Assembly (NCBI GenBank): GCA_010093995.1
Contig: ML992512.1
Location: 815,831 to 879,830 of the forward strand
Source: Elsinoe ampelina
Taxonomy: Eukaryota
Length of the DNA: 64,000 nt
Reading direction: 5' to 3'
The notes below the pieces were generated by a model, which made no database searches, was not told the DNA's origin, and was given only the letters and a program-made list of their open reading frames with translations. A program made the position numbers and the translations under genes. Positions 1 through 64,000 of the stretch are shown here, one piece after another (the first letter of the stretch is position 1; each line of letters begins with the position of its first letter).

Positions 1-130
1 TAGATAGTTATTGTCTTAATCTGTTGCTATTAAGGAGTTCTTTTGATTTAGCTATCTTTTAGTACACCAGGTTAAGTATTTATGTAGTTATAATCCACCT
101 CAGTTTGGTGGATCAGGCAGTAATTAATCC
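1..130. repeat. AT-rich, TpA-rich edge, probably the end of a RIP-mutated repeat/TE relic
   Basis: Much more AT-rich than the rest of the window, with many TA dinucleotides (tagatagtta, gttaagtatttatgtagttataa). No ORF. Element family not identifiable. Confidence 0.35.
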
Positions 131-482
131 TTTTTCCTCCCCCACACAAGTCAACAGCGACTCCTCCGTTTCCGACCCTGCCAATACCGTTCCCGCATCC
201 CTCTTGATACACTATTCCAAGTTAGGTCAATGGCATAAGACCTGAAAATCGGGGAGAATACAAGCCGCACGCGGATGAAGGATGGCAAGGCCCCTCATCA
301 CTGCTGATCATGCAGCAGACGAGCTGGACTCAGCTGTACCCGTGCCACATTCATCACAAAGGCGGGGACTAGTGACGGTGTTGTAGCTCTATAACACGAT
401 ATTGGCCTCTCCTGTTACTTCCTGGCATTTCTGTGCAATCTGGTAGGTCCTCTCATCCAAAACATCTCATCCGCCAAACGAT

Positions 483-1966
483 ATGACTTCAAGGGCAGAC
501 TCGGGTAAACGCCTTGACAAGCAAACGATTCTGCATGAAATACGGAGCAGGAAACCCAGCATAGTAAAGTACACGGCGTCCATACCCTTCTCTGCCCAGC
601 AGGCAAAGTCGGAGACAGATGGTCCTCCACAGCCGTCGGCCCATCTGGTACGCACATGCCTTTCGGCGGCCATTTCAAACACAGCTCAGCTCCAAGCCAT
701 CGTCGCCAATGCCACAGCGGATCTCTCTCATGGGCAGCCGGTGAAGTATTCCATGAGCGTTGTAGAAGATGTGCCGTGCGAATGGATTGGTCATCGACCC
801 GAGACCGAACCCCCTGCAGCACGACCTGTCTCGGCTCAGGACCAATATAACGCTATGACTAAGGATACAAGCAATAAGACCGTCATCTTGTTCACTGCTG
901 GCGGTGCCGCGAGGTAAGTAATGCTCATGTATCACTACATCGGCTGACATGTTCCAGCGCGAACAATGCAGTCCTTCACCGTCCGATCCTCACAGAGCTT
1001 GCCCGTGCTACTGGTGGTCGGGTTCTCAACGTACTAAAGAGACTAGCTCCCCAGCATCCCTATCCCGCAGGGCTTCTCGATTTACTACTGGCATATCTGC
1101 ATCTGTTGTACCCGCCACCAGGGTCATTCCACGATCCTATCCCCGCCTCCCGTATCGTGCTGGCAGGCAACTCACATGGAGCTTCCGTATGCCTCTCGCT
1201 CGTCCTCACGATCCTGCACTTCAACGGCCGATCAAGCAACCCGGACGGATCTTCTGCCAATCCTTTCTCTCACTCGCCAGCTCCCACGTTGGACTTTGCA
1301 CACTATGAGCGCCGTCTAGCGCTACCAGCTGGCGTGCTAGTGCTTTCACCGGCACCTGACATATTTCCTGCACTACCGTCTTTCTGGAAGAATATGGATC
1401 ATGACGTCTTCTCTTGGGCAACGCACCCGGCGATGTCCCCTTCCTTTCCAGCGGACCATTTGTGGCCATCTGACCCACCACGCGAACATCCTTACTGCTT
1501 CAAAGAGATGCTTTCACATCCGCTGATATCGCCCAATATGGCACCCTCCAGCTGTTGGCAAGGTTGTCCGCCGATCTACGTTGACATTGGCACGGATGAA
1601 TGCTACAAAGATGGAGCTCTGTTATTGGTGGACACCATGAGATCGGCAGGCGTCCCTGTGATGTTTGACGAGTTCGAAGCAATGCCACACGACTTCTTCA
1701 TGTTCTTTCCCAAGTGGTGGCAGTCGAAGAAGTTGATAGAGAGGGCGGCTGAAGCAGTGAAAGGCATGGTTCAACCCGGTAAGAAGGCTGCTTCGACTAC
1801 CTCAAACGATTTGTGGGGCGTCTGGAGCATAGAAGGACACTATACCTCGAAAGACTGGAAAAGTTTAAAAGCCATGGACTGGCAGTACGCAACGAAGATT
1901 ATCCGGAACAAAGCTCAGCCGCTCAAGCCATGGACAGGCAGTAGTAACGGAAAGTCAAAGATGTAA
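483..1966 (+). CDS. Alpha/beta hydrolase (HSL/abhydrolase_3-like esterase); intron 914-957; N-terminus uncertain
   Basis: The intron GTAAGT..CTGAC..CAG joins ORF 483-917 to the frame of ORF 1106-1966. Motifs: VILFTAGGA (HGG-like), RLAPQHPYPAGLLD, GNSHG nucleophile elbow, GTDE and AMPHDF (His). Confidence 0.8.
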
Positions 1967-2062
1967 TACTGAGCTGTTCTGCCTATCTCAGTTGGTCGGT
2001 CTTTTCCCCCATCCACATTACAAGACCTTTGTCGCCACTTCATCGCCCCCAGCTATACCAGC

Positions 2063-2754
2063 TCAAGCCATCTCAAGAGCCACCTCAATCACCGCCTCAC
2101 CCTGGGAAAGCTCCTCAGCTCCGTACCCCTGGTCACAATCAGTCGCAGCATATTCCCTCAACATGGAGAGAGCCTCAATGATATTCTGCTTGGTGCTCTC
2201 CCTTTCCTTGACAAGCCTATCTTTCTCCTGCTTGATCACCTGAATCTCCTCTTCGCTCGCCACAGTTTTCTGGAGAAGGTCACGGTTCTGCAACCTGGAT
2301 CTCGTTAGCATTCTCGGTATCGCTTTGGCAGAGGGTCAACTCACTCGATGGCTTCGATCTGCTCCTTGAGGCTCTTGACGTCCTGCTCCAGCTGCACCTT
2401 CGCCTCTTTGGCTTGGTTCAACGCCCCTCGGATCCTATTCGTCTCCTCAACCGCGTCGGTGACCTTCCCTTCGACTCTCTTCATGTCCTTCTGCAGATTA
2501 TCCACTTTCTTCTCCTGGTCAGCATTGATCTGCTTTAGGTCCTTGGCGTTCATCTCTTTGTCGACGGTGAACTTGCGAAGGTGTGGTATCATCTCTGCGA
2601 TCACGCGCTTCATCTTCTCTTCGAGTTCCCCCTTGACGCCGTTGACGAAGTTCTCGCCCTCCTGACTGAGCTTGGGGGTGTTGATCTTGGACGTGCTGGA
2701 GTTGTTGCGGTTGGCTTGGGAGAGGTGGTTGTTGGCTTTGGCAGTGTTGCCCAT
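2063..2754 (-). CDS. Hypothetical coiled-coil protein; intron 2295-2344
   Basis: ATG at 2754 in good context. The intron GTGAGT..CTAAC..CAG joins two E/K/Q-rich heptad-like ORFs in frame. No recognisable family. Confidence 0.65.
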
Positions 2755-4150
2755 AGTGGCGGTGGAGACGTGGATGTTCGTTTGGTTGGGTCGTTGATTT
2801 GGTTGTAGGCTGAGATTGTTGGAGAGCAGTTGGCTGACTGTAGAGCTGGTTTGGTTTGCAAGACTTGGTTGTTGGGAGTGCTGGTTCTGATCTGAGCAGA
2901 GGAGAGAGCATTTCGGGCTGCTTATATGCATCTTTCAGAACTCACTCACAGTCTTTGTGTTCGCGCAAGTATCAGAGCACATTTAGAATAGCGCGAGCAT
3001 TTCAAACCTGACAAGCTATCTCACACTGAAGGTCTCAAGCATTCTGGCAAGGCAGAGTCAAGACGACCCTTTCGTCGACTTGGAAGACAAAGGGGTGGTG
3101 GAGCAGAGTTTCAAGCTTTGATCGAGCAGGTCGAAGATCGTTGAGGGAATCTGTATCGAGAGACATGGGACTGCCAAGTTCAGCAGGGCTTTGGCTAGGT
3201 CTGAGGTAGGCTTGTTCGGGCGTTTGTCCACACCACCTTGAATGAGGGACCTAGGATCCTGCTGTTCACACGATGGAGAGGGCAGCAGATGGTAGAGAGG
3301 GCTGTGGCTATACTTGGGCACTGATAATATCCATGACAATTGAGCACTGAAATTTCTGCTTCCACTCGGGATCGAGAGGGCTCGGAGAGGACGTGTAGAT
3401 GCCTCGTTCCAACTGCACATACACAAATGTTTATCCTTTGTAATTCGAAGTGAAACGAGTACAAGTGGGTCGATCTCGTCCATTCGTCGTTCATCCAAGC
3501 TAACTTGATTTGAAATATGTGCAAATAGGATGTCTTAAGAGATCAAGGCATCCACTCAATCTTCCTACACTTGTCTTCAAATCGTGCCAGACCACGGTAG
3601 AAACCAAGGCAAATATGTCTTGAGCACGGAGAATGGCTGACCAGGCAGCCAGATTGCCATTTTTATGTCCGAAGGAGGGCACGCTCTTGCCATAGCACAC
3701 CCAGCCGAACGTGAATCATTATGGTGCAGCCTAAAAAAGTGTTCATCCTTTAGCGACGTGGTGGGGCCGATGTTGCGACCGGATAGCTCCGTGCTCGTGA
3801 AGACCGCGAGTCATCACAAACGATCGTGCTGCAACTTGATAGGTCGGTGCCGCCCCAATCCGAAGCCTCCAGACAAGGAGCTGTACGACAAGACGAGGTT
3901 GCATGCTGATAGTCTTGCGGTTCAAGACATCATCTGCCGCACAATCCTCGACCCAGATGTACTGGTCGGTCGCCGCCTGTTGTTGGCGCGGGCAGAGTAT
4001 CAAAGGCGAACCCTTTAGGAAGGCATTCCATGACGGCATCATGGACCTCGTTGAGAAACCTGCCCGCAAATACGTGCTCGGCACGATCGTTGTTTAGACC
4101 TGACATCTTCGGCGTCGGTCGCAGCAGCGCAATCCACATATCGTGTCGTC

Positions 4151-4553
4151 CTAAATGAGACCTTTTCTTGCCAATTCGATCTTACGTGCCGCTTCGCCTT
4201 GCTTGAACCCGCCTTTGCTCACGCAGAGCATGCTGCCATCGCCAAGCTCCACTTTCTCCTCCGTGTCAGGGAAGGCGCATGGACAGTGGTGTGGGAAATG
4301 GACGCAGGACAGTGTATGAGGACAGAGATACTTGTCGCAGTGTACTGTGCCAGTCAGGAATCTTCATGTAAAGCATGGTCCGGTCTTCCTAACCATTCTC
4401 GTAGTTGTGCTGATACCAGGATGCATCGCTGGCAGCATTCTGTGGTTGCTGCTGTCCTTGGCCTCCATTGAACATTTGTTCGAAGAATTGGAACTGGGCG
4501 GAAGCGGAGCTGACAAGCAGCGCAAGGCTGGATAATAATATGGTGTACCTCAT
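4151..4553 (-). CDS. LCL2: Long chronological lifespan protein 2 (small secreted/ER protein); intron 4345-4393
   Basis: Signal peptide followed by [10 protein letters not shown], then the spliced Cys-rich segment [26 protein letters not shown]...[24 protein letters not shown]. Confidence 0.88.
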
Positions 4554-4803
4554 GTTCGATATTTTGCTTGGAATACTCATGTGAAGTGATGGAACTGGAG
4601 ATCAACTTCAGCAGTGACAGCTGTCGTCCGGTAACGACTCGAGTCATGGAACTTTTTTTCCTGACTCGCTGACCCCAAGAATCTCGCCGCAATACCAAAA
4701 AATTTCCACCGTCAAGCAATTCCTCAATTGACAGCAAAACAACGAGACTCGTACCCATCCAGGACATCGCACTGCAGCAAGTCTCCGCCTCATATCCGCC
4801 ATC
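4554..4803. promoter_or_regulatory. Bidirectional promoter LCL2/NOP10 with an RRPE-like AAAAAATTTC (4697-4706)
   Basis: Divergent ATGs ~250 bp apart. The A/T tract resembles the ribosome-biogenesis RRPE motif and lies upstream of a ribosome-biogenesis gene. Confidence 0.4.
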
Positions 4804-5046
4804 ATGCATCTCATGTACACGCTTGATTCCGAGGGGAAGCGCATCTATACTCTCAAGAAGATGACCAACGACGAGGTCACAAAGAGCGCTCACCCAGCGC
4901 GATTTTCGCCAGACGACAAGTATTCGAGGCACCGAGTGACGTTGAAGAAGAGATATGGACTTCTCTTGACCCAGCAATGTCCGTCTCCTGGTCGTTATCT
5001 AAAGTACTTGAGCTAACATTCAACAGCGGCACCTGCGTCCAAGTAA
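4804..5046 (+). CDS. NOP10: H/ACA snoRNP subunit Nop10; intron 4979-5026
   Basis: [19 protein letters not shown]...[27 protein letters not shown]. The terminal intron GT..CTAAC..CAG gives the C-terminus QQSAPASK*. Confidence 0.96.
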
Positions 5047-5316
5047 AGCACAGCTTCGGTAGCCGATATCTACTATGTTTTCAGGCGTTTTCTGCAGCAT
5101 CTCCCTGGCGTTTTTGTACACTTGGCGATCTGGTATCACGACTTTTCACACTTCGAGAGGGGCACTCGAGACCTCTTTCCAGCAAGGCTTCCGTTTTGGG
5201 CATAGCTCCGCCGAGGCTTTTGCACACCTCTCACATTCGTGGATAGAGGCAAACGAATTTATCTCTCGACCATCACCTTCAGTTGCACGTGACTCCGAGT
5301 CCTCACCATCCAGTCG

Positions 5317-6282
5317 ATGGCACAATACACCTCCCCCTCTTCCACCACCCCCGAACCACCATCCATCACCCTCCCCGACGGTCGCAAACTCTCATACTTC
5401 ACCTTCGGCGTCACCCCCACCCCCACCGTCCCCTCCCCACCCACAATCCTCTACCTCCACTCCACGCCCTCCTCCGGCCTCGAAGCCTCCCACCTACACC
5501 CCCTCGCCCTCTCCCTCTCCCTCCGCATCATCGCCCCCAACCGCCCAGGCCTCTCCACCTCCACCCCACACCCCACCTCCACCCTCCCCACCACCATCTC
5601 CGACCTCTCCAACCTCATCTCCCTCATCTCCCTCCTCCACCTCCCCCCCCTCGCCCTCCTCGCAGCCCACTCCGGCGCCCCCTTCGCCCTCGGCCTCGCC
5701 ACCGCTCTCCCCCAGTCGCACATCCGCGGCCTCGCCGTGCTATCAGGGACGTACCCCCCTTCCCCCGCATCGGGCCAGAGAGGGACGCACTGGACTCCTT
5801 GGCTGGTGAAGAACCTATCCTACTACGCCCCCGCTCTCGTCCTGTCGGCGTTTGACGCCCAACTCGGCAGATTGGCGAGGGACACGGAGCGGCCGGAGCT
5901 GTTCCAGGAGGCGGTGCTGCGTCACATGGCCTCCCGTCCGGCATCTGATCTCGTCGCGATGCGGGACGGGGACATCAAGGCGGCGGTCGTCGAGGGGGCG
6001 AGGGAGGGTGTGAGATTTGGGTCTGGAGGGGCGATGAGGGAGGCCATGTTGCTTGGGATGGAGTGGGGGTTTCGGGTCGAGGATGTGCGGTTGGTCGGGA
6101 GGGTGTGGTTGTGCCATGGGAGGGAGGATGGGGAGACGAGTGTTGCGATGGCGGAGGGGGTGAAGGGGAGGATAGAGGGGGCGGTGTTGGAGGTTGTGGA
6201 GGGGGAGGCGGGGATTGGGGTTGTGTTGAAGAGGAGGGAGGTGGCGTTGGGGAAGTTGAAGGCGTGGTTGGAGGAGGGTTGA
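5317..6282 (+). CDS. Alpha/beta hydrolase fold protein (abhydrolase_1-like), catalytic motifs degenerate
   Basis: ITLPDGRKLSY, ILYLH, RIIAPNRPG, EWGFRVEDV and LCHGREDG are typical of the family. Intronless, 321 aa. Confidence 0.8.
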   Translation: MAQYTSPSSTTPEPPSITLPDGRKLSYFTFGVTPTPTVPSPPTILYLHSTPSSGLEASHLHPLALSLSLRIIAPNRPGLSTSTPHPTSTLPTTISDLSNLISLISLLHLPPLALLAAHSGAPFALGLATALPQSHIRGLAVLSGTYPPSPASGQRGTHWTPWLVKNLSYYAPALVLSAFDAQLGRLARDTERPELFQEAVLRHMASRPASDLVAMRDGDIKAAVVEGAREGVRFGSGGAMREAMLLGMEWGFRVEDVRLVGRVWLCHGREDGETSVAMAEGVKGRIEGAVLEVVEGEAGIGVVLKRREVALGKLKAWLEEG

Positions 6283-6492
6283 TGTGCTTGGGAGGGGTGG
6301 GGTCGGTGCTGCGTTGGTACGTGCCTTGGTTGTGAGAAAGCACATTGGAAGAAGCTTCATGATGGGTGTGAGTCTTCACAAAGATCTGCAGGCTCGGGGA
6401 AAGATGGAAATTAGATTTTGTGATTCATCTCTTGGCTACACTATCTCACCCCCTCCTCCCTCCCCCCACCTCACCCCTCCCATACTCACCGT

Positions 6493-8394
6493 CTACTTCC
6501 CCTTCCCAGTCGGAATCTGAAAGAAAACACCCTTCTTCCCCACCTCCTCCCCAACCCTCCCATCCACGCCCCCAATCCTCGCCCTGCCCTCCCCACCAAC
6601 AGGCTTATCACACCTAAAGAACCCCTTGCGATCAAACTGAATAATCTCATCCTCCCTCAATTTGCCCACATTCACATCAGCCCAACACCTCGTCCTCTTC
6701 TCCGTGTCCTTGTTCAAGAACGAATCGAAATCGTCGTCCTCCTCCAACTTATCCTTTGTCAGGAGGTAGTCGAAATCATACAGCAACACCTCGTGAAGTT
6801 CCTGGTCCTTGCTCAACCACGTGATCTTCTTCTTTGTCGTCTTGACGTCGCCCTCGAGGTGAAGGTCAAAGGACAGGGACGTGACGTGGTCCCCGGTCTT
6901 TTGGATGTTGCGCACGTACGCGTTGCCCCAGTTCATGAGGGTGATTTCCTCGCCGTCGGTGAAGGATTGGGCGTCCGCTTGGTCGACGATGACGCGGGAA
7001 GAGTACCATACCTCTTTTGAGCCGACGTCTTTGTTCTTGGCGTGCAGGTCCTTGGTCTCGCTTCGCGGGGCGTCGGTGTTGGGCCCTGTGACGGTGCACT
7101 CGACTGCGTTGTCGGCTTCGACGGCGGTGTAGCGGCCTGCGACGGGGTCGATGTATTTCTTGTTGGTGGCCCAGATGCTGGTCCAGTCCATGAGGGTGAT
7201 GGCTTTGCTGGGGCCTTGGCGGAGGATGAACTCCTGGAGGGCGGGAACGGTCATGCCTCGTCGACGGATGCCGCGGACGGTGGGGAAGCGAGGGTCGTCC
7301 CAGCCCCAGACGAGACCGGAGTCGACGACTTTGGTCAGCTTGCGTTTGGACAGGAAGGTGCGGATGAAGGACATGCGGGCGAAGTTCCAGTTGTAGACGT
7401 GGCGAAGGTCAAGGGCTTTGATGAACCATTGGTATTGAGCATCGCGGTCGTTATACTCTGTCGTGCGGAGGGCGTGAGTGACACCCTCATGGGCGTCAAT
7501 GAGAGGGCAAGCAAAGTCGTATGTCGGGTAGATCTTCCACCTGTCGCCAGTGCGGTGATGCTTCTCGGGGGAACAGCGGTAGATGACTGGGTCACGCATA
7601 GCTCCGTTGTTGTCCTTCATATCGATTTTGGCACGGATGTACCACTTCTGACCCTCTGGACTACCAGACTTCATCTCCTCAAAATGTGCGAGGTTGTCCT
7701 CGACACTGTCGTTACGGTGAGATGACTCAATCTTGGCCATGCGCTCCTCCCTAAGCTGCTCCTGAGGGGTGTTGTCCGCGTACGCTTTCCCGCGCTTGAT
7801 GATCTCCACACAAAAGTCATAGAGCTCCTGGAAGTAGTCGCTAGTATGTGTGACCTGGTCCGGTTGAATCCCCATGAGCTCAAGATCATACACAATGCTG
7901 TCCTCAAATTCCTGCTTCTCTTTCAAGGGGTTGGTGTCGTCGAATCGCAAGATCAGCTTGCCTTGATACTTCTTGTGCGCAAAGTAGTCGTTCAAAAGCG
8001 CCGCCTTTGCGTGACCGATGTGCAAGTATCCTGAGGGCTCTGGAGGGAACCGTGTGACCACTCCTTTCTCTGTGTCCTGTAGACCGATCTCGTAGTTTCC
8101 GCCATCGTCTACTGCTTTTGGTCGAGCAGTCTCCACCTCTGGCTTGATCGTCTCCTCGATGAAGCGGAACCACCTGCAGAGATTTGGTCGCAGGTTCTGC
8201 TTGATGTAGCTGTGCGCGATTCGATTGGTCCTGAGCGTCTTCCAGACTGTGAGGTCAGCGTCGGTCGGTGTGTAGCCAACAATGTAGGTGCGAAGGGTGA
8301 GGTGCGAGTCCAGCTCAGCAAGTGGCTTCTCGATCTCCTTGAGGTTGAGAGGTTTGAGCGCCTCGGCGCGGGTCTGCCACTCCTGGACTGACAT
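6493..8394 (-). CDS. GUS1: Cytoplasmic glutamyl-tRNA synthetase
   Basis: RFPPEPSGYLHIGHAKA (HIGH motif), LSKRKL, WGWDDPRFPTVRGIRRRG and an N-terminal GST-like region. Single exon, 633 aa. Confidence 0.96.
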   Translation of the reverse strand: MSVQEWQTRAEALKPLNLKEIEKPLAELDSHLTLRTYIVGYTPTDADLTVWKTLRTNRIAHSYIKQNLRPNLCRWFRFIEETIKPEVETARPKAVDDGGNYEIGLQDTEKGVVTRFPPEPSGYLHIGHAKAALLNDYFAHKKYQGKLILRFDDTNPLKEKQEFEDSIVYDLELMGIQPDQVTHTSDYFQELYDFCVEIIKRGKAYADNTPQEQLREERMAKIESSHRNDSVEDNLAHFEEMKSGSPEGQKWYIRAKIDMKDNNGAMRDPVIYRCSPEKHHRTGDRWKIYPTYDFACPLIDAHEGVTHALRTTEYNDRDAQYQWFIKALDLRHVYNWNFARMSFIRTFLSKRKLTKVVDSGLVWGWDDPRFPTVRGIRRRGMTVPALQEFILRQGPSKAITLMDWTSIWATNKKYIDPVAGRYTAVEADNAVECTVTGPNTDAPRSETKDLHAKNKDVGSKEVWYSSRVIVDQADAQSFTDGEEITLMNWGNAYVRNIQKTGDHVTSLSFDLHLEGDVKTTKKKITWLSKDQELHEVLLYDFDYLLTKDKLEEDDDFDSFLNKDTEKRTRCWADVNVGKLREDEIIQFDRKGFFRCDKPVGGEGRARIGGVDGRVGEEVGKKGVFFQIPTGKGK

Positions 8395-8813
8395 GTTGAT
8401 TGATAGTCAAGTCGAAGGTCAATTGCAGTGGAAAGGCAAGGAAATATCTAGTACGCAAGAGTCAGAATTTTGGATGATTCGAAAATTGCCCCACCAGTTC
8501 ACCGCAGCCCCTCTGTGTGCTCACCTACCAAGCAGCCGAATACACATCAAGAGTCACGGACTTCAATGACTGTGACCGGTGTTGGACCATGTGTCATCGT
8601 ACAAGTATGCTATCCTAGCGGCTCGATGTCTTCCTTTGAGACAAATCCGCAATGACCTAGTGCAAGTGTATGAAGCTGTTCTGAGCAACTGTCCCCCCAA
8701 ACACCTCGCTATGCAACATTCTATCCCTCCATGAGCCCTGATGCCCCTCCGACCTCTATTCCATGTTCCAATTCCCTCGTAAAGCCTCCATTCATGCATT
8801 CCCAGAACCTCCC

Positions 8814-11800
8814 CTACAACCACCCCATCCACAACCCCTCCGCAGCCCCCAAATTCCTCGGCTCCGCCGCCCTCGCCACCAAATCCAACACACTCTGACT
8901 CGCCGGCAGATTCCCCGCCTTGGGCTCCCCAGCAATAGCCAACGCCTTGTTGACAATCGCATCCGTATTCTTCTGCACATTCTCCCTCAGCTCGCCCTCG
9001 CGACTCGTCTGCCTGTGCTGCTGCGTGTACCAGAAACTCATCTCGTCGCGGACGAAGATGCTCAGGTGGCTTTCCAGATCGCTGCCGGCGGAGTCGTTGC
9101 CTGTGATGCTGCCCGGGTTGGGCGTGGGCATTGTGCTGCTTGTTGAGGTGGTCTCGGTCAGGCAGCGGGCGATGGCCATGAGGGCGCAGACGAAGATGCC
9201 TTCGGTGTGGATTGGACCCATGAGGGTCTGGAGGTTTGGCGTAAGGCGGAATGGCACGGCTTCTGGGTTGTGGAAGCGAGGCTGCTGGGCCGCCATGGCG
9301 GGGACGAGCTCCGAGCCCCAGATCTGTCCGGTGCCCCTGGAGATGTTCATCTTCGACGGATAGCGTGTTGTGATGAACATGGTAAAGGTGAGGAACGTCA
9401 ACGAGGCGAGCTGATGAGAGAACTGCCTGCGGAACAACCACAGCGCATCATAAGTAGGATAAATGGCCTTGAAGTAGTTGAGCACCACATCATGCGGGAC
9501 ATACTTCTCCTGAATGGCCGACAAAGTCTCGACCCGCACAGCTTGCATATGCTCTGGCTTGGCCTGCGATGTGTCAGTTTCTGCTACGACGGGTGAGCGT
9601 CGGGGACAGCGGACCTGGCCCGCCCCTCTCATCTTCTCAATCTGGAAGAGAATGGGCTCGTCCTTGTTTATGCCATTCCTGCGGCAGTAATCCTCATAGA
9701 TCCCTTGCAAGCTGATGTACGATGCGTCGTCCTGAAGCATGCGGAAGCTGGGAGAAAGTGGAACGATGATGGCGAGGTGGAATTGCAAGTTTCGTCGGCG
9801 AGATTCCTTCTTCTTGGCGAGAATGCTGTTGAAGATGCGGAAGAGTTGTACAATCCTTTCCTCTCTCCTGCTCAATCGCGGCGTCGGATGCTGAATGGCG
9901 AACGGATGAATGCTTCCGTCGTGTCCCCTAATCCTCAGTCTGCGATGGCAAGCAGTGACTCCCCTGACCAGATCAATCTCAGGCATGAATCGCTCGATGC
10001 GGACGAAATCCTGATTCTTGTCCTTATGCAGCAAATACTGGCCAGGAACCTCGACCTCATCAAACTTGTGATACCTGAATTCGGCAAGATGTGGTGCCAT
10101 CTTAAGGTGCATCTTCGACGTCCTGCGATCAAGTCTTTCTTCGAACCTGTCACGCCATTTGCGGAGCTTGCTGATGTAGTCGTGCATGGTCGGCTTGTTC
10201 TTGACAAAGTCTTCTTCGAACGCACTTCGAATGTGAGCTGGGAGCACACTGTCGGAAAACCGGGTGATGTTGGCCTCCGTAGAAGGTGGCAACTTGGCGC
10301 TCGGCTGGTAAGCATTGCTATATCTTCCGACGTAGGATAGTGCGTCGTTGAGAAGGGCCACAATTAGTCTGTAAGCATCTTCGTCCGGCTGACACTTGAA
10401 GTACTTCTGGATCTGATCGACCATGGTCTCCATCGACAATGCCAGCAGCGGGAACGCTGTCTTGAGGGTCTGCATAAGCTCCTCGGTGTGATCCCATGGT
10501 TTCTTTGGCTTTTCGGGTTGTGGTGGTTCAGATTTCTGATCCTCGCCTTCCTTGATCTCCTGCTTGGGTTGTGTCTCTCCATTCGTGGTACCGTTGGTCT
10601 GGGCCTGCTCTCCTGCGGCGCTCGATGGTCTGTTCTCACCATTTGCCGCGGCACTACCGGGCCTTGATGATGGCGAGCTCTGCTTGGCCTCCGAGCTCTC
10701 CCTCGCAGGCTTTGCCTTCTTCTCCCTCGCCTCTTTCATCTCCTGGCTACGCTTGATGGTCGTCATGTCCTCCCTGCTGGTACGCAACTGGAAGTACAAT
10801 GCTTGCGGGTATGTCTTTGCCAGCTTGCTGAGGATTGTGTGGGCGATTGTAGCTTCGCGCGGTGTCCTTGACAGGTTGTTGAGCAGCTGTGGAATGAAAG
10901 TAATCCAATACCAGACTGGTGTCTCCCCCTTGAATTGGTTCCAAGATTCTGCCAGCTTTCCTTCCGCGTCGTCCAAGCTGAGCAACCAAAGAATTCTGCT
11001 AAGCAGCTTCCTCGACTTGGCGCTCTTGTACTGACCTGCGGCTTCCAGGTAACAGCTGATGGCGTTGCTAGCTTTGTCAAGACTTTGCGGATCCTCCTTG
11101 AACAGATTGTCGTTGTATCGTCCCCACTCTGCCCAGGCTTTCGGCAGCTTGATGTCGAAAAAGAGCGCCGTTCCGAAGGCTTCATTCGCTTCGTCCTTGT
11201 GATTGAGCTTGGCAAGGAACATGCCTTTGAGGGTGTAGAACTCTGCCTTCTGCTGTGGTCCGAAGTAGTTGAGATTGGTATTGTTGATCACCTCCAGGCC
11301 ACTGCTGAGCTCTGACTTGTTTTGGTAGTGACATTTCGCTTGCTCGCGAAGCTTGAGGAAGGCTTCTTGGATCTCAATATTGGGAAGAGTATAGATGCGA
11401 CTGAGCTGATTGATGCACACTTCGGGCATTTGGTGCTTGCGTGCGACGTGGGCGAAGCGGTTGATGATCCAGGCAGTCTCATGATAGCCTCGATAGGCGT
11501 ATGATTGACCAGAAGCATTGCTTTGACCTGTCGGAATAAGCTGAAGGTACACGCCGTTGATTAGATGGAAGATGTGCTGTCTCCAGGTGACCAAGTCCTG
11601 CCAGGCGTTGATGTCGTCCCAGAAGTTCGGTAACCTCTCACGCCATGTGCTGAGCAGTAACTTGAGCTCTTGTGATTTGGCATCCAGGTTGGTGGCGTTT
11701 GTTTGAGCTAGACTGCCACAAATGACGCTGGCATCATGCAACTCCACAATTGATTGGAAGTTCTGCAGCAAGCTGATGTGGGATTTTGTGATGTTCTTGG

Positions 11801-14800
11801 GCAGCTTGTGCCATTGCCGGATCGAGAGCTGGATGTTGTCGTCACAGGCTCTGTTGAAATCTTGTTGAGTCTCTGTCTTGTTGTGGAACCGCAGGAGAGA
11901 CATAAAAGCGCTGTAGAAGAGGCGGCGGGGCGTTGGTGCATCTGACACAGCCTTGATGATAGAGTCAAGCTGCTCGCGATTCTCGTTCCCACTCCAGGCA
12001 TCGTAGTTCCTCCAAGTCGCTTCCAGGAATAAATCGTTCAGATTCTCGTGCTTCGCAAAGTCGCCCAGAATCTCCCATTGCTGCAGCTTCTCCGCGCAAT
12101 ATACCCAGTGATCTTCCCACAGCATGTACTCGCCTTGGGAATAGGCAAGAGAGCCAGTGCGGGCTTTGATTTGAGCTTGCTCGTACATGTGCTGAGCCTT
12201 GTCCCAAACACCATTCTGCTCGTATGAAAGGGCAGCATTGGTCTCCACGAAGTTACAGCGGCGACGCCAGGTGCCGTAGAACAAATCGTCTTCCTGCAGT
12301 GAGGCGTAGAGCTCAACAAGAGCGTCCAAATTGCTCTCTCGCACTGCAGGAGTGTCGACGATTGGATGAATAGCGGCCTCCTCGATGAACGTGGCGGCAG
12401 TGTACCATGCATCAAAGTTCTTGGCTTGAAACTTCATGACGTGGCTGGGAAATTTGATCTTGGGCTGACACCTGGCGATGCCCTCAAGCAAGGTCTGAAC
12501 ACAGTTCGGTCGCTTGTCGGCCTGACGGTTGTGGAAATCCTTGGTGATGAGACTGATGAGACCGGTTTCGATGTCGTCTCTGTCTTCCCGCGAAAGCGAG
12601 GCCCAACACATCTGGAAAAGCACGATCCAGATATCGTGATTGAGCTGCCAATCAGCATGTTGCAGGTTGGCAAGCGGCTCCAATATGTCCTTAGTCCTAA
12701 TTTCTGCGACATCCTGAACGAAACGCTTTTGTTGCGAGATGAGCTTCTCAAATCCGTCATCAAGCATGACTTCACCAATGCGTTCATTACCAGCATAGGT
12801 ACCGAAGAGCTTCGAAGCCGGGAAGGTCTTGAAGTCTTCTGATTGGAGTTTGGCGGGACTGTTCATGTCGATCGAACCAAACATCAGGTGGACGACCTGG
12901 CTGAGCCAACAGGTACTTGCCAGCACATCCCATTGCTGCTCGTTGATGAGCTTGTAGAATCTACTATTCATCGTTCGGCTCAAGCTCTTGTCGAAAATCG
13001 TCATAAATCGTGTTCGCATCGGAATATCCGAGCTTCTCAGCCCGATGAGGAAAGCTTGCTCCATCCTGACCGCCAACTCGGTGCGGAGGACTTTCGGGTC
13101 TTCATAGATTCGAATGACCAAATCCAAGAATTGGTGGTATAGCGTAGGATCTGGCCGCTCCTCAAACAGCAACATCTTCTGGAGCACAGCGGTCTTCTCC
13201 TTCAGTGTTGGGACAGGCTCAGTCGAGTTGAATATCCAGTCATTAACCATGTCGAGAACCTTTGTGCAGAGTGTAATGTTCATTGACCGCTCCACAATGC
13301 TCGCCACAATACTAAGATAGGGCCTGCGCTGATCCCCCAGAATCGAGATGCGTGCAGAGATCATCTCAATGACCTTGATGGTAACCAGGATTGTGACATC
13401 AACGTCCTGGGGATTGACGTTCGGAGGTGCCTGCACACCTTGCATGGCAGCTTGCTGGGCTGGAAATTGTGTTGCAAGGTGATCCTTGGCAAGCTTGCCT
13501 TGCAATGCCTTCAGCAACCCAGGTATGTGCGAGTCGATGCTGTCTTGCTTTCTCTGGAACATGGTCCATAAGATGTTGATGCTCGAATGGAGGTTATTAG
13601 CAGACAAAGCGTCGCCGGCAGTCGTGCCGATAAAGGTTGTGAACTCCTCGGCCGCATCATCGGCATCGGGAAGCTCATCTTCGGGTCGCTCCAGCGGGAT
13701 GGATTCGAGGACTCGTTGCATTACAGTTTTCATCTTTGGGAATCCTTCTGGACCCTCCACGTCAGAGAAGAGAGCATCTTGAACCTCGGCGGCTTCGTTC
13801 TTCAGCGGCTTTGTTAAGAGCTTCTGGAGCTGACCCATGCGGGCCAGTACCCATTCGTCGGGCTTGACGTTGATGAAGACACGCACGATCTGTAGAGTGT
13901 TGACCACCCTGGTCATCCAAGGATCCACCTTCTCGTCCTGCTTAGGATCGGAGAGGAGAATCTGTTCTGTGATCTTGGGATACATTGAATCGATGTCGAG
14001 ATCGTCCCAGAATCCAGGGGAGAGGAACTTGTAAAGCAGCTCCACAGCCTTGCGGACAACCTCGTTCATATTTGCCGGTCTGCGCTCGTCTGCTGAAGTG
14101 CCGGTAGGTACCGGGAAGCGCTCCGGTATTGAAGCGATGAATTGCACCATGTACTTGATCAACATGGTACGTAGACTGAAGGCGGTTACAAAGGTCCGCT
14201 CGCCTCCTGCACCGCTTTCAGCTTGCTCACTGAGACTGCGCTGCTCCCACTTCCAGATCATGGTGAACAAATTGAGTGCGAGCCTCTTATTCTCTGATGA
14301 TGCGTTCGGTAGAGTGCACACCTTTGCAAGTGTCGGGATGATGAAAGTCGTGAACGACTCTCTTGCTTCGTAGAAGAGATCGGGATGTCTGACCAAGAAT
14401 TGATAAATGCACGTGAGATGTTGAGCGTTGCCAGGTTCTTCGCCCAAAACTTTCCGCGGAATGCGAGCCACGATTGGAAACCTCTGGCTGTCACCACCAA
14501 GTCGCTTCTTTAGGACTGGCTGCAGGATTTCCAATGCCTGACTGACCAAAGCCCTACCTTCGGCTTGATGCGCACCCAGCAGCCTGCTGTAGATTTGCGT
14601 GGCAATCTTGGAGGGCGTCTCGTAGTGGGCAACGAAATACGCAATGACACAGAAGGCCGCATACTTGTTGATGACATCCTCGAGCCTGATGTAGAGCCAA
14701 GCGAACATGATGACGTCTTTCCTACAGTCCGAAAGTGATTCATGGTAGTATTTGAGGAGAAGCGCTGAGAACTGCAAGAGCTCCATACGGCTGTGATCAA

Positions 14801-17800
14801 TGCCGGGCTGCGCTAGATCCTCAGAGATGTCGCTTGCCCCATGAGACTTCCAGAGACTGTTGTGAATTGTCTCAACCATGGCTTTGTCAAGCAGTGGAGT
14901 ACCTTTCTTGCTCTCAAACAGAGTAGACCAATTTCTCTGAACATCCATCGCGAAAATCGGGCTCAGTACGTTGCGGAAGACGAATCGTTTCATGTACGGC
15001 GCTTCACTCTGCTTATTATAGAGTTCGATGCATCGAGTAGCGATCTTCCTCTGATACTCACTGTCCTCGCTACTGATGATGCTCTTGTAGAGGTAATTCA
15101 TCAGTGTAGCCGTGGGCTGAAGCTGTCCCTCCGCGCACAAGCGCATAAGACTGAGGAAGAACTCAATGTCATTCGAGTTCTGCTCAAGGTAGCCAGTGAA
15201 CAGTGCCAGGATTTTGTCATTGAGCTGCTCGACCGAGAGACGAAGCGTACCTGTGATAGTCTGGCGTCGTAGCTTGATGGCCAAAGAATTGGACGATTCG
15301 AGGATCGCATTGCGCAGCTTCTCATTCGTCGTTAGTAGCGTCGAGGTCTCTTGGTGTCCACACACGGCCTCAGTCGCCGTGATCATGTTGATAGTGGCTT
15401 GTTCCTGTTCAGACTCATTGGAACCTGCGTTCATGAGCTCCACGAGATTCTCGGCCTCAACAAATTGCTTTCGCAGCGGAGCGCTCTCTGGATCGGCCAG
15501 GATCTGCGCCCAGAGCCGGCCCTTGTTAGGATCAGCAGCGTTTGCGGAAAAATAGTCCCAAGCCTCCTTCGAATATGTGTTGAGGTACTTGATGAGCGGA
15601 TCTCGGAATGGACTAGTGCATGTTCTTCGCAAGGACTTCTCTAAGCTGATCACCCTCTCCACAAGGGTGGGCAGGAATTGGACCGCCGCGGATGGTAGAA
15701 GATGGAAGACGCTGAAGATGGCAATCACAATCTTGATCTTTGGGTGCAGCTCGATCATTGAGAAGGAGATTTTCTGCAGAGAAGTTGCGTCGGCAATTTG
15801 TAGCATGTGATCGAGGAGACGTTGACCAATCTCGACCTTGAAGTAATTGGTCAAAAGCTGGAGAAGCGTACGTAGTCCCTCGAGCCCCTCGACATTGAGC
15901 TTGCGTGGGTCCTGTACATTCATGAGAATTGGTCGAAGACCACTTTGTAAGAGTTCCTTGGGCAACTTTGGGTTGAGGTGAAGCACTGTCTTGAGACCGA
16001 TGTTGGCGGCTTCACTGACTGGTTTGTGCTTGGAATACAAGCACTTGAAGAAGACCGTGATGATCCGGTGTCTCTGCTGCTGATGCTGAGGAGCGTTGAA
16101 TGCGGGCATCTTGAACGCAGCCGTGAGCAGACCGAGGCAAGCAACCCGCAGATTGACGATAGAGTCGGCATTGCGATGCTCCTGCGGTTTTGGCGCCAGC
16201 GACTCATCCTCAGCATCGGCAAGAGCCAGAGTCTCCATAAGTGACCGGTTCAAACGATCCTCGAATTCCAGCACGTCGTTTTCTAGCTCCAAACAAAAGG
16301 TCAGGGCGTCCAAGTATCCTATTTGAACAGCAAAAGGCAGAGCGCGCAGAGGCTTGTTGAAGATGTGGCCCAGAACGAGTTCTTTCACTGGCTTGACAAC
16401 TTCCCAAAGCTGTACTCCTATCACATCCGCGAGCAGCTTCAATGCATCTTGAGCAGCATGACGGACGTGCTTGTTCATGTGTGAAACTTCCATGATGAGC
16501 CTGTTCGATAGTTTGTGGATTGAGGATTGGTTGTTGGTCATGTCGGAAGCAGGCATGCCCGCGTTGCATTTACGCACAATCTCCTGCAGAAGGTCGTTGG
16601 CTTTGACCCTCACCGTGGCAGGGAGGTTGTTGGGCATGTCTTTCATGACGAACATCAGAGCGGTGACAAGCTCTCCCTGACGATCTCGGAGCCAGCCATC
16701 AGAGAAAGAGAGGGCAGTAACAGCGATATTAATGCCCTCTACACCGCCAGATTTGACGAACCACTCTTCCTCATAGCACTGATGGACAAGGGTACCGAGC
16801 AGATGGTTGAAGAAAGGCAATGACTCCACCTTGTCCTCGTCCCCAAATATGGTGGATGCGTACTGCCACATGCTCTTCATGGCGGACGCAGCTTCTTCAC
16901 GTACTGCACCGTGATCAGAGGCAAGAGTTTCAGCAATCACATCGGCCATAAGGCGGCTATCAATGTAAAGTGGACCTTCGCCGAGATTCGGATCAAAGGG
17001 TCTCGTTTTGTGAGACTCGTATGCAACAGCTCGACCGAATTCCAGAATTGTGAAGTGTCGGTATAGGCCAGCAAGGAATGCCGAGGCCTCTTCTTTGATC
17101 TCCGGGATTGACGTCGCAAAGACCAGAGCCTTGATCAGCTTGAGCAGCATCTCCTGTTGTGCATCGCGCTTTGCTCCAGACTTGTCTCGTTCCGAGATTG
17201 AGAAGAGATCGGTGGACACCTCAAATTTCTTTGCGTACAGATCGTCCGCCTGTAAACGCACGAGCTGTGCGAAGTCTTCGGGTAGGTGATCCTGGCCTAA
17301 GAGCAGCTTGATCTGTGATTTGATGAGGGTGAGGGCTTGTTGCTTGTGGAAGCCATCGGACTTCTTCGCTGCAGGTGACTTTGGTGTCTCGTGGAGCTTG
17401 CTGATGGCGGTTTCGTACCCAAGCCTCGTGGGGAATGCGCGTTCCTTGGTCGTGCCAATGAGCTTGATATCAAAGCTGGCTTCGTCGTCGGCGAAGGCGT
17501 TGTAATCTAGTTGAGGCGGATTTGTGAGGAACTTGCGATTCCTGCCACCGAGCTTACCCAAGATCCGGAGTGTGGTATGCGAGTGGAAGTGATTGTACGG
17601 CTGAGGTCTCAAATGATCCCAAAGCGCAAACATCAGCTCATCGATGACAGGTGCCATGATAGGATCCAGATAGTCCGCCGTAAGATTATCCACGCAAAGC
17701 TCCAGCGTACGAAGGCCTTGCGCAATAAGCTCGGATCCCGCGCGTAGAGCAACCACGAGAGGTCTCATAAGGTAGCTGAGATGCGGCAACAAATGGCTAA

Positions 17801-20290
17801 GTCGTGCAGGAACAGTCAACGACAGCTCCACGAACAGATCTCGATCCTGTGGTCGCCGCGCCGCCAACAAGAGATTGTTCAGCACCTCCAAGAGCATTTC
17901 CAGCAACGGCAAGATTTCCTTGTAAAGATGCTCAAATCGACCTCCACCAATACTCCTGAACAGAGATCTGAGCAGGATGAAGAAGTTCATCGGTTCCTCA
18001 GCAGTGACCGACAGCTCGATGGATCTTGTGATCAGCTTGACCACGTGTGGCAGAAGAACTTGCTCATTTTGAGCTGAGAATAACGTTACCGCCATGAAGG
18101 ACAGCTTGAACAACCTCAGCATAATCGACGATTTCGTGACGTCGCTTGTTCCGACTTCATACAGTCTGTCCATAAGAAACTGAAGAAGCATGCCGCAAAA
18201 TGGCGGCGAAGTAGCTTCGCTGGCAAGAAGAAATTGTGGAATGTGAAGGAGCGCTGCATGGTCGAAAATCATGTCGTATAAATGGGGTATCTCTGTTTGG
18301 AAAATCTCGTAAAACGTTGAGGGATCGATGTGATGAAAAACGCCAGCGAAGGCTTCGAGCAAGTCTTTCTCTTCCTTGCCTCCGCTCAACATAAGCTGGT
18401 TCGCAAGGACCTCGACCGGAATATTGTTGGTCGGGTCATCAATGGTTTGTTCAGGGCTGTAGTACCGGAACATTTGTGCTCCTTCGTGGAAGAGCTTTGT
18501 GAGCACGCGAACTTCTTCGGTGGTGAAACCATAGGAGATCTCATGCCAATTGCTGGGAACATTCGTGCTGTCCATACTCTCACGGACGTCTGCAGGGTTG
18601 GTCGAACGGAGCGAGAAGAAGATGGTCTTCAGTCCGCCGACCATGTTCTTGAAGATGGCCTTGTTGTCGCTAACCGGATCATGGTTGCGGGTGCTGTTGA
18701 TTTTGATGGGTGTAGCGTTGAAGATATCCACATCATCCCAGTCTGGCGGATCATCTCTATCAGCGAAGTAGTTCTCCGGTGTTGCATCGACTGTCGAGGC
18801 ATCCTTGCGGGCGGTAATCTTCAGAGCATTCTTGAAGTCACGGTTCATGGTCGCGCACTTCTCGGCGACAGCGTCCAGTACCATGATCAAGAAATATCGC
18901 GCTTCTCGCTTGTCCTCAACTTTGGCCATGCACTCTGCCATATTGAAGAGAAGCTTTGCACTCATCGTCTGGAAGTTTGCCCCATGGCAATCGTCGTGTA
19001 AATTCTTGGTGTAGACCAAGATCGTCTTTCGGATCTGTGCAGGTGTGAGCTGATCTCGGACGTGGTGCACGAGATCGGCAAGCATAGTATACGCCAGGAA
19101 GCGTGAGTTCTCATACACGGTCAGACCGTCGCCGATCAATGTGCGCTCGTCCATCAGCTCGTCCAGCTTTGGCAAGAAAATGGTCCGGAAATTGAAGTTG
19201 ATAATGTGCCTGATAGCCACCAGTAATTCCTTCCTGGTCGCAGCTTTCTCGCGCGGGCAGTCTTGAAGTAGTCGTATGACGATCTCCGGCAGCTGCGGTA
19301 TGAAATCCTTCATCATTCCTTGATAAACCCTCATAAGATATGCAAGGAAACTCATAGTCTTGACTTGCGCAGTGATGAACTCGCCGAAAGCAGCTCGTTT
19401 TGCTGGATTCGTCCCGATCTCTCTGGCGATGCGCGTGAAAGACTCCCCACGAGCTGCAGCTTCTTCATGACCTCGCTGCTGCGGTTTCGCCTGGAGCAGA
19501 AGCATGGTCTCGATACGCTGAATGAAGCCCTTGACATTTTTCGGCGCCAGATTCCTATTCGCTTGGAAGAGAGAGACTACTATGATCGGACACTCTGCTA
19601 TGAGCTTGAATGATTGCATGCCTTTCGGCAGCTGTCTTGTCTGTTGTTGATCACTTCCCACGTCGCCAGCTATTGTATTTGTCGGCACCACTGGCGAACT
19701 TGGCCGTGGCGATTGACCAGCGGCAGGTGTGCCTGGAGCTCCAGCGGCGGGAATATTGTCGAAGTTCTCTCGGACCGAGGCCTCCATCGTGTCAAAGATC
19801 TCGATGATGAGGTCCAAGAAGGCTTGTACCTTCTCCCCACACGACTTCGGGTGGTGCCTTGCTGAATCCATAATGATCTTCAGACATAGAACAGCATTGT
19901 CCTCATTCTCCACCTTGATCAATTCCATGCACTTGTCCACGACCTGAGGTGCATACGGGTCGGTGACTTCCGGCACGCTAGTCGGTAACCGGTGGAGGAT
20001 CTCGAGGACTGTGTTGCGCATTCGCTGCTCGGGGGATGTGCTGATGAAGACGGGTGCGCCATCGAGGATGCTGAGGAATATAGGAATGAACTTCTTGAGG
20101 AAGGTCGGGTATGACGATCCCTGGCAGTAGTGATCGATGCCATCGCGAATGTCGGCGAGATGCTGGAATTTAGTCTTGACATCTGATGGTAGTGTTAGCC
20201 GAGGATTTATATTGAAGAGATGGGTAGCTGCATACCTGCGCTGGGATCTTGCAGCTTCGCCTCGATGACATCGAGGTTTCGCTCCGCCAT
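8814..20290 (-). CDS. TRA1: Tra1/TRRAP PIKK pseudokinase (SAGA/NuA4 scaffold); introns 20183-20235 and 9564-9614
   Basis: ~3800 aa with HEAT, FAT, PI3K-like and FATC regions (EAVPFRLTPNLQ, C-terminal LWMGWL). The likely true start MAERNLDVIEAKLQDPSA at 20290 splices to DVKTKFQHL. Confidence 0.95.
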
Positions 20291-21072
20291 GATGGCGGTA
20301 TTCGGACGTGAACCTCAAGTTTGAAATGTCACCAGAGCTCATCCATTCAATGAAGTATGTTGCGCAAGTTGGCGCGCCAGAAAATAGTGCTTCCAAAGGT
20401 ATATGCTGGGTGTCTATCAATCAGGGTTCCTGTGTGAGTCGCAAATGATTGTAGCTTGGAGAAAGTACCAGTGAGTTGGGCAGAGGTTTCGTAGAGGTCG
20501 AATTTGAATCGGAGAGGTGAATGCGCTCGTTAGGCGACAAGAATAGCTGGTGATTGCGCGTGGTATAGAGCTACAAGCAGCTACCGCATGCTTTTGAGTT
20601 GAGTTGATGCGCGAACTTCGTCGAGGGACAGCAGAAAAACGCGGAGAGGGCAGAACAGCGAATGTCTCGACTATTACAGCCGGCTGTGGCTGATCTAGTG
20701 TGAACTCAGATGGCCGGTGAGAAAGCCGATTCGACGAAAGAAGCACATTCCGAGCTAAGCTTTCTTCTGAGCTTAACGCCGACGGGGTTAAGTTGACCAT
20801 CACATGTCTTCACACGGACACTTGCACACCCCGATCTCGACTTTTCAGTGCTTACACGCTCGGTTGTCTCCTACAGCAGGTCTGAACGTCTTCAGCATGA
20901 TCTCAAGGAAATTTCTGAGATTCAGATCTCGACATTAGGTACATATAACAATGTCATGATAGAAACAGCCTCAGGAAAAATTCCTCTGCTTGTCACCAGG
21001 AGAAACCGATACGCAAATTACAAGCACTCATGTTTTGAACAGGTTGATGATTGGCGCTAACTGGGTATATGA

Positions 21073-22937
21073 TCACGCTTCCATGCTTTCGTCCTCTGCA
21101 GCAATCATGATCCCGGCTTTCCTCCTTCGCCTCTGTCTGGGGAGACCCAACTGCTCCATGCCGCCACGCATCTCTTCCCATCTATTCGTCAGATCGTTCG
21201 CTGAATCGATGACAGGATCGCCGTCTCCAACTCTGTCCAGTGCTCGTGCCAGCAGATCAGTCGCAATTGGATCCTGTGGACTGATCGCCAAAGCTTCATG
21301 CAACGCCTGTGTCGCATCCAACCACCTCTCCATCTCCATGAGCGTCATTCCTTTCGCAACAAATATCTGTGCGTCCGCAACTCCTGACCTCAGCACTTCT
21401 TCAAATTGCATCAAAGCCTCGTCATATCGCTCCGCCTTCCTGTAAGCATGGCCGAGATTCGCTCTTGTATGGAGCCACACCTCTTTTTTCCCGCCGGCTT
21501 CCTCCGCGCACTGTAATGCCAGCTCCAGGCAGCGTGCGGCAGCTGCATAGTCTTCCTCGTGGTAATACGCAACACCAAAATCGTTCAGGAGGAGTGGATC
21601 GGTCTCACACATTTCGTATGCTCGCTTGAAATAGCCAAGTGCTAATGCTGTATTGCCGAGACTCAAATTTTGCATGCCGAGGAATAGTTGGGGTAGATGT
21701 GTGCCTTGAAAGAGACGCGCTGCTGTACTGTATGCCGAGATGGCTTGATCATGCTCGCCTTCCGACGCGAAAGTATGAGCGAAGCCAATCCAGGCCGGAC
21801 CGAAGTGAGGATCCATAAGAGAAGCTTTGGAGAAGTAGGCTCGGGCCTGTGCGATTTGATTGATGGTCATGTAGTAAGTACCAACGGCCAGCCAAGCAGC
21901 TGGCTCTTCGGGATGTGTGTCTGCAAGATCGTGCGAGAGAAGGAACAGTGCATTGACCTCACCCAGTGCTTCCAGACAAGCAATGTGGACGGGTATTGCT
22001 TCGAAATTGTATGGGTCGGACTCCAGGATTGAGGTTGTCAGGGTAAGTGCGTGGCGGAAACGACAATTCGTGAAGAGAAGTTCTGCTTTTGCCAGCAGAA
22101 TACTTGGGTTATTGGCGAGGTTGTAGTGCGTAGAGAGTGTCTCCACTGCTGTGCTGAAGTCGTCTGGACGAGCGTACTTGGAGAGTCTAGTCATGTATAA
22201 CATCTTGGTGAAGTTCGCCGCCTCCTGATCCGGTTGCCCATCATCATTAGTGATGCTGTCAAAATCAAGTGATTCCAGAAACTCCCATTCCTCGCTCGGA
22301 GCCATGAGCTTATTACTCATCAGCTGATCGAACGCCTCGAAACACTGGACGTCGATCCGTACTGCGTCCTTGTAGCAAGTCTTCGCTCTGTCAATCGCAT
22401 TCTGCTTTGCGTAGCAAAGTCCCCTGAGGTAGCACATTGCGGCCTCGAACTTGATGTCCTCAATGCTTTCATTGTCGCGGTCTTCGCTTCGGTCAACCCG
22501 ATCGGTTCGCACTGGTGCCTTGCCAGACATTATGGCGCCATTCCTAGTCTCGACGTGCTGCAATTTACGCCGCACACGATCCACTGAGCTGAACAGATGT
22601 GAGGGATTCCTTTCGCCCAGAGTGTTCAGCGCCTCATCAAATCGTTGTTGCTTCACATGGCAGTGCGCCGCCAGATATTTGCACGCGGGATTCCGTGAAA
22701 TCAGATCCTGTCTGGCCAAGAATCCAAGTGCCCTGGTGTAGTTGCCTGTGTTGAAATGTACTTGCGCCAACCAGAAAGCATCCTTGTCGTCATCTAGCCA
22801 GGTCAGCGAAAGTACAATCTCTAGTACTGACGAGACACACTCGTCAATGCTAACAGCTTGTCTCCAATGAAAATAGCCGAGTCGTATTGATGCTTGTTCA
22901 GAGCATCTTGTCGCCAGTTGCGTAAAAACTGCTCCAT
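21073..22937 (-). CDS. CDC16: Anaphase-promoting complex subunit Cdc16/Cut9 (APC6, TPR repeats); intron 22794-22840
   Basis: Spliced N-terminus MEQFLRNWRQDALNKHQYDSAIFIGDKLLALTNDDKDAFWLAQ. TPR motifs such as FGPAWIGFAHTFASEGEHDQAISAYSTAARLFQGTHLPQLFLGM. Confidence 0.93.
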
Positions 22938-23232
22938 TGAGATGAAAAGAAAAGGCTCGTGGAGCTGGTTTGATTGCCGAAATATCCAACACCCAACACC
23001 TCGCTAATGCTCAAACACTAAATTATTCTTCGTTACCACATCAAATCGTAGAATGTTCATTGTTGATAGTGTTGCGACTGGTAAAAACATTAATCGTGGG
23101 GGGAGTCGCACCCGCGGCTGATGCGGCTCTGCACCCCGCGACGAAGCCCGAGTCAGCGTTGAACTTCTCAATCTCGGCGGTCTTTCAACTTCACTCCACC
23201 ACAACAATTTCCTCAGTCTCTACACCGCCAAC

Positions 23233-24059
23233 ATGTCAGAACGCAAGGTCCTTCCAAATACTATCCGCCGGACTTCGATCCGTCAAAGATCGTTCGTGTC
23301 AAAGGCGCGAAACCCGTCGGTCCCAAACTCCAGACTGTCCGCCTCATGGCTCCATTCAGCATGAAATGCACATCCTGCGGCGAATACATCTACAAAGGGA
23401 GGAAGTTCAACGCGCGCAAGGAAACCACCGACCTGAAGTACTACAATATCACCATCTACCGCTTCTACATCAAGTGCACACGATGCTTGGGGGAGATCAC
23501 CTTCAAGACCGATCCGAAGAACATGGATTACGAGTGCGAGAAAGGCGCGAAGCGGAACTTCGAGCCATGGAGGGAGGCGAAGTTGGCCGAGGAGACAGAA
23601 GAGGAACGGCTGGATCGGTTGGAGAAGGAGGAGCAGGAGAGGGATGCGATGAAGGAGTTGGAGCAGAAGACGGTGGACGCGAAGACGGAGATGCAGATCG
23701 CGGACGCGCTGGATGAGATCAGGATGCGGAACGCGAGGAATGAGAGAGCGGGCAAGGACGCAGAGGTTGTGGTCAAGGATGTGGTGGATGAAGACAGGGA
23801 GAGACAGGAGAGGGAGGATGAGGAGGCGGCGAGGAAGGCGTTCACGGCTGCGACGGGGGAGAGGGTAAAGAGGCTGATAGAGGAGGACAGGGATGAGACG
23901 AGAGCGTTGATGGGTGCGGGATCGTCGTCGAGTGCGAGTGCTTCCAGTACCGCGACGGCGAACCCTGCGGTACCTGCGCCAACATTCCAGAGGACTGTCA
24001 AGAAGAAGAAGGATTTTAAAGCGGCACTTGGGATCAAGAAGAAGCCGTCGCTGGTCTAG
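23233..24059 (+). CDS. YJU2: Splicing factor Yju2/Cwc16 (CCDC94); apparent 1-nt frameshift at ~23253-23256
   Basis: MSERKVL at 23233 is followed, one base out of frame, by KYYPPDFDPSKI...VRLMAPFSMKCTSCGEYIYKGRKFNARKE...IKCTRC...FKTDPKNMDY. Confidence 0.9.
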
Positions 24060-24497
24060 GAGAGTTGGTTATTGGCAGAGCGAGATTGCTATTTATGATA
24101 CCCAGTAATGATCACGATTCAACATAAAGCCTGAACCCAAGTCCTTCCTACGCACTGTGTCGCTTTTGTTGCAACACTTGGACAGGCGAAGGGCCATTTA
24201 GGTAACTTCGTATGGCGCCCTGAAAGGTTCGTCCTGCAGGATTGAGCTGTCCCGGGACGGCATAAGATTGTGAACGGAATGCAATTGGACATTGGTTGGC
24301 GTGGAAAATTCATCTGCTCTCCTCGTAAGCATTGTATTGAGACCACTGGAAGTCTTGGGCGTACTCTGTGGCTCTGCAGCCCTCCCCTTCAAACCCCGTT
24401 CTTACGCCCGAAGCACGTCCTGCTTCAAGTGGGTTCGCGCAGTCATCTCTGGTAGAGGCACTTGGTCTTTGCGACAGCGATTCGGAACCGGTCACGC

Positions 24498-25742
24498 TCA
24501 AGTCAGCAGATCCGCCACATTCATGGGCATTTCATCGATCTGAGTGGAGTAGTAGACTGCGACTGTCAGTAAATGCAAACAAATAAGATCATTTGTGTAC
24601 TCACGTTCGATATCCCTCAGAATCCTCACGTCTTCGCTAGTAACGAAGTTGATGGCCACACCCTTCCTTCCGAACCGACCAGATCTTCCGATCCTGTGAA
24701 TGTAATTCTCACGGTTGCTCGGCAGGTCATAGTTGATGACCAGACTGACTTGCTGAACATCGATACCTCTGGCCCAGATGTCGGTCGAGATCAGGACTCT
24801 GCTGTTGCCCTGCCTGAAGTCCTGCATGATGGAATCGCGTTCCTTCTGAGGCATCTCTCCGTGCATGCTGCTGACCGTGAAGTTGGCGTCACGCATCTTG
24901 TCCGTCAGCCAATCGACCTTGCGCCGAGTGTTGCAGAAGATGACTGCTTGGGTGATGGTGAGTGTGTCGTACAGGTCGCAGAGTGTGTCGAACTTCCACT
25001 CTTCCTTCTCCACAGCGATGAAGTATTGCTTCAGACCTTCCAGAGTCAGCTCGTCACGCTTGACGAGGATACGAACTGGATCAGTCATGAACTTCGTCGT
25101 CATATCCAGGACATCATAAGGAAGAGTCGCGGACACGACGACGACCTGGGTGGCAGGCGGCAAGTAGCGGTAAACGTCGTAGATCTGCTCCTTGAAACCC
25201 TTGTTGAGGAGCTCATCAGCCTCGTCCAGGATCAGCATCTTGATATTGCGAGTGCGAAGATTCCGTCGACGAATCATGTCAGCCACGCGACCTGGCGTTC
25301 CTGAAACAACATGTTGGCCATAGTCCAGTTTGCGGATATCTTCGCCGACGTTTGTTCCACCGATACAAGCATGGCATTGAACATTCATGTAGTCTCCGAG
25401 AGCCATGATGACAGATTGAATTTGCGTGGCCAATTCTCTGGTTGGTGAAAGGATCAGGGCTTGGGTCTCGCGGACAGCCGTGTCAATGACCTGCAAAGTG
25501 CTGATCGAGAAAGTCGCAGTCTTACCAGTTCCAGATTGGGCTTGCGCGATAGTATCGCGGCCCTTGCAAATCTGGACAATGGCCCGCGACTGAACTGCAG
25601 ATGGCGACTCGTAGCCATAGGCGTAAATCCCGCGGAGGAGGTTCTCCTTCAAATGCATCGCTTCGAACGTTGGCGCCACCGTGACCTCCTTGGAGGTGTT
25701 GAACTCCAAGCGATCATCATTCTTTCGGTCGATGTCACCCAT
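24498..25742 (-). CDS. FAL1: DEAD-box helicase eIF4A-III/Fal1 (EJC core); intron 24557-24604
   Basis: [21 protein letters not shown] and [10 protein letters not shown] motifs. The spliced C-terminus reads [23 protein letters not shown]. Confidence 0.96.
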
Positions 25743-26024
25743 TATGAGCAACTGTCTCGGATCGTAGGAGAATGTTGTAATGTGAGTGAGAGCGGCAGTA
25801 TTTGAAGTACGAGAGTTCGCCGTGGTCGTGATCTGGAAAATTTTGAGCTTGGACCACCTTCAAAGGAAACCTCTGAGCAAGAGCTCGCCCTTCCTCAACC
25901 TCACACCATACCAATCTCACTTTCTCCTGGCCTGCGCGTGATTTGAGCCATTCATATCGAGCGACAGAGGGCGACTTATCTGCGTGACATCGACTGCGCG
26001 AATCTATCACACCCCGCGCCTACC
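25743..26024. promoter_or_regulatory. Bidirectional promoter FAL1/PRP9 with an RRPE-like GAAAATTTT (25836-25844)
   Basis: Divergent ATGs ~280 bp apart. The motif resembles RRPE. Confidence 0.4.
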
Positions 26025-27521
26025 ATGGTGCTCGAAGACTTGCGCTTCATCCATGAGGATAATGAGCGTCTTGAGCAAGCTATAGCCGATCGCTTTAACA
26101 CCGATCCCAAACATGTCCGCGATCGACTTGCGCGCGATCATGAGATTGCCGGCTTCCTCGAGCGGATACGAAACCAATCCGAGCGGGCACTCGACATCTA
26201 CAAGAACTCGAATCAAGCAAAGATAGAAGAGATTCAAGCGATATCGATGGGCCACGAATTAGCAGAATTTGAGAAGAGGTTCGCCGACATCAAGAGCTTT
26301 CACAAGCGATATCCCAATGAGCCGGCCGAGGATCTGGAGAGGACATACAAGCGGAGAGCTGTGGGGGACGATGTGCCATATCCGGTTGGTGTAGACAACA
26401 TGTTCACCGGCGAGGAGTCATACGGCAGATTCTTCGACCTTTTGGCGCTGCATGACGAGTACAACAATCTGCCTGGGCTGAAGAGACGATTAAGCTACCT
26501 GCAGTATCTGGACTCATTCGACAATTTCGATGGCTATGCGAGAGCGGACAAATTCAAGGACGAGTACTTCAAGTATGTCACTGGATTAGCGCGCTATCTC
26601 GAGGACTTTATGAGACGCATCAAGCCGTTGGAGAATCTGGAAAGGCTGTTTGAGAGCTTCGATACGGACTTTGCACGAGCGTGGGAGAAGGACGATGTGG
26701 AAGGATGGCAGAAGCAAGCGAATGGCACAACCAGCAATGGACCGGCTACCCAAGGTTCAGGCGAGGGCGTGTGGTGTCCAGACTGCGAGAAGGAGTTCAA
26801 AACAGACAACGTCTACAAGTCACATCTGACGGGAAAGAAGCACATACGGGCGGCAGAGTCGCGCAAGGTGAGGGGTGAGGAGGGGCTCTCGAACGGCTCA
26901 AATGGTGCAAAGAAAGACGGGGGTGTACAAAGGCTGAAAGAGAAAGCAATAGCGGAACGGGAGTATAGGGTGAAGAAACTTGCTGGGGCGATGCAGACGG
27001 AGCGATCGGATACAAAGGTTAATGTGGAGCGAAAAGCAGGCATGACTGAAAAGGAGCGACAACAGGAGCTCGAAGCGCTCTTCAGCGAAGAGCCGAGTGG
27101 GGTCCCACAGGAAGGAGAGGAAGAAGAGGACGAGGAAGAGCGAAAGGCGAACCCCCTGCACCTACCGCTTGCTTGGGATGGTAAGCCCATCCCGTTCTGG
27201 TTGTACAAGCTCCACGGTTTGGGTCAGGAATTTCCCTGCGAGATCTGTGGTAATTATGTCTACATGGGACGTAGAGCGTTTGAGAAGCACTTTGCGGAAG
27301 CACGGCATCTTTACGGGTTGAAGTGCCTGGGCATCACCAACTCCACGCTGTTCAGGGAGATCACAGGGATTGAGGAGGCTGAGGCATTATGGGAAAAGAT
27401 CCAGCAGGACAAAAAGAAAGAGACGTCACAAACCGACGACGTGATTCAGATGGAGGACAGCTCTGGCAACGTCATGCCTGCGAAAGTGTACTATGATCTG
27501 CAAAAGGCTGGGTTGTTATAG
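26025..27521 (+). CDS. PRP9: Splicing factor SF3a subunit 3 (Prp9/Sap61/SF3a60)
   Basis: FTGEESYGRFFDL, zinc finger CPDCEKEF...HLTGKKH, LPLAWDGKPIPFWLYKLHGL, CEICGNYVYMGRRAFEKHF and YYDLQKAGLL. Confidence 0.95.
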   Translation: MVLEDLRFIHEDNERLEQAIADRFNTDPKHVRDRLARDHEIAGFLERIRNQSERALDIYKNSNQAKIEEIQAISMGHELAEFEKRFADIKSFHKRYPNEPAEDLERTYKRRAVGDDVPYPVGVDNMFTGEESYGRFFDLLALHDEYNNLPGLKRRLSYLQYLDSFDNFDGYARADKFKDEYFKYVTGLARYLEDFMRRIKPLENLERLFESFDTDFARAWEKDDVEGWQKQANGTTSNGPATQGSGEGVWCPDCEKEFKTDNVYKSHLTGKKHIRAAESRKVRGEEGLSNGSNGAKKDGGVQRLKEKAIAEREYRVKKLAGAMQTERSDTKVNVERKAGMTEKERQQELEALFSEEPSGVPQEGEEEEDEEERKANPLHLPLAWDGKPIPFWLYKLHGLGQEFPCEICGNYVYMGRRAFEKHFAEARHLYGLKCLGITNSTLFREITGIEEAEALWEKIQQDKKKETSQTDDVIQMEDSSGNVMPAKVYYDLQKAGLL

Positions 27522-27612
27522 AAGAGGGCATACACGACCGTCAATCGAGAGAGTCCAATGCCGAAGATCACTGATGCCATCGGATAGCAATGCAAGCTAC
27601 TCATGACCACGC

Positions 27613-28584
27613 TCATTTCCCTTTTAGTATCCGCACAGCCTCTGCTGCCTCTCCCACATCTCTGTACATGCCTATCACCTTCAATGTCGTGTTTTGTCCA
27701 TTTGCATCCCTGCGAGCCAACCTCAATGCCGCCCCCAAGTCCAACAGCAACGCATCCCGTACACTCTTGACCCTCGCAGCTTGCGCATCCAAGAACGGGT
27801 GATGTCCGACCCTCTCCATCAAATCCATCAACTGCGCATACAGCCTCACATTCCCCTTCAACTTTCCCAGCCCATCCTCCTCCTCGTCCTCGTCCTCTTC
27901 ATCCTCCTCTTGGCCCTCCCCCTCTCCACCCGCCTTCAATCCCAACCTCCTCTCCAACTCCTCCACCCTCTCCCCCACCTCCAACAACCTCCTCCCTAAC
28001 ACCACCTCCCCCCTCACCCTCCTCCTCTCCCCCACCAACCTCCCCACCTCCTCCTTCCTCCCCTTGACCACAGCCCTCAACCCCTCCACCTCCCTCCCAA
28101 ACCCCAACACCCCGACCCTCACCCCCTCCACCTTCTCCTCCCCTCCCGTGAGCTGCATCCCCACCCCCATGAGATCCTCATACTCCCCGTTCACCAAATC
28201 CACGAGCTCTTTCCCCAGTTCCCTGACGCGATCCCGTAACTCGGTGCGCAGGTCCTCGAGTGTCTGATGCCGGTTCCGGAGCGAGGAGAGGTACTTCTCC
28301 GGTGTGAAAGCGGGGTCGAGGAAGGCGCTGCGCGGGAGAGGGGTGGGGTAGGGGAGGTCGTCGTCGGAGTAGGCGTCTGAGTCGATGGGTGGGGTTGAAG
28401 GGTAGGATTGGGGTGGGGAGGAGGTTGATGGGAGGTGTCGGAGGGCGGTGGGGGTGGTGACGGAGGGAGAGTGGAGGGGGGAGGGGGAGGTGGTGGAGGC
28501 TGGGGTTGAGGAGGGGAGCTGGGAGGGGGGTCAGTGGGGGCGGGTATTGGTGGGATGGGGAGGGCGGACGTAGAATTTGCTCAT
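27613..28584 (-). CDS. COG2: Conserved oligomeric Golgi complex subunit 2; exons 28584-28570 and 28518-27613
   Basis: MSKFY, then intron 28519-28569 (GT..CTGAC..CAG), then an in-frame S/P/T-rich linker and DDDLPYPTPLPRSAFLDPAFTPEKYLSSLRNRHQTLEDLRTELR...LVDLVNGEYEDL (COG2 N-domain). Confidence 0.85.
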
Positions 28585-28913
28585 GATGGCGGAGGTGAGC
28601 TATGGTTTTGTGACATGTGTAGCGTATTGGTGGTATCGAATAGGGTGGTTGAGGTGTGAGGTTTGTTGCTGAGTCAGGCGAGCATGTGAATCTTCCATTG
28701 CTGGGGGATTTGACTTTGTCGATGTAGCACGCCTCTCTTCGCTATCAATTTTTCTGTTACGGAATCTTCGATACATTCAGCACTCGTGATTACTGGCTGC
28801 AGTGTTTTCTTGAAGCCACGTGGCAATCAATGCACATTGTGTTTCGCATTTCATAATCATCCGACTACTTCGATTATCTGTACATAAAGCTATACGAGCA
28901 ATGATACCGCGTA

Positions 28914-29620
28914 TCACACCATCAGCACTGCAATTCCGAGTGCGACTATCATCAATCCGCCGCCAGCGACTCTTCCATTCGATGCTAGTACACAGTCAGG
29001 TACTAGCGTATGAGCAAGGTCGGTCTGAACTTACCATCTGATGTCGACCCACTGGCTGCAGCAGACGGCGCTGTGGCTGTGTTCGTGGACGAAGCGCTTG
29101 TACCTGACGAAGTCTCCTCGGGTCTTGCATTCCCAACCGCGATCGTCATTGTTCCACTTGGTCCGACGGCGACAAAGTCCCCTGTGAATACGGCATCTGA
29201 GGGAAATGCGGTCGGAAACGCCATAGATGTCCAGCTCCGACCTGTTGGTGAGAAACTGCTTGTGCTACTGCTCGTATCGGGCGTGTCTGCCGCCTGAGTG
29301 AATCCTGTTGGTTGATTGAAGTCGAGGGATCCAACGTCTGTTGATCTAGTGGGCAAGCTGTAGGTCGTTGTGATGGTCGCAGGACCCGGACCATCTGCGA
29401 GTACACAATATTCTTGGCCCACTTGCATGCCATTTTCGCATCCCGGACCAAGGGATGGGTTCATAGCTATGAGCTCAGCGACATTGGGTCCCCAACCCAC
29501 GCTGAAGTTCTGACAATTGTCGCCATCCTTGGCAGGAACCGAAAACTCGCAGTAGGCTGCTATCGCGATGTTGATATAGACGAGGCTAAGAAGTACAGTA
29601 GTAAGACCGGGACGATGCAT
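28914..29620 (-). CDS. Secreted, probably GPI-anchored single-LysM-domain protein; intron 28985-29034
   Basis: Signal peptide. Fungal LysM consensus C..V.AKDGDNC..F...WG..VAELIAMNPSLG.GC..GMQVGQEYCV. S/T-rich stalk. Spliced hydrophobic tail ASNGRVAGGGLMIVALGIAVLMV*. Confidence 0.8.
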
Positions 29621-30202
29621 CTTGGTGTTGGGACATCAAAGTCAGAGAGCGAGGGTACGAAAGAACGTGGGAACGTGCAAAACAGACCTGCAAACACCTA
29701 CTTTAAAAACATGAGGTCTTCCGGTGAGAGATGTGGTAGCCAAGACGTGCGGCGCCCCATAGTGCGCGCTATGTAAAATGAGGTGTTGACTGTGCCACAT
29801 GGCACTTGTTGCATTCCTAAGGTGTGTCAAGAAGTGGTGATCTGACGTGTACCAGAACGTCAGTGAACAATGCCTTAATACAGAGTGGACAGATCTCGAA
29901 CTTGCGGAGGATGAGGGTGAAGAAGGAACCTTCACCCCGATCGGCATTTTGGAGAAGCGCCCGGGCGGCTCTCGCGGCTCGCTGCACCTCAGGCCCAATG
30001 ACGGCAGGCGGACTTTCAAGCTCGAGTAAACTCACCTCCTTGTAAGACTAGTCTGACAGTCAGCCTTCTCGGGCTCACCTTTGTCACCTCTGCAATGCTC
30101 CGAGTTCTCTGAGACTGCGTGTTCCTTAGAGACATCCTCCGCACTGGTCCAAAGCCCACTTGAGCTGCGGAATTGCTTACAGAATCGAAAACCGAGCAGA
30201 AG

Positions 30203-31951
30203 ATGGCCAATCTGGTGGAACAGCTCGACGCGCAAATCGCCGCCTTCTTCTCGTCATGGAACCTCTACACCACTATCCTGGCCGTTGCCCTCGCAGGCCT
30301 AGTCCTCTATCCTCTCATCTTCACTGAAGAACCCGACACACATCCGCTGCTCTTGGCCCGGCAAGCCCGACCATCACCGGTCAGAAAGCCCAAGGAATCA
30401 GCGATATACCGATCCATGGACGCTTCACATGGCTATCCTCTACGATCTGGTCTCAATGTGCAGGATCCGGGTGCTCCGAGATGGGCTGCTGGAAGAGATG
30501 GTGACGTGCGAGATATCTGGAGAAGTGCGATTACTGGTGGTCAGAATGGAGAGAAGGGTCTGATCATGACCGTCTATGGCAAAGAATCTGCGGAAGAACA
30601 TTCCTTTGCGGATATTTCGAAGGAGATCAATGCGATTGGGCAGCACCTGAAGAAGACTGGCAGCAAGGTAGCGATTTACTTGCCAAACTGCGTCGAATAT
30701 CTCTCCACTGTTTTCGGTAAGGTTGCTCGATCAAGTAGAGACATTCGACTAAGACAAAGCAGCTTGTGCTTTTTACGGTCTCTCCCCTGTCTTGATACCA
30801 TACAATCAGCCCCACGACATTGTAGTTGATCTTATTCACAAGACAGGCTCGGACAATCTTGTAGCCGCCGCCGGATCCCTGCCCCTAGAACTATTGAGCA
30901 AGTCGAAGATCAGCAATGTCACGTGGGTCGTTGAGAAGACAAGCCGCCATATGGACTGGACTGCTGGTAAGAGTGGCAAGAAGGTCTCGGTTTGGCACGA
31001 CATTGCAACACAGAGCAACGCCACTTCTGAATTGCCTAGTGACGACACCAAGCCTGGCAACCTGACTCAGATCTGGATGACGAAGCAAGGTAAGCCTGGA
31101 AAGATTACAGAATTTACTCAAGGAGTAAGTCCACCTTCTGCGATGTGAGGGCTATCATGCTGACTAGTGTGAAGAACATTGTGGCTGCAACTGCTGGCTT
31201 GGGAATAGCAATTCCGCAACGACAGCGCTTGACCACTGCGGACCTCGTTCTGCCTATCGACTCCTTCAGCCAAGTCTATGTGCTCTGTCAAACATTTGCT
31301 GCCCTCTACTCGCATGCTTCTCTGGCTATCAATTCTGTCGCTGGTCCAGGAGTGGATCTAGCTCTAGCATCTCGGACTGTTTCACCGACTGTGGTCATCG
31401 CGTCCGCAGAGACACTCGCCGCCATGCATAAGCGTGAGACTTCGGCTATCACAAACGGTATGCAGAAGTTTGCACTGGGCACCCAATCGCAAGCCATGTC
31501 CGCAGGACGCATGCCGACAGACACTCTTCTGTTCAAATTGCTGGGGCCTGGCGGGTCAAGTTCGACCGCCGCACCGGGCAAGCTCAGGCTTATCTTGGCA
31601 GCAGAACGTGCGGGTACCGACGCTCCAGTCATCAGCAGCAGTATGCTTAGTGATCTGCGCATCTTCACGAGAGCAAGAATCTGCTACGCTCTGACTGCCC
31701 CTGAGGTTGCTGGAGCTGTGGCGCAGACCAACATCTACGATTACCGGATTGAGGCAGCGCCCGGCCATAGCCATTTTGGTGTGCCACTGGCATGCTGCGA
31801 GATCAAGCTGGTAAGCGCAAACGATAAAGACGTAGATGGTAGTACTCCAGAGGGAGAGATTGTGGTATCTGGTCCAGCAGTGGTTGGCGCCGAGGCTAGG
31901 TTGGGCATTCAGGGACGAATTCGTGAGGACTGTACCCTTGCATACGCGTAA
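30203..31951 (+). CDS. Membrane-anchored AMP-binding/long-chain acyl-CoA-synthetase-like protein (degenerate); introns 30717-30762 and 31125-31174
   Basis: N-terminal TM segment, DTHPLLLARQA..SPVR..ESAIYRS, VAIYLPNCVEYL, HFGVPLACCEIKL and EGEIVVSGPAV. Three ORFs are joined in frame by canonical introns. Confidence 0.75.
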
Positions 31952-32054
31952 AGCAACATGCTTGCAGCGACAAAATGAATTGGCTTCTAGATAGCAAGCG
32001 TAGCCCAAAGCATATTCCAATGGACATTTCCAAAGCGGCTCGGTGTTTGATGTT

Positions 32055-32173
32055 CCGGAGGGGGGTCCTCAATTCCTCCGCCTGGCCCCCACCTAGCCCC
32101 GCTAAACCAACCTCTCCTCTCATCAAAAGACCTACCATGAGCAGCTATAGCTTCCTAAAGCAATCAGGCTAAA
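32055..32173 (+). promoter_or_regulatory. Candidate XlnR site (GGCTAAA 32167-32173) and several CreA SYGGRG sites upstream of the alpha-xylosidase
   Basis: GGCTAAA lies ~140 bp upstream of the ATG. CreA matches: CCGGAG 32055, CTCCGC 32076, CCCCAC 32087 and CCCCGC 32097. These are short motifs, supported mainly by gene function. Confidence 0.5.
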
Positions 32174-32312
32174 TTGACTATTGTCCAACATGTGATTGCT
32201 ATGCAGATCTTTTGGATATCATGTAAGTACAGTAAACATTTCCTTCCTCCCTCTTCCGCCGACCTCAACTTTCCTCCTCGCCCCGAGCATCTCCCCCAGC
32301 ACCACCACAACC

Positions 32313-34445
32313 ATGAAGTTCCGCGACGGCATGTGGCTCCCCGCCGTGGACAAACACGTCGAATACGCCGAAGAAGTCTACGAAGCCCTCCCGTCCCCCA
32401 ACGGCCACTCCCTCTCCCTCCTCTGCCCGACCCGCCAGATCCACTCGCGCGGCGACTCCCTCAACCGACCCACCATCACCGTCGACCTCGAAGCCATCGC
32501 CGACGGCATCATCTCCGTGACGGCCACCCACTGGCACGGCGCCCTGGACAAAGGTCCGCATTACGACCTCTTCCCCGCGGGTCGGCCAGAGGTGCACGCG
32601 CGCATCGAGACGACCGACGCCGCGACGGTGCTGCATGCCGGCGACGTCAGGGCGGAAGTATCCCGCGAACCGCACGCGTTCGGGATCAAGTTCAAGGGCG
32701 CGGGAGGGGAACACCTGACCGAGCTCGGCGGGCGGAGCGTGGCGTTCGCGTACGATCCTCCACCGGGGAACCAGCATGCCGTGGAGTCGTTGCGGACGCC
32801 GGTGGAGACGAAGCATTTCATGTTGACGCAGACGACGCTGGCGGTGGGGGAAGGGGTGTTTGGTCTTGGGGAACGGTTCGGGGCATTCAACAAGGTGGGG
32901 CAGTCGGTGTCGTTGTGGAATGCGGACGGGGGGACGTCGAGTGATCAGGCGTATAAGAATGTGAGTTTTTGGATGAGTAATAGGGGGTATGGGGTTTTTA
33001 TCGATCATTTGGAGAATGTGGATTTGGAGATTGGGAGTGAGAGGAGTTGTAGGGTGCAGACGAGCGTGGAGGGGCAGAGGTTGAGGTGGTATGTGATTTA
33101 TGGTGGGGGGAGGGGGCCCAAGGGGGTGTTGGAGAGGTATACACAGTTGACGGGAAGGGCGAAGTTGATGCCGGAGTGGAGTTATGGATTGTGGTTGAGT
33201 ACGAGTTTCACGACGGAATACGATGATGCGACGGTCAAGAGTTTCTTGGACGGGATGAGGGAGAGGGAAATCGAGGTCAGTGTGTTCCATTACGATTGCT
33301 ACTGGTTGCGGGCATTCAGGTGGTGCGACTTCACTTTCGATCCGGAAAAGTTCCCAGACCCGGAAGGGAGCATCAAGAGTGTGAAGCAGGGTGGCACAAA
33401 GGCAGTCAGTGTTTGGACCAACCCGTACATCTCGCAAAGGACGGAGCTGTTTCAAGAGGCGGTCGAGAAGGGATACTTGGTGAAGAGGACAAATGGAGAC
33501 GTGTGGCAATGGGATCTCTGGCAGACTGGTATGGGACTGGTCGACTTTACCAACCCCGATGCTTGCACATGGTATGCTGGTATCATCACGAAGCTACTCG
33601 AGATGGGTGTGGACAGCATCAAGACCGACTTTGGCGAGCGGATTCCCACAAAAGACGTCAAGTGGTTCGACGGAAAGGTGGACAACCAGCGGATGCACAA
33701 CTGGTATGCCTTCATCTACAACAAATGTGTATACGAAGCGGTGGAGAAGTTCAAGGGTGAGAACAACGCCGTACTGTTCGCTCGAGCTGCCTGTGCAGGA
33801 ACACAACGATATCCCCTGGTCTGGGGCGGCGACTGCGAGTCCACATTCGAAGCTATGGCGGAGAGCTTACGAGGTGGTCTGAGTCTTGGTCTCTGCGGGT
33901 ACAGCTTCTGGAGTGTTGATATTGGAGGCTTCGAAGGTACACCACCGCCGGCTGTATACAAGAGATGGGTGCAGTTTGGCCTTCTTTGCAGTCACTCTCG
34001 ACTGCATGGAAGCAACAGCTATAGGGTGCCGTGGCTCGTGGATGATGATGATAAGAGTGATCAGGGCTGCACCGCAGTCCTCAGGAAGATGACCAAAACG
34101 AAAGCCACCCTGATGCCATACCTTCTCAGCCAGGCGGAAGAAGCAGCAGCCAATGGCCTTCCACTCAGTGTGAGGGCAATGGGTATTGAGTTCCCAGACG
34201 ATCGGACAGCTTGGAGTTGCGACCAGCAATTCATGCTTGGTAGTCAGCTACTTGTCGCGCCAGTCTTCACCGAGGAAGGAGAGGTCGATGTCTATCTGCC
34301 TGAAGGCAAATGGACCAGCTTCTGGGATAGCAGTGTGACAAAGGAAGGGCCGAGATGGTACAAGGAGAAGCATGACTTTACCACGTTACCGCTATACATT
34401 AGGCCAGGTGCGGATCTGCAGCTAGCCGAGGCAAAGTCCTCATGA
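32313..34445 (+). CDS. GH31 alpha-xylosidase (YicI-like), intracellular
   Basis: MKFRDGMW start, YGLWLSTSFTTEYD, VFHYDCYW, catalytic IKTDFGERIP, WSVDIGGF and LLCSHSRLHG. Intronless, no signal peptide. Confidence 0.92.
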   Translation: MKFRDGMWLPAVDKHVEYAEEVYEALPSPNGHSLSLLCPTRQIHSRGDSLNRPTITVDLEAIADGIISVTATHWHGALDKGPHYDLFPAGRPEVHARIETTDAATVLHAGDVRAEVSREPHAFGIKFKGAGGEHLTELGGRSVAFAYDPPPGNQHAVESLRTPVETKHFMLTQTTLAVGEGVFGLGERFGAFNKVGQSVSLWNADGGTSSDQAYKNVSFWMSNRGYGVFIDHLENVDLEIGSERSCRVQTSVEGQRLRWYVIYGGGRGPKGVLERYTQLTGRAKLMPEWSYGLWLSTSFTTEYDDATVKSFLDGMREREIEVSVFHYDCYWLRAFRWCDFTFDPEKFPDPEGSIKSVKQGGTKAVSVWTNPYISQRTELFQEAVEKGYLVKRTNGDVWQWDLWQTGMGLVDFTNPDACTWYAGIITKLLEMGVDSIKTDFGERIPTKDVKWFDGKVDNQRMHNWYAFIYNKCVYEAVEKFKGENNAVLFARAACAGTQRYPLVWGGDCESTFEAMAESLRGGLSLGLCGYSFWSVDIGGFEGTPPPAVYKRWVQFGLLCSHSRLHGSNSYRVPWLVDDDDKSDQGCTAVLRKMTKTKATLMPYLLSQAEEAAANGLPLSVRAMGIEFPDDRTAWSCDQQFMLGSQLLVAPVFTEEGEVDVYLPEGKWTSFWDSSVTKEGPRWYKEKHDFTTLPLYIRPGADLQLAEAKSS

Positions 34446-34723
34446 TGGGTTGATAAATGATACGTGAGTAACGTGGAAAACTCAAGAATGTCCACCTTAC
34501 TCACGTATATCGGCGAAGACGCTGATATTATTCCTCCACCCGCATTCTTAATGCTCTGGAGCTCTTCTAGCTTCCCCCACATCACGTCATCATGCATGAG
34601 ATGCTCAGATTCGCCCTGATGCCGTTCAGTAACTAAATCCGATTGTATATAGTACCACTAGATCCATCCAGATCTGAAAGGCTACTTGACATCTCTCGAG
34701 CTGTCCTATCAATCACACTCGAT

Positions 34724-35575
34724 ATGGCACCTACAGCAGTCTTCCGCGCCGGTGCAAATGCCCTCATCACCGGCGGCGCCAGTGGCGTAGGACTGGCAGT
34801 TGCTAAATTATGCGCTTCTCACGACATGAACGTACTTCTGGTGGACGTCAACAAGACGAAACTGGAAGAAGCCAAATCTGCCATCTCCAGCTCCTCCAAA
34901 GGATCTGTATCAGTGCACGAGCTTGATGTGTCGAACGAATCCGCCTGGAAGTCGTTACGACAATCATTGCAGAAGTCATCGACCACGCTGGACTTGTTGC
35001 ACCTCAATGCAGGCATTGGAGCCAACGCATCGTGGACTGATACGAGCTATTTCCACAAGATCTTTGACACAAACTTCTTCGGCGTCATCAATGGCATATC
35101 TACATTCTTGCCAGACTTCCAAGGCGAGCAGTCTGAGCAGAAGTCGATCGTCATCACTGGGTCGAAGCAGGGCATCACGAATCCACCAGGCAATCCAGCA
35201 TACAATGCGAGCAAGTCTGCCATCAAGACTATTGCTGAGCACTTGAGCTTTGATTTGTCAAAGTCAAGTCCGAAGACCAGTGTGCATTTGCTTGTGCCTG
35301 GCTGGACGTTTACGGGATTGACTGGTGGTGGCAAAACCACGACCAAGCCGGATGGAGCATGGGCGCCAGAGCAAGTGGCAGATTACTTGTATCAGAAGAT
35401 GAGCGATGGCAAGTTCTACGTCATCTGCCCAGATAATGATGTAGACTGGGAGACAGATCGGAAGAGGATGACTTGGGCAATGGGCGATATTGTGTACGAA
35501 CGACAGGCGTTGAGCAGGTGGCGAGACGACTCCAAAGACGAGTCGAAGAAAGGCATCGAGAATCTGAGGCTGTAG
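34724..35575 (+). CDS. Short-chain dehydrogenase/reductase
   Basis: TGGASGVG, LNAG, GSKQG and YNASK motifs. Confidence 0.9.
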   Translation: MAPTAVFRAGANALITGGASGVGLAVAKLCASHDMNVLLVDVNKTKLEEAKSAISSSSKGSVSVHELDVSNESAWKSLRQSLQKSSTTLDLLHLNAGIGANASWTDTSYFHKIFDTNFFGVINGISTFLPDFQGEQSEQKSIVITGSKQGITNPPGNPAYNASKSAIKTIAEHLSFDLSKSSPKTSVHLLVPGWTFTGLTGGGKTTTKPDGAWAPEQVADYLYQKMSDGKFYVICPDNDVDWETDRKRMTWAMGDIVYERQALSRWRDDSKDESKKGIENLRL

Positions 35576-35943
35576 AGGCCGATATCCGTGATGCGGCTCA
35601 ACAAGTAGAGACGCCGGCACAAATGGCAGGAAGGCAGTCGATCAAACTGACAAATGAGCAAGCATTTCATCGCCGTTACCGCCGCAAACACCGTGTTGGA
35701 CTCAGTACGGAGTATATATTGGCCAATCGTGTGTCGTGATGTCACTGCCGAATGAAGAAGGTGGGGATGTGTTTTTCTGGGGGCCTCCATCGAAATCGGA
35801 GGAGCTCCACTGCCGGACAACCAGCTGCTCCAAAAAATTGCGTGACGCCTCAAGAGGTCCATCTTCACCGCTATCCATGCTCTTCTTCCTTCAATTCCAC
35901 TCTACACCTTCCCCAAAATAACAGAGACACTACCACATCCAAC

Positions 35944-37059
35944 ATGCCTGTCGTCGAATCCAAGTATGACCCGAAGGACATGGTGAGTAGCTTCTCCAAA
36001 TTACAGGATACCCTGCACGAGCAAACAACTGATTGAATGCTACAGGTCTTTCGCCACCTCGGCCCCACTGGTCTGAAGGTGTCCATCTTCTCCCTTGGAG
36101 GCTGGTTGACATACGGTGGTACTCAGAAGGGTGACATTGTCAAGCAATGTCTCGAGACTGCCTGGAGCCACGGTGTGCAGACCTTTGACACTGCTGAGGT
36201 CTACGCCAACGGAGAGTCCGAGGTTGAGATGGGTCGCGCCTTGAAAGAGCTAGCCTGGCCGCGTGACGAGTACGTCCTGACCACAAAGGTCTTCTTTGGA
36301 ACTGGACGCAAGGAGCCAAACACTCGTGGTCTGAGCTGGAAGCACATCGTCGAGGGTCTCAAGAGCTCGCTCAAGCGTATGGACCAGCCGTACGTCGACA
36401 TCGTCTTTGCCCACCGTCCGGATTATGCCACACCAATGAAGGAGATTGTCGAAGGCTTCACACAGGTCATTCGCAATCTCAACCTCGCCTACTACTGGGG
36501 TACCTCGGAATGGAGCGCTACTCAGATCATGGAGGCTACTCAGATCGCTGAGAAGTACAATCTGATTGCGCCCGTTGTCGAGCAGCCTCAATACAACGCC
36601 TTCCACCGTGAGCGATTCGAGGTCGAGTACGCTCCTCTTTTCGATCAGTTCAAGTACGGCACTACCATCTGGTCTCCTCTCGCTTCTGGTCTGCTTACCG
36701 GAAAGTACAACGATGGTATCCCAGAGGGTTCTCGATTCGCCAACCACAAGGACTTCTTCGACAACACCGTCAAGTCTCTCCAGACCGATGAAGGCAAGGC
36801 CAAGATCGAGAAGGTCAAGAAGCTCACCACTATCGCCGAGAAGCTCGGTGGCACCCCGACTCACCTTGCGCTCGCCTGGGCCGCGAAGAACCCTAATGTC
36901 AGCACTGTCATTCTCGGAGCGACGAAAGTCGAGCAGATCGAGGATAACCTCAAGGCATTGAAGTTGCTCGACAAGCTGACCCCAGAGATCATGGAGGAGA
37001 TCGAGGGAGTCCTTGACAACAAGCCAGCGAAGCCCCCAAGCTTTGGTCGTGACAGGTAA
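35944..37059 (+). CDS. Aldo-keto reductase, Kv-channel beta-subunit-like family; intron 35983-36045
   Basis: [38 protein letters not shown] and [14 protein letters not shown]. Strong codon bias. Confidence 0.92.
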
Positions 37060-37615
37060 GGCTTGATCGGGTTGGAGCTCTGGTACGTCCTTTGACGGTC
37101 AGTAGGACCCCGAGGCCGCGGAAGAAGAGGACGAGTAAATTGTGAGGAAAAGTACCAGTAGATAGAATATGAATATCATGATCAAAAAACAAAGAATATC
37201 TGTCAATGGAAATAGAAAGATGGCTTGCAGCCAGGCCTCTCAGAAATGCGGCTCTGCAGCCAGATTCAGCACTGACCACCTGACGTCTCATCTCGCATCA
37301 AGCTCTCCAGCCTGGCACCTCAACCAAGCCTCGTCCTTATCCTCCTCGACCTCTGCGCCATAGCTCAGCAATTGTATGCTAGGCTTGAGACCACGACTGA
37401 AAGCTCGACCATCATTTTTAGACCTTGTACGAAAGCAGAGCATCGACCGCCTTTCCGTGCAGAGTATTCCACCGCCAACAGCAGCGCCAGCTTTAGCGGA
37501 CGAAGGTTTCAGCCCGCCACCAGCACTCGTACCTCTGCCGGAAAGTCCTATCAAGGAGAAATCTGTTGAGGAACTCCGGCCGACACCCAAGCTTGAGCAG
37601 ACGCCGTTTCCCAAG

Positions 37616-39602
37616 ATGGCGCCAAACAACAAGAAGAGCGAGGCGAATGGTATCCCGGATGATGAGAAACAATATGGCTCTATCTTCTCGATCTCAGGGT
37701 TGGTCTTGACAATATGTGCCCAAGCTACCTCGATACTAACATATCCAGTCCCGTCGTCATCGCCGAGAACATGATCGGCTGTGCCATGTACGAACTCGTC
37801 AAAGTCGGCCACGACCAGCTGCAAGGTGAAGTCATTCGAATCAACGCCGACCAGGCCACGATCCAGGTCTACGAGGAGACAGCCGGTGTCACAGTCGGTG
37901 ATCCCGTCATCCGTACTGGCAAGCCATTGTCCGTCGAGCTCGGTCCTGGCCTGATGGAGACGATCTACGATGGTATCCAGCGACCTCTCAAGGGTATTTC
38001 GGACGCCGTCAACTCCATCTACATCCCTCGTGGTATCGAAATCCCAGCTTTGGACCGTAAGAGGAAGTGGGACTTTAAGCCTGGCAAGTTCAAGGTCGGC
38101 GATCAGATCACTGGTGGAGATGTCTTTGGTACTGTTTGGGAGAACTCGCTATTGAGCGAGCACAAGATTCTCTTGCCTCCTAGGGCAAAGGGAACCATCA
38201 CCCGGCTGTCGAAGGAAGGCAGCTACACCGTGGATGAGAAGATCTTGGAGCTCGAATTCGATGGTAAGAAGACGGAGTATAGCATGATGCACAACTGGCC
38301 GGTCCGTGTACCTCGTCCTGTCAACGACAAGTTGAGCAGTGACTCGCCTTTCATTGTCGGTCAACGAGTCCTGGACGCACTCTTCCCATCTGTGCAGGGT
38401 GGAACTGTCTGCATTCCTGGCGCTTTCGGTTGTGGCAAGACTGTCATTTCCCAGTCTGTGTCCAAGTTCTCCAACTCTGATATCATTGTCTACGTTGGAT
38501 GCGTAAGCTGAACATGCCCTACAATGAGATCAAGGCTAATAGCAACAGGGCGAGCGTGGTAATGAGATGGCTGAAGTCTTGATGGACTTCCCGGAACTTA
38601 CTATCGAAGTCAATGGCAAGAAGGAACCTATCATGAAGCGCACGACCCTCATCGCAAACACCTCCAACATGCCTGTGGCTGCCCGAGAGGCCTCCATCTA
38701 CACTGGAATTACAGTGGCTGAATATTTCCGCGATCAGGGCAAGGACGTCGCCATGATGGCTGATTCGACATCTCGTTGGGCAGAGGCTCTTCGTGAGCTG
38801 TCTGGTCGTCTCGGTGAAATGCCTGCAGATCAAGGCTTCCCTGCCTACTTGGGAGCCAAGCTTGCGTCTTTCTACGAGCGTGCTGGTCGCGTTATCGCTC
38901 TTGGTTCGCCCGAGCGCAAGGGTTCAGTCTCCATTGTCGGCGCCGTCTCACCTCCAGGTGGTGATTTCTCCGATCCCGTCACTTCTTCGACACTCGGTAT
39001 TGTACAGGTTTTCTGGGGTCTCGACAAGAAGCTCGCCCAGCGCAAGCACTTTCCGTCCATCAACACATCGGCCTCATACAGCAAGTACACCACGACCCTC
39101 GAAAAGTACTACAACGAGAACAACCCAGATTTCCCCAAGCTCGCCACCCGCATCAAGGAACTGCTGTCCAACTCCGAAGATCTCGACCAGGTCGTGCAGC
39201 TGGTCGGTAAGTCCGCTCTTGGTGACTCGGACAAGATTACCCTGGACGTCGCCACTCTCATCAAGGAAGACTTCCTCCAGCAAAACGGCTACAGCGACTA
39301 TGACCAGTTCTGCCCAATGTGGAAGACGTTCTGGATGATGAAGAACATGATGGCGTTCCACGACGAGGCACAGAAGGCGGTCTCCGCGGGTAATAACTGG
39401 GGCAAGGTCAGAGATGCGACTAGTGAGATTCAAAGCCAGTTGCGAAGCATGAAGTTTGAATTGCCGACCGAGGGTGAGGAGGCGGTTGTGAAGAAGGTAT
39501 GTCTGCTGTCTACTATGGATGTGTACTGTTACTGACTCTGTCCAGTATGAGGATCTTCTGCAGAAGATGAACGAGAAGTTCGCGAGCGTGACTGATGAGT
39601 AG
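37616..39602 (+). CDS. VMA1: V-type ATPase catalytic subunit A, no intein; introns 37699-37748, 38503-38548 and 39497-39545
   Basis: [17 protein letters not shown]-loop GAFGCGKT, spliced [22 protein letters not shown] and [12 protein letters not shown]. The in-frame upstream ATG at 37376 could extend the N-terminus. Confidence 0.96.
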
Positions 39603-40226
39603 TGATTGTCGGTCAAGAGGTAGGATTTGATAGATGGGCGTACATATCGCGGAGGAAGCTCTGCTAATCAGCATTTTCATCATACCAGCCACTGATTTTT
39701 GCACATGTACCATGTTGTCCTCCCATTCTACATTGGGCCTCGACAGCTGACTGGGAGTGGCCGCTTTCCGATATGACAAGTCTAGGCAAACGGAACCATA
39801 TCAGCGGCGGTGTACCTCACGCCCTTCGTCACCGTCTATGCTAAATCATACACACAAAACCCATCAAGATGCGGTCTTCGAATTGATAAGAGCATGCGAA
39901 AGCCAACGACAATAAGTCGAATCTGATTCCAATCAATCCGAACGTGGCCTCATTCCGTCCACGCAAGTGAACGACAAGCGGATCTCCCATTATCGACAAG
40001 CCCTCGACGTTCAGACTGGCTACCCAAGATGAAGCATAAATCCACGCAGGGCATCTCAACCAGCGCGAAGGGCTCCAGCTTCAACACATAGCTCGCGGCA
40101 TACATCACCAGCAGTACAAGAGTACGTATGAATGAATTCTTCAATTCCCTTCTAGTGCCCAGCCCACGTGGCCTCGATCTAATCCCCAACCTCCAAAACA
40201 CCCAATCCCCCTTCCCCTCCACCAAT

Positions 40227-40829
40227 CTAAGCAACAAAGACCATCCTCCTGCGCTTCGCACTGCCGCTCGGCCCAGACGAACCCCCACCACTCATCGACC
40301 CAGGGGTATACTTATCCGACGGCGTCGCGCCAGGCCACGACGACGAGAACTGGCCTGGGTTCGTCCCCGTCGTGCCTCTCTCAGCACCAGTCATGGACAT
40401 GGTCTCGGCATTGGGCCCCAACGGCCTGTCGAAAGCCGCGGCGGCGATGTTGGGGGGCGCAGCACCGACGGAATTGTAAGCTGGCGGCGCGCTGCCCTGT
40501 GAAGCCTGGCTGCCTCCGCCTTGGCTGCCGGGGGAGCCGCTGCCGCCCGAGCTGGAGGGCCCGGTTCCCTGCCTGTTGGCGCCGTAGTCGTGCGAGGGGC
40601 CCGAGAAGCCGCCGGGTGGCGAGTTGCCGCCTGAGCCGGCGAAGGAGCCGGTTGAGGAGGAGCCCTGGCTGCCTCCTCCGCCGCCGCCGCCGCCGCTGGT
40701 GCCGCCGGTGGTGGCTGTGTTGGAGGGGCCGGAGGTGGTTTTGCCTCCCCCGGAGCTGGAGCCGGTCTTGTCTGGTTTGGCGACGGCGAGGGTGGCGGCG
40801 AAGAGGAGGACGAGGATGGAGGTTTTCAT
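40227..40829 (-). CDS. Small secreted Gly/Ser-rich low-complexity protein (200 aa)
   Basis: Signal peptide MKTSILVLLFAATLAVA, good start context (acaATG), Gly/Ser runs and no Cys. Confidence 0.7.
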   Translation of the reverse strand: MKTSILVLLFAATLAVAKPDKTGSSSGGGKTTSGPSNTATTGGTSGGGGGGGGSQGSSSTGSFAGSGGNSPPGGFSGPSHDYGANRQGTGPSSSGGSGSPGSQGGGSQASQGSAPPAYNSVGAAPPNIAAAAFDRPLGPNAETMSMTGAERGTTGTNPGQFSSSWPGATPSDKYTPGSMSGGGSSGPSGSAKRRRMVFVA

Positions 40830-40840
40830 TGTTGCGATGG

Positions 40841-40873
40841 GTTGGTTGGTTGGTTGATGGGTTGGTGGGTTGG
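40841..40873. repeat. Imperfect (GGTT)n / (AACC)n microsatellite in the 5' leader of the secreted Gly-rich gene
   Basis: gttggttggttggttgatgggttggtgggttgg. Confidence 0.6.
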
Positions 40874-41775
40874 CTGTTGTGGTGCTTGTTGTGGGTTGTT
40901 CTGGTTTGTTCTGGTCGTTGTTCTGTGTTCCGGTGAGGTTATCTTATATGGTCTGGTGAGGGTGTGACAGGTTGCATCTTGCTGTTCATGGGAGAGAAGG
41001 TATGCTGGACGACACGTGTGAGAGAAAGGCGTGCTGCTGGGATAGTGGTAAATCCCTGCTCGGATGCGTTAGTTGAGCGAGAGGCATGCTGGGTGGGAGC
41101 CGCTCTTGATTCAAGGCAATTAGGGCACTGTTGGTGTCGAGACGTTTGAGTTCTGTTCGGGAGGAGAGGGTGAAGGTCAATCATCCGTATCTTGTTTGGG
41201 GACTGTATCGCTTGTTGAACTTTTGCGGTGTGCATCTCCCTTACTTAAGCTGATATGCAATTCGCCATCCAAGACTTCATTGACGTCTGCGTGTGACGTG
41301 TAGACTGCTCATCGAAATCAGGCTGCTCGGGCATGGCATCCGGCGAACGAGTTCATCGGATCCTGTACACGCGGCATATCTGGTTGGTGGCATGAGATGG
41401 GAAGCCTGAGGCAAGGCTGTTGCAAATGGTGGAAAAACACCGCACTCTGCTGGCAGTACCATACAAAGTTTGGCATAGGCTGTCGAAGAGATCATGTCTA
41501 TCTGGCAGAAAGCACGTCGGAACAATCGGCACCCATCTTGTTGATTCTCGAGACGAACAGGTGATTCTGGATGTGGAAAAGAACAGCTGCCTGAGGCATG
41601 TGCTCCTCGACGACGCTACGCGGTGCCACGTCATCCCCACGTGTTCGTCGCCTCTTGGCCACCCACCCTCTACAGCTCCAATACTCTCCTGGATTGTCTG
41701 CAAAGTGATAAAAGCAACGTGTCGTCCAACAGTAAGTACCTTGAGAAGTAAACGTGGTTGCTCCCTTTTCATACG

Positions 41776-43011
41776 ATGGGTTGTTTCTCACTGCCATGCT
41801 GGCCGCAGTCCAGCAAACCACGACCCACGGCACCCCAGCAGGTCTTTGAGAAGGACATCTCCAGCATTGACAGCTTCATATCCTCCGAGAGTCTCCCCAA
41901 GGAGGAATCCAACGTCAAGAACTTCGACATGACAGCACAAGCACCATCCACATCCTCTCCCACTCCCACCCCGTCCGAACTCTCCATCCGCTCCCTCCCC
42001 TGGTCCCCCACCCGCGAGCTCCCAGCCCCTCCCTACCCCTACCCAGCCTACGCCGCCAACCCCCCCTCCACCACCCCACGCACCGCCTCCCTCCCCTCCC
42101 CCACCAACACCCGCTGGAAGTCCTACCTCGACGGCACCCTCCTCATCTACAACGACATCACCGACAAAGACCCCTCCCCGGTACAGACAGGGGAACTAAT
42201 CCCCCTGAAACCACTCCGGCCCTGGATCATCTGCTTGGTGCATCACCGTTTGCCCACCAGACAGCCGCAGGAGGAAGGGGACAAGAAGGCTGGTGAGGAA
42301 AGACATTTCTACCTCCTCGCCTTCCTCGACTCCGACGCCCACTCCATGCAACGCCGCTTCCCACCCAACCACGTCTTCGTCCCATGGCGAGGCTTCTTGC
42401 CCCTCGCTGAAGCCAAGGCCTGGTGCGCAGACCATGGCGGGCGGTATATGACGGAGTGCGACTTCGCGGCCGCTGGACAGGGGGAGGGGGATGAGGAGGG
42501 GTTGGTGGTGGATGTGCCTGGTTGGCCGAAGGGGTGGTTAATCACGTACGCTGGGATGGAGATGAAGAGGGAGGGGGAGGAGTGGGATGCGATGTCCGAG
42601 GGGGACAGGGAGACGGTGAGGGGGTTGGTGAGGGAGGAGTATGGGCTTGAGGTGGAGAGGGGAAGGAAAGGCGGGGAAGAGTATCCCATCGGTCATCATT
42701 GGCTTGATGTCCCTAGTCCCGCGAGGGTGGCGTGGAAGCCGAAGGATCAGGTCAGGAATGCACTGCCCATGGGTTGGAAGGCGTGGGTGAGGTTGACGAC
42801 GGGTGAGGTGGTGTATTTTGACCAACTGGCGAAGAAGACAAGGAGTACGCATCCCTCGATGGGGTTTAGGACCGAAGGATTGCCTCGTTCGTGGCAGATG
42901 GCTTGGGCAAAAGTGGACGGGCAGTGGGTTGTGTATTATCGCGATCACGATAAGAAGGTGAACACGCTTCGCCCGGGAACGTCAAGAAAGGTTGGATCGG
43001 TCGGTAGATAG
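41776..43011 (+). CDS. Hypothetical protein with an N-terminal MGC acylation motif and two C-terminal WW-like domains
   Basis: MGCFSLPC start. WW-like segments LPMGWKAWVRLTTGEVVYFDQLAKKTRSTHP and LPRSWQMAWAKVDGQWVVYYRDHDKKVNT. Confidence 0.65.
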   Translation: MGCFSLPCWPQSSKPRPTAPQQVFEKDISSIDSFISSESLPKEESNVKNFDMTAQAPSTSSPTPTPSELSIRSLPWSPTRELPAPPYPYPAYAANPPSTTPRTASLPSPTNTRWKSYLDGTLLIYNDITDKDPSPVQTGELIPLKPLRPWIICLVHHRLPTRQPQEEGDKKAGEERHFYLLAFLDSDAHSMQRRFPPNHVFVPWRGFLPLAEAKAWCADHGGRYMTECDFAAAGQGEGDEEGLVVDVPGWPKGWLITYAGMEMKREGEEWDAMSEGDRETVRGLVREEYGLEVERGRKGGEEYPIGHHWLDVPSPARVAWKPKDQVRNALPMGWKAWVRLTTGEVVYFDQLAKKTRSTHPSMGFRTEGLPRSWQMAWAKVDGQWVVYYRDHDKKVNTLRPGTSRKVGSVGR

Positions 43012-43137
43012 ACAAATTTTTGATAGCATCATGCTTGGATATTCTACAATGCTGGCGTCTGCTTATGCATCGCTCCATGTCTGCCCACAGACTGGTCATC
43101 TAGCAAATCTCAAACTGCTTGCTCAGCCGGCTCATTC

Positions 43138-46100
43138 TCACGCACCGGGCCCACCACCCCTGATTCTCTTTCCATCACCTTGCTCCCCTCCCTCAAGTGG
43201 CCTCTTTGCTCCTTGAGGAGCTGCCTGCCCCGCTGACGGTGCTGTCCCCGGGGTAAATTGCTTAGCTCCAGCATTGAGCGGGCTGCCTGGTCCTCCTCCA
43301 CGTCCGCCTCTTGTAGCGGCGCCTCTGAAGCCGCCTCTTGGAATCCCGCCACCTCGAGTGGCCAATCCTGGTAGACCAGAGCCCGGCTGTGCTGCACCAC
43401 CAGGAGCAGCGATACCGCTCGGCTGGCCAAAGTTGCCTCTTCCACGTCCTGCTGCTAATCCAGCTCGTGGGAGCATTGTTCCGCCTGCGCGTGGGATGCC
43501 TCCACCCCTGGTGGCTGGGGCGAAAGCTGGCTTGGTATCCATATTGCTCGAAGCGTCCACTGCGGGAGCCGCTGCCTCTGTGGCACTCGGCCCTGTCGTG
43601 CCGTTGACTGCTTGAGTCGTAGTTGTGCTTGCGACAGTCGTTGTGGTGGCAGACGGTGCTCCGAAGCTTGGTTTGCCAAAGGATCCGCCAGTCGTGGGAA
43701 CAGCTGACGGCGCTCCAAAGCGCGCTTGGCGTGCTGCTAGTCGAGACTGTTCGTCCTCGGTAGGTGGTGCTGCTGTATCCTCGAGTTTTGGAGCAGCAGT
43801 CGATGACGCCTGGGTCACTAACGGCTGACTCGCAGTTGTGTTGACTGTTGCAACATTTGCGGCGGCGGCTGGTGCAGAGGTCGCTGTGGCGGCTGCACCT
43901 GGGGCTGTTGGTTTTGGTGCGGGTGGCGGTTTGGCAACTTTGGCGATCTCCCAGACTTCACCGACAGGTCTCTCAGGAGTCTCCTTTGCGGCGGTCTCGA
44001 CGATCTCGACCTTTGCATTCGCAGCTCGAGCTCTACCTTCTGCCATGCTCAGTTTCACCCTCTGCTTCGACGCTTCCATCGTGACGGCTTTCGCGACGGC
44101 CTGCTCCTGCGCTGACTTGACTGCTTCTTCCTTTTCAGCAGACGTCGTTTCCGCGGCGGCTTTGGCGGTCTCCGCAGCCTCGTCCTTCTCCTTGATGATC
44201 TTCTCATACTCATCTTTGACGCGCTTGCCCTCCTGCTCGACCTTGGCGGTGATGTTGCGCTTGAGTATGCTGCGAATGATTTCGTTCTTGGCGATGAGCT
44301 CTCTCGCTTGTTGATCCGTAATGTTGAGTACAGACTCTGAAGCAGGAGTCGGCGTCGATGCGGTCGCAGTCTCGTTGATAGTCGGCTTCGATGGTGTAGC
44401 TGGCGCGGCGGCTGCGGCACTTGCTTTGGCTTTCTCCACTGCCTCGGCGCCCTCGCGTGTGACCCTCTCCACGATGGCATTGTGCTCCTCCTTGAGCCGG
44501 AGTGTCTCGTCCTGGTGAGCCTGACGCAGCTTTTGAAGCTCTTCGGAATGCTCGGTGATGAGTGCCTGTCGTACTTCTTCTTCGACAGACTGCTTGACCT
44601 TCTGTCGTTCTTCACGCAGTTTGTTGTTGAGCGTCTCTTTCATCTTGGTTGTGCGGTTGAGGTAGGTCTGCTCTAGCTGCTGCTTGCTGAGTTCGTGCTG
44701 ATGTTCCAGCTCGGATCTAAGCTGAGCGACCTGCGCTTGAACTTGCGATGCGACCTCCTCGGTGGACATGGCGGGCGTAGTCGTATTGGAGGTCAAATCG
44801 GGAACTGGCACTGCTTGTGTCTCGGTCGCATCTGCCGAAGCCGCGTTTGCGCGAAGGCTTTCGAGCTCCTGCTGTGTTGTCTCGAGTTGTTGCAGCAGAT
44901 TTTGTACTTCTTCAGGTGATGTGCCACCGTTGTTGGGATCTTTGACTTGGGAGGAAGTGACTTCGAGTGAGTTTTGAAGTTCAATCTGACAAGTCAGCAA
45001 ATTGTGAATCACCAGGTCCTTGTCAATACTCACTACCTGCTGCTCAAGAGCCTGGATCCGCTCGGTCTGCTCTTGAATTGTCGCTTGCAATGTTTGCACT
45101 TGTGCTTCTAGCTCGGCGGCGCGAGTGGATGCCTCCGCGGCATTAGATTCAGCACTCTGAGCTCTCATCTCCAGATCACTGAGATTGTGTTTGTTGGTTT
45201 CGGCGACTTCCCCGTCTTCGACCTGACCTTCCTCGACGGCGGCCGCGTTGCTAGATCCATCAGCTTGCGCAGCAGCTTGTTGAGAAGCCTCTTGAGTCGC
45301 GACCGCGGCATCTCGCTCTGTTCTGGCTTCTTCCAAGCTTTGTTGAGATTGCAGTAGGTCTTGCTCCAACTTCTCCTTCTCGGCTCGGACTGCAGCGAGA
45401 TCCTGATTGGCGACAACAATCTTCGCGTTCTGTTCACGGGATCTATTCTTGGCCTGCTCGATGAACTTTGCCTTTTGCTCTTGCCATGTCTTGTCTGCGT
45501 CATCCTTGATCTGTTGCAATTGTGCTGGGAACCCCTCCATTTGTTGTTGCAGATCTTGAATCGTGGTCTGGAGTTGGTCTCTTTCAGTCTCGAGCTCCGA
45601 GATGCGCGACTTCATTGCTTCGATTTCAGCAGGGTCGACACGGTCGTACTTGGAGATGATGTTCTGAGTGCGTTCTCGCCATCTATCGCGGTCTTCTTGC
45701 AACAGCCTCAGCTCACCATTCTTCATTTCGAGCTCACTCTCCAGCTCCTGAATCTTTGACTGCAAGGGCAAGACCTCGGAAGTCAAATCCTCAACCTCCT
45801 TGATCCTCTCCTGCAGTCTTGATTGTGCTTGGCGGGCCTCTTGACGTAGAGTAGCGCTGCTTTCACGATAGAGATTGAGCTCGTTGATTGTTTCGAGAAG
45901 TTTGTTGTGGCTGGCAGCACCGGTCTCCTGGTTGGTACGTTCGCGGCGTTCCTCACTCAGCTTTGCTCGGGTGTCATCGAGTTGCGACTGCGTGTAATCC
46001 AGCTGCTGTTTCAAGCGCTTTGACTCCTGTACAGCAAGCTCGTACTGAACGTCGATTATTTCCTTCTCTCGGCGCAGATAGGAAACGACTTCTTGCAACT

Positions 46101-49100
46101 TGCTGTCGATGGATTGCGTGCCAGTGGTCTCTTCGTCATCATTGGGCAGTGCACGATGCTGCTGAAGAGTCGAGATCTGACTGCTGACCGATTCAAGTTG
46201 TTCATGCAGAAGCTTGTTCTGTGATTTGAGATCATCACGACTGTTGCCCAGCTCTGTAAGCTCTTTCTCGTAACGATCCTTCATTTCCGACCAGTTCTCC
46301 TGTCCTTGAATCAAGCTTGCTTTGGCAGCCTCGGCTTCTGCTCTGATACCGGCAACTTCTGTTCGGAGTGTGTTGTACTCGGAACGTACGCCTTGTAGGT
46401 TGCGGGCAGCGTCGGCATGCTTCACCAGCTCATCCTCGTAACTCTGCTGAGCTTGCTGAGCAATCTCAGCTTGTGCTTTCAAGTCCGCCTGATGTAGCTT
46501 GGCCTTCTCGGTTTGGCGTTCGCATTCGTCGCGGAGGCGAGCGACTTCACTCTCGAGCGCTGTCTTCTGCTCTTCCAAGAGCATGCCACTCTGTTCATGC
46601 TGGGTTCGCGATTCTGACAGCTCAGCATTGGTGGTCGAGAGCTCTGTGCTCAAGTCCTGGATGCGCTGCTCCATTTGTTGTATTGCACCTTCCTTCTCTT
46701 CAAGCTGTCGATCCATATCTTCCTTGTACTGGTCGTTGGTCTCATTGAAGCTTTGAAGCTCCTCTTCTGCAGACTGGCTAATGGCTTTGTATTGCTCGAC
46801 CTGTGCTCGGGCATTCTCCAACTCGGCCCGGGTGAGGTCCAGGTCGCGCTTCAGGTCAGCCACCTCGATGCCTAGTTCCTGCTCCTTCGAAAGCGCGCCG
46901 TCAGCAATAGACCCGTCTTGATTGTCGTTGGTCGGAGCGAGGGGGCCGCCTGAACTAGGACGCGGCTGTAATGCTTGAGCCCGTTCTTCGGCATTTCGAA
47001 GGTCGATCTTCATCTCATCAACTCTGACTTGGAGCTGGTCTCTTGTTGTCTTGGCCGCGACGAGCTCCTCCCTGACATTCGAAAGACTCTTGACAAGATC
47101 GTCAATTCTCGTCTTCGATTGATCCTGCTCGTACTCGCGCCGCATATGAGCTTTCTTGCTCTCCTCTGCTTCCAGGTCGAGCTTCTTGCGCACGGAGCTG
47201 AGCTCACTCTCCAGGCCTTCGATCCTGGACTGTGTCCGCCTCCTGTTCTCAGAGTCGGTCTGCTCACGTTCGTTTTGCAGGTTCTGTAGATCCGAAAGCA
47301 TCTTGTTGAGTCGTGAACGCTCGTCCATTAGTAGACGATTGTCTTCCGACATACGTGTTTCGATCTTCTTCCACAGCTCTCGTTCCGCTTTCAAGTTGGC
47401 CGTCTCGGCTCTCATGCTGTCAGCAAGCGCTTTGGCATCCATCAGCTCCTCTGCCACCTGTTGCGTTCGCAGATCTTGCTTGGCTGCGCTCTCGTTGAGA
47501 GCCTGAGCGCGTTTTTGCAGTTCGCCGTTTTCTGATTGAAGCATCTTATAGTTTGCTTGAACCATGTCGTAGCGCTCCTGAGCAAGTGAGATCTGGCCAC
47601 TGCTCCTAGCAAGCTCGCTCTGTAGATCACTCTTCTCCTTCGCTAATTGGTCGACTTGCTTGCGCAGGATGTCTCTGTCGGTTGATAGCTCTTGGCGTGT
47701 GGTGTCAAGGTGCATCTGCATCTCTTTGACGAGCTTGACGTGGTCGGCTAGTTGTTTAGAAATGCCTTCCGGGTCTTCTTGTGGTGCTCTGCTGGCCCGA
47801 AGTGGTGTTCGAGGAATGCCGTCTCCATTGATTGACTGACCAAACATGCTTTCGACATCGGCATTGCCAGGAATAGGTCCACGACTGGCAAGCATTCGTC
47901 GGAACATGTCTCGTTCCCTGGTGATGCTCTGCGCTTGTGTAGTGAGAGATCGAACCTCGTCGTCGTGTTGCTGAACGCGTTGACGAAGATCTTCGAGTTC
48001 CCGTTCTCGGTCGGCCTGCTCGACCTCACGAGCTTTGGCTTCCTCACCTTCCATGCGCTCGGCAAGTCCGCGGTTCAACTTGAGGAGTTGTGTGTTCTGC
48101 TCTTGGAGTTCCGCCACGTTGCGGAAAAGTAGAAGTCGTTGCGTGATGAAAGAACCAGCAGAGGTCTGGTTGCTGATCGATTCTTCGTCAAGTTCTCCTG
48201 CAGCAAGCATCTGTAACTGTGCCTGTCCAGCGGCATCCAGGCCGTCCAGTCCCTGTTCACGAGCTTGCATTTCAACCAGCAGGATCTTGATCTGTGCACT
48301 GAGATCTCGTAATTGCTGCCTCAGAACATCGCCTTCTTTCGACAGGCCAGCGATTTGGCCTTCTTTGCTCCTTGCTTCTTGAAGAACTTTATCCCTCTCC
48401 GCAAGTGCAGCGTCCAGAAGAGATGACATCTCGACCACTTCTGCCTCTATCCGCTCCTTATCTTGTCGTAGATCTTCTTGTTCTGGTCCACGAGTTTCAA
48501 GGTCCTGGATCATCTGGTCGAGTTCGTTGGATAGCTCGGTTGTGCGGCGGCGTTCGTTCTCCAGATCAGCACGTAATTGAACATTCTCGCTGTACAGTTG
48601 TGTGAAGTTGAGATTCCCCTTCGATCGAATCGTGCCTGGCGTGAAAGGCGCAGGAGAATTGCCACGGATCGGTGTCATGGCCATCATGCCATTGGAGCTT
48701 CTTATGGGTGTCCCTGGCACCGAGGCCTGTTGTTGACGGGCTTGGGCATTCTGTAGACGTTCCACCTCAGTCTCAAGCTCCTGCAGTTTGCTCTCGAGCG
48801 CCTCTTTCTCGCTTTGCTCAGTCTCGATCTCAGCTTGCAATTGCCCGATCTCCTCTGCCGCCGCGTCCTTGATTTGTTCGAGATTGCTCGTGAGTTCTTG
48901 TAATCGTGCTCGTGCAGTGTCCGCGCTCTGCTTCTGGAGATCTGCCAGACGTCGTGCACTTTCGAGTTCGACTTTGAAGGCAGATTCGGATTCAATGGCA
49001 GACTCCTGGAGCTTTTGTATTTTTGCAAATGCGTCCTCGGCCTTTTGCGACACTTCGTCCAACCGTTGTCGTAGCGCGACCTCAGTCCTTTTACATGCTT

Positions 49101-49899
49101 CAATTGTACTGTTGGCATCCTCATTGGCACGCTGCAGCTCGGCAATGCGGGCGTTTTTCTCCTTGCGAAATTTGGTCTGTTCGTCGGATCTGGTCTTGAG
49201 CTCTTGTTCATGCCATTCCACGTTGCGCTTTAAAAGTTCTAGCTCCTGGACGAATCCTTGCTCCTTGAATTTCGCTGTCGATGCCGCATTCTCCAGAGAC
49301 TGGTTCTTGTCCTCGAAATTGGAGACTTCGCGTCGAAGGACCAGTATCTTCTGGTGCTGCTCTGCGAGCTCTTCCGCAAGCTTGTCATGTGCTGTAGACT
49401 TGTTCTCCAGGACGGAAAGCGTCTCTCGATTCGATGACTCCAGACTGGTGATGCGTGCTTGAAGAGTTTCTACAATTGTCGATGAATCGCTGGTGCTAGA
49501 TTTGGCACGATCAATCTCTGATTGAAGCTCGGAGCGAGTGTTCTCTATTTGATCTCAGCAATTAGCACAAATTTGGAGATGCACAAATGTACCTAAAGTG
49601 TTGACAGTCTTCCTCAAAGTCTCCACTTCTTTCTGCGACTTGCTCAATGAGGCCTTTACGGCCTTCGACTTCGCTTCATTGTTGCGAACCGTGTTCTCGA
49701 GTTCGACATCAGCTCGCAGCTTCTCGGCTTTGGCTTCGTCAAACTCTTGCGCTTTTACGGTGAATGTTGCGAGCAGATCTCTCACGAGGTCTGCTGTGGG
49801 CGCGTCTAGCACTGTTTGTAGCTTCTCCTCCTCGATCGCAAAAGATGAAGCGATTACTGCAGTCTCGACGAGAGTGCCTGCCTGCCCACGGGTCCTCAT
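43138..49899 (-). CDS. MLP1: Nuclear basket coiled-coil nucleoporin Mlp1/Tpr; introns 49545-49592 and 44986-45033
   Basis: Coiled coil of more than 2100 aa with AQQSYEDELVKHADAA, LRREKEIIDVQYEL, LNLYRESSATLR and QNIISKYDRVDPAE, plus an RGG-rich tail. The 5' exon splices in frame. Confidence 0.9.
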
Positions 49900-50430
49900 C
49901 TTGGTGGTGAAATGTGTTTAAAGGTCGCGCATAGTGGTCGCGGAGGCAGCTACTGCTTGTAAGAGACCGTGACGGAGCCGAGGTCGGTGCTGTTGAGGCT
50001 GAAATGCTTCGAGCAATGGCTTGCAGAAGTCGAGCTTCGATTTCTCCAGGTCTCAAAGCTGCATGTTCTGGAGACGCGTTCCTGCCGAATGCGGCTCGAG
50101 AGTCATGCGCCGTAACCCTAATCCGGCTGCTTGACACGTGCACAGTTGCTTTGTCCGACAACGACTCACAATGTTCATCTCTTCCTCACCTCTTCCACGA
50201 ACTGTACACGGATCTTTCTCTAAGAATTCTCACTACAACGCTGCTGTGAAGCACTTCTTCCACGAATCTTTCTTGGAAGCTCTGACATCGCTTCTGAGAG
50301 CCATGCAAGAGGGATGATTAGCTGAGCGAAGCCTTCTTCGCCTGTGCTCACAGTGGCGCCAGCTTCTCACTACCACAATCTATCGACCTGAGCTTCTTCC
50401 TTCAAAGCCCTTCCAAGCTCTCATATCAAA

Positions 50431-51147
50431 ATGGCAACACTCAAGCGCAAGATGGGCGATCCGCCCATCATTGTGCACGAGGTCAGCTCTGGTCGCGAAA
50501 TCATGACACAAGTAGTCTATGCCATCGATTATTTGAAGGACAAGGACAAACCTATCGCATTTGGAGACATCTGGCAATACTTGTCTATTCCACAGGATCA
50601 GCAACGGCATCGACCGGCTCTCCTCAAGGCACTCATGTCCCACCCAAAAGTCGAGCACATGCCTAACAAGCAAGGTGGGCAGCACATGTTCCGATTCAAG
50701 CCAATGCACAATGTGCGAAATGGCGATGAGCTCGTGGCATATCTACAAGGCCAGAAGACTGCACAAGGTATCAGTGTCAAGGAGCTCAAGGATGGATGGA
50801 GTGATGCTACGCAGGTAATCGAAGGTCTCGAGAAGAAGGGGACTTTGTTGGTTACGCACAACAAGAAGGATAACACTCCAAAGATGGTATGGCTGAATGA
50901 CACATCTCTTTCGATGAAAGTCGACGATGATTTCAAGCTGTTCTGGACGAATTTACGGTTGCCGACCAATGACGGTGATATTCGATCTGAGCTCGAAAGG
51001 GCCGGATTGACTCCTACGAGCCAAGTCAAGGAGACCATTAAGTTGGGTCCTCAGAAGAAGGAGAAACGGCGGATCAACAGGAAGGCCGGAAGGAGCACCA
51101 ACACTCATATGAACGGTATTCTCAAGGATTATTCTTTCAAGAAATAG
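50431..51147 (+). CDS. TFA2: Transcription initiation factor TFIIE beta subunit
   Basis: TQVVYAIDYLK, FRFKPMHNVRN, GISVKELKDGW, PKMVWLND and TNTHMNGILKDY. Confidence 0.9.
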   Translation: MATLKRKMGDPPIIVHEVSSGREIMTQVVYAIDYLKDKDKPIAFGDIWQYLSIPQDQQRHRPALLKALMSHPKVEHMPNKQGGQHMFRFKPMHNVRNGDELVAYLQGQKTAQGISVKELKDGWSDATQVIEGLEKKGTLLVTHNKKDNTPKMVWLNDTSLSMKVDDDFKLFWTNLRLPTNDGDIRSELERAGLTPTSQVKETIKLGPQKKEKRRINRKAGRSTNTHMNGILKDYSFKK

Positions 51148-51655
51148 CATCTTTGCATGCGGCTATCGGTTGATATTGAAATATCATGCTGGGATGTCGG
51201 CTGTTACGCGCCAGGGGACTCCGTAAATTCTCGTAATCCAGTCGCTATTTCCAACTTGCTCCTGTGATTACATGCTGTGACCAATTCCTATTTTGTGAAG
51301 GTCCAGCCTGGAGCACCAAAGCGGCCGTGTTGTTGGTCCTCGGCAAAGAAGGCCGTTAGGTAGGTGCACGGTACACTTGGCTATGACGGCGATGCTGTGC
51401 TCCAACCAAACTTTCGCGAGCATCTTGTTTCGACCAGCTACTCTTACACGTTCCTTCATCTTAGCATTATCGATTCTTGCGGAGCAATTTCGAGCGACAA
51501 GCAGCAATCACATTCATTTCCGGCAGAGATCGAGATCAATGACGGACATTTCCCCTTGATCGAGCAAGACAAACACAATCACTCTCGGGCATAGACCCAG
51601 CACTGCGAGACAATTCATTCCACCTGTTAGCATCGAAGACGCGACGAACGCCGAA

Positions 51656-53159
51656 ATGGATAGCAAAAGCAGGGGACACACCGGAGGCGTCTCCATGAAG
51701 CACCTCACATTACTGCTGGTATGTCACATAGCGTGCGGGTGTTGGAATACCACTGACTCTCGAGCAGCTCACCTTTCAGAACTCGGCCTTGATTCTTGTA
51801 AGTGCCCCCAATTCTAGCTGTAGCCTTTTCTCCAAGCTGACCTTCCTACAGATCATGCATTATTCTCGTGTCATGCCGCCAGTCGGAGGACACCGCTACT
51901 TCACTTCAACGGCAGTCTTACTCAACGAGGTCATCAAGCTGGGCATATCCTTGACCATGGCCCTTGGCGAGACTTCCAAGACAATGTCAGCATCCACGCC
52001 AGCAACAACACTGTTCGCTGAGCTCTTCGGCCAGATCTTCACAGGCGACAGCTGGAAATTAGCCGTACCGGCCATGCTCTACACTTTACAAAATTCGCTG
52101 CAGTACATTGCAGTGGGCAACCTTGACGCGGCGACCTTTCAAGTAACATATCAGCTCAAAATTCTAGCGACGGCATTCTTCAGTGTGATCCTCTTGAAGC
52201 GAGACATCAGTCTACGGAAATGGCTCTCACTGGTTTTATTAATGGTGGGAGTTGTGGTGGTACAGATACCAGGTACGGAAACAATACCGACCATGAAAGA
52301 GCTACGAGAAGGTCACACTGGCTGGCACCTACCTCGATCAATGGAGGAACTGCGAGACTCTGGAAGCGTCGCTGCTGGTCAGCTGCTTTCCAAGCGCTCC
52401 GCGACGTACGAGGGTATTGAGGAGGACTTCAAGATGCACAATCCGCAGCTCAATGCCTCGGTCGGTTTGGCGGCAGCCATTTTCGCATGCGTACTCTCTG
52501 GTTTGGCTGGAGTTTATTTCGAAAAAGTACTCAAGGAGTCTGGAACGCATGTCTCTGTCTGGGTCCGCAATGTCCAGCTATCCTTCTACTCGCTTTTCCC
52601 CGCGCTGTTCATCGGAGTCATGTTCAAAGATGGCGCGGATATTTCCAAGTACGGTTTCTTGGTTGGTTATAATTGGGTCGTATGGACCGCCGTGGCTTTC
52701 CAAGCGGTAGGCGGCGTCATTGTTTCGCTGGTCGTCAATTACGCCGACAACATTGCAAAGAATTTTGCGACAAGCATCAGTATTATTATCAGTCTGCTGG
52801 TCAGCGTCATCTTCTTCGACTTCAAGATAACTCTCACGGTCGGTTCTCTACACATTTCAACGCGGTTCATGCTTACAAAATTTTAGTATGTCGTCGGTAC
52901 TGCAATCGTGCTTGGAGCAACTTACCTTTACACCATACCCGACAATCTCCGACCTTCAAAGATCTCGTCGGCTCAGTACGAAAAGTCAACCTTACGAGCC
53001 GATGGGTCGTACTTTGACGTTGAGAAAACCAACATGGCTAGACTTGAGACGCCCCGAGTTCAGGGCCTCACATCTAGTCGGCCGACCACACCCACGTTCG
53101 AGCGCCGACATGGTCAGACCAAATCTGCAGAATTACGATTTACGAAACGGGATGAGTAG
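51656..53159 (+). CDS. Golgi UDP-galactose / nucleotide-sugar transporter (SLC35A/Gms1-like); introns 51719-51767, 51798-51851 and 52839-52886
   Basis: LTFQNSALILIMHYSR, LYTLQNSLQY, FQVTYQLKILATA, GVYFEKVLK, WVRNVQL and YADNIAKNFATSISI. Confidence 0.9.
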
Positions 53160-53538
53160 AGGGAATGCTGGTAGGAGTTCACTGTGGCATTAAAGATACC
53201 CCTGTATTTCTGGCACTGTATTATGATCACTTGTCCATGATTGTTCTTGTATCCCTCGCTACGTGATCAGTGATCTTATGCATGATCAGGGACTGACATT
53301 CATATTGCTGACATAGGAAAGTAGGCAGCAAAGTGGGTCCCGAGCTTCCACGCGAGCACTCAAGTCGACACGAGCAACATTTTTCCAGGACCACCCACAG
53401 CTTACAGCGACCGAGAAGCATGGCCCGACAACCTTGAAAAGCCAGGATCATGAGCGATAGTCATCAACAGACATTCTAAATAGCTTCTCGACGCCAACAA
53501 CCTGGAATGTGACCCCTCTGACGCAGCGATCAAGAAGG

Positions 53539-56500
53539 ATGTCACAATACAGCAGGCAATGGGCATATGGCCAGGATATCACTGACAGCGGTCCTGAGTA
53601 CTCGACAATCGACGAATACGGTACGAGCAAAAAGATCCCCGTGTCAGTGGAGTAATGACTGATGAGACCTCCGCAGACCGAAGATTACATGCTCAGAACG
53701 ACTACTACGATGACCGATCTCAACAACTTCCAAGGACGACCCGAGTGTCTTTACCGACTAGATCGTATCATTCGACTCATCCTCAGTCCATCGAGCAATC
53801 TCCTCATTTCGTTGCCGCATCTCTGCCCCTCGACAGGTCGTTAGGTGTTCGTCGGCGTGCACTGATGACCCCAAGCATTCCCAGCTCGTCCGTCGAGGAG
53901 GTCAACACTTCCAGTCCCAACTATGGCGCCGGCCACGCCATCACGAAGAAGCGTAAATACGATCATCCGACTTCACATCAGTCGCAGAGTATGTCGACGC
54001 CTGTTGTACGAGGCATCCCACTGCACTCTCCTCATGAGCTGCCCGACAGATTCAAGGCGATATTCCCGTACGAGTATTTCAATGCTGTACAATCTAGATG
54101 CTTCGCAACACTTTATCAGTCTGACGGCAACTTCGTCTTGTCTGCCCCCACTGGGAGTGGGAAGACCGTCGCATTCGAGCTTGCGATCTGCAGACTGATA
54201 TCTCAACAACCTGACCTGGATTTCAAGATTGTCTACATGGCACCAACCAAAGCACTGTGCACGGAGCGCACTAGAGACTGGCAGAGGAAGTTCTCGACTT
54301 TACCCATCAACGTCGAAGAAGTCACAGGCGACACCGCGAGCGGAACCCTGCAATTGGTCAAGAATGCTCATGTTATCGTCACAACATCAGAGAGGTGGGA
54401 TTCTCTCACAAGGAAATGGAAAGACCACGAAAAGCTGGTCCGCCTTATCCGGCTTTTACTGATCGACGAGGTGCACATCCTGGGCCAAAACAGAGGGGCT
54501 ACACTCGAGGCTGTGGTTTCGCGAATGAAGTCAGTGGGATCCAATATACGCTTTGTAGCGGTCAGCGCGACTGTCCCTAATGTCCAAGACCTTGCTATCT
54601 GGCTCGGACGGGACCAAGACCATCCATCTACACCAGCTGCCTTGGAAAAGTTCGGAGAGGATTTTCGTCCCGTCCGGCTGAAGAAACATGTCATTGGCTA
54701 CGATTTGAGGACGTCGAATGACTTCCAATTCGATGCTGCAATGACAAAGAAGTAAGGTCATTACGGTCATCATCGTGGTTTGATTTGCTGATCATCTAGT
54801 ATTCCGAACGTGATCCAAAAGTACTCGAAGGGTAAGCCTGTCATGATATTCTGCATGACACGGAAGTCATGTGGCAGCACTGCCAACCAACTTGCGGAAT
54901 GGTATGTACGTTGCAAGGAGGGGGAGAAGCCATGGACGATCGATGGGCGGCCGGTGTTTGTGGGTGACAGGGACTTGCAAGGTGTGTTGTGACCTGCGTC
55001 ATCATCATCGTGACCACTGAGCAGGAATAGCAACATTGCACGCTGGAGTCGCGATTCACCACGCCGCACTTTCCGCCGAGGACAGGTCTGCCATCGAGAG
55101 CGGCTATCTCGCTGGCTCGATCAAAGTCATTTGCTGTACCACTACCCTGGCTGTTGGGATCAATCTTCCATGTCACATGGTCGTCGTCAAAGGTACGGCG
55201 ACCATCGCGGACGGTGGCAAGTTGACACGAGAGCTTTCTGATATGGACATACTGCAGATGATGGGTCGCGCCGGAAGACCACAATTTGATACCGATGCGA
55301 TTGCCGTCATCATGACCAAGACAGATAGAGCAGCTGTCTACGACAGGATGGTCAATTGCCAGGAGATACTGGAGAGTCGGTACGCAAAGTCTGAGTCAAG
55401 CATTGTCTAAAGACTGACAAGCCCAGTCTCCATGTCAATCTCATTGAGCACCTTAACGCAGAGATAGGGCTTGGGACGATCCAGGACTTCCCAAGCGCCA
55501 TCAGCTGGCTCTCCAGCACTTTCTTGTATGTCCGACTGAAAGTCAATCCTGACCACTACCAGCTCAGAGATTGCGTACATACGACGTATCAGGAATCTCT
55601 GGACGACATCTGCCGTACAGCACTCGACCTGCTCGAGACGAATGATCTGATCGATGTTGATAAGGATTCTGTTCAACAGAACGACTTTGGGGCAGCCATG
55701 GCCCGGTACTACATCTCTTTCGAGACGATGAAATCGGTCGTGACCATAGCTCCCCAACCAAAGATATCAGAGCTCGTTCGTCAACCCCCCTGCTTTGTCC
55801 TGCAGTATAATTGACGAGGTTTAGCTTTCGATCTTGTGTAGCGCGCATGATCTCGGAGACATACGCTTCCGTGCAAAGGAGAAGCAGCTCTTCAAGCAAG
55901 TCAACGAGTCGTCTTCTATCAAGTTCCCGATCAAAGTCAATCTCTCGCAGCAGTCCCAGAAGGTATCTCTGATCATCCAGGCTGTCCTCGGTGGGCTGGA
56001 GCTCCTCGCGCAGGATGATTCCTACAGATTTGCATTCGGCGCCGAGAAAAATAAGGTCTTTGAGCTTGGACGACGGCTCATCCGATGTATCATCGACTGC
56101 CAAATCTCAAAAGGAGACGCCGTCGGCATTCGAAACTCGCTGTTCTTGGCTCGAAGCCTCGGCGCAGAAGTCTGGGACGACTTGTCTTTGTACCTCCAGC
56201 AGTTGCAAAACATCGGACCCGTCAGTGTTAGGAAGCTCGTCGGTGCCAATATCAGAAACGTCGAGGAAATCATTGCATGCCCGCCAGCAAAGATCGAAAT
56301 GGCCTTGGGAAGGAACCCACCCTTCGGCATCAAGTTTATTGAGCAAGCTAAAACCTTCCCAAGGCTGAAGCTTGCTCTGCACCAACTCGGACAGCCGGTA
56401 TGGGTTTGCATCGAAGGGCGTACGACAGCGCTGACGATTGGCAGATTCTCAAATCTGGCGAGTTCCCGGTCGTCAAATTAAAAGCAGAAATATCATTCGC

Positions 56501-58152
56501 CAACGAGAAGCCACTAACGCACTATCTGAAGCAGCCTATCTATATCACGTTTTTGGCGGAATGCTCGGATGGCAGGAAAGTTGATTTTGTCAAGATCAGG
56601 TTTGTGTTTCGTCGTGCAGACAAGGACAAGTAATGACCTTGAGACAGCGCACACAAGATCGGACGGGGCATGGACAAGATGTTCGAAGCATCATTCTCAG
56701 CTACCGGGCAGTCAGTAAGATGCTCCATCGCCTGCGAAGAGATAGGTATGTCAGTTCTGGCCAGACTGAGGTGCCGCGCTGAATTGTCTAGCTGGGACAC
56801 TAGTCGAAGCTGGTATGAAACCGGACGTACCAGTATCTGCGTTTCGTGGACTCAATCAGCCTGTCCTGACAACTGGTCTCACCGCGCCGCCGGGACCCAC
56901 TAAGCTTGCAGGAGGCGGGGCGGAAATACGATCTCGAGAACATTCGGGTCAAACGTACGTCACTCAGAGTACCGACTGGGGCGACGACAATATTGCGGAC
57001 GCCGAGCTTGCCGCCATGGACTTGCATGAAGGGTTTCAGGACATTGACGAGATTGACGCTCATCCGGGACAGACCTCATCGGGAAAGCATGGCGTCGCAG
57101 ATCAAGGAAGATTCGATACCATCTCCAACGACGAGTACAGACCTGTGAAGCTTCCAAATGGCAATTGGAGATGCAACCACACGTGCAAGAATAAGACCGC
57201 CTGTAACCACAAATGCTGCATCGACGGACTTGCGAAGCCTCCACGACCTCCGAAAGCAAGGAAGGAAAAGGCATCAAAGCAGGGCAAAGAGGCTGATGTG
57301 AAGACCGCGAAGAAGAAGGGTCAAACGCAGCTTACCTTTCAATCCAGTCCCGATAAAGCACAGCCCAAGTACGACGAGGGTCACCCAGAGCAAGTCGACC
57401 TCACGCAGACCGACAGGGCTTTACATCAGCAAGGTCAGATCAGACCTCCCAAGCAGACCCCAAGCATTGGAAGGCTTCAAAACCTACATAACTCCACTGG
57501 CACCACTGGTGTTGTGGCTTCTTCGAGACTTCCTCTGAGGTCTGCAGCTCAGCATCATCCTCGATTCACTGCGGCTATACATGTTGCCGAAGACATATCA
57601 GACTTCGAAGATTTCGACGAGGAAGAATTGAACTATCTCGATGTCACAGCGGACACATTGAAGCCGAACAAAACTGTCGAAGCTGCAAAAGCCCTGTCTC
57701 CAATCGACGATGAGCCACCTCTGGAGTCTAGCAGCGGCCTGTTCATGTCTTCGACCATGCCGGGGGCCACAAATGAAGCCTTTCTGGATTCGGACGATGA
57801 GATGCTCGATGCTGCGCTGATTGGAGCCGAAGACTCCTTCAACCTGAGCAGTCCTCGAAGAGAGAAGAGCGTCACTGCCGAAGCACTCCCGGATGGCCAG
57901 CCGACTTCGTATCAGGAACCGGCCGTACACTCAACTTGGCTCGACGAGGATAGCGCAATGGGGCTTGCTCACGATCAGCTAAGCCACTACGGCACTTCCC
58001 ACCACGATGAAACTAACAAGGAAACACAAACTGGGGGACTCATGGCAGCTGTGTCGACTGAGGTTGCGCCAGAAGATCGAGATGCCACCGAGAGAGAAGA
58101 GCTGAAGAAGTTCTTGTGGCAGGAGTTTGGAGATAGCGTCGAGCTGATCTGA
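53539..58152 (+). CDS. MER3: Meiotic DNA helicase Mer3/HFM1; introns 53621-53676, 54752-54799, 54982-55030, 55380-55426, 55776-55824, 56398-56444, 56600-56647 and 56746-56791
   Basis: APTGSGKT, DEVH, SAT, TLAVGINLP, QMMGRAGRPQFD, Sec63-like region and C-terminal CNHTCKNKTACNHKCC. All eight splices keep the frame. The start codon is uncertain. Confidence 0.9.
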
Positions 58153-58778
58153 AGTGATGTGCGGCACACTTGCTGGAATAATGATTGAGGTACATGTATG
58201 TATACTTGCAAAGTCATGTTTATAGAAATGATGTAGCTTTTTCGATCAGCGCAGGCCATAGCTTCTGGCTTCCCCAGAAATTTCCCCACGCGTGAAACTT
58301 TTCCAAGTGAGGAGAAGTTGCCCACAATTGGTATCGGGTCCTGTGAACCACGTGAACGGCAATGAGCTTGAGGACATTGGAGCATGCAATCGGGTAGACG
58401 TTTCAGTTCTATGTGCATAGGATACCTCTACTGGGGAAAGACTCAGACAAGCTGCGGACACACGGCATGTTGGTCCCATCAATATGCATCGAGGGACAAG
58501 ACGGCGTCGGGGATTCTTCCCAAAGAGGCAATTCCGCAATGCTCTGACGATGCATTTCAAAAGCCGACGACATTTTTCTGGAGCTCATTGATGAGATTGA
58601 CTGCATGAGCGGGTGAGGTAGCTCTGCACAGGATACAATATCTGAACACTTGCTAGAGTATTTCCATCTCTTCCTTGCCATCTGACGTTTCAATCATTTT
58701 TCAACACGTCTGCAGCTGATCTCCGGAACATTCTCACCACATCCCCTGAACTCGCCAACACTCTCATCCGCCGGAACC

Positions 58779-59920
58779 ATGACCCAGGGCGGAGTTCGCA
58801 AGCTGCAAGTAGCCATCGCAGGCCTCGGCCGCATGGGCGCTCGCCATGCTCTCCACTTCCTCGAACGCGTCCCCCGCGCCCAACTCGTCGCCGCCTTCAC
58901 GCCCGACGCCAACGAGCGTGCCTGGGCCGCCACCCGGCTAGCTCCCTGGGGCGTCAAGCTCTACGACGACTACGACGAGATGCTCAAGCACTCCGGCCTC
59001 GAAGCCGTCGTGGTGGCGACCGTCACCACCGTCCACGCCGAACAAGCCATCAAAGCCATCGAGGCCGGCCTGCACGTCCTCTGCGAAAAACCCCTCTCCA
59101 CATCCATCGAGCTCGTAAGCCACCTGCCCCTCCCCCTCCGCCTCCTCAGTCTTCCCACCCCGCTGACCTCCCTCCCCAGTCCCAATCCGTAGTCACCGCC
59201 GCCCGCCGCCGGCCCCAACAAAAAGTCCTCTGCGGCTTCTCCCGCCGCTTCGACGCCTCGTACCGGGACGCCTTCGCCCGCACCTCGGACGGACACATCG
59301 GCCGCCCCTCGGTCTTCCGCAGCCAAACATGCGACAAACTCGACCCGTCGGGCTTCTTCGTGGCCTACGCCGCTTTCTCGGGCGGCATCTTCGTCGACTG
59401 CTCCATCCACGACATCGACCTGGCACTGTGGTTCTTCGGCCCGGAATCGAGGGTCAAGTCCGTGTCCGCGGTGGGCATCACGGCCGTCCAGCCCGGGCTG
59501 AGGCAGCACGGGGACGTGGACAACGCCGTGGGCATAGTCGAGTTTTGGGAGGGGAGGATCGCGTATTTTTACGCGAGCAGGATGATGGCCGCCGGCCAGC
59601 ACGACATGACGGAGATTATCGGCACCGAGGGCAAGATCACGGTGAATGCGAATCCGCAGACGAATCTGGTGGAGCTGTCCGAGGCGACGGGCGTCAGGAG
59701 GGAGATCCCCCCTGATTACTACGGGAGGTTCGGCGAGGCGTTCGTCACCGAGGCGAATGAGTTTACGGCCGCGTGTTTGGATGGGACGGAGTTGCCGTTC
59801 AAGTTGTCGGGCGCGGTCAGGGCGGTGCAGATTGGTGTGGCGTTGCAGGAGAGTCTGAGGAGTGGGACCAAGATTTTCTTTGATGAGACGGGGAAGAGGG
59901 TGGAGCAGGCCAAGTTGTAG
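58779..59920 (+). CDS. Gfo/Idh/MocA oxidoreductase (inositol 2-dehydrogenase-like); intron 59115-59179
   Basis: AGLGRMG, HVLCEKP, CGFSRRFD and SGGIFVDCSIHDID. Confidence 0.9.
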
Positions 59921-60016
59921 TAGAGATAAAATGTCACGGTAGATATAGAGACTTGGCAAGTGTATGGATTGGGTATTGATGTCATGTCTTCATGTCTTCC
60001 TTTCGAGCTGTCCTTG

Positions 60017-60898
60017 CTACCGGCTTTCCGACTCGCTTATCACCAGTCGTTGTGCCAGTCGTCTCGAGAACTCGTCCTCTATTGCTTCCCTCTGCACTTG
60101 GTCGTATCCCGGCGGTGGCTCGTCTGGTGGTGTGAAGATCTGTTGCTCGTCTCTGCTCTGAACCCCGGTTGTGTTGCCTCCGCTAGCTGTCCCGTTGGCT
60201 TGCGCGGCTTGAGCCAGCTCGCCGGCCGGCTGTACTCCAGCGGCAGGAACTTGGACATGAGCCCCGGGCACTTGTCTGGCCTCTTCGTACCGGGGTAGAT
60301 CTTCTAGCACCACCTCGACTCCTTCCATCACGCCTGGTCCTCTGCCTCTTCCTTGTTCTACCCCGCCTTCTGTGCCGAGACCTTGTCCTCTTTCCCTCGC
60401 CATCTCCACAGCCTGAACTACCCGTTCTCGGACCCTCTCGTATCGTGTCTGGAAGTCATATGCGCCTCCGTCCTTGAATGTGACCTTTACTTCCAACGGC
60501 TGGTTTGGTAGGTTTCCGCCTTGTACGGGTTTGACCACTGCCGACCAGACATTCGGGCCTATCCATGGTGCAGATACATGCGAGTCTTGTAGATTTAGTA
60601 GAGGTGATGAGAAGGACTGCAACTGAGGTGTCGGGGACGAGGGGAGGTAGATGACTCTTTTGCTTGTGAGATACAGGACGCCCATCGACGAGGAGACTGT
60701 GAAAGGTTGCTGAGCAGGGAATTTGCCCACTGTGCCGACTGAGAAAGACGTCCGTGTGGGAGAGGCGTAGACAGTCTGTTCGCCTGGCAGAGGAAGGAAG
60801 GGTTGAGAAGGGGAGGGGCTCGGTGGGAGCATGACCCAACTGACTGATGTTAGCGGATGATCCGGTGCGAGTACGGGATGGACCTGCTTGATAGACAT
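60017..60898 (-). CDS. WW-domain-binding protein 2-like (PH-GRAM domain plus PY motifs); probable GC-AG intron 60840-60887
   Basis: Spliced MSINWVML, PFLPLPGE, LYLTSKRVIY, APWIGPNVW, FKDGGAYDF, LPRY and PPPGY. Confidence 0.85.
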   Translation of the reverse strand: MSIKQVHPVLAPDHPLTSVSWVMLPPSPSPSQPFLPLPGEQTVYASPTRTSFSVGTVGKFPAQQPFTVSSSMGVLYLTSKRVIYLPSSPTPQLQSFSSPLLNLQDSHVSAPWIGPNVWSAVVKPVQGGNLPNQPLEVKVTFKDGGAYDFQTRYERVRERVVQAVEMARERGQGLGTEGGVEQGRGRGPGVMEGVEVVLEDLPRYEEARQVPGAHVQVPAAGVQPAGELAQAAQANGTASGGNTTGVQSRDEQQIFTPPDEPPPGYDQVQREAIEDEFSRRLAQRLVISESESR

Positions 60899-61724
60899 GA
60901 TGGGTGACGGAGGGCACTTGGCCCGAAAAGATGAGTGGAAAGCTCAGAGACGAGATGGTGTATTGCTTCGCAAGGTGGTGGTTGAGGGAGCCTGTGCGGC
61001 TTGCGACGGGCGATGCTCTGCGATGTTCCGGGAGCCTTGTTCGAATGCGATGTGGTTTTACAGTGGAGGACAGTCTCTGTTATCGCAGTGTAGGTCTCGC
61101 AGAAGAGGAAATGGTATGTAGCCTGAACTCGTGTGTAACCCCAGAAAGCTTGAAGAAGTCGAGCTTGTGATTGAATGATCTGTCACTGGTCAAAGCCAAA
61201 TTGCAAATCAAATGAACCTAGAGTCAAAGAACTCGCGAGAACAAAAAGTCGTCATCGACCCGCGGCAATGCCAAGAGCGTAAGGTCTTCATCCTCGAGTA
61301 GCCGACGACGTGGTTTTGCAACTTCGACTATGCATGTTATATACACTCTCAAGGTCGTTGCTGATAACAAAAGCCAAAGAATACTACCTCAAGCGTGGTT
61401 CTCTGTGCTGCTGTTGGGTACAAATGCATAGAGGAAACACGGCGATAGGGCTTCGGCAATTGAAGGTGGAGCGGCATCTTGCCCCGCTGTGGCCTTGCTT
61501 TGTCCGCAAGAGTCAAGGACATGCAAAGCTCGAGGGCTCCTGTCTTCTGACAACCATCTTTCGTTCTGATGCTGACCATCGTGTAATTCAGCATGTCAGT
61601 AACCCCAACCAACGACCTGCAGAAGCCAAGCTCAAATGATCGTCGTTCATGGCAGATCGTCCACGAGGCTGATCCCCTCGGTCTCGGAATGAGGGGTGAC
61701 GGCCAAGGCCAACCTTTTGCTCGA

Positions 61725-61733
61725 GGCTAATAA
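61725..61733 (+). promoter_or_regulatory. GGCTAATAA, candidate XlnR/Xyr1-type site upstream of the AA12-like gene
   Basis: Exact GGCTAA core ~125 bp upstream of the ATG at 61855. Confidence 0.35.
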
Positions 61734-61854
61734 AACAAGGTAGGGAAGAGCTTCGCCACGACGGCTGTCTATCATCGTTGATCGCTTCGTATTTCTGTTC
61801 TACAAGATTCAGTCCCACTTTCTTTCACATCACTACCTGAGTGAGCACGTCGAT

Positions 61855-63351
61855 ATGTTGAACTTGCTCCTTCTGACTGTACTGCCTTATCTAGTAGCGG
61901 CTCAGTCGTCGTCTTCCTGCGGTCCTGCGCCTTCCGGCTCCATCAGGCCTTCAATCGCGTCAGGCTATACATATCAGGTCGTCGCGACTGGATTGTCCGA
62001 CCCGCGAGGTCTCGCCTTTGACCGTCACGGAAATCTTCTCGTGGTGGAGTCTGAGCGAGGACGCATCTCTGCTCACAGGCTGGAGACTGACAACAATGGC
62101 TGTGTTTCTGTTGCCGACTCAAGGGATGTGACACCAGATGGACTTGATGTGAGTTCTGGGCTGAGTCGGTCTTTCTGTCAATTCTGACCATTTTAGCTCA
62201 ATCATGGTATCGCGGTCAGCGAAGACGGTAACACGCTGTATGCCTCCAACGCCGATGAAGCCTATTCGTGGGAGTACAACACAGATGGCCGCACCGTCAA
62301 CAACCGTCGGACCCTCGTCCAGAATATGACTGGCAGTGATCATAGCACGCGGACACTTGAGCTGTCTCGCGCGGCACCGGGCATACTGATCATCTCCTTT
62401 GGCAGCCAGAGCAACTATGATGCCCTAGCGACTGATGTCACGTCCGGAAGTGCCTCGGTCAGCGCTTTCAATATCACCGCTCTGGGTTCGGAACCCTACA
62501 CCTACCAGACTGATGGGACTCTCCTCGGCTGGGGTCTTCGAAACGAAGTCGGCATTGCTGAGCATCCTGTGACCGGCGGTATCTGGGGCGTCGAGAATAG
62601 CGCCGATCAGATGATTCGCTACGGTGTCGACATTCATGCGAATAACCCCGCCGAGGAGCTCAACTTCCTGGGAAACATAAGCGAGATGGTCTCTAGTGAC
62701 CCCAACGTCGGTTACCAAGGCCCTAATTACGGATACCCATGGTGCTTCTCTGCCTGGGACACCGCCGACCTTCCCCAGAATTCTGGCATTGAAGTTGGCA
62801 ACCAATTTGCCATCTCTCCAGTCGATGCTCTCGGCAACAGAAACCAGACTGACGAGTTCTGTGCCAACCGCACCGCCGCCAGACTGGTCTTCCAATCGCA
62901 CATGGCGCCGCTTGACATCAAGTTCAACAACTCTGCAACTGAGGCATGGATCGCTTTCCATGGTTCCTGGAACTCGCCAGACCCAGTGGGATACAAGATG
63001 TCCTATGTCCGCTTCAACGAGCAGGGAGAACCAGTTGAGCCCAGCACCAGCACGACCGCAGCCATTGACATCTTTGCCAACCAGGACAACAGCAGGTGTC
63101 CGAGAGATTGCTTCCGTCCTGCGACCATGGCTATTGACGGGCAAGGCAGGATCTTCATGAGCAGCGACTCGAGTGGAGAGATCTACATGGTCCGTCGTGC
63201 CGAGGGCAGCAGTGGCACCACGCCTAGCACGCCTAGCACGACTGGTGGAAGCGGTAGCACACCGAGTCCCACAGGTGGTGTGGCCAGAGTTGTGCCAGGT
63301 TGGTGTCTAGTGGCAGCCTTGTCATTGGCGGCTGTCATGGCTGGGATGTGA
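61855..63351 (+). CDS. Secreted, probably GPI-anchored PQQ-dependent glucose/sorbosone-type dehydrogenase (CAZy AA12-like); intron 62149-62196
   Basis: Signal peptide, PRGLAFD, LNHGI, HSTRTL, GWGLRNEVG, NPAEELN, NYGYPWC, HMAPLD, FHGSWN and CFRP. S/T/G linker and hydrophobic C-terminal tail. Confidence 0.85.
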
Positions 63352-63500
63352 GATCAAGTACTGTAATTCAGTATCAGAATGAATGTACGAATATTTGTCA
63401 AGCGACCTAATCTGCACAAAGGTCGAATGCTTTTCAGACATTAAAAATATGAATCCAACCCATCAGCGCCATCATCCCCTCGCGCTTTTGATCCCCAAAT

Positions 63501-64000
63501 CTACGCCTCATCCGTGCTATTGAAATAATGATTCACAACCGGCACCTTGGTATTGCTCCCATACGCACTCCCTCCATAATCCAAATACCCACTCGTATAC
63601 GGCGTACTCGGGAACTTTGCCTTCAACTCCTTCGCCGACCCAAACACCCAAACGGTATTCATCCCTTGCTGCAACAACACGTCAGTCACATTTCCCTCCT
63701 CTCAATCTCATCATGTACTACTACTCACCACCGCATGCGCCGCAATATGACAATGCGCCATCCAAGCCCCGACATTCTGCTTGGTAACCCTCACCCTCCA
63801 CGCCCGCCACCCCATGGTCACATTCGCCCTGCTCGACAGCCCATCGTCCGTGTACCTGTACAAAACCGTCGTGTCCCTCCTCGCGGGCACGTACCCGGCA
63901 TTGACCAACTTCCTCTCGTTCCTGACGGCATTGTACGACCCGTTGCCGCTCCCGAGGTCGTAGACGTGTTCGCCGTGCATGTGCATCGGGTGCGAGTCAA
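63501..64000 (-). CDS. Multicopper oxidase (ascorbate-oxidase-like, AA1), 3' part only; intron 63669-63728
   Basis: Copper motifs HPMHMHG and spliced GAWMAHCHIAAHAVQGM (Met at the axial position). The gene runs off the window end. Confidence 0.85.

Follow-up and report, generated by a model that had tools for sequence, protein, structure and literature searches.

Paired C-to-G skew islands in Elsinoe ampelina as probable single-gene extremes of fungal gene-polar GC skew

The genes of a 64-kb stretch of Elsinoe ampelina DNA, hereafter the window, carry short blocks of extreme base asymmetry. We examined the whole window, giving skew for the + strand unless the sense strand is named, and called arms in 200-bp windows at an absolute GC skew of at least 0.45. 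This yielded six full and about five partial units, each about 1 kb long, in which the + strand passes from a C-rich, G-poor part to a G-rich, C-poor one. In islands 1, 5, 6, 7, 8 and 9 the C arm directly adjoins the G arm. Islands 2, 3 and 4 and the units at 60000–61000 and 63434–end are partial or weaker, as is another near 21000–22200. The units and the genes beneath them are:

5200–6449: island 1; C arm 5200–5808, switch near 5865, G arm 5906–6449
5317–6282, + strand: alpha/beta-hydrolase coding sequence, wholly inside island 1
6360–7400: island 2; strong C arm 6360–6794, switch near 6850, weak G arm up to 7400
6493–8406, − strand: GUS1 (Glu-tRNA synthetase), with island 2 over its 3' UTR and last third
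8626–9400: island 3; C arm 8626–9025, switch near 9060, weak G arm
Stop at 8814, − strand: TRA1, with island 3 over its last ~200 codons and the gap to GUS1
21000–22200: additional weak unit over the TPR/APC3-like gene's 3' end, absent from the list in the original prediction
21073–23010, − strand: TPR/APC3-like gene, with the switch at sense nucleotide 1423 of 1935
23000–23979: island 4, in YJU2 (+ strand); weak C part, strong purine-rich G arm 23489–23979
27681–28749: island 5, the strongest; C arm 27681–28288, switch 28242, G arm 28222–28749
27613–28584, − strand: COG2, covered by island 5
28519–28569, − strand: COG2 intron of 51 nt (GT..AG), within the C arm of the sense strand
32085–33332: island 6; C arm 32085–32449, switch about 32600–32780, G arm 32773–33332
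32313–34445, + strand: GH31 alpha-xylosidase coding sequence, with island 6 in its first half
40051–41089: island 7, over a short ORF without a Pfam family (40136–40936, + strand)
41810–42830: island 8, switch near 42410, over an ORF without a Pfam family (41752–43011, + strand)
58989–60013: island 9, over a GFO/IDH/MocA oxidoreductase (58646–59920, + strand)
60000–61000: weaker unit over a Gly-rich ORF (60017–60943, − strand)
63434–64000: C arm of a unit cut by the window end, with an ORF from 63492 (+ strand)

The units share a fixed order and a common size. All ten C-to-G spans of the original prediction match called units, with one weak arm each in its spans 2, 3, 4 and 7. After merging, the window holds 19 strong arms forming six C-then-G pairs and one G-then-C pair, the latter being the junction of two adjacent islands near 6420. 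Arms end 450–600 bp from the switch and are typically about 450–550 bp long. Midpoints are GC-rich as predicted, peaking at 0.66–0.74, but the ratio of observed to expected CpG there is about 1 (0.77–1.35), so that they are CpG-rich only through their GC content. GC3 in the arms reaches 0.8–0.9, and units thus show a local peak of GC and GC3, as in a hotspot with GC-biased conversion (about 1–2 kb wide). The islands are unique sequence: comparing the window with itself for other copies returned a single non-self match, 151 nt at 70%, between two C arms.

Controls by shuffling place most of this pattern beyond chance. Shuffling bases within 2-kb blocks gave a mean of 0.06 switches at D ≥ 0.5 (maximum 1, 100 shuffles) against 11 observed. 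Shuffling 400-bp blocks gave a mean of 3.5 C-to-G switches at D ≥ 0.7, with a maximum (7 in 200 shuffles) equal to the 7 observed; taken alone, that test puts the ordering only at the upper edge. We also permuted synonymous codons within each gene 200 times and scored the results against the observed switch. The skew exceeds these codon-shuffled controls, a check named in the original prediction: none of 200 permutations reached the switch in nine island genes (hydrolase, GUS1, TRA1, TPR, YJU2, COG2, GH31, unk419 and IDH). The same was true of far smaller switches (0.25–0.40) in VMA1a, VMA1b and TFA2. Five of 200 reached it in the Gly-rich gene, and 21–188 of 200 in DEAD, PRP9, SDR, AKR, MLP1, NST, both MER3 pieces and TrAA12. 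Recoded genes retained part of their switch.

The asymmetry extends to sites where protein sequence imposes no choice. Pooled base usage at four-fold sites on the sense strand was:

C arms (n = 576): C 69%, G 10%, A 12%, T 9%
G arms (n = 436): C 14%, G 69%, A 6%, T 11%
Background (n = 3652): C 33%, G 22%, A 20.5%, T 24.5%

The change from C to G between arms occurs in all eight four-fold codon families, with a weak accompanying AT skew that favours A in C arms and T in G arms. Parts of UTRs are skewed too. The only intron within an arm, that of COG2, has 32 C (63%) and 5 G (10%) among its 51 nt, compared with 17–26% C in six introns outside the islands; its exon join agrees with the annotated ortholog start (MSKFY/LPSS). 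The predicted spread of skew over synonymous sites, UTRs and introns thus holds, for introns through this one case. The presence of skew at four-fold sites, UTRs and an intron supports a strand-asymmetric substitution process at the DNA level, strong enough to rewrite coding DNA. That part of the original prediction survives, whereas its point sources placed independently of genes do not.

Proteins are pulled along by the skew. In island 1, third-position skew runs −0.95, −0.30, +0.65 with GC3 of 0.80–0.86, and amino-acid skew climbs from −0.55 to +0.57 along the hydrolase. Orthologs in E. batatas, E. fawcettii and Sphaceloma share this gradient. The E. fawcettii and Sphaceloma proteins are assigned to PF12697 and PF00561, and no Pfam family is on record for the window hydrolase or its E. 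batatas ortholog; the protein has changed enough to hide its family. At codon positions 1 and 2, part of the skew reflects inherited protein composition: the amino-acid gradient of COG2 is similar throughout Dothideomycetes.

Gene ends organize the islands. Third-position skew is negative over the first 100 codons in 19 of 22 ORFs and positive over the last 100 in 16 of 22. Of 23 intergenic regions, 20 have G>C in the 400 bp on their left and 21 have C>G in the 400 bp on their right, alike for tandem, convergent and divergent gene pairs. In GUS1, for instance, sense third-position skew lies between −0.36 and −0.71 over codons 280–520, then turns to +0.25 and +0.54; in TRA1, it reaches +0.94 in the last 40 codons, after −0.42 and −0.59 in the two bins ending 40 codons earlier. 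Judged against transcript ends that are partly known, every unit adjoins an intergenic region, and seven islands span entire short genes. The islands had been thought to ignore gene limits; instead they respect gene ends. Long-gene interiors were rightly called ordinary, since a search there (TRA1, MLP1, MER3) found no units, and the middle parts of long genes have flat, intermediate skew except for the GH31 G arm at codons 160–320.

Fixed polarity does not separate the islands from genes. A sense pattern running from a C-rich 5' end to a G-rich 3' end equals its own reverse complement, and therefore reads C then G on the + strand whatever the gene strand. The C-then-G order is thus as described, but its independence of gene strand is a mathematical consequence of a gene-polar pattern and carries no information. 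The claim of gene-independence falls by its own terms, for polarity is that predicted by position within transcription units.

The same evidence weighs on replication. Skew jumps at replication origins run C-to-G, the polarity of the islands, and midpoints could be read as bidirectional origins with arms recording leading- and lagging-strand mutational asymmetry. However, arms end at about 500 bp, with no skew of constant sign over a replicon; about 11 units lie in 64 kb, roughly one per gene and all tied to gene ends; and the switch inside COG2 recurs in distant fungi. Absolute skew of 0.5–0.9 far exceeds, to our knowledge, all known eukaryotic replication skew. Inspection by eye shows no motif shared by the midpoints. 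Short arms, gene-end anchoring, unit density and COG2 recurrence effectively exclude origins, to which we give a negligible probability; a fungal C-to-G switch of such a size is not to be taken for one.

COG2 allows the pattern to be followed across fungi. Within the window gene, sense four-fold skew moves from −0.75 in the N part to +0.69 in the middle. The same rise occurs in 58 of 69 distinct (non-duplicate) metagenome contigs, exceeding 0.5 in 42 and 1 in 12; 11 of the 69 lineages have no switch. The window stands at the top in strength, with three loci (L035, L037 and L067) about equal. Strong arms are also common beyond this gene, at 34.8 per 100 kb outside COG2 in 43 de-duplicated loci against 29.7 in the window.

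Such persistence could suggest selection on the transcription unit or its pre-mRNA, a reading we consider improbable. Scarcity of G at the start and of C at the end might regulate elongation, the formation of R-loops or termination, akin to the CTP-limitation idea of McLean and Tirosh or to R-loop-promoting G-rich 3' ends. Synonymous sites keep the pattern at the same ortholog place in many lineages (COG2), UTRs and the intron are included as pre-mRNA would be, and G runs of the G-quadruplex type lie on the strand pointing away from midpoints. An adaptive hypothesis is published (PMC3315797). Yet many genes are without the pattern, 11 of 69 lineages do without the COG2 switch, and recognisable protein families are degraded. 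The hydrolase mRNA, moreover, is predicted to fold into one giant 5'–3' hairpin (−480 kcal/mol against −444 ± 10 in 20 shuffles), which should hinder rather than help expression.

We conclude that the islands are very probably single, unusually intense cases of fungal gene-polar GC skew. In that pattern, C prevails on the sense strand over roughly the initial 500 nt of a transcription unit, and G toward its 3' end. In a gene of about 1 kb the arms touch and give the look of a C-to-G island; a longer gene has a unit at one end. As to mechanism, we tentatively propose that a neutral bias in substitution, asymmetric between strands and acting on the DNA, is coupled to the transcription unit. The data show the pattern, its neutrality, its anchoring to genes and its recurrence in other fungi; the link to transcription is what we infer. 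Damage or repair would be unequal between strands, with a sign that changes along the unit. The favoured base would be the S base of one strand only, so that C accumulates in the 5' arm and G in the 3' arm. Bias strength would be set gene by gene and would last long enough to pull amino-acid composition along. Skew and proposed mechanism together receive a probability of about 0.5.

Several observations argue against a simple end-anchored transcription effect. In 40-codon bins, GH31 third-position skew runs −0.60, −0.68, −0.06, +0.18, +0.76, +0.83, +0.87 and +0.59, then about 0. Its C arm comprises the upstream region and first 45 codons, and its G arm (+0.6 to +0.9 over 160 codons) is located 460–1020 nt into a 2.1-kb coding sequence, distant from the 3' end. 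The two arms of a gene are correlated in strength (r = 0.59, p = 0.003), whereas arms on either side of an intergenic region are not (r = 0.16), which looks more like local paired units than two independent end effects; among ten longer genes there was no positive correlation. Arm GC3 of 0.8–0.9 is not predicted by ordinary transcription-associated mutation, and AKR, VMA1, DEAD, MLP1 and MER3 show little or no pattern. We know of no mechanism that flips strand bias along a transcription unit.

These observations bear on recombination, which had also been predicted and could apply only if anchored to gene structure. Initiation sites so anchored, with strand-asymmetric heteroduplex repair, are a rather unlikely source of the islands. 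A break would fall near the midpoint, and on either side the 3' overhang would retain or acquire C while losing G, possibly because mismatches that place C on the invading strand (C/C, C/A, C/T) are corrected less well than those that place G there. Poor repair of C/C mismatches is an idea from yeast genetics. One would then expect C to the left, G to the right and a GC-rich, unskewed centre. The symmetric structure with its midpoint GC peak, the displacement of three bases by one S base at four-fold sites, the high arm GC3, arms of some 500 bp each, the strength common to paired arms and an intensity that is on or off gene by gene all fit.

Divergence within islands points the same way. At 80% likeness or better, no sister-species contig could be placed on 39676–41204, across island 7, and parts of 41619–42694, across island 8, were likewise left unplaced, against differences of 8–11% in the flanks of these fast-diverging islands. 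An RNA-like contig covers 41752–43081, with the island 8 switch at its centre. Eroded protein family signatures are also compatible with conversion, as are the exon-internal hotspots reported for the Dothideomycete Zymoseptoria (PMC5844332) and the link that bacterial GRINS draw between intense skews and gene conversion (PMC8256042). Against this stand Zymoseptoria itself, where hotspots are reported to be poorly conserved and GC-biased conversion weak or absent (PMC5844332), and COG2: to give its switch in 58 of 69 highly divergent fungi, hotspots would have had to stay fixed in a single gene over very long times. Free hotspots, furthermore, do not predict that every unit adjoins an intergenic region, and the few amino-acid changes that could be polarised on the branch of the window run in mixed directions. 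That paired arms are footprints of strand-asymmetric biased gene conversion, at initiation sites fixed a few hundred base pairs inside gene ends, is doubtful. If it were true, the long-unexplained fungal 5'-C/3'-G skew would itself be a recombination footprint, and skew switches would provide a sequence-only map of long-lived hotspots and heteroduplex repair polarity across fungi.

Gene-polar skew of this intensity has practical consequences. A neutral process nearly empties 400–500 bp stretches of functional genes of G and then of C, and can mislead analyses of codon usage, selection and phylogeny in these fungi. Single genes like COG2, at full strength in many lineages, offer a compact, comparable locus for tests of mutation, conversion and selection.

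Related skews are known from other systems. GC skew near transcription start sites has reportedly been described in plants and fungi (PMC555766). McLean and Tirosh (2011, BMC Genomics) found that fungal genes carry GC skews of opposite sign at their 5' and 3' ends; the effect shows at four-fold sites, UTRs and amino-acid usage, and the species include the Dothideomycetes Pyrenophora and Stagonospora (PMC3315797). Their skew, like ours, is C-biased at the sense 5' end and G-biased at the 3' end in most genes, affects four-fold sites, promoters and UTRs as well as amino-acid usage, involves AT skew little, and occurs in the majority of fungi while varying strongly from species to species and from gene to gene. 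The paper gives modest averages over all genes, whereas here single genes nearly exclude G and then C for 400–500 bp each, in paired ~1-kb units with raised GC3; one unit (GH31) has a G arm far from the 3' end, and another is followed at one ortholog (COG2) through many lineages.

GRINS, described in bacteria in 2021, resemble the islands in having intense local skews in functional coding DNA, strongest at third positions, with shifted usage of Gly/Val/Trp versus Pro/Thr/His and a suspected conversion-type process (PMC8256042). By definition they are duplicated (more than 80% identical to another region); they have correlated GC and TA skews and are untied to gene ends. The islands are unique, combine intense GC skew with a weak AT skew that has the matching sign at four-fold sites, and sit at gene ends. 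Bacterial origins and mammalian skew domains switch in the same sense, from C>G to G>C on a strand, but extend over tens to hundreds of kilobases rather than hundreds of base pairs and differ also in amplitude, density and gene anchoring. Mammalian transcription-unit skew (2013; PMC3787257) reportedly matches the islands in its G-rich sense 3' ends and a switch tied to transcription units; there the switch coincides with the transcription start site and G is in excess at the 5' end, whereas in the islands the 5' end is C-rich and the switch lies 300–800 nt inside the gene.

Recurring islands of opposed strand composition mark the window: within about 1 kb the + strand runs C-rich and G-poor (C arm), crosses a switch point and becomes G-rich and C-poor (G arm). 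We scanned for arms with a 400-bp profile and with 200-bp windows at |GC skew| >= 0.45, in DNA of 53.4% G+C overall. Merging gave 19 strong arms, forming six C-to-G pairs and a single G-to-C pair, the latter where islands 1 and 2 join. Each arm is ~450–550 bp long. In 50-bp bins, the two strongest units hold 0–2 G against 30–33 C, then 1–5 C against 27–35 G.

C-then-G units in the window, read on the + strand
5200–6449, full unit, island 1 (200-bp scan)
27681–28749, full unit (200-bp scan)
32085–33332, full unit (200-bp scan)
40051–41089, full unit (200-bp scan)
41810–42830, full unit (200-bp scan)
58989–60013, full unit (200-bp scan)
6360–7400, 8626–9400, 23000–23979, 60000–61000, 63434 to the end of the window, and near 21000–22200, partial or weaker units

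Chance controls confirmed that the recurring C-to-G islands of the original prediction are real and, in single genes, striking. Switches with D of at least 0.5 numbered 11, against a mean of 0.06 and a maximum of 1 in 100 base shuffles within 2-kb blocks. Shuffling 400-bp blocks, which examines arm order alone, gave a mean of 3.5 and a maximum of 7 C-to-G switches over 200 rounds, with 7 observed; by this measure alone arm order lies at the upper edge of chance and no further. Two further stretches caught our attention. In the T-rich segment 2340–3000 (AT skew as low as -0.49), a G arm at 2633–2945 overlies an unnamed minus-strand ORF whose only match is a sub-threshold one to CMIP6; with a switch near 2515 (D = 0.59), it could be a further weak unit beyond the span first described. 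Over the long MLP1 ORF (43800–49500, - strand), AT skew holds evenly at -0.3 to -0.43 with no GC skew, an asymmetry of another kind that is consistent with an A-rich coding strand for a coiled coil.

The skew is a neutral effect on the DNA itself. Third-position values go from -0.95 to +0.65 across the hydrolase gene, from -0.68 to +0.82 across COG2 and from -0.66 to +0.81 across GH31, and GC3 reaches 0.8–0.9 in the unit regions of these genes versus 0.5–0.65 elsewhere. Pooled four-fold degenerate sites change as follows.

Base composition at four-fold sites
Seven C arms (n = 576): C 69%, G 10%, A 12%, T 9%
Eight G arms (n = 436): G 69%, C 14%, A 6%, T 11%
Background (n = 3652): C 33%, G 22%, A 20.5%, T 24.5%

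One S base on one strand displaces all others, and the favoured strand changes along the unit. The flip occurs in all eight four-fold codon families (alanine, for instance, goes from 73% C and 4% G to 9% C and 73% G), ruling out a codon-family artefact. Non-coding parts of the arms are also skewed, to a lesser degree, and the sole intron inside an arm (COG2, 28569–28519) has 32 C and 5 G in 51 nt, compared with 17–26% C in six introns outside islands; the claim that skew covers synonymous sites, introns and UTRs is borne out at four-fold sites, in non-coding arm parts and in this one intron. The codon-shuffled control proposed at the outset also came out in favour of the islands, with the observed switch reached in 0 of 200 within-gene synonymous-codon permutations for nine island genes. 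AKR, DEAD, MLP1, MER3 and NST stayed within the permutation range, and VMA1 showed a small switch only. Recoding by the window's general codon usage keeps part of the switch, so amino-acid composition carries skew too.

Structural and repeat-based origins found no footing. We rejected an origin by template switching or from a quasi-palindrome: the inverted matches that link the arms are many-to-many, lack a common register and are 71–78% complementary. A few short matches of 14–20 nt reach 80–93%; inter-arm complementarity is low-complexity sequence and no palindrome. Repeats and mobile DNA were ruled out, as the islands are unique sequence, and midpoint CpG observed/expected is ~1, showing no enrichment beyond composition and leaving no room for a CpG-island reading. 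No common midpoint motif was seen by eye within +/-150 bp. G-run motifs lie on the strand that points away from the midpoints. A single 5'-3' hairpin is the predicted fold of the hydrolase mRNA (z = -3.75 versus 20 shuffles), and it follows from the composition.

The islands are anchored to genes. A C-rich-then-G-rich sequence is its own reverse complement, so a rule of 5' C and 3' G on the sense strand reads alike on the + strand for either gene orientation; the original observation that polarity is independent of gene strand therefore says nothing. Sense third-position skew was negative over the first 100 codons in 19 of 22 ORFs and positive over the last 100 in 16 of 22. Across 23 intergenic regions, G exceeded C in the 400 bp to the left of 20 and C exceeded G in the 400 bp to the right of 21, signs that hold for any gene arrangement. 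Every unit adjoins an intergenic region. Seven span short genes in full (hydrolase, YJU2, COG2, two family-less ORFs, the oxidoreductase and a Gly-rich ORF), one lies over the opening kb of GH31, and three take in the final kb of GUS1, of TRA1 and of the TPR gene. For most ORFs Pfam families support a name: GUS1, YJU2, COG2, GH31, GFO/IDH/MocA oxidoreductase, DEAD-box helicase, PRP9, VMA1 and TFA2; TRA1, MLP1 and MER3 are names from the original prediction, and the MER3 ORFs match DEAD helicase and Sec63 domains. These last three were correctly described as ordinary long genes, their interiors being free of units. The islands had also been placed irrespective of gene limits; instead, position in transcripts explains their polarity, an outcome the original prediction had itself set against its claim. 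Replication origins, its first reading, fail: each arm stops after 500 bp and units occur roughly once per gene, making origins highly improbable.

Close relatives share the pattern to differing degrees. The hydrolase and COG2 proteins are 87–91% identical to those of E. batatas, and COG2 is 100% identical to one annotated as E. ampelina, which places the window in a Dothideomycete of the Elsinoaceae. E. batatas has the same hydrolase gradient in amino-acid skew as the window (-0.55 to +0.57), and the gradient is shallower in E. fawcettii (-0.47 to +0.28) and in S. murrayae of the genus Sphaceloma (-0.30 to +0.16). PF12697 and PF00561 are on record for the E. fawcettii and Sphaceloma orthologs and none for the window hydrolase or that of E. 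batatas; the window protein (5317–6282) had no Pfam match at E <= 0.001, though it aligns full-length with its orthologs and is recognisable by eye. Its family signature seems to have been worn away by the composition drive. The GH31 amino-acid shift occurs only in the window and E. batatas, and identity to Sphaceloma falls to a minimum of 50–64% at residues 100–200. The COG2 amino-acid gradient is similar across Dothideomycetes, so part of its position-1 and -2 skew is inherited protein composition. Amino-acid changes polarised with outgroups gave mixed directions, and few could be polarised.

Contigs of sequencing runs and a comparison of GH31 lengths added several observations. Sister-species contigs from run X12 differ by 8–11% in the flanks, and none is at least 80% alike on 39676–41204 or on parts of 41619–42694. 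Of 1481 per-site differences to this species, the 40 listed fall in 27038–27482 with five exceptions. In the COG2 C arm at 28031–28037, a contig from run X6 (same organism, about half the summed depth) has insertions of 6 and 3 letters, which look like an in-frame length variant in a low-complexity C-rich stretch. At 27872–27913, a short CT-rich stretch, many contigs of all four runs end or become unlike, and in assemblies the stretch acts as would a low-complexity repeat with dispersed copies. The GH31 alpha-xylosidases of the window (32313–34445), E. batatas and Sphaceloma are 705–710 aa long, and those of other fungi 750–790 aa; the C-terminal ~60 residues are either absent or encoded beyond an intron that lacks annotation.

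The switch recurs at one ortholog across distant lineages. Scanning metagenome contigs with a COG2 alignment yielded 80 loci, presumably ascomycetes, with relatives at 38–54% identity. All 80 were positive at all third positions, a comparison confounded because Glu, Lys and Gln codons end only in A or G. A four-fold rerun kept 69, removing loci with an identical matched protein segment or fewer than 12 N-part four-fold sites. Skew rose from the N part (mean -0.37) to the middle (mean +0.21) in 58 of these, by more than 0.5 in 42 and more than 1 in 12; 11 showed no rise. The window's COG2 (-0.75 and +0.69) stands at the top, with L035, L037 and L067 about equal. Beside COG2, unrelated short ORFs at L025:3831–4640 and L064:7651–8523 switch at third positions from -0.8 to +0.5 or +0.7, and long ORFs in these loci are flat. 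Three lineages with COG2 GC3 of 0.82–0.98 (L039, L070, L047) are nearly without a switch, so high GC3 by itself does not make the pattern. Near-duplicate removal kept 43 of the 66 loci that reach 3 kb; with COG2 +/-400 bp masked, these held 117 strong arms in 336 kb (34.8 per 100 kb versus 29.7 in the window), paired C-to-G in 19 cases and G-to-C in 11. Among ORFs of 300 codons or more, four-fold skew was higher at the end than at the start in 13 of 15 from the window (mean difference 0.42) and in 61 of 94 from the loci (mean difference 0.16). This recurrence indicates that the phenomenon is widespread, with the window at its strong end.

Transcription is our leading candidate for the driver. 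Asymmetric damage or repair coupled to the transcription unit would drive the skew, a reading to which we give a probability of roughly 0.4; gene-end anchoring and recurrence at one ortholog across lineages would suit a property of the transcription unit. Several observations fit it poorly: GC3 is raised, the GH31 G arm lies 460–1020 nt into a CDS of 2.1 kb, the two arms of a gene are correlated in strength (r = 0.59, p = 0.003) but arms on either side of an intergenic region are not (r = 0.16), and no means of reversing sign along a gene is known. Across the 10 longer genes there was no positive correlation, and skew strength is a local, gene-specific property. Long ORFs have a C-biased body at four-fold sites and G bias only in the last ~40 codons, so a C arm preceding a G arm at 3' ends is partly that baseline.

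Strand-asymmetric biased conversion at gene-anchored initiation sites is possible yet doubtful. It would naturally yield a unit that is symmetric about a GC-rich centre free of skew. In yeast genetics, mismatches with C on the invading strand may escape correction, and such escape would give the right polarity. Conversion requires hotspots fixed in one gene over very long times. Those of Zymoseptoria, in the available text of one study, do occur within exons but turn over, with weak GC-biased conversion (PMC5844332). The hotspot half of the original prediction survives only in this gene-anchored form, the gene-independent one falling because units adjoin intergenic regions. Selection on the transcription unit is a less likely source than either transcription-coupled damage or conversion.

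The islands belong to a kind already in print. The available text of McLean & Tirosh (2011, PMC3315797) reports gene-polar skew in the majority of 64 fungal species, from a list that covers filamentous ascomycetes as well as two Dothideomycetes. The polarity appears at four-fold sites, promoters and UTRs and alters amino-acid usage, and any tie to expression is very weak at most; the paper puts forward mutational and adaptive (CTP-limitation) hypotheses and settles neither. Our literature search found no paper on skew in Elsinoe and no description of discrete, near-total units like these; a gerbil paper on "GC skew" uses the term for GC bias and is irrelevant. As described in the available text, bacterial GRINS (PMC8256042) are alike in combining intense skews in functional coding DNA with suspected gene conversion, but GRINS are repeats by definition, whereas the islands here are unique sequence.
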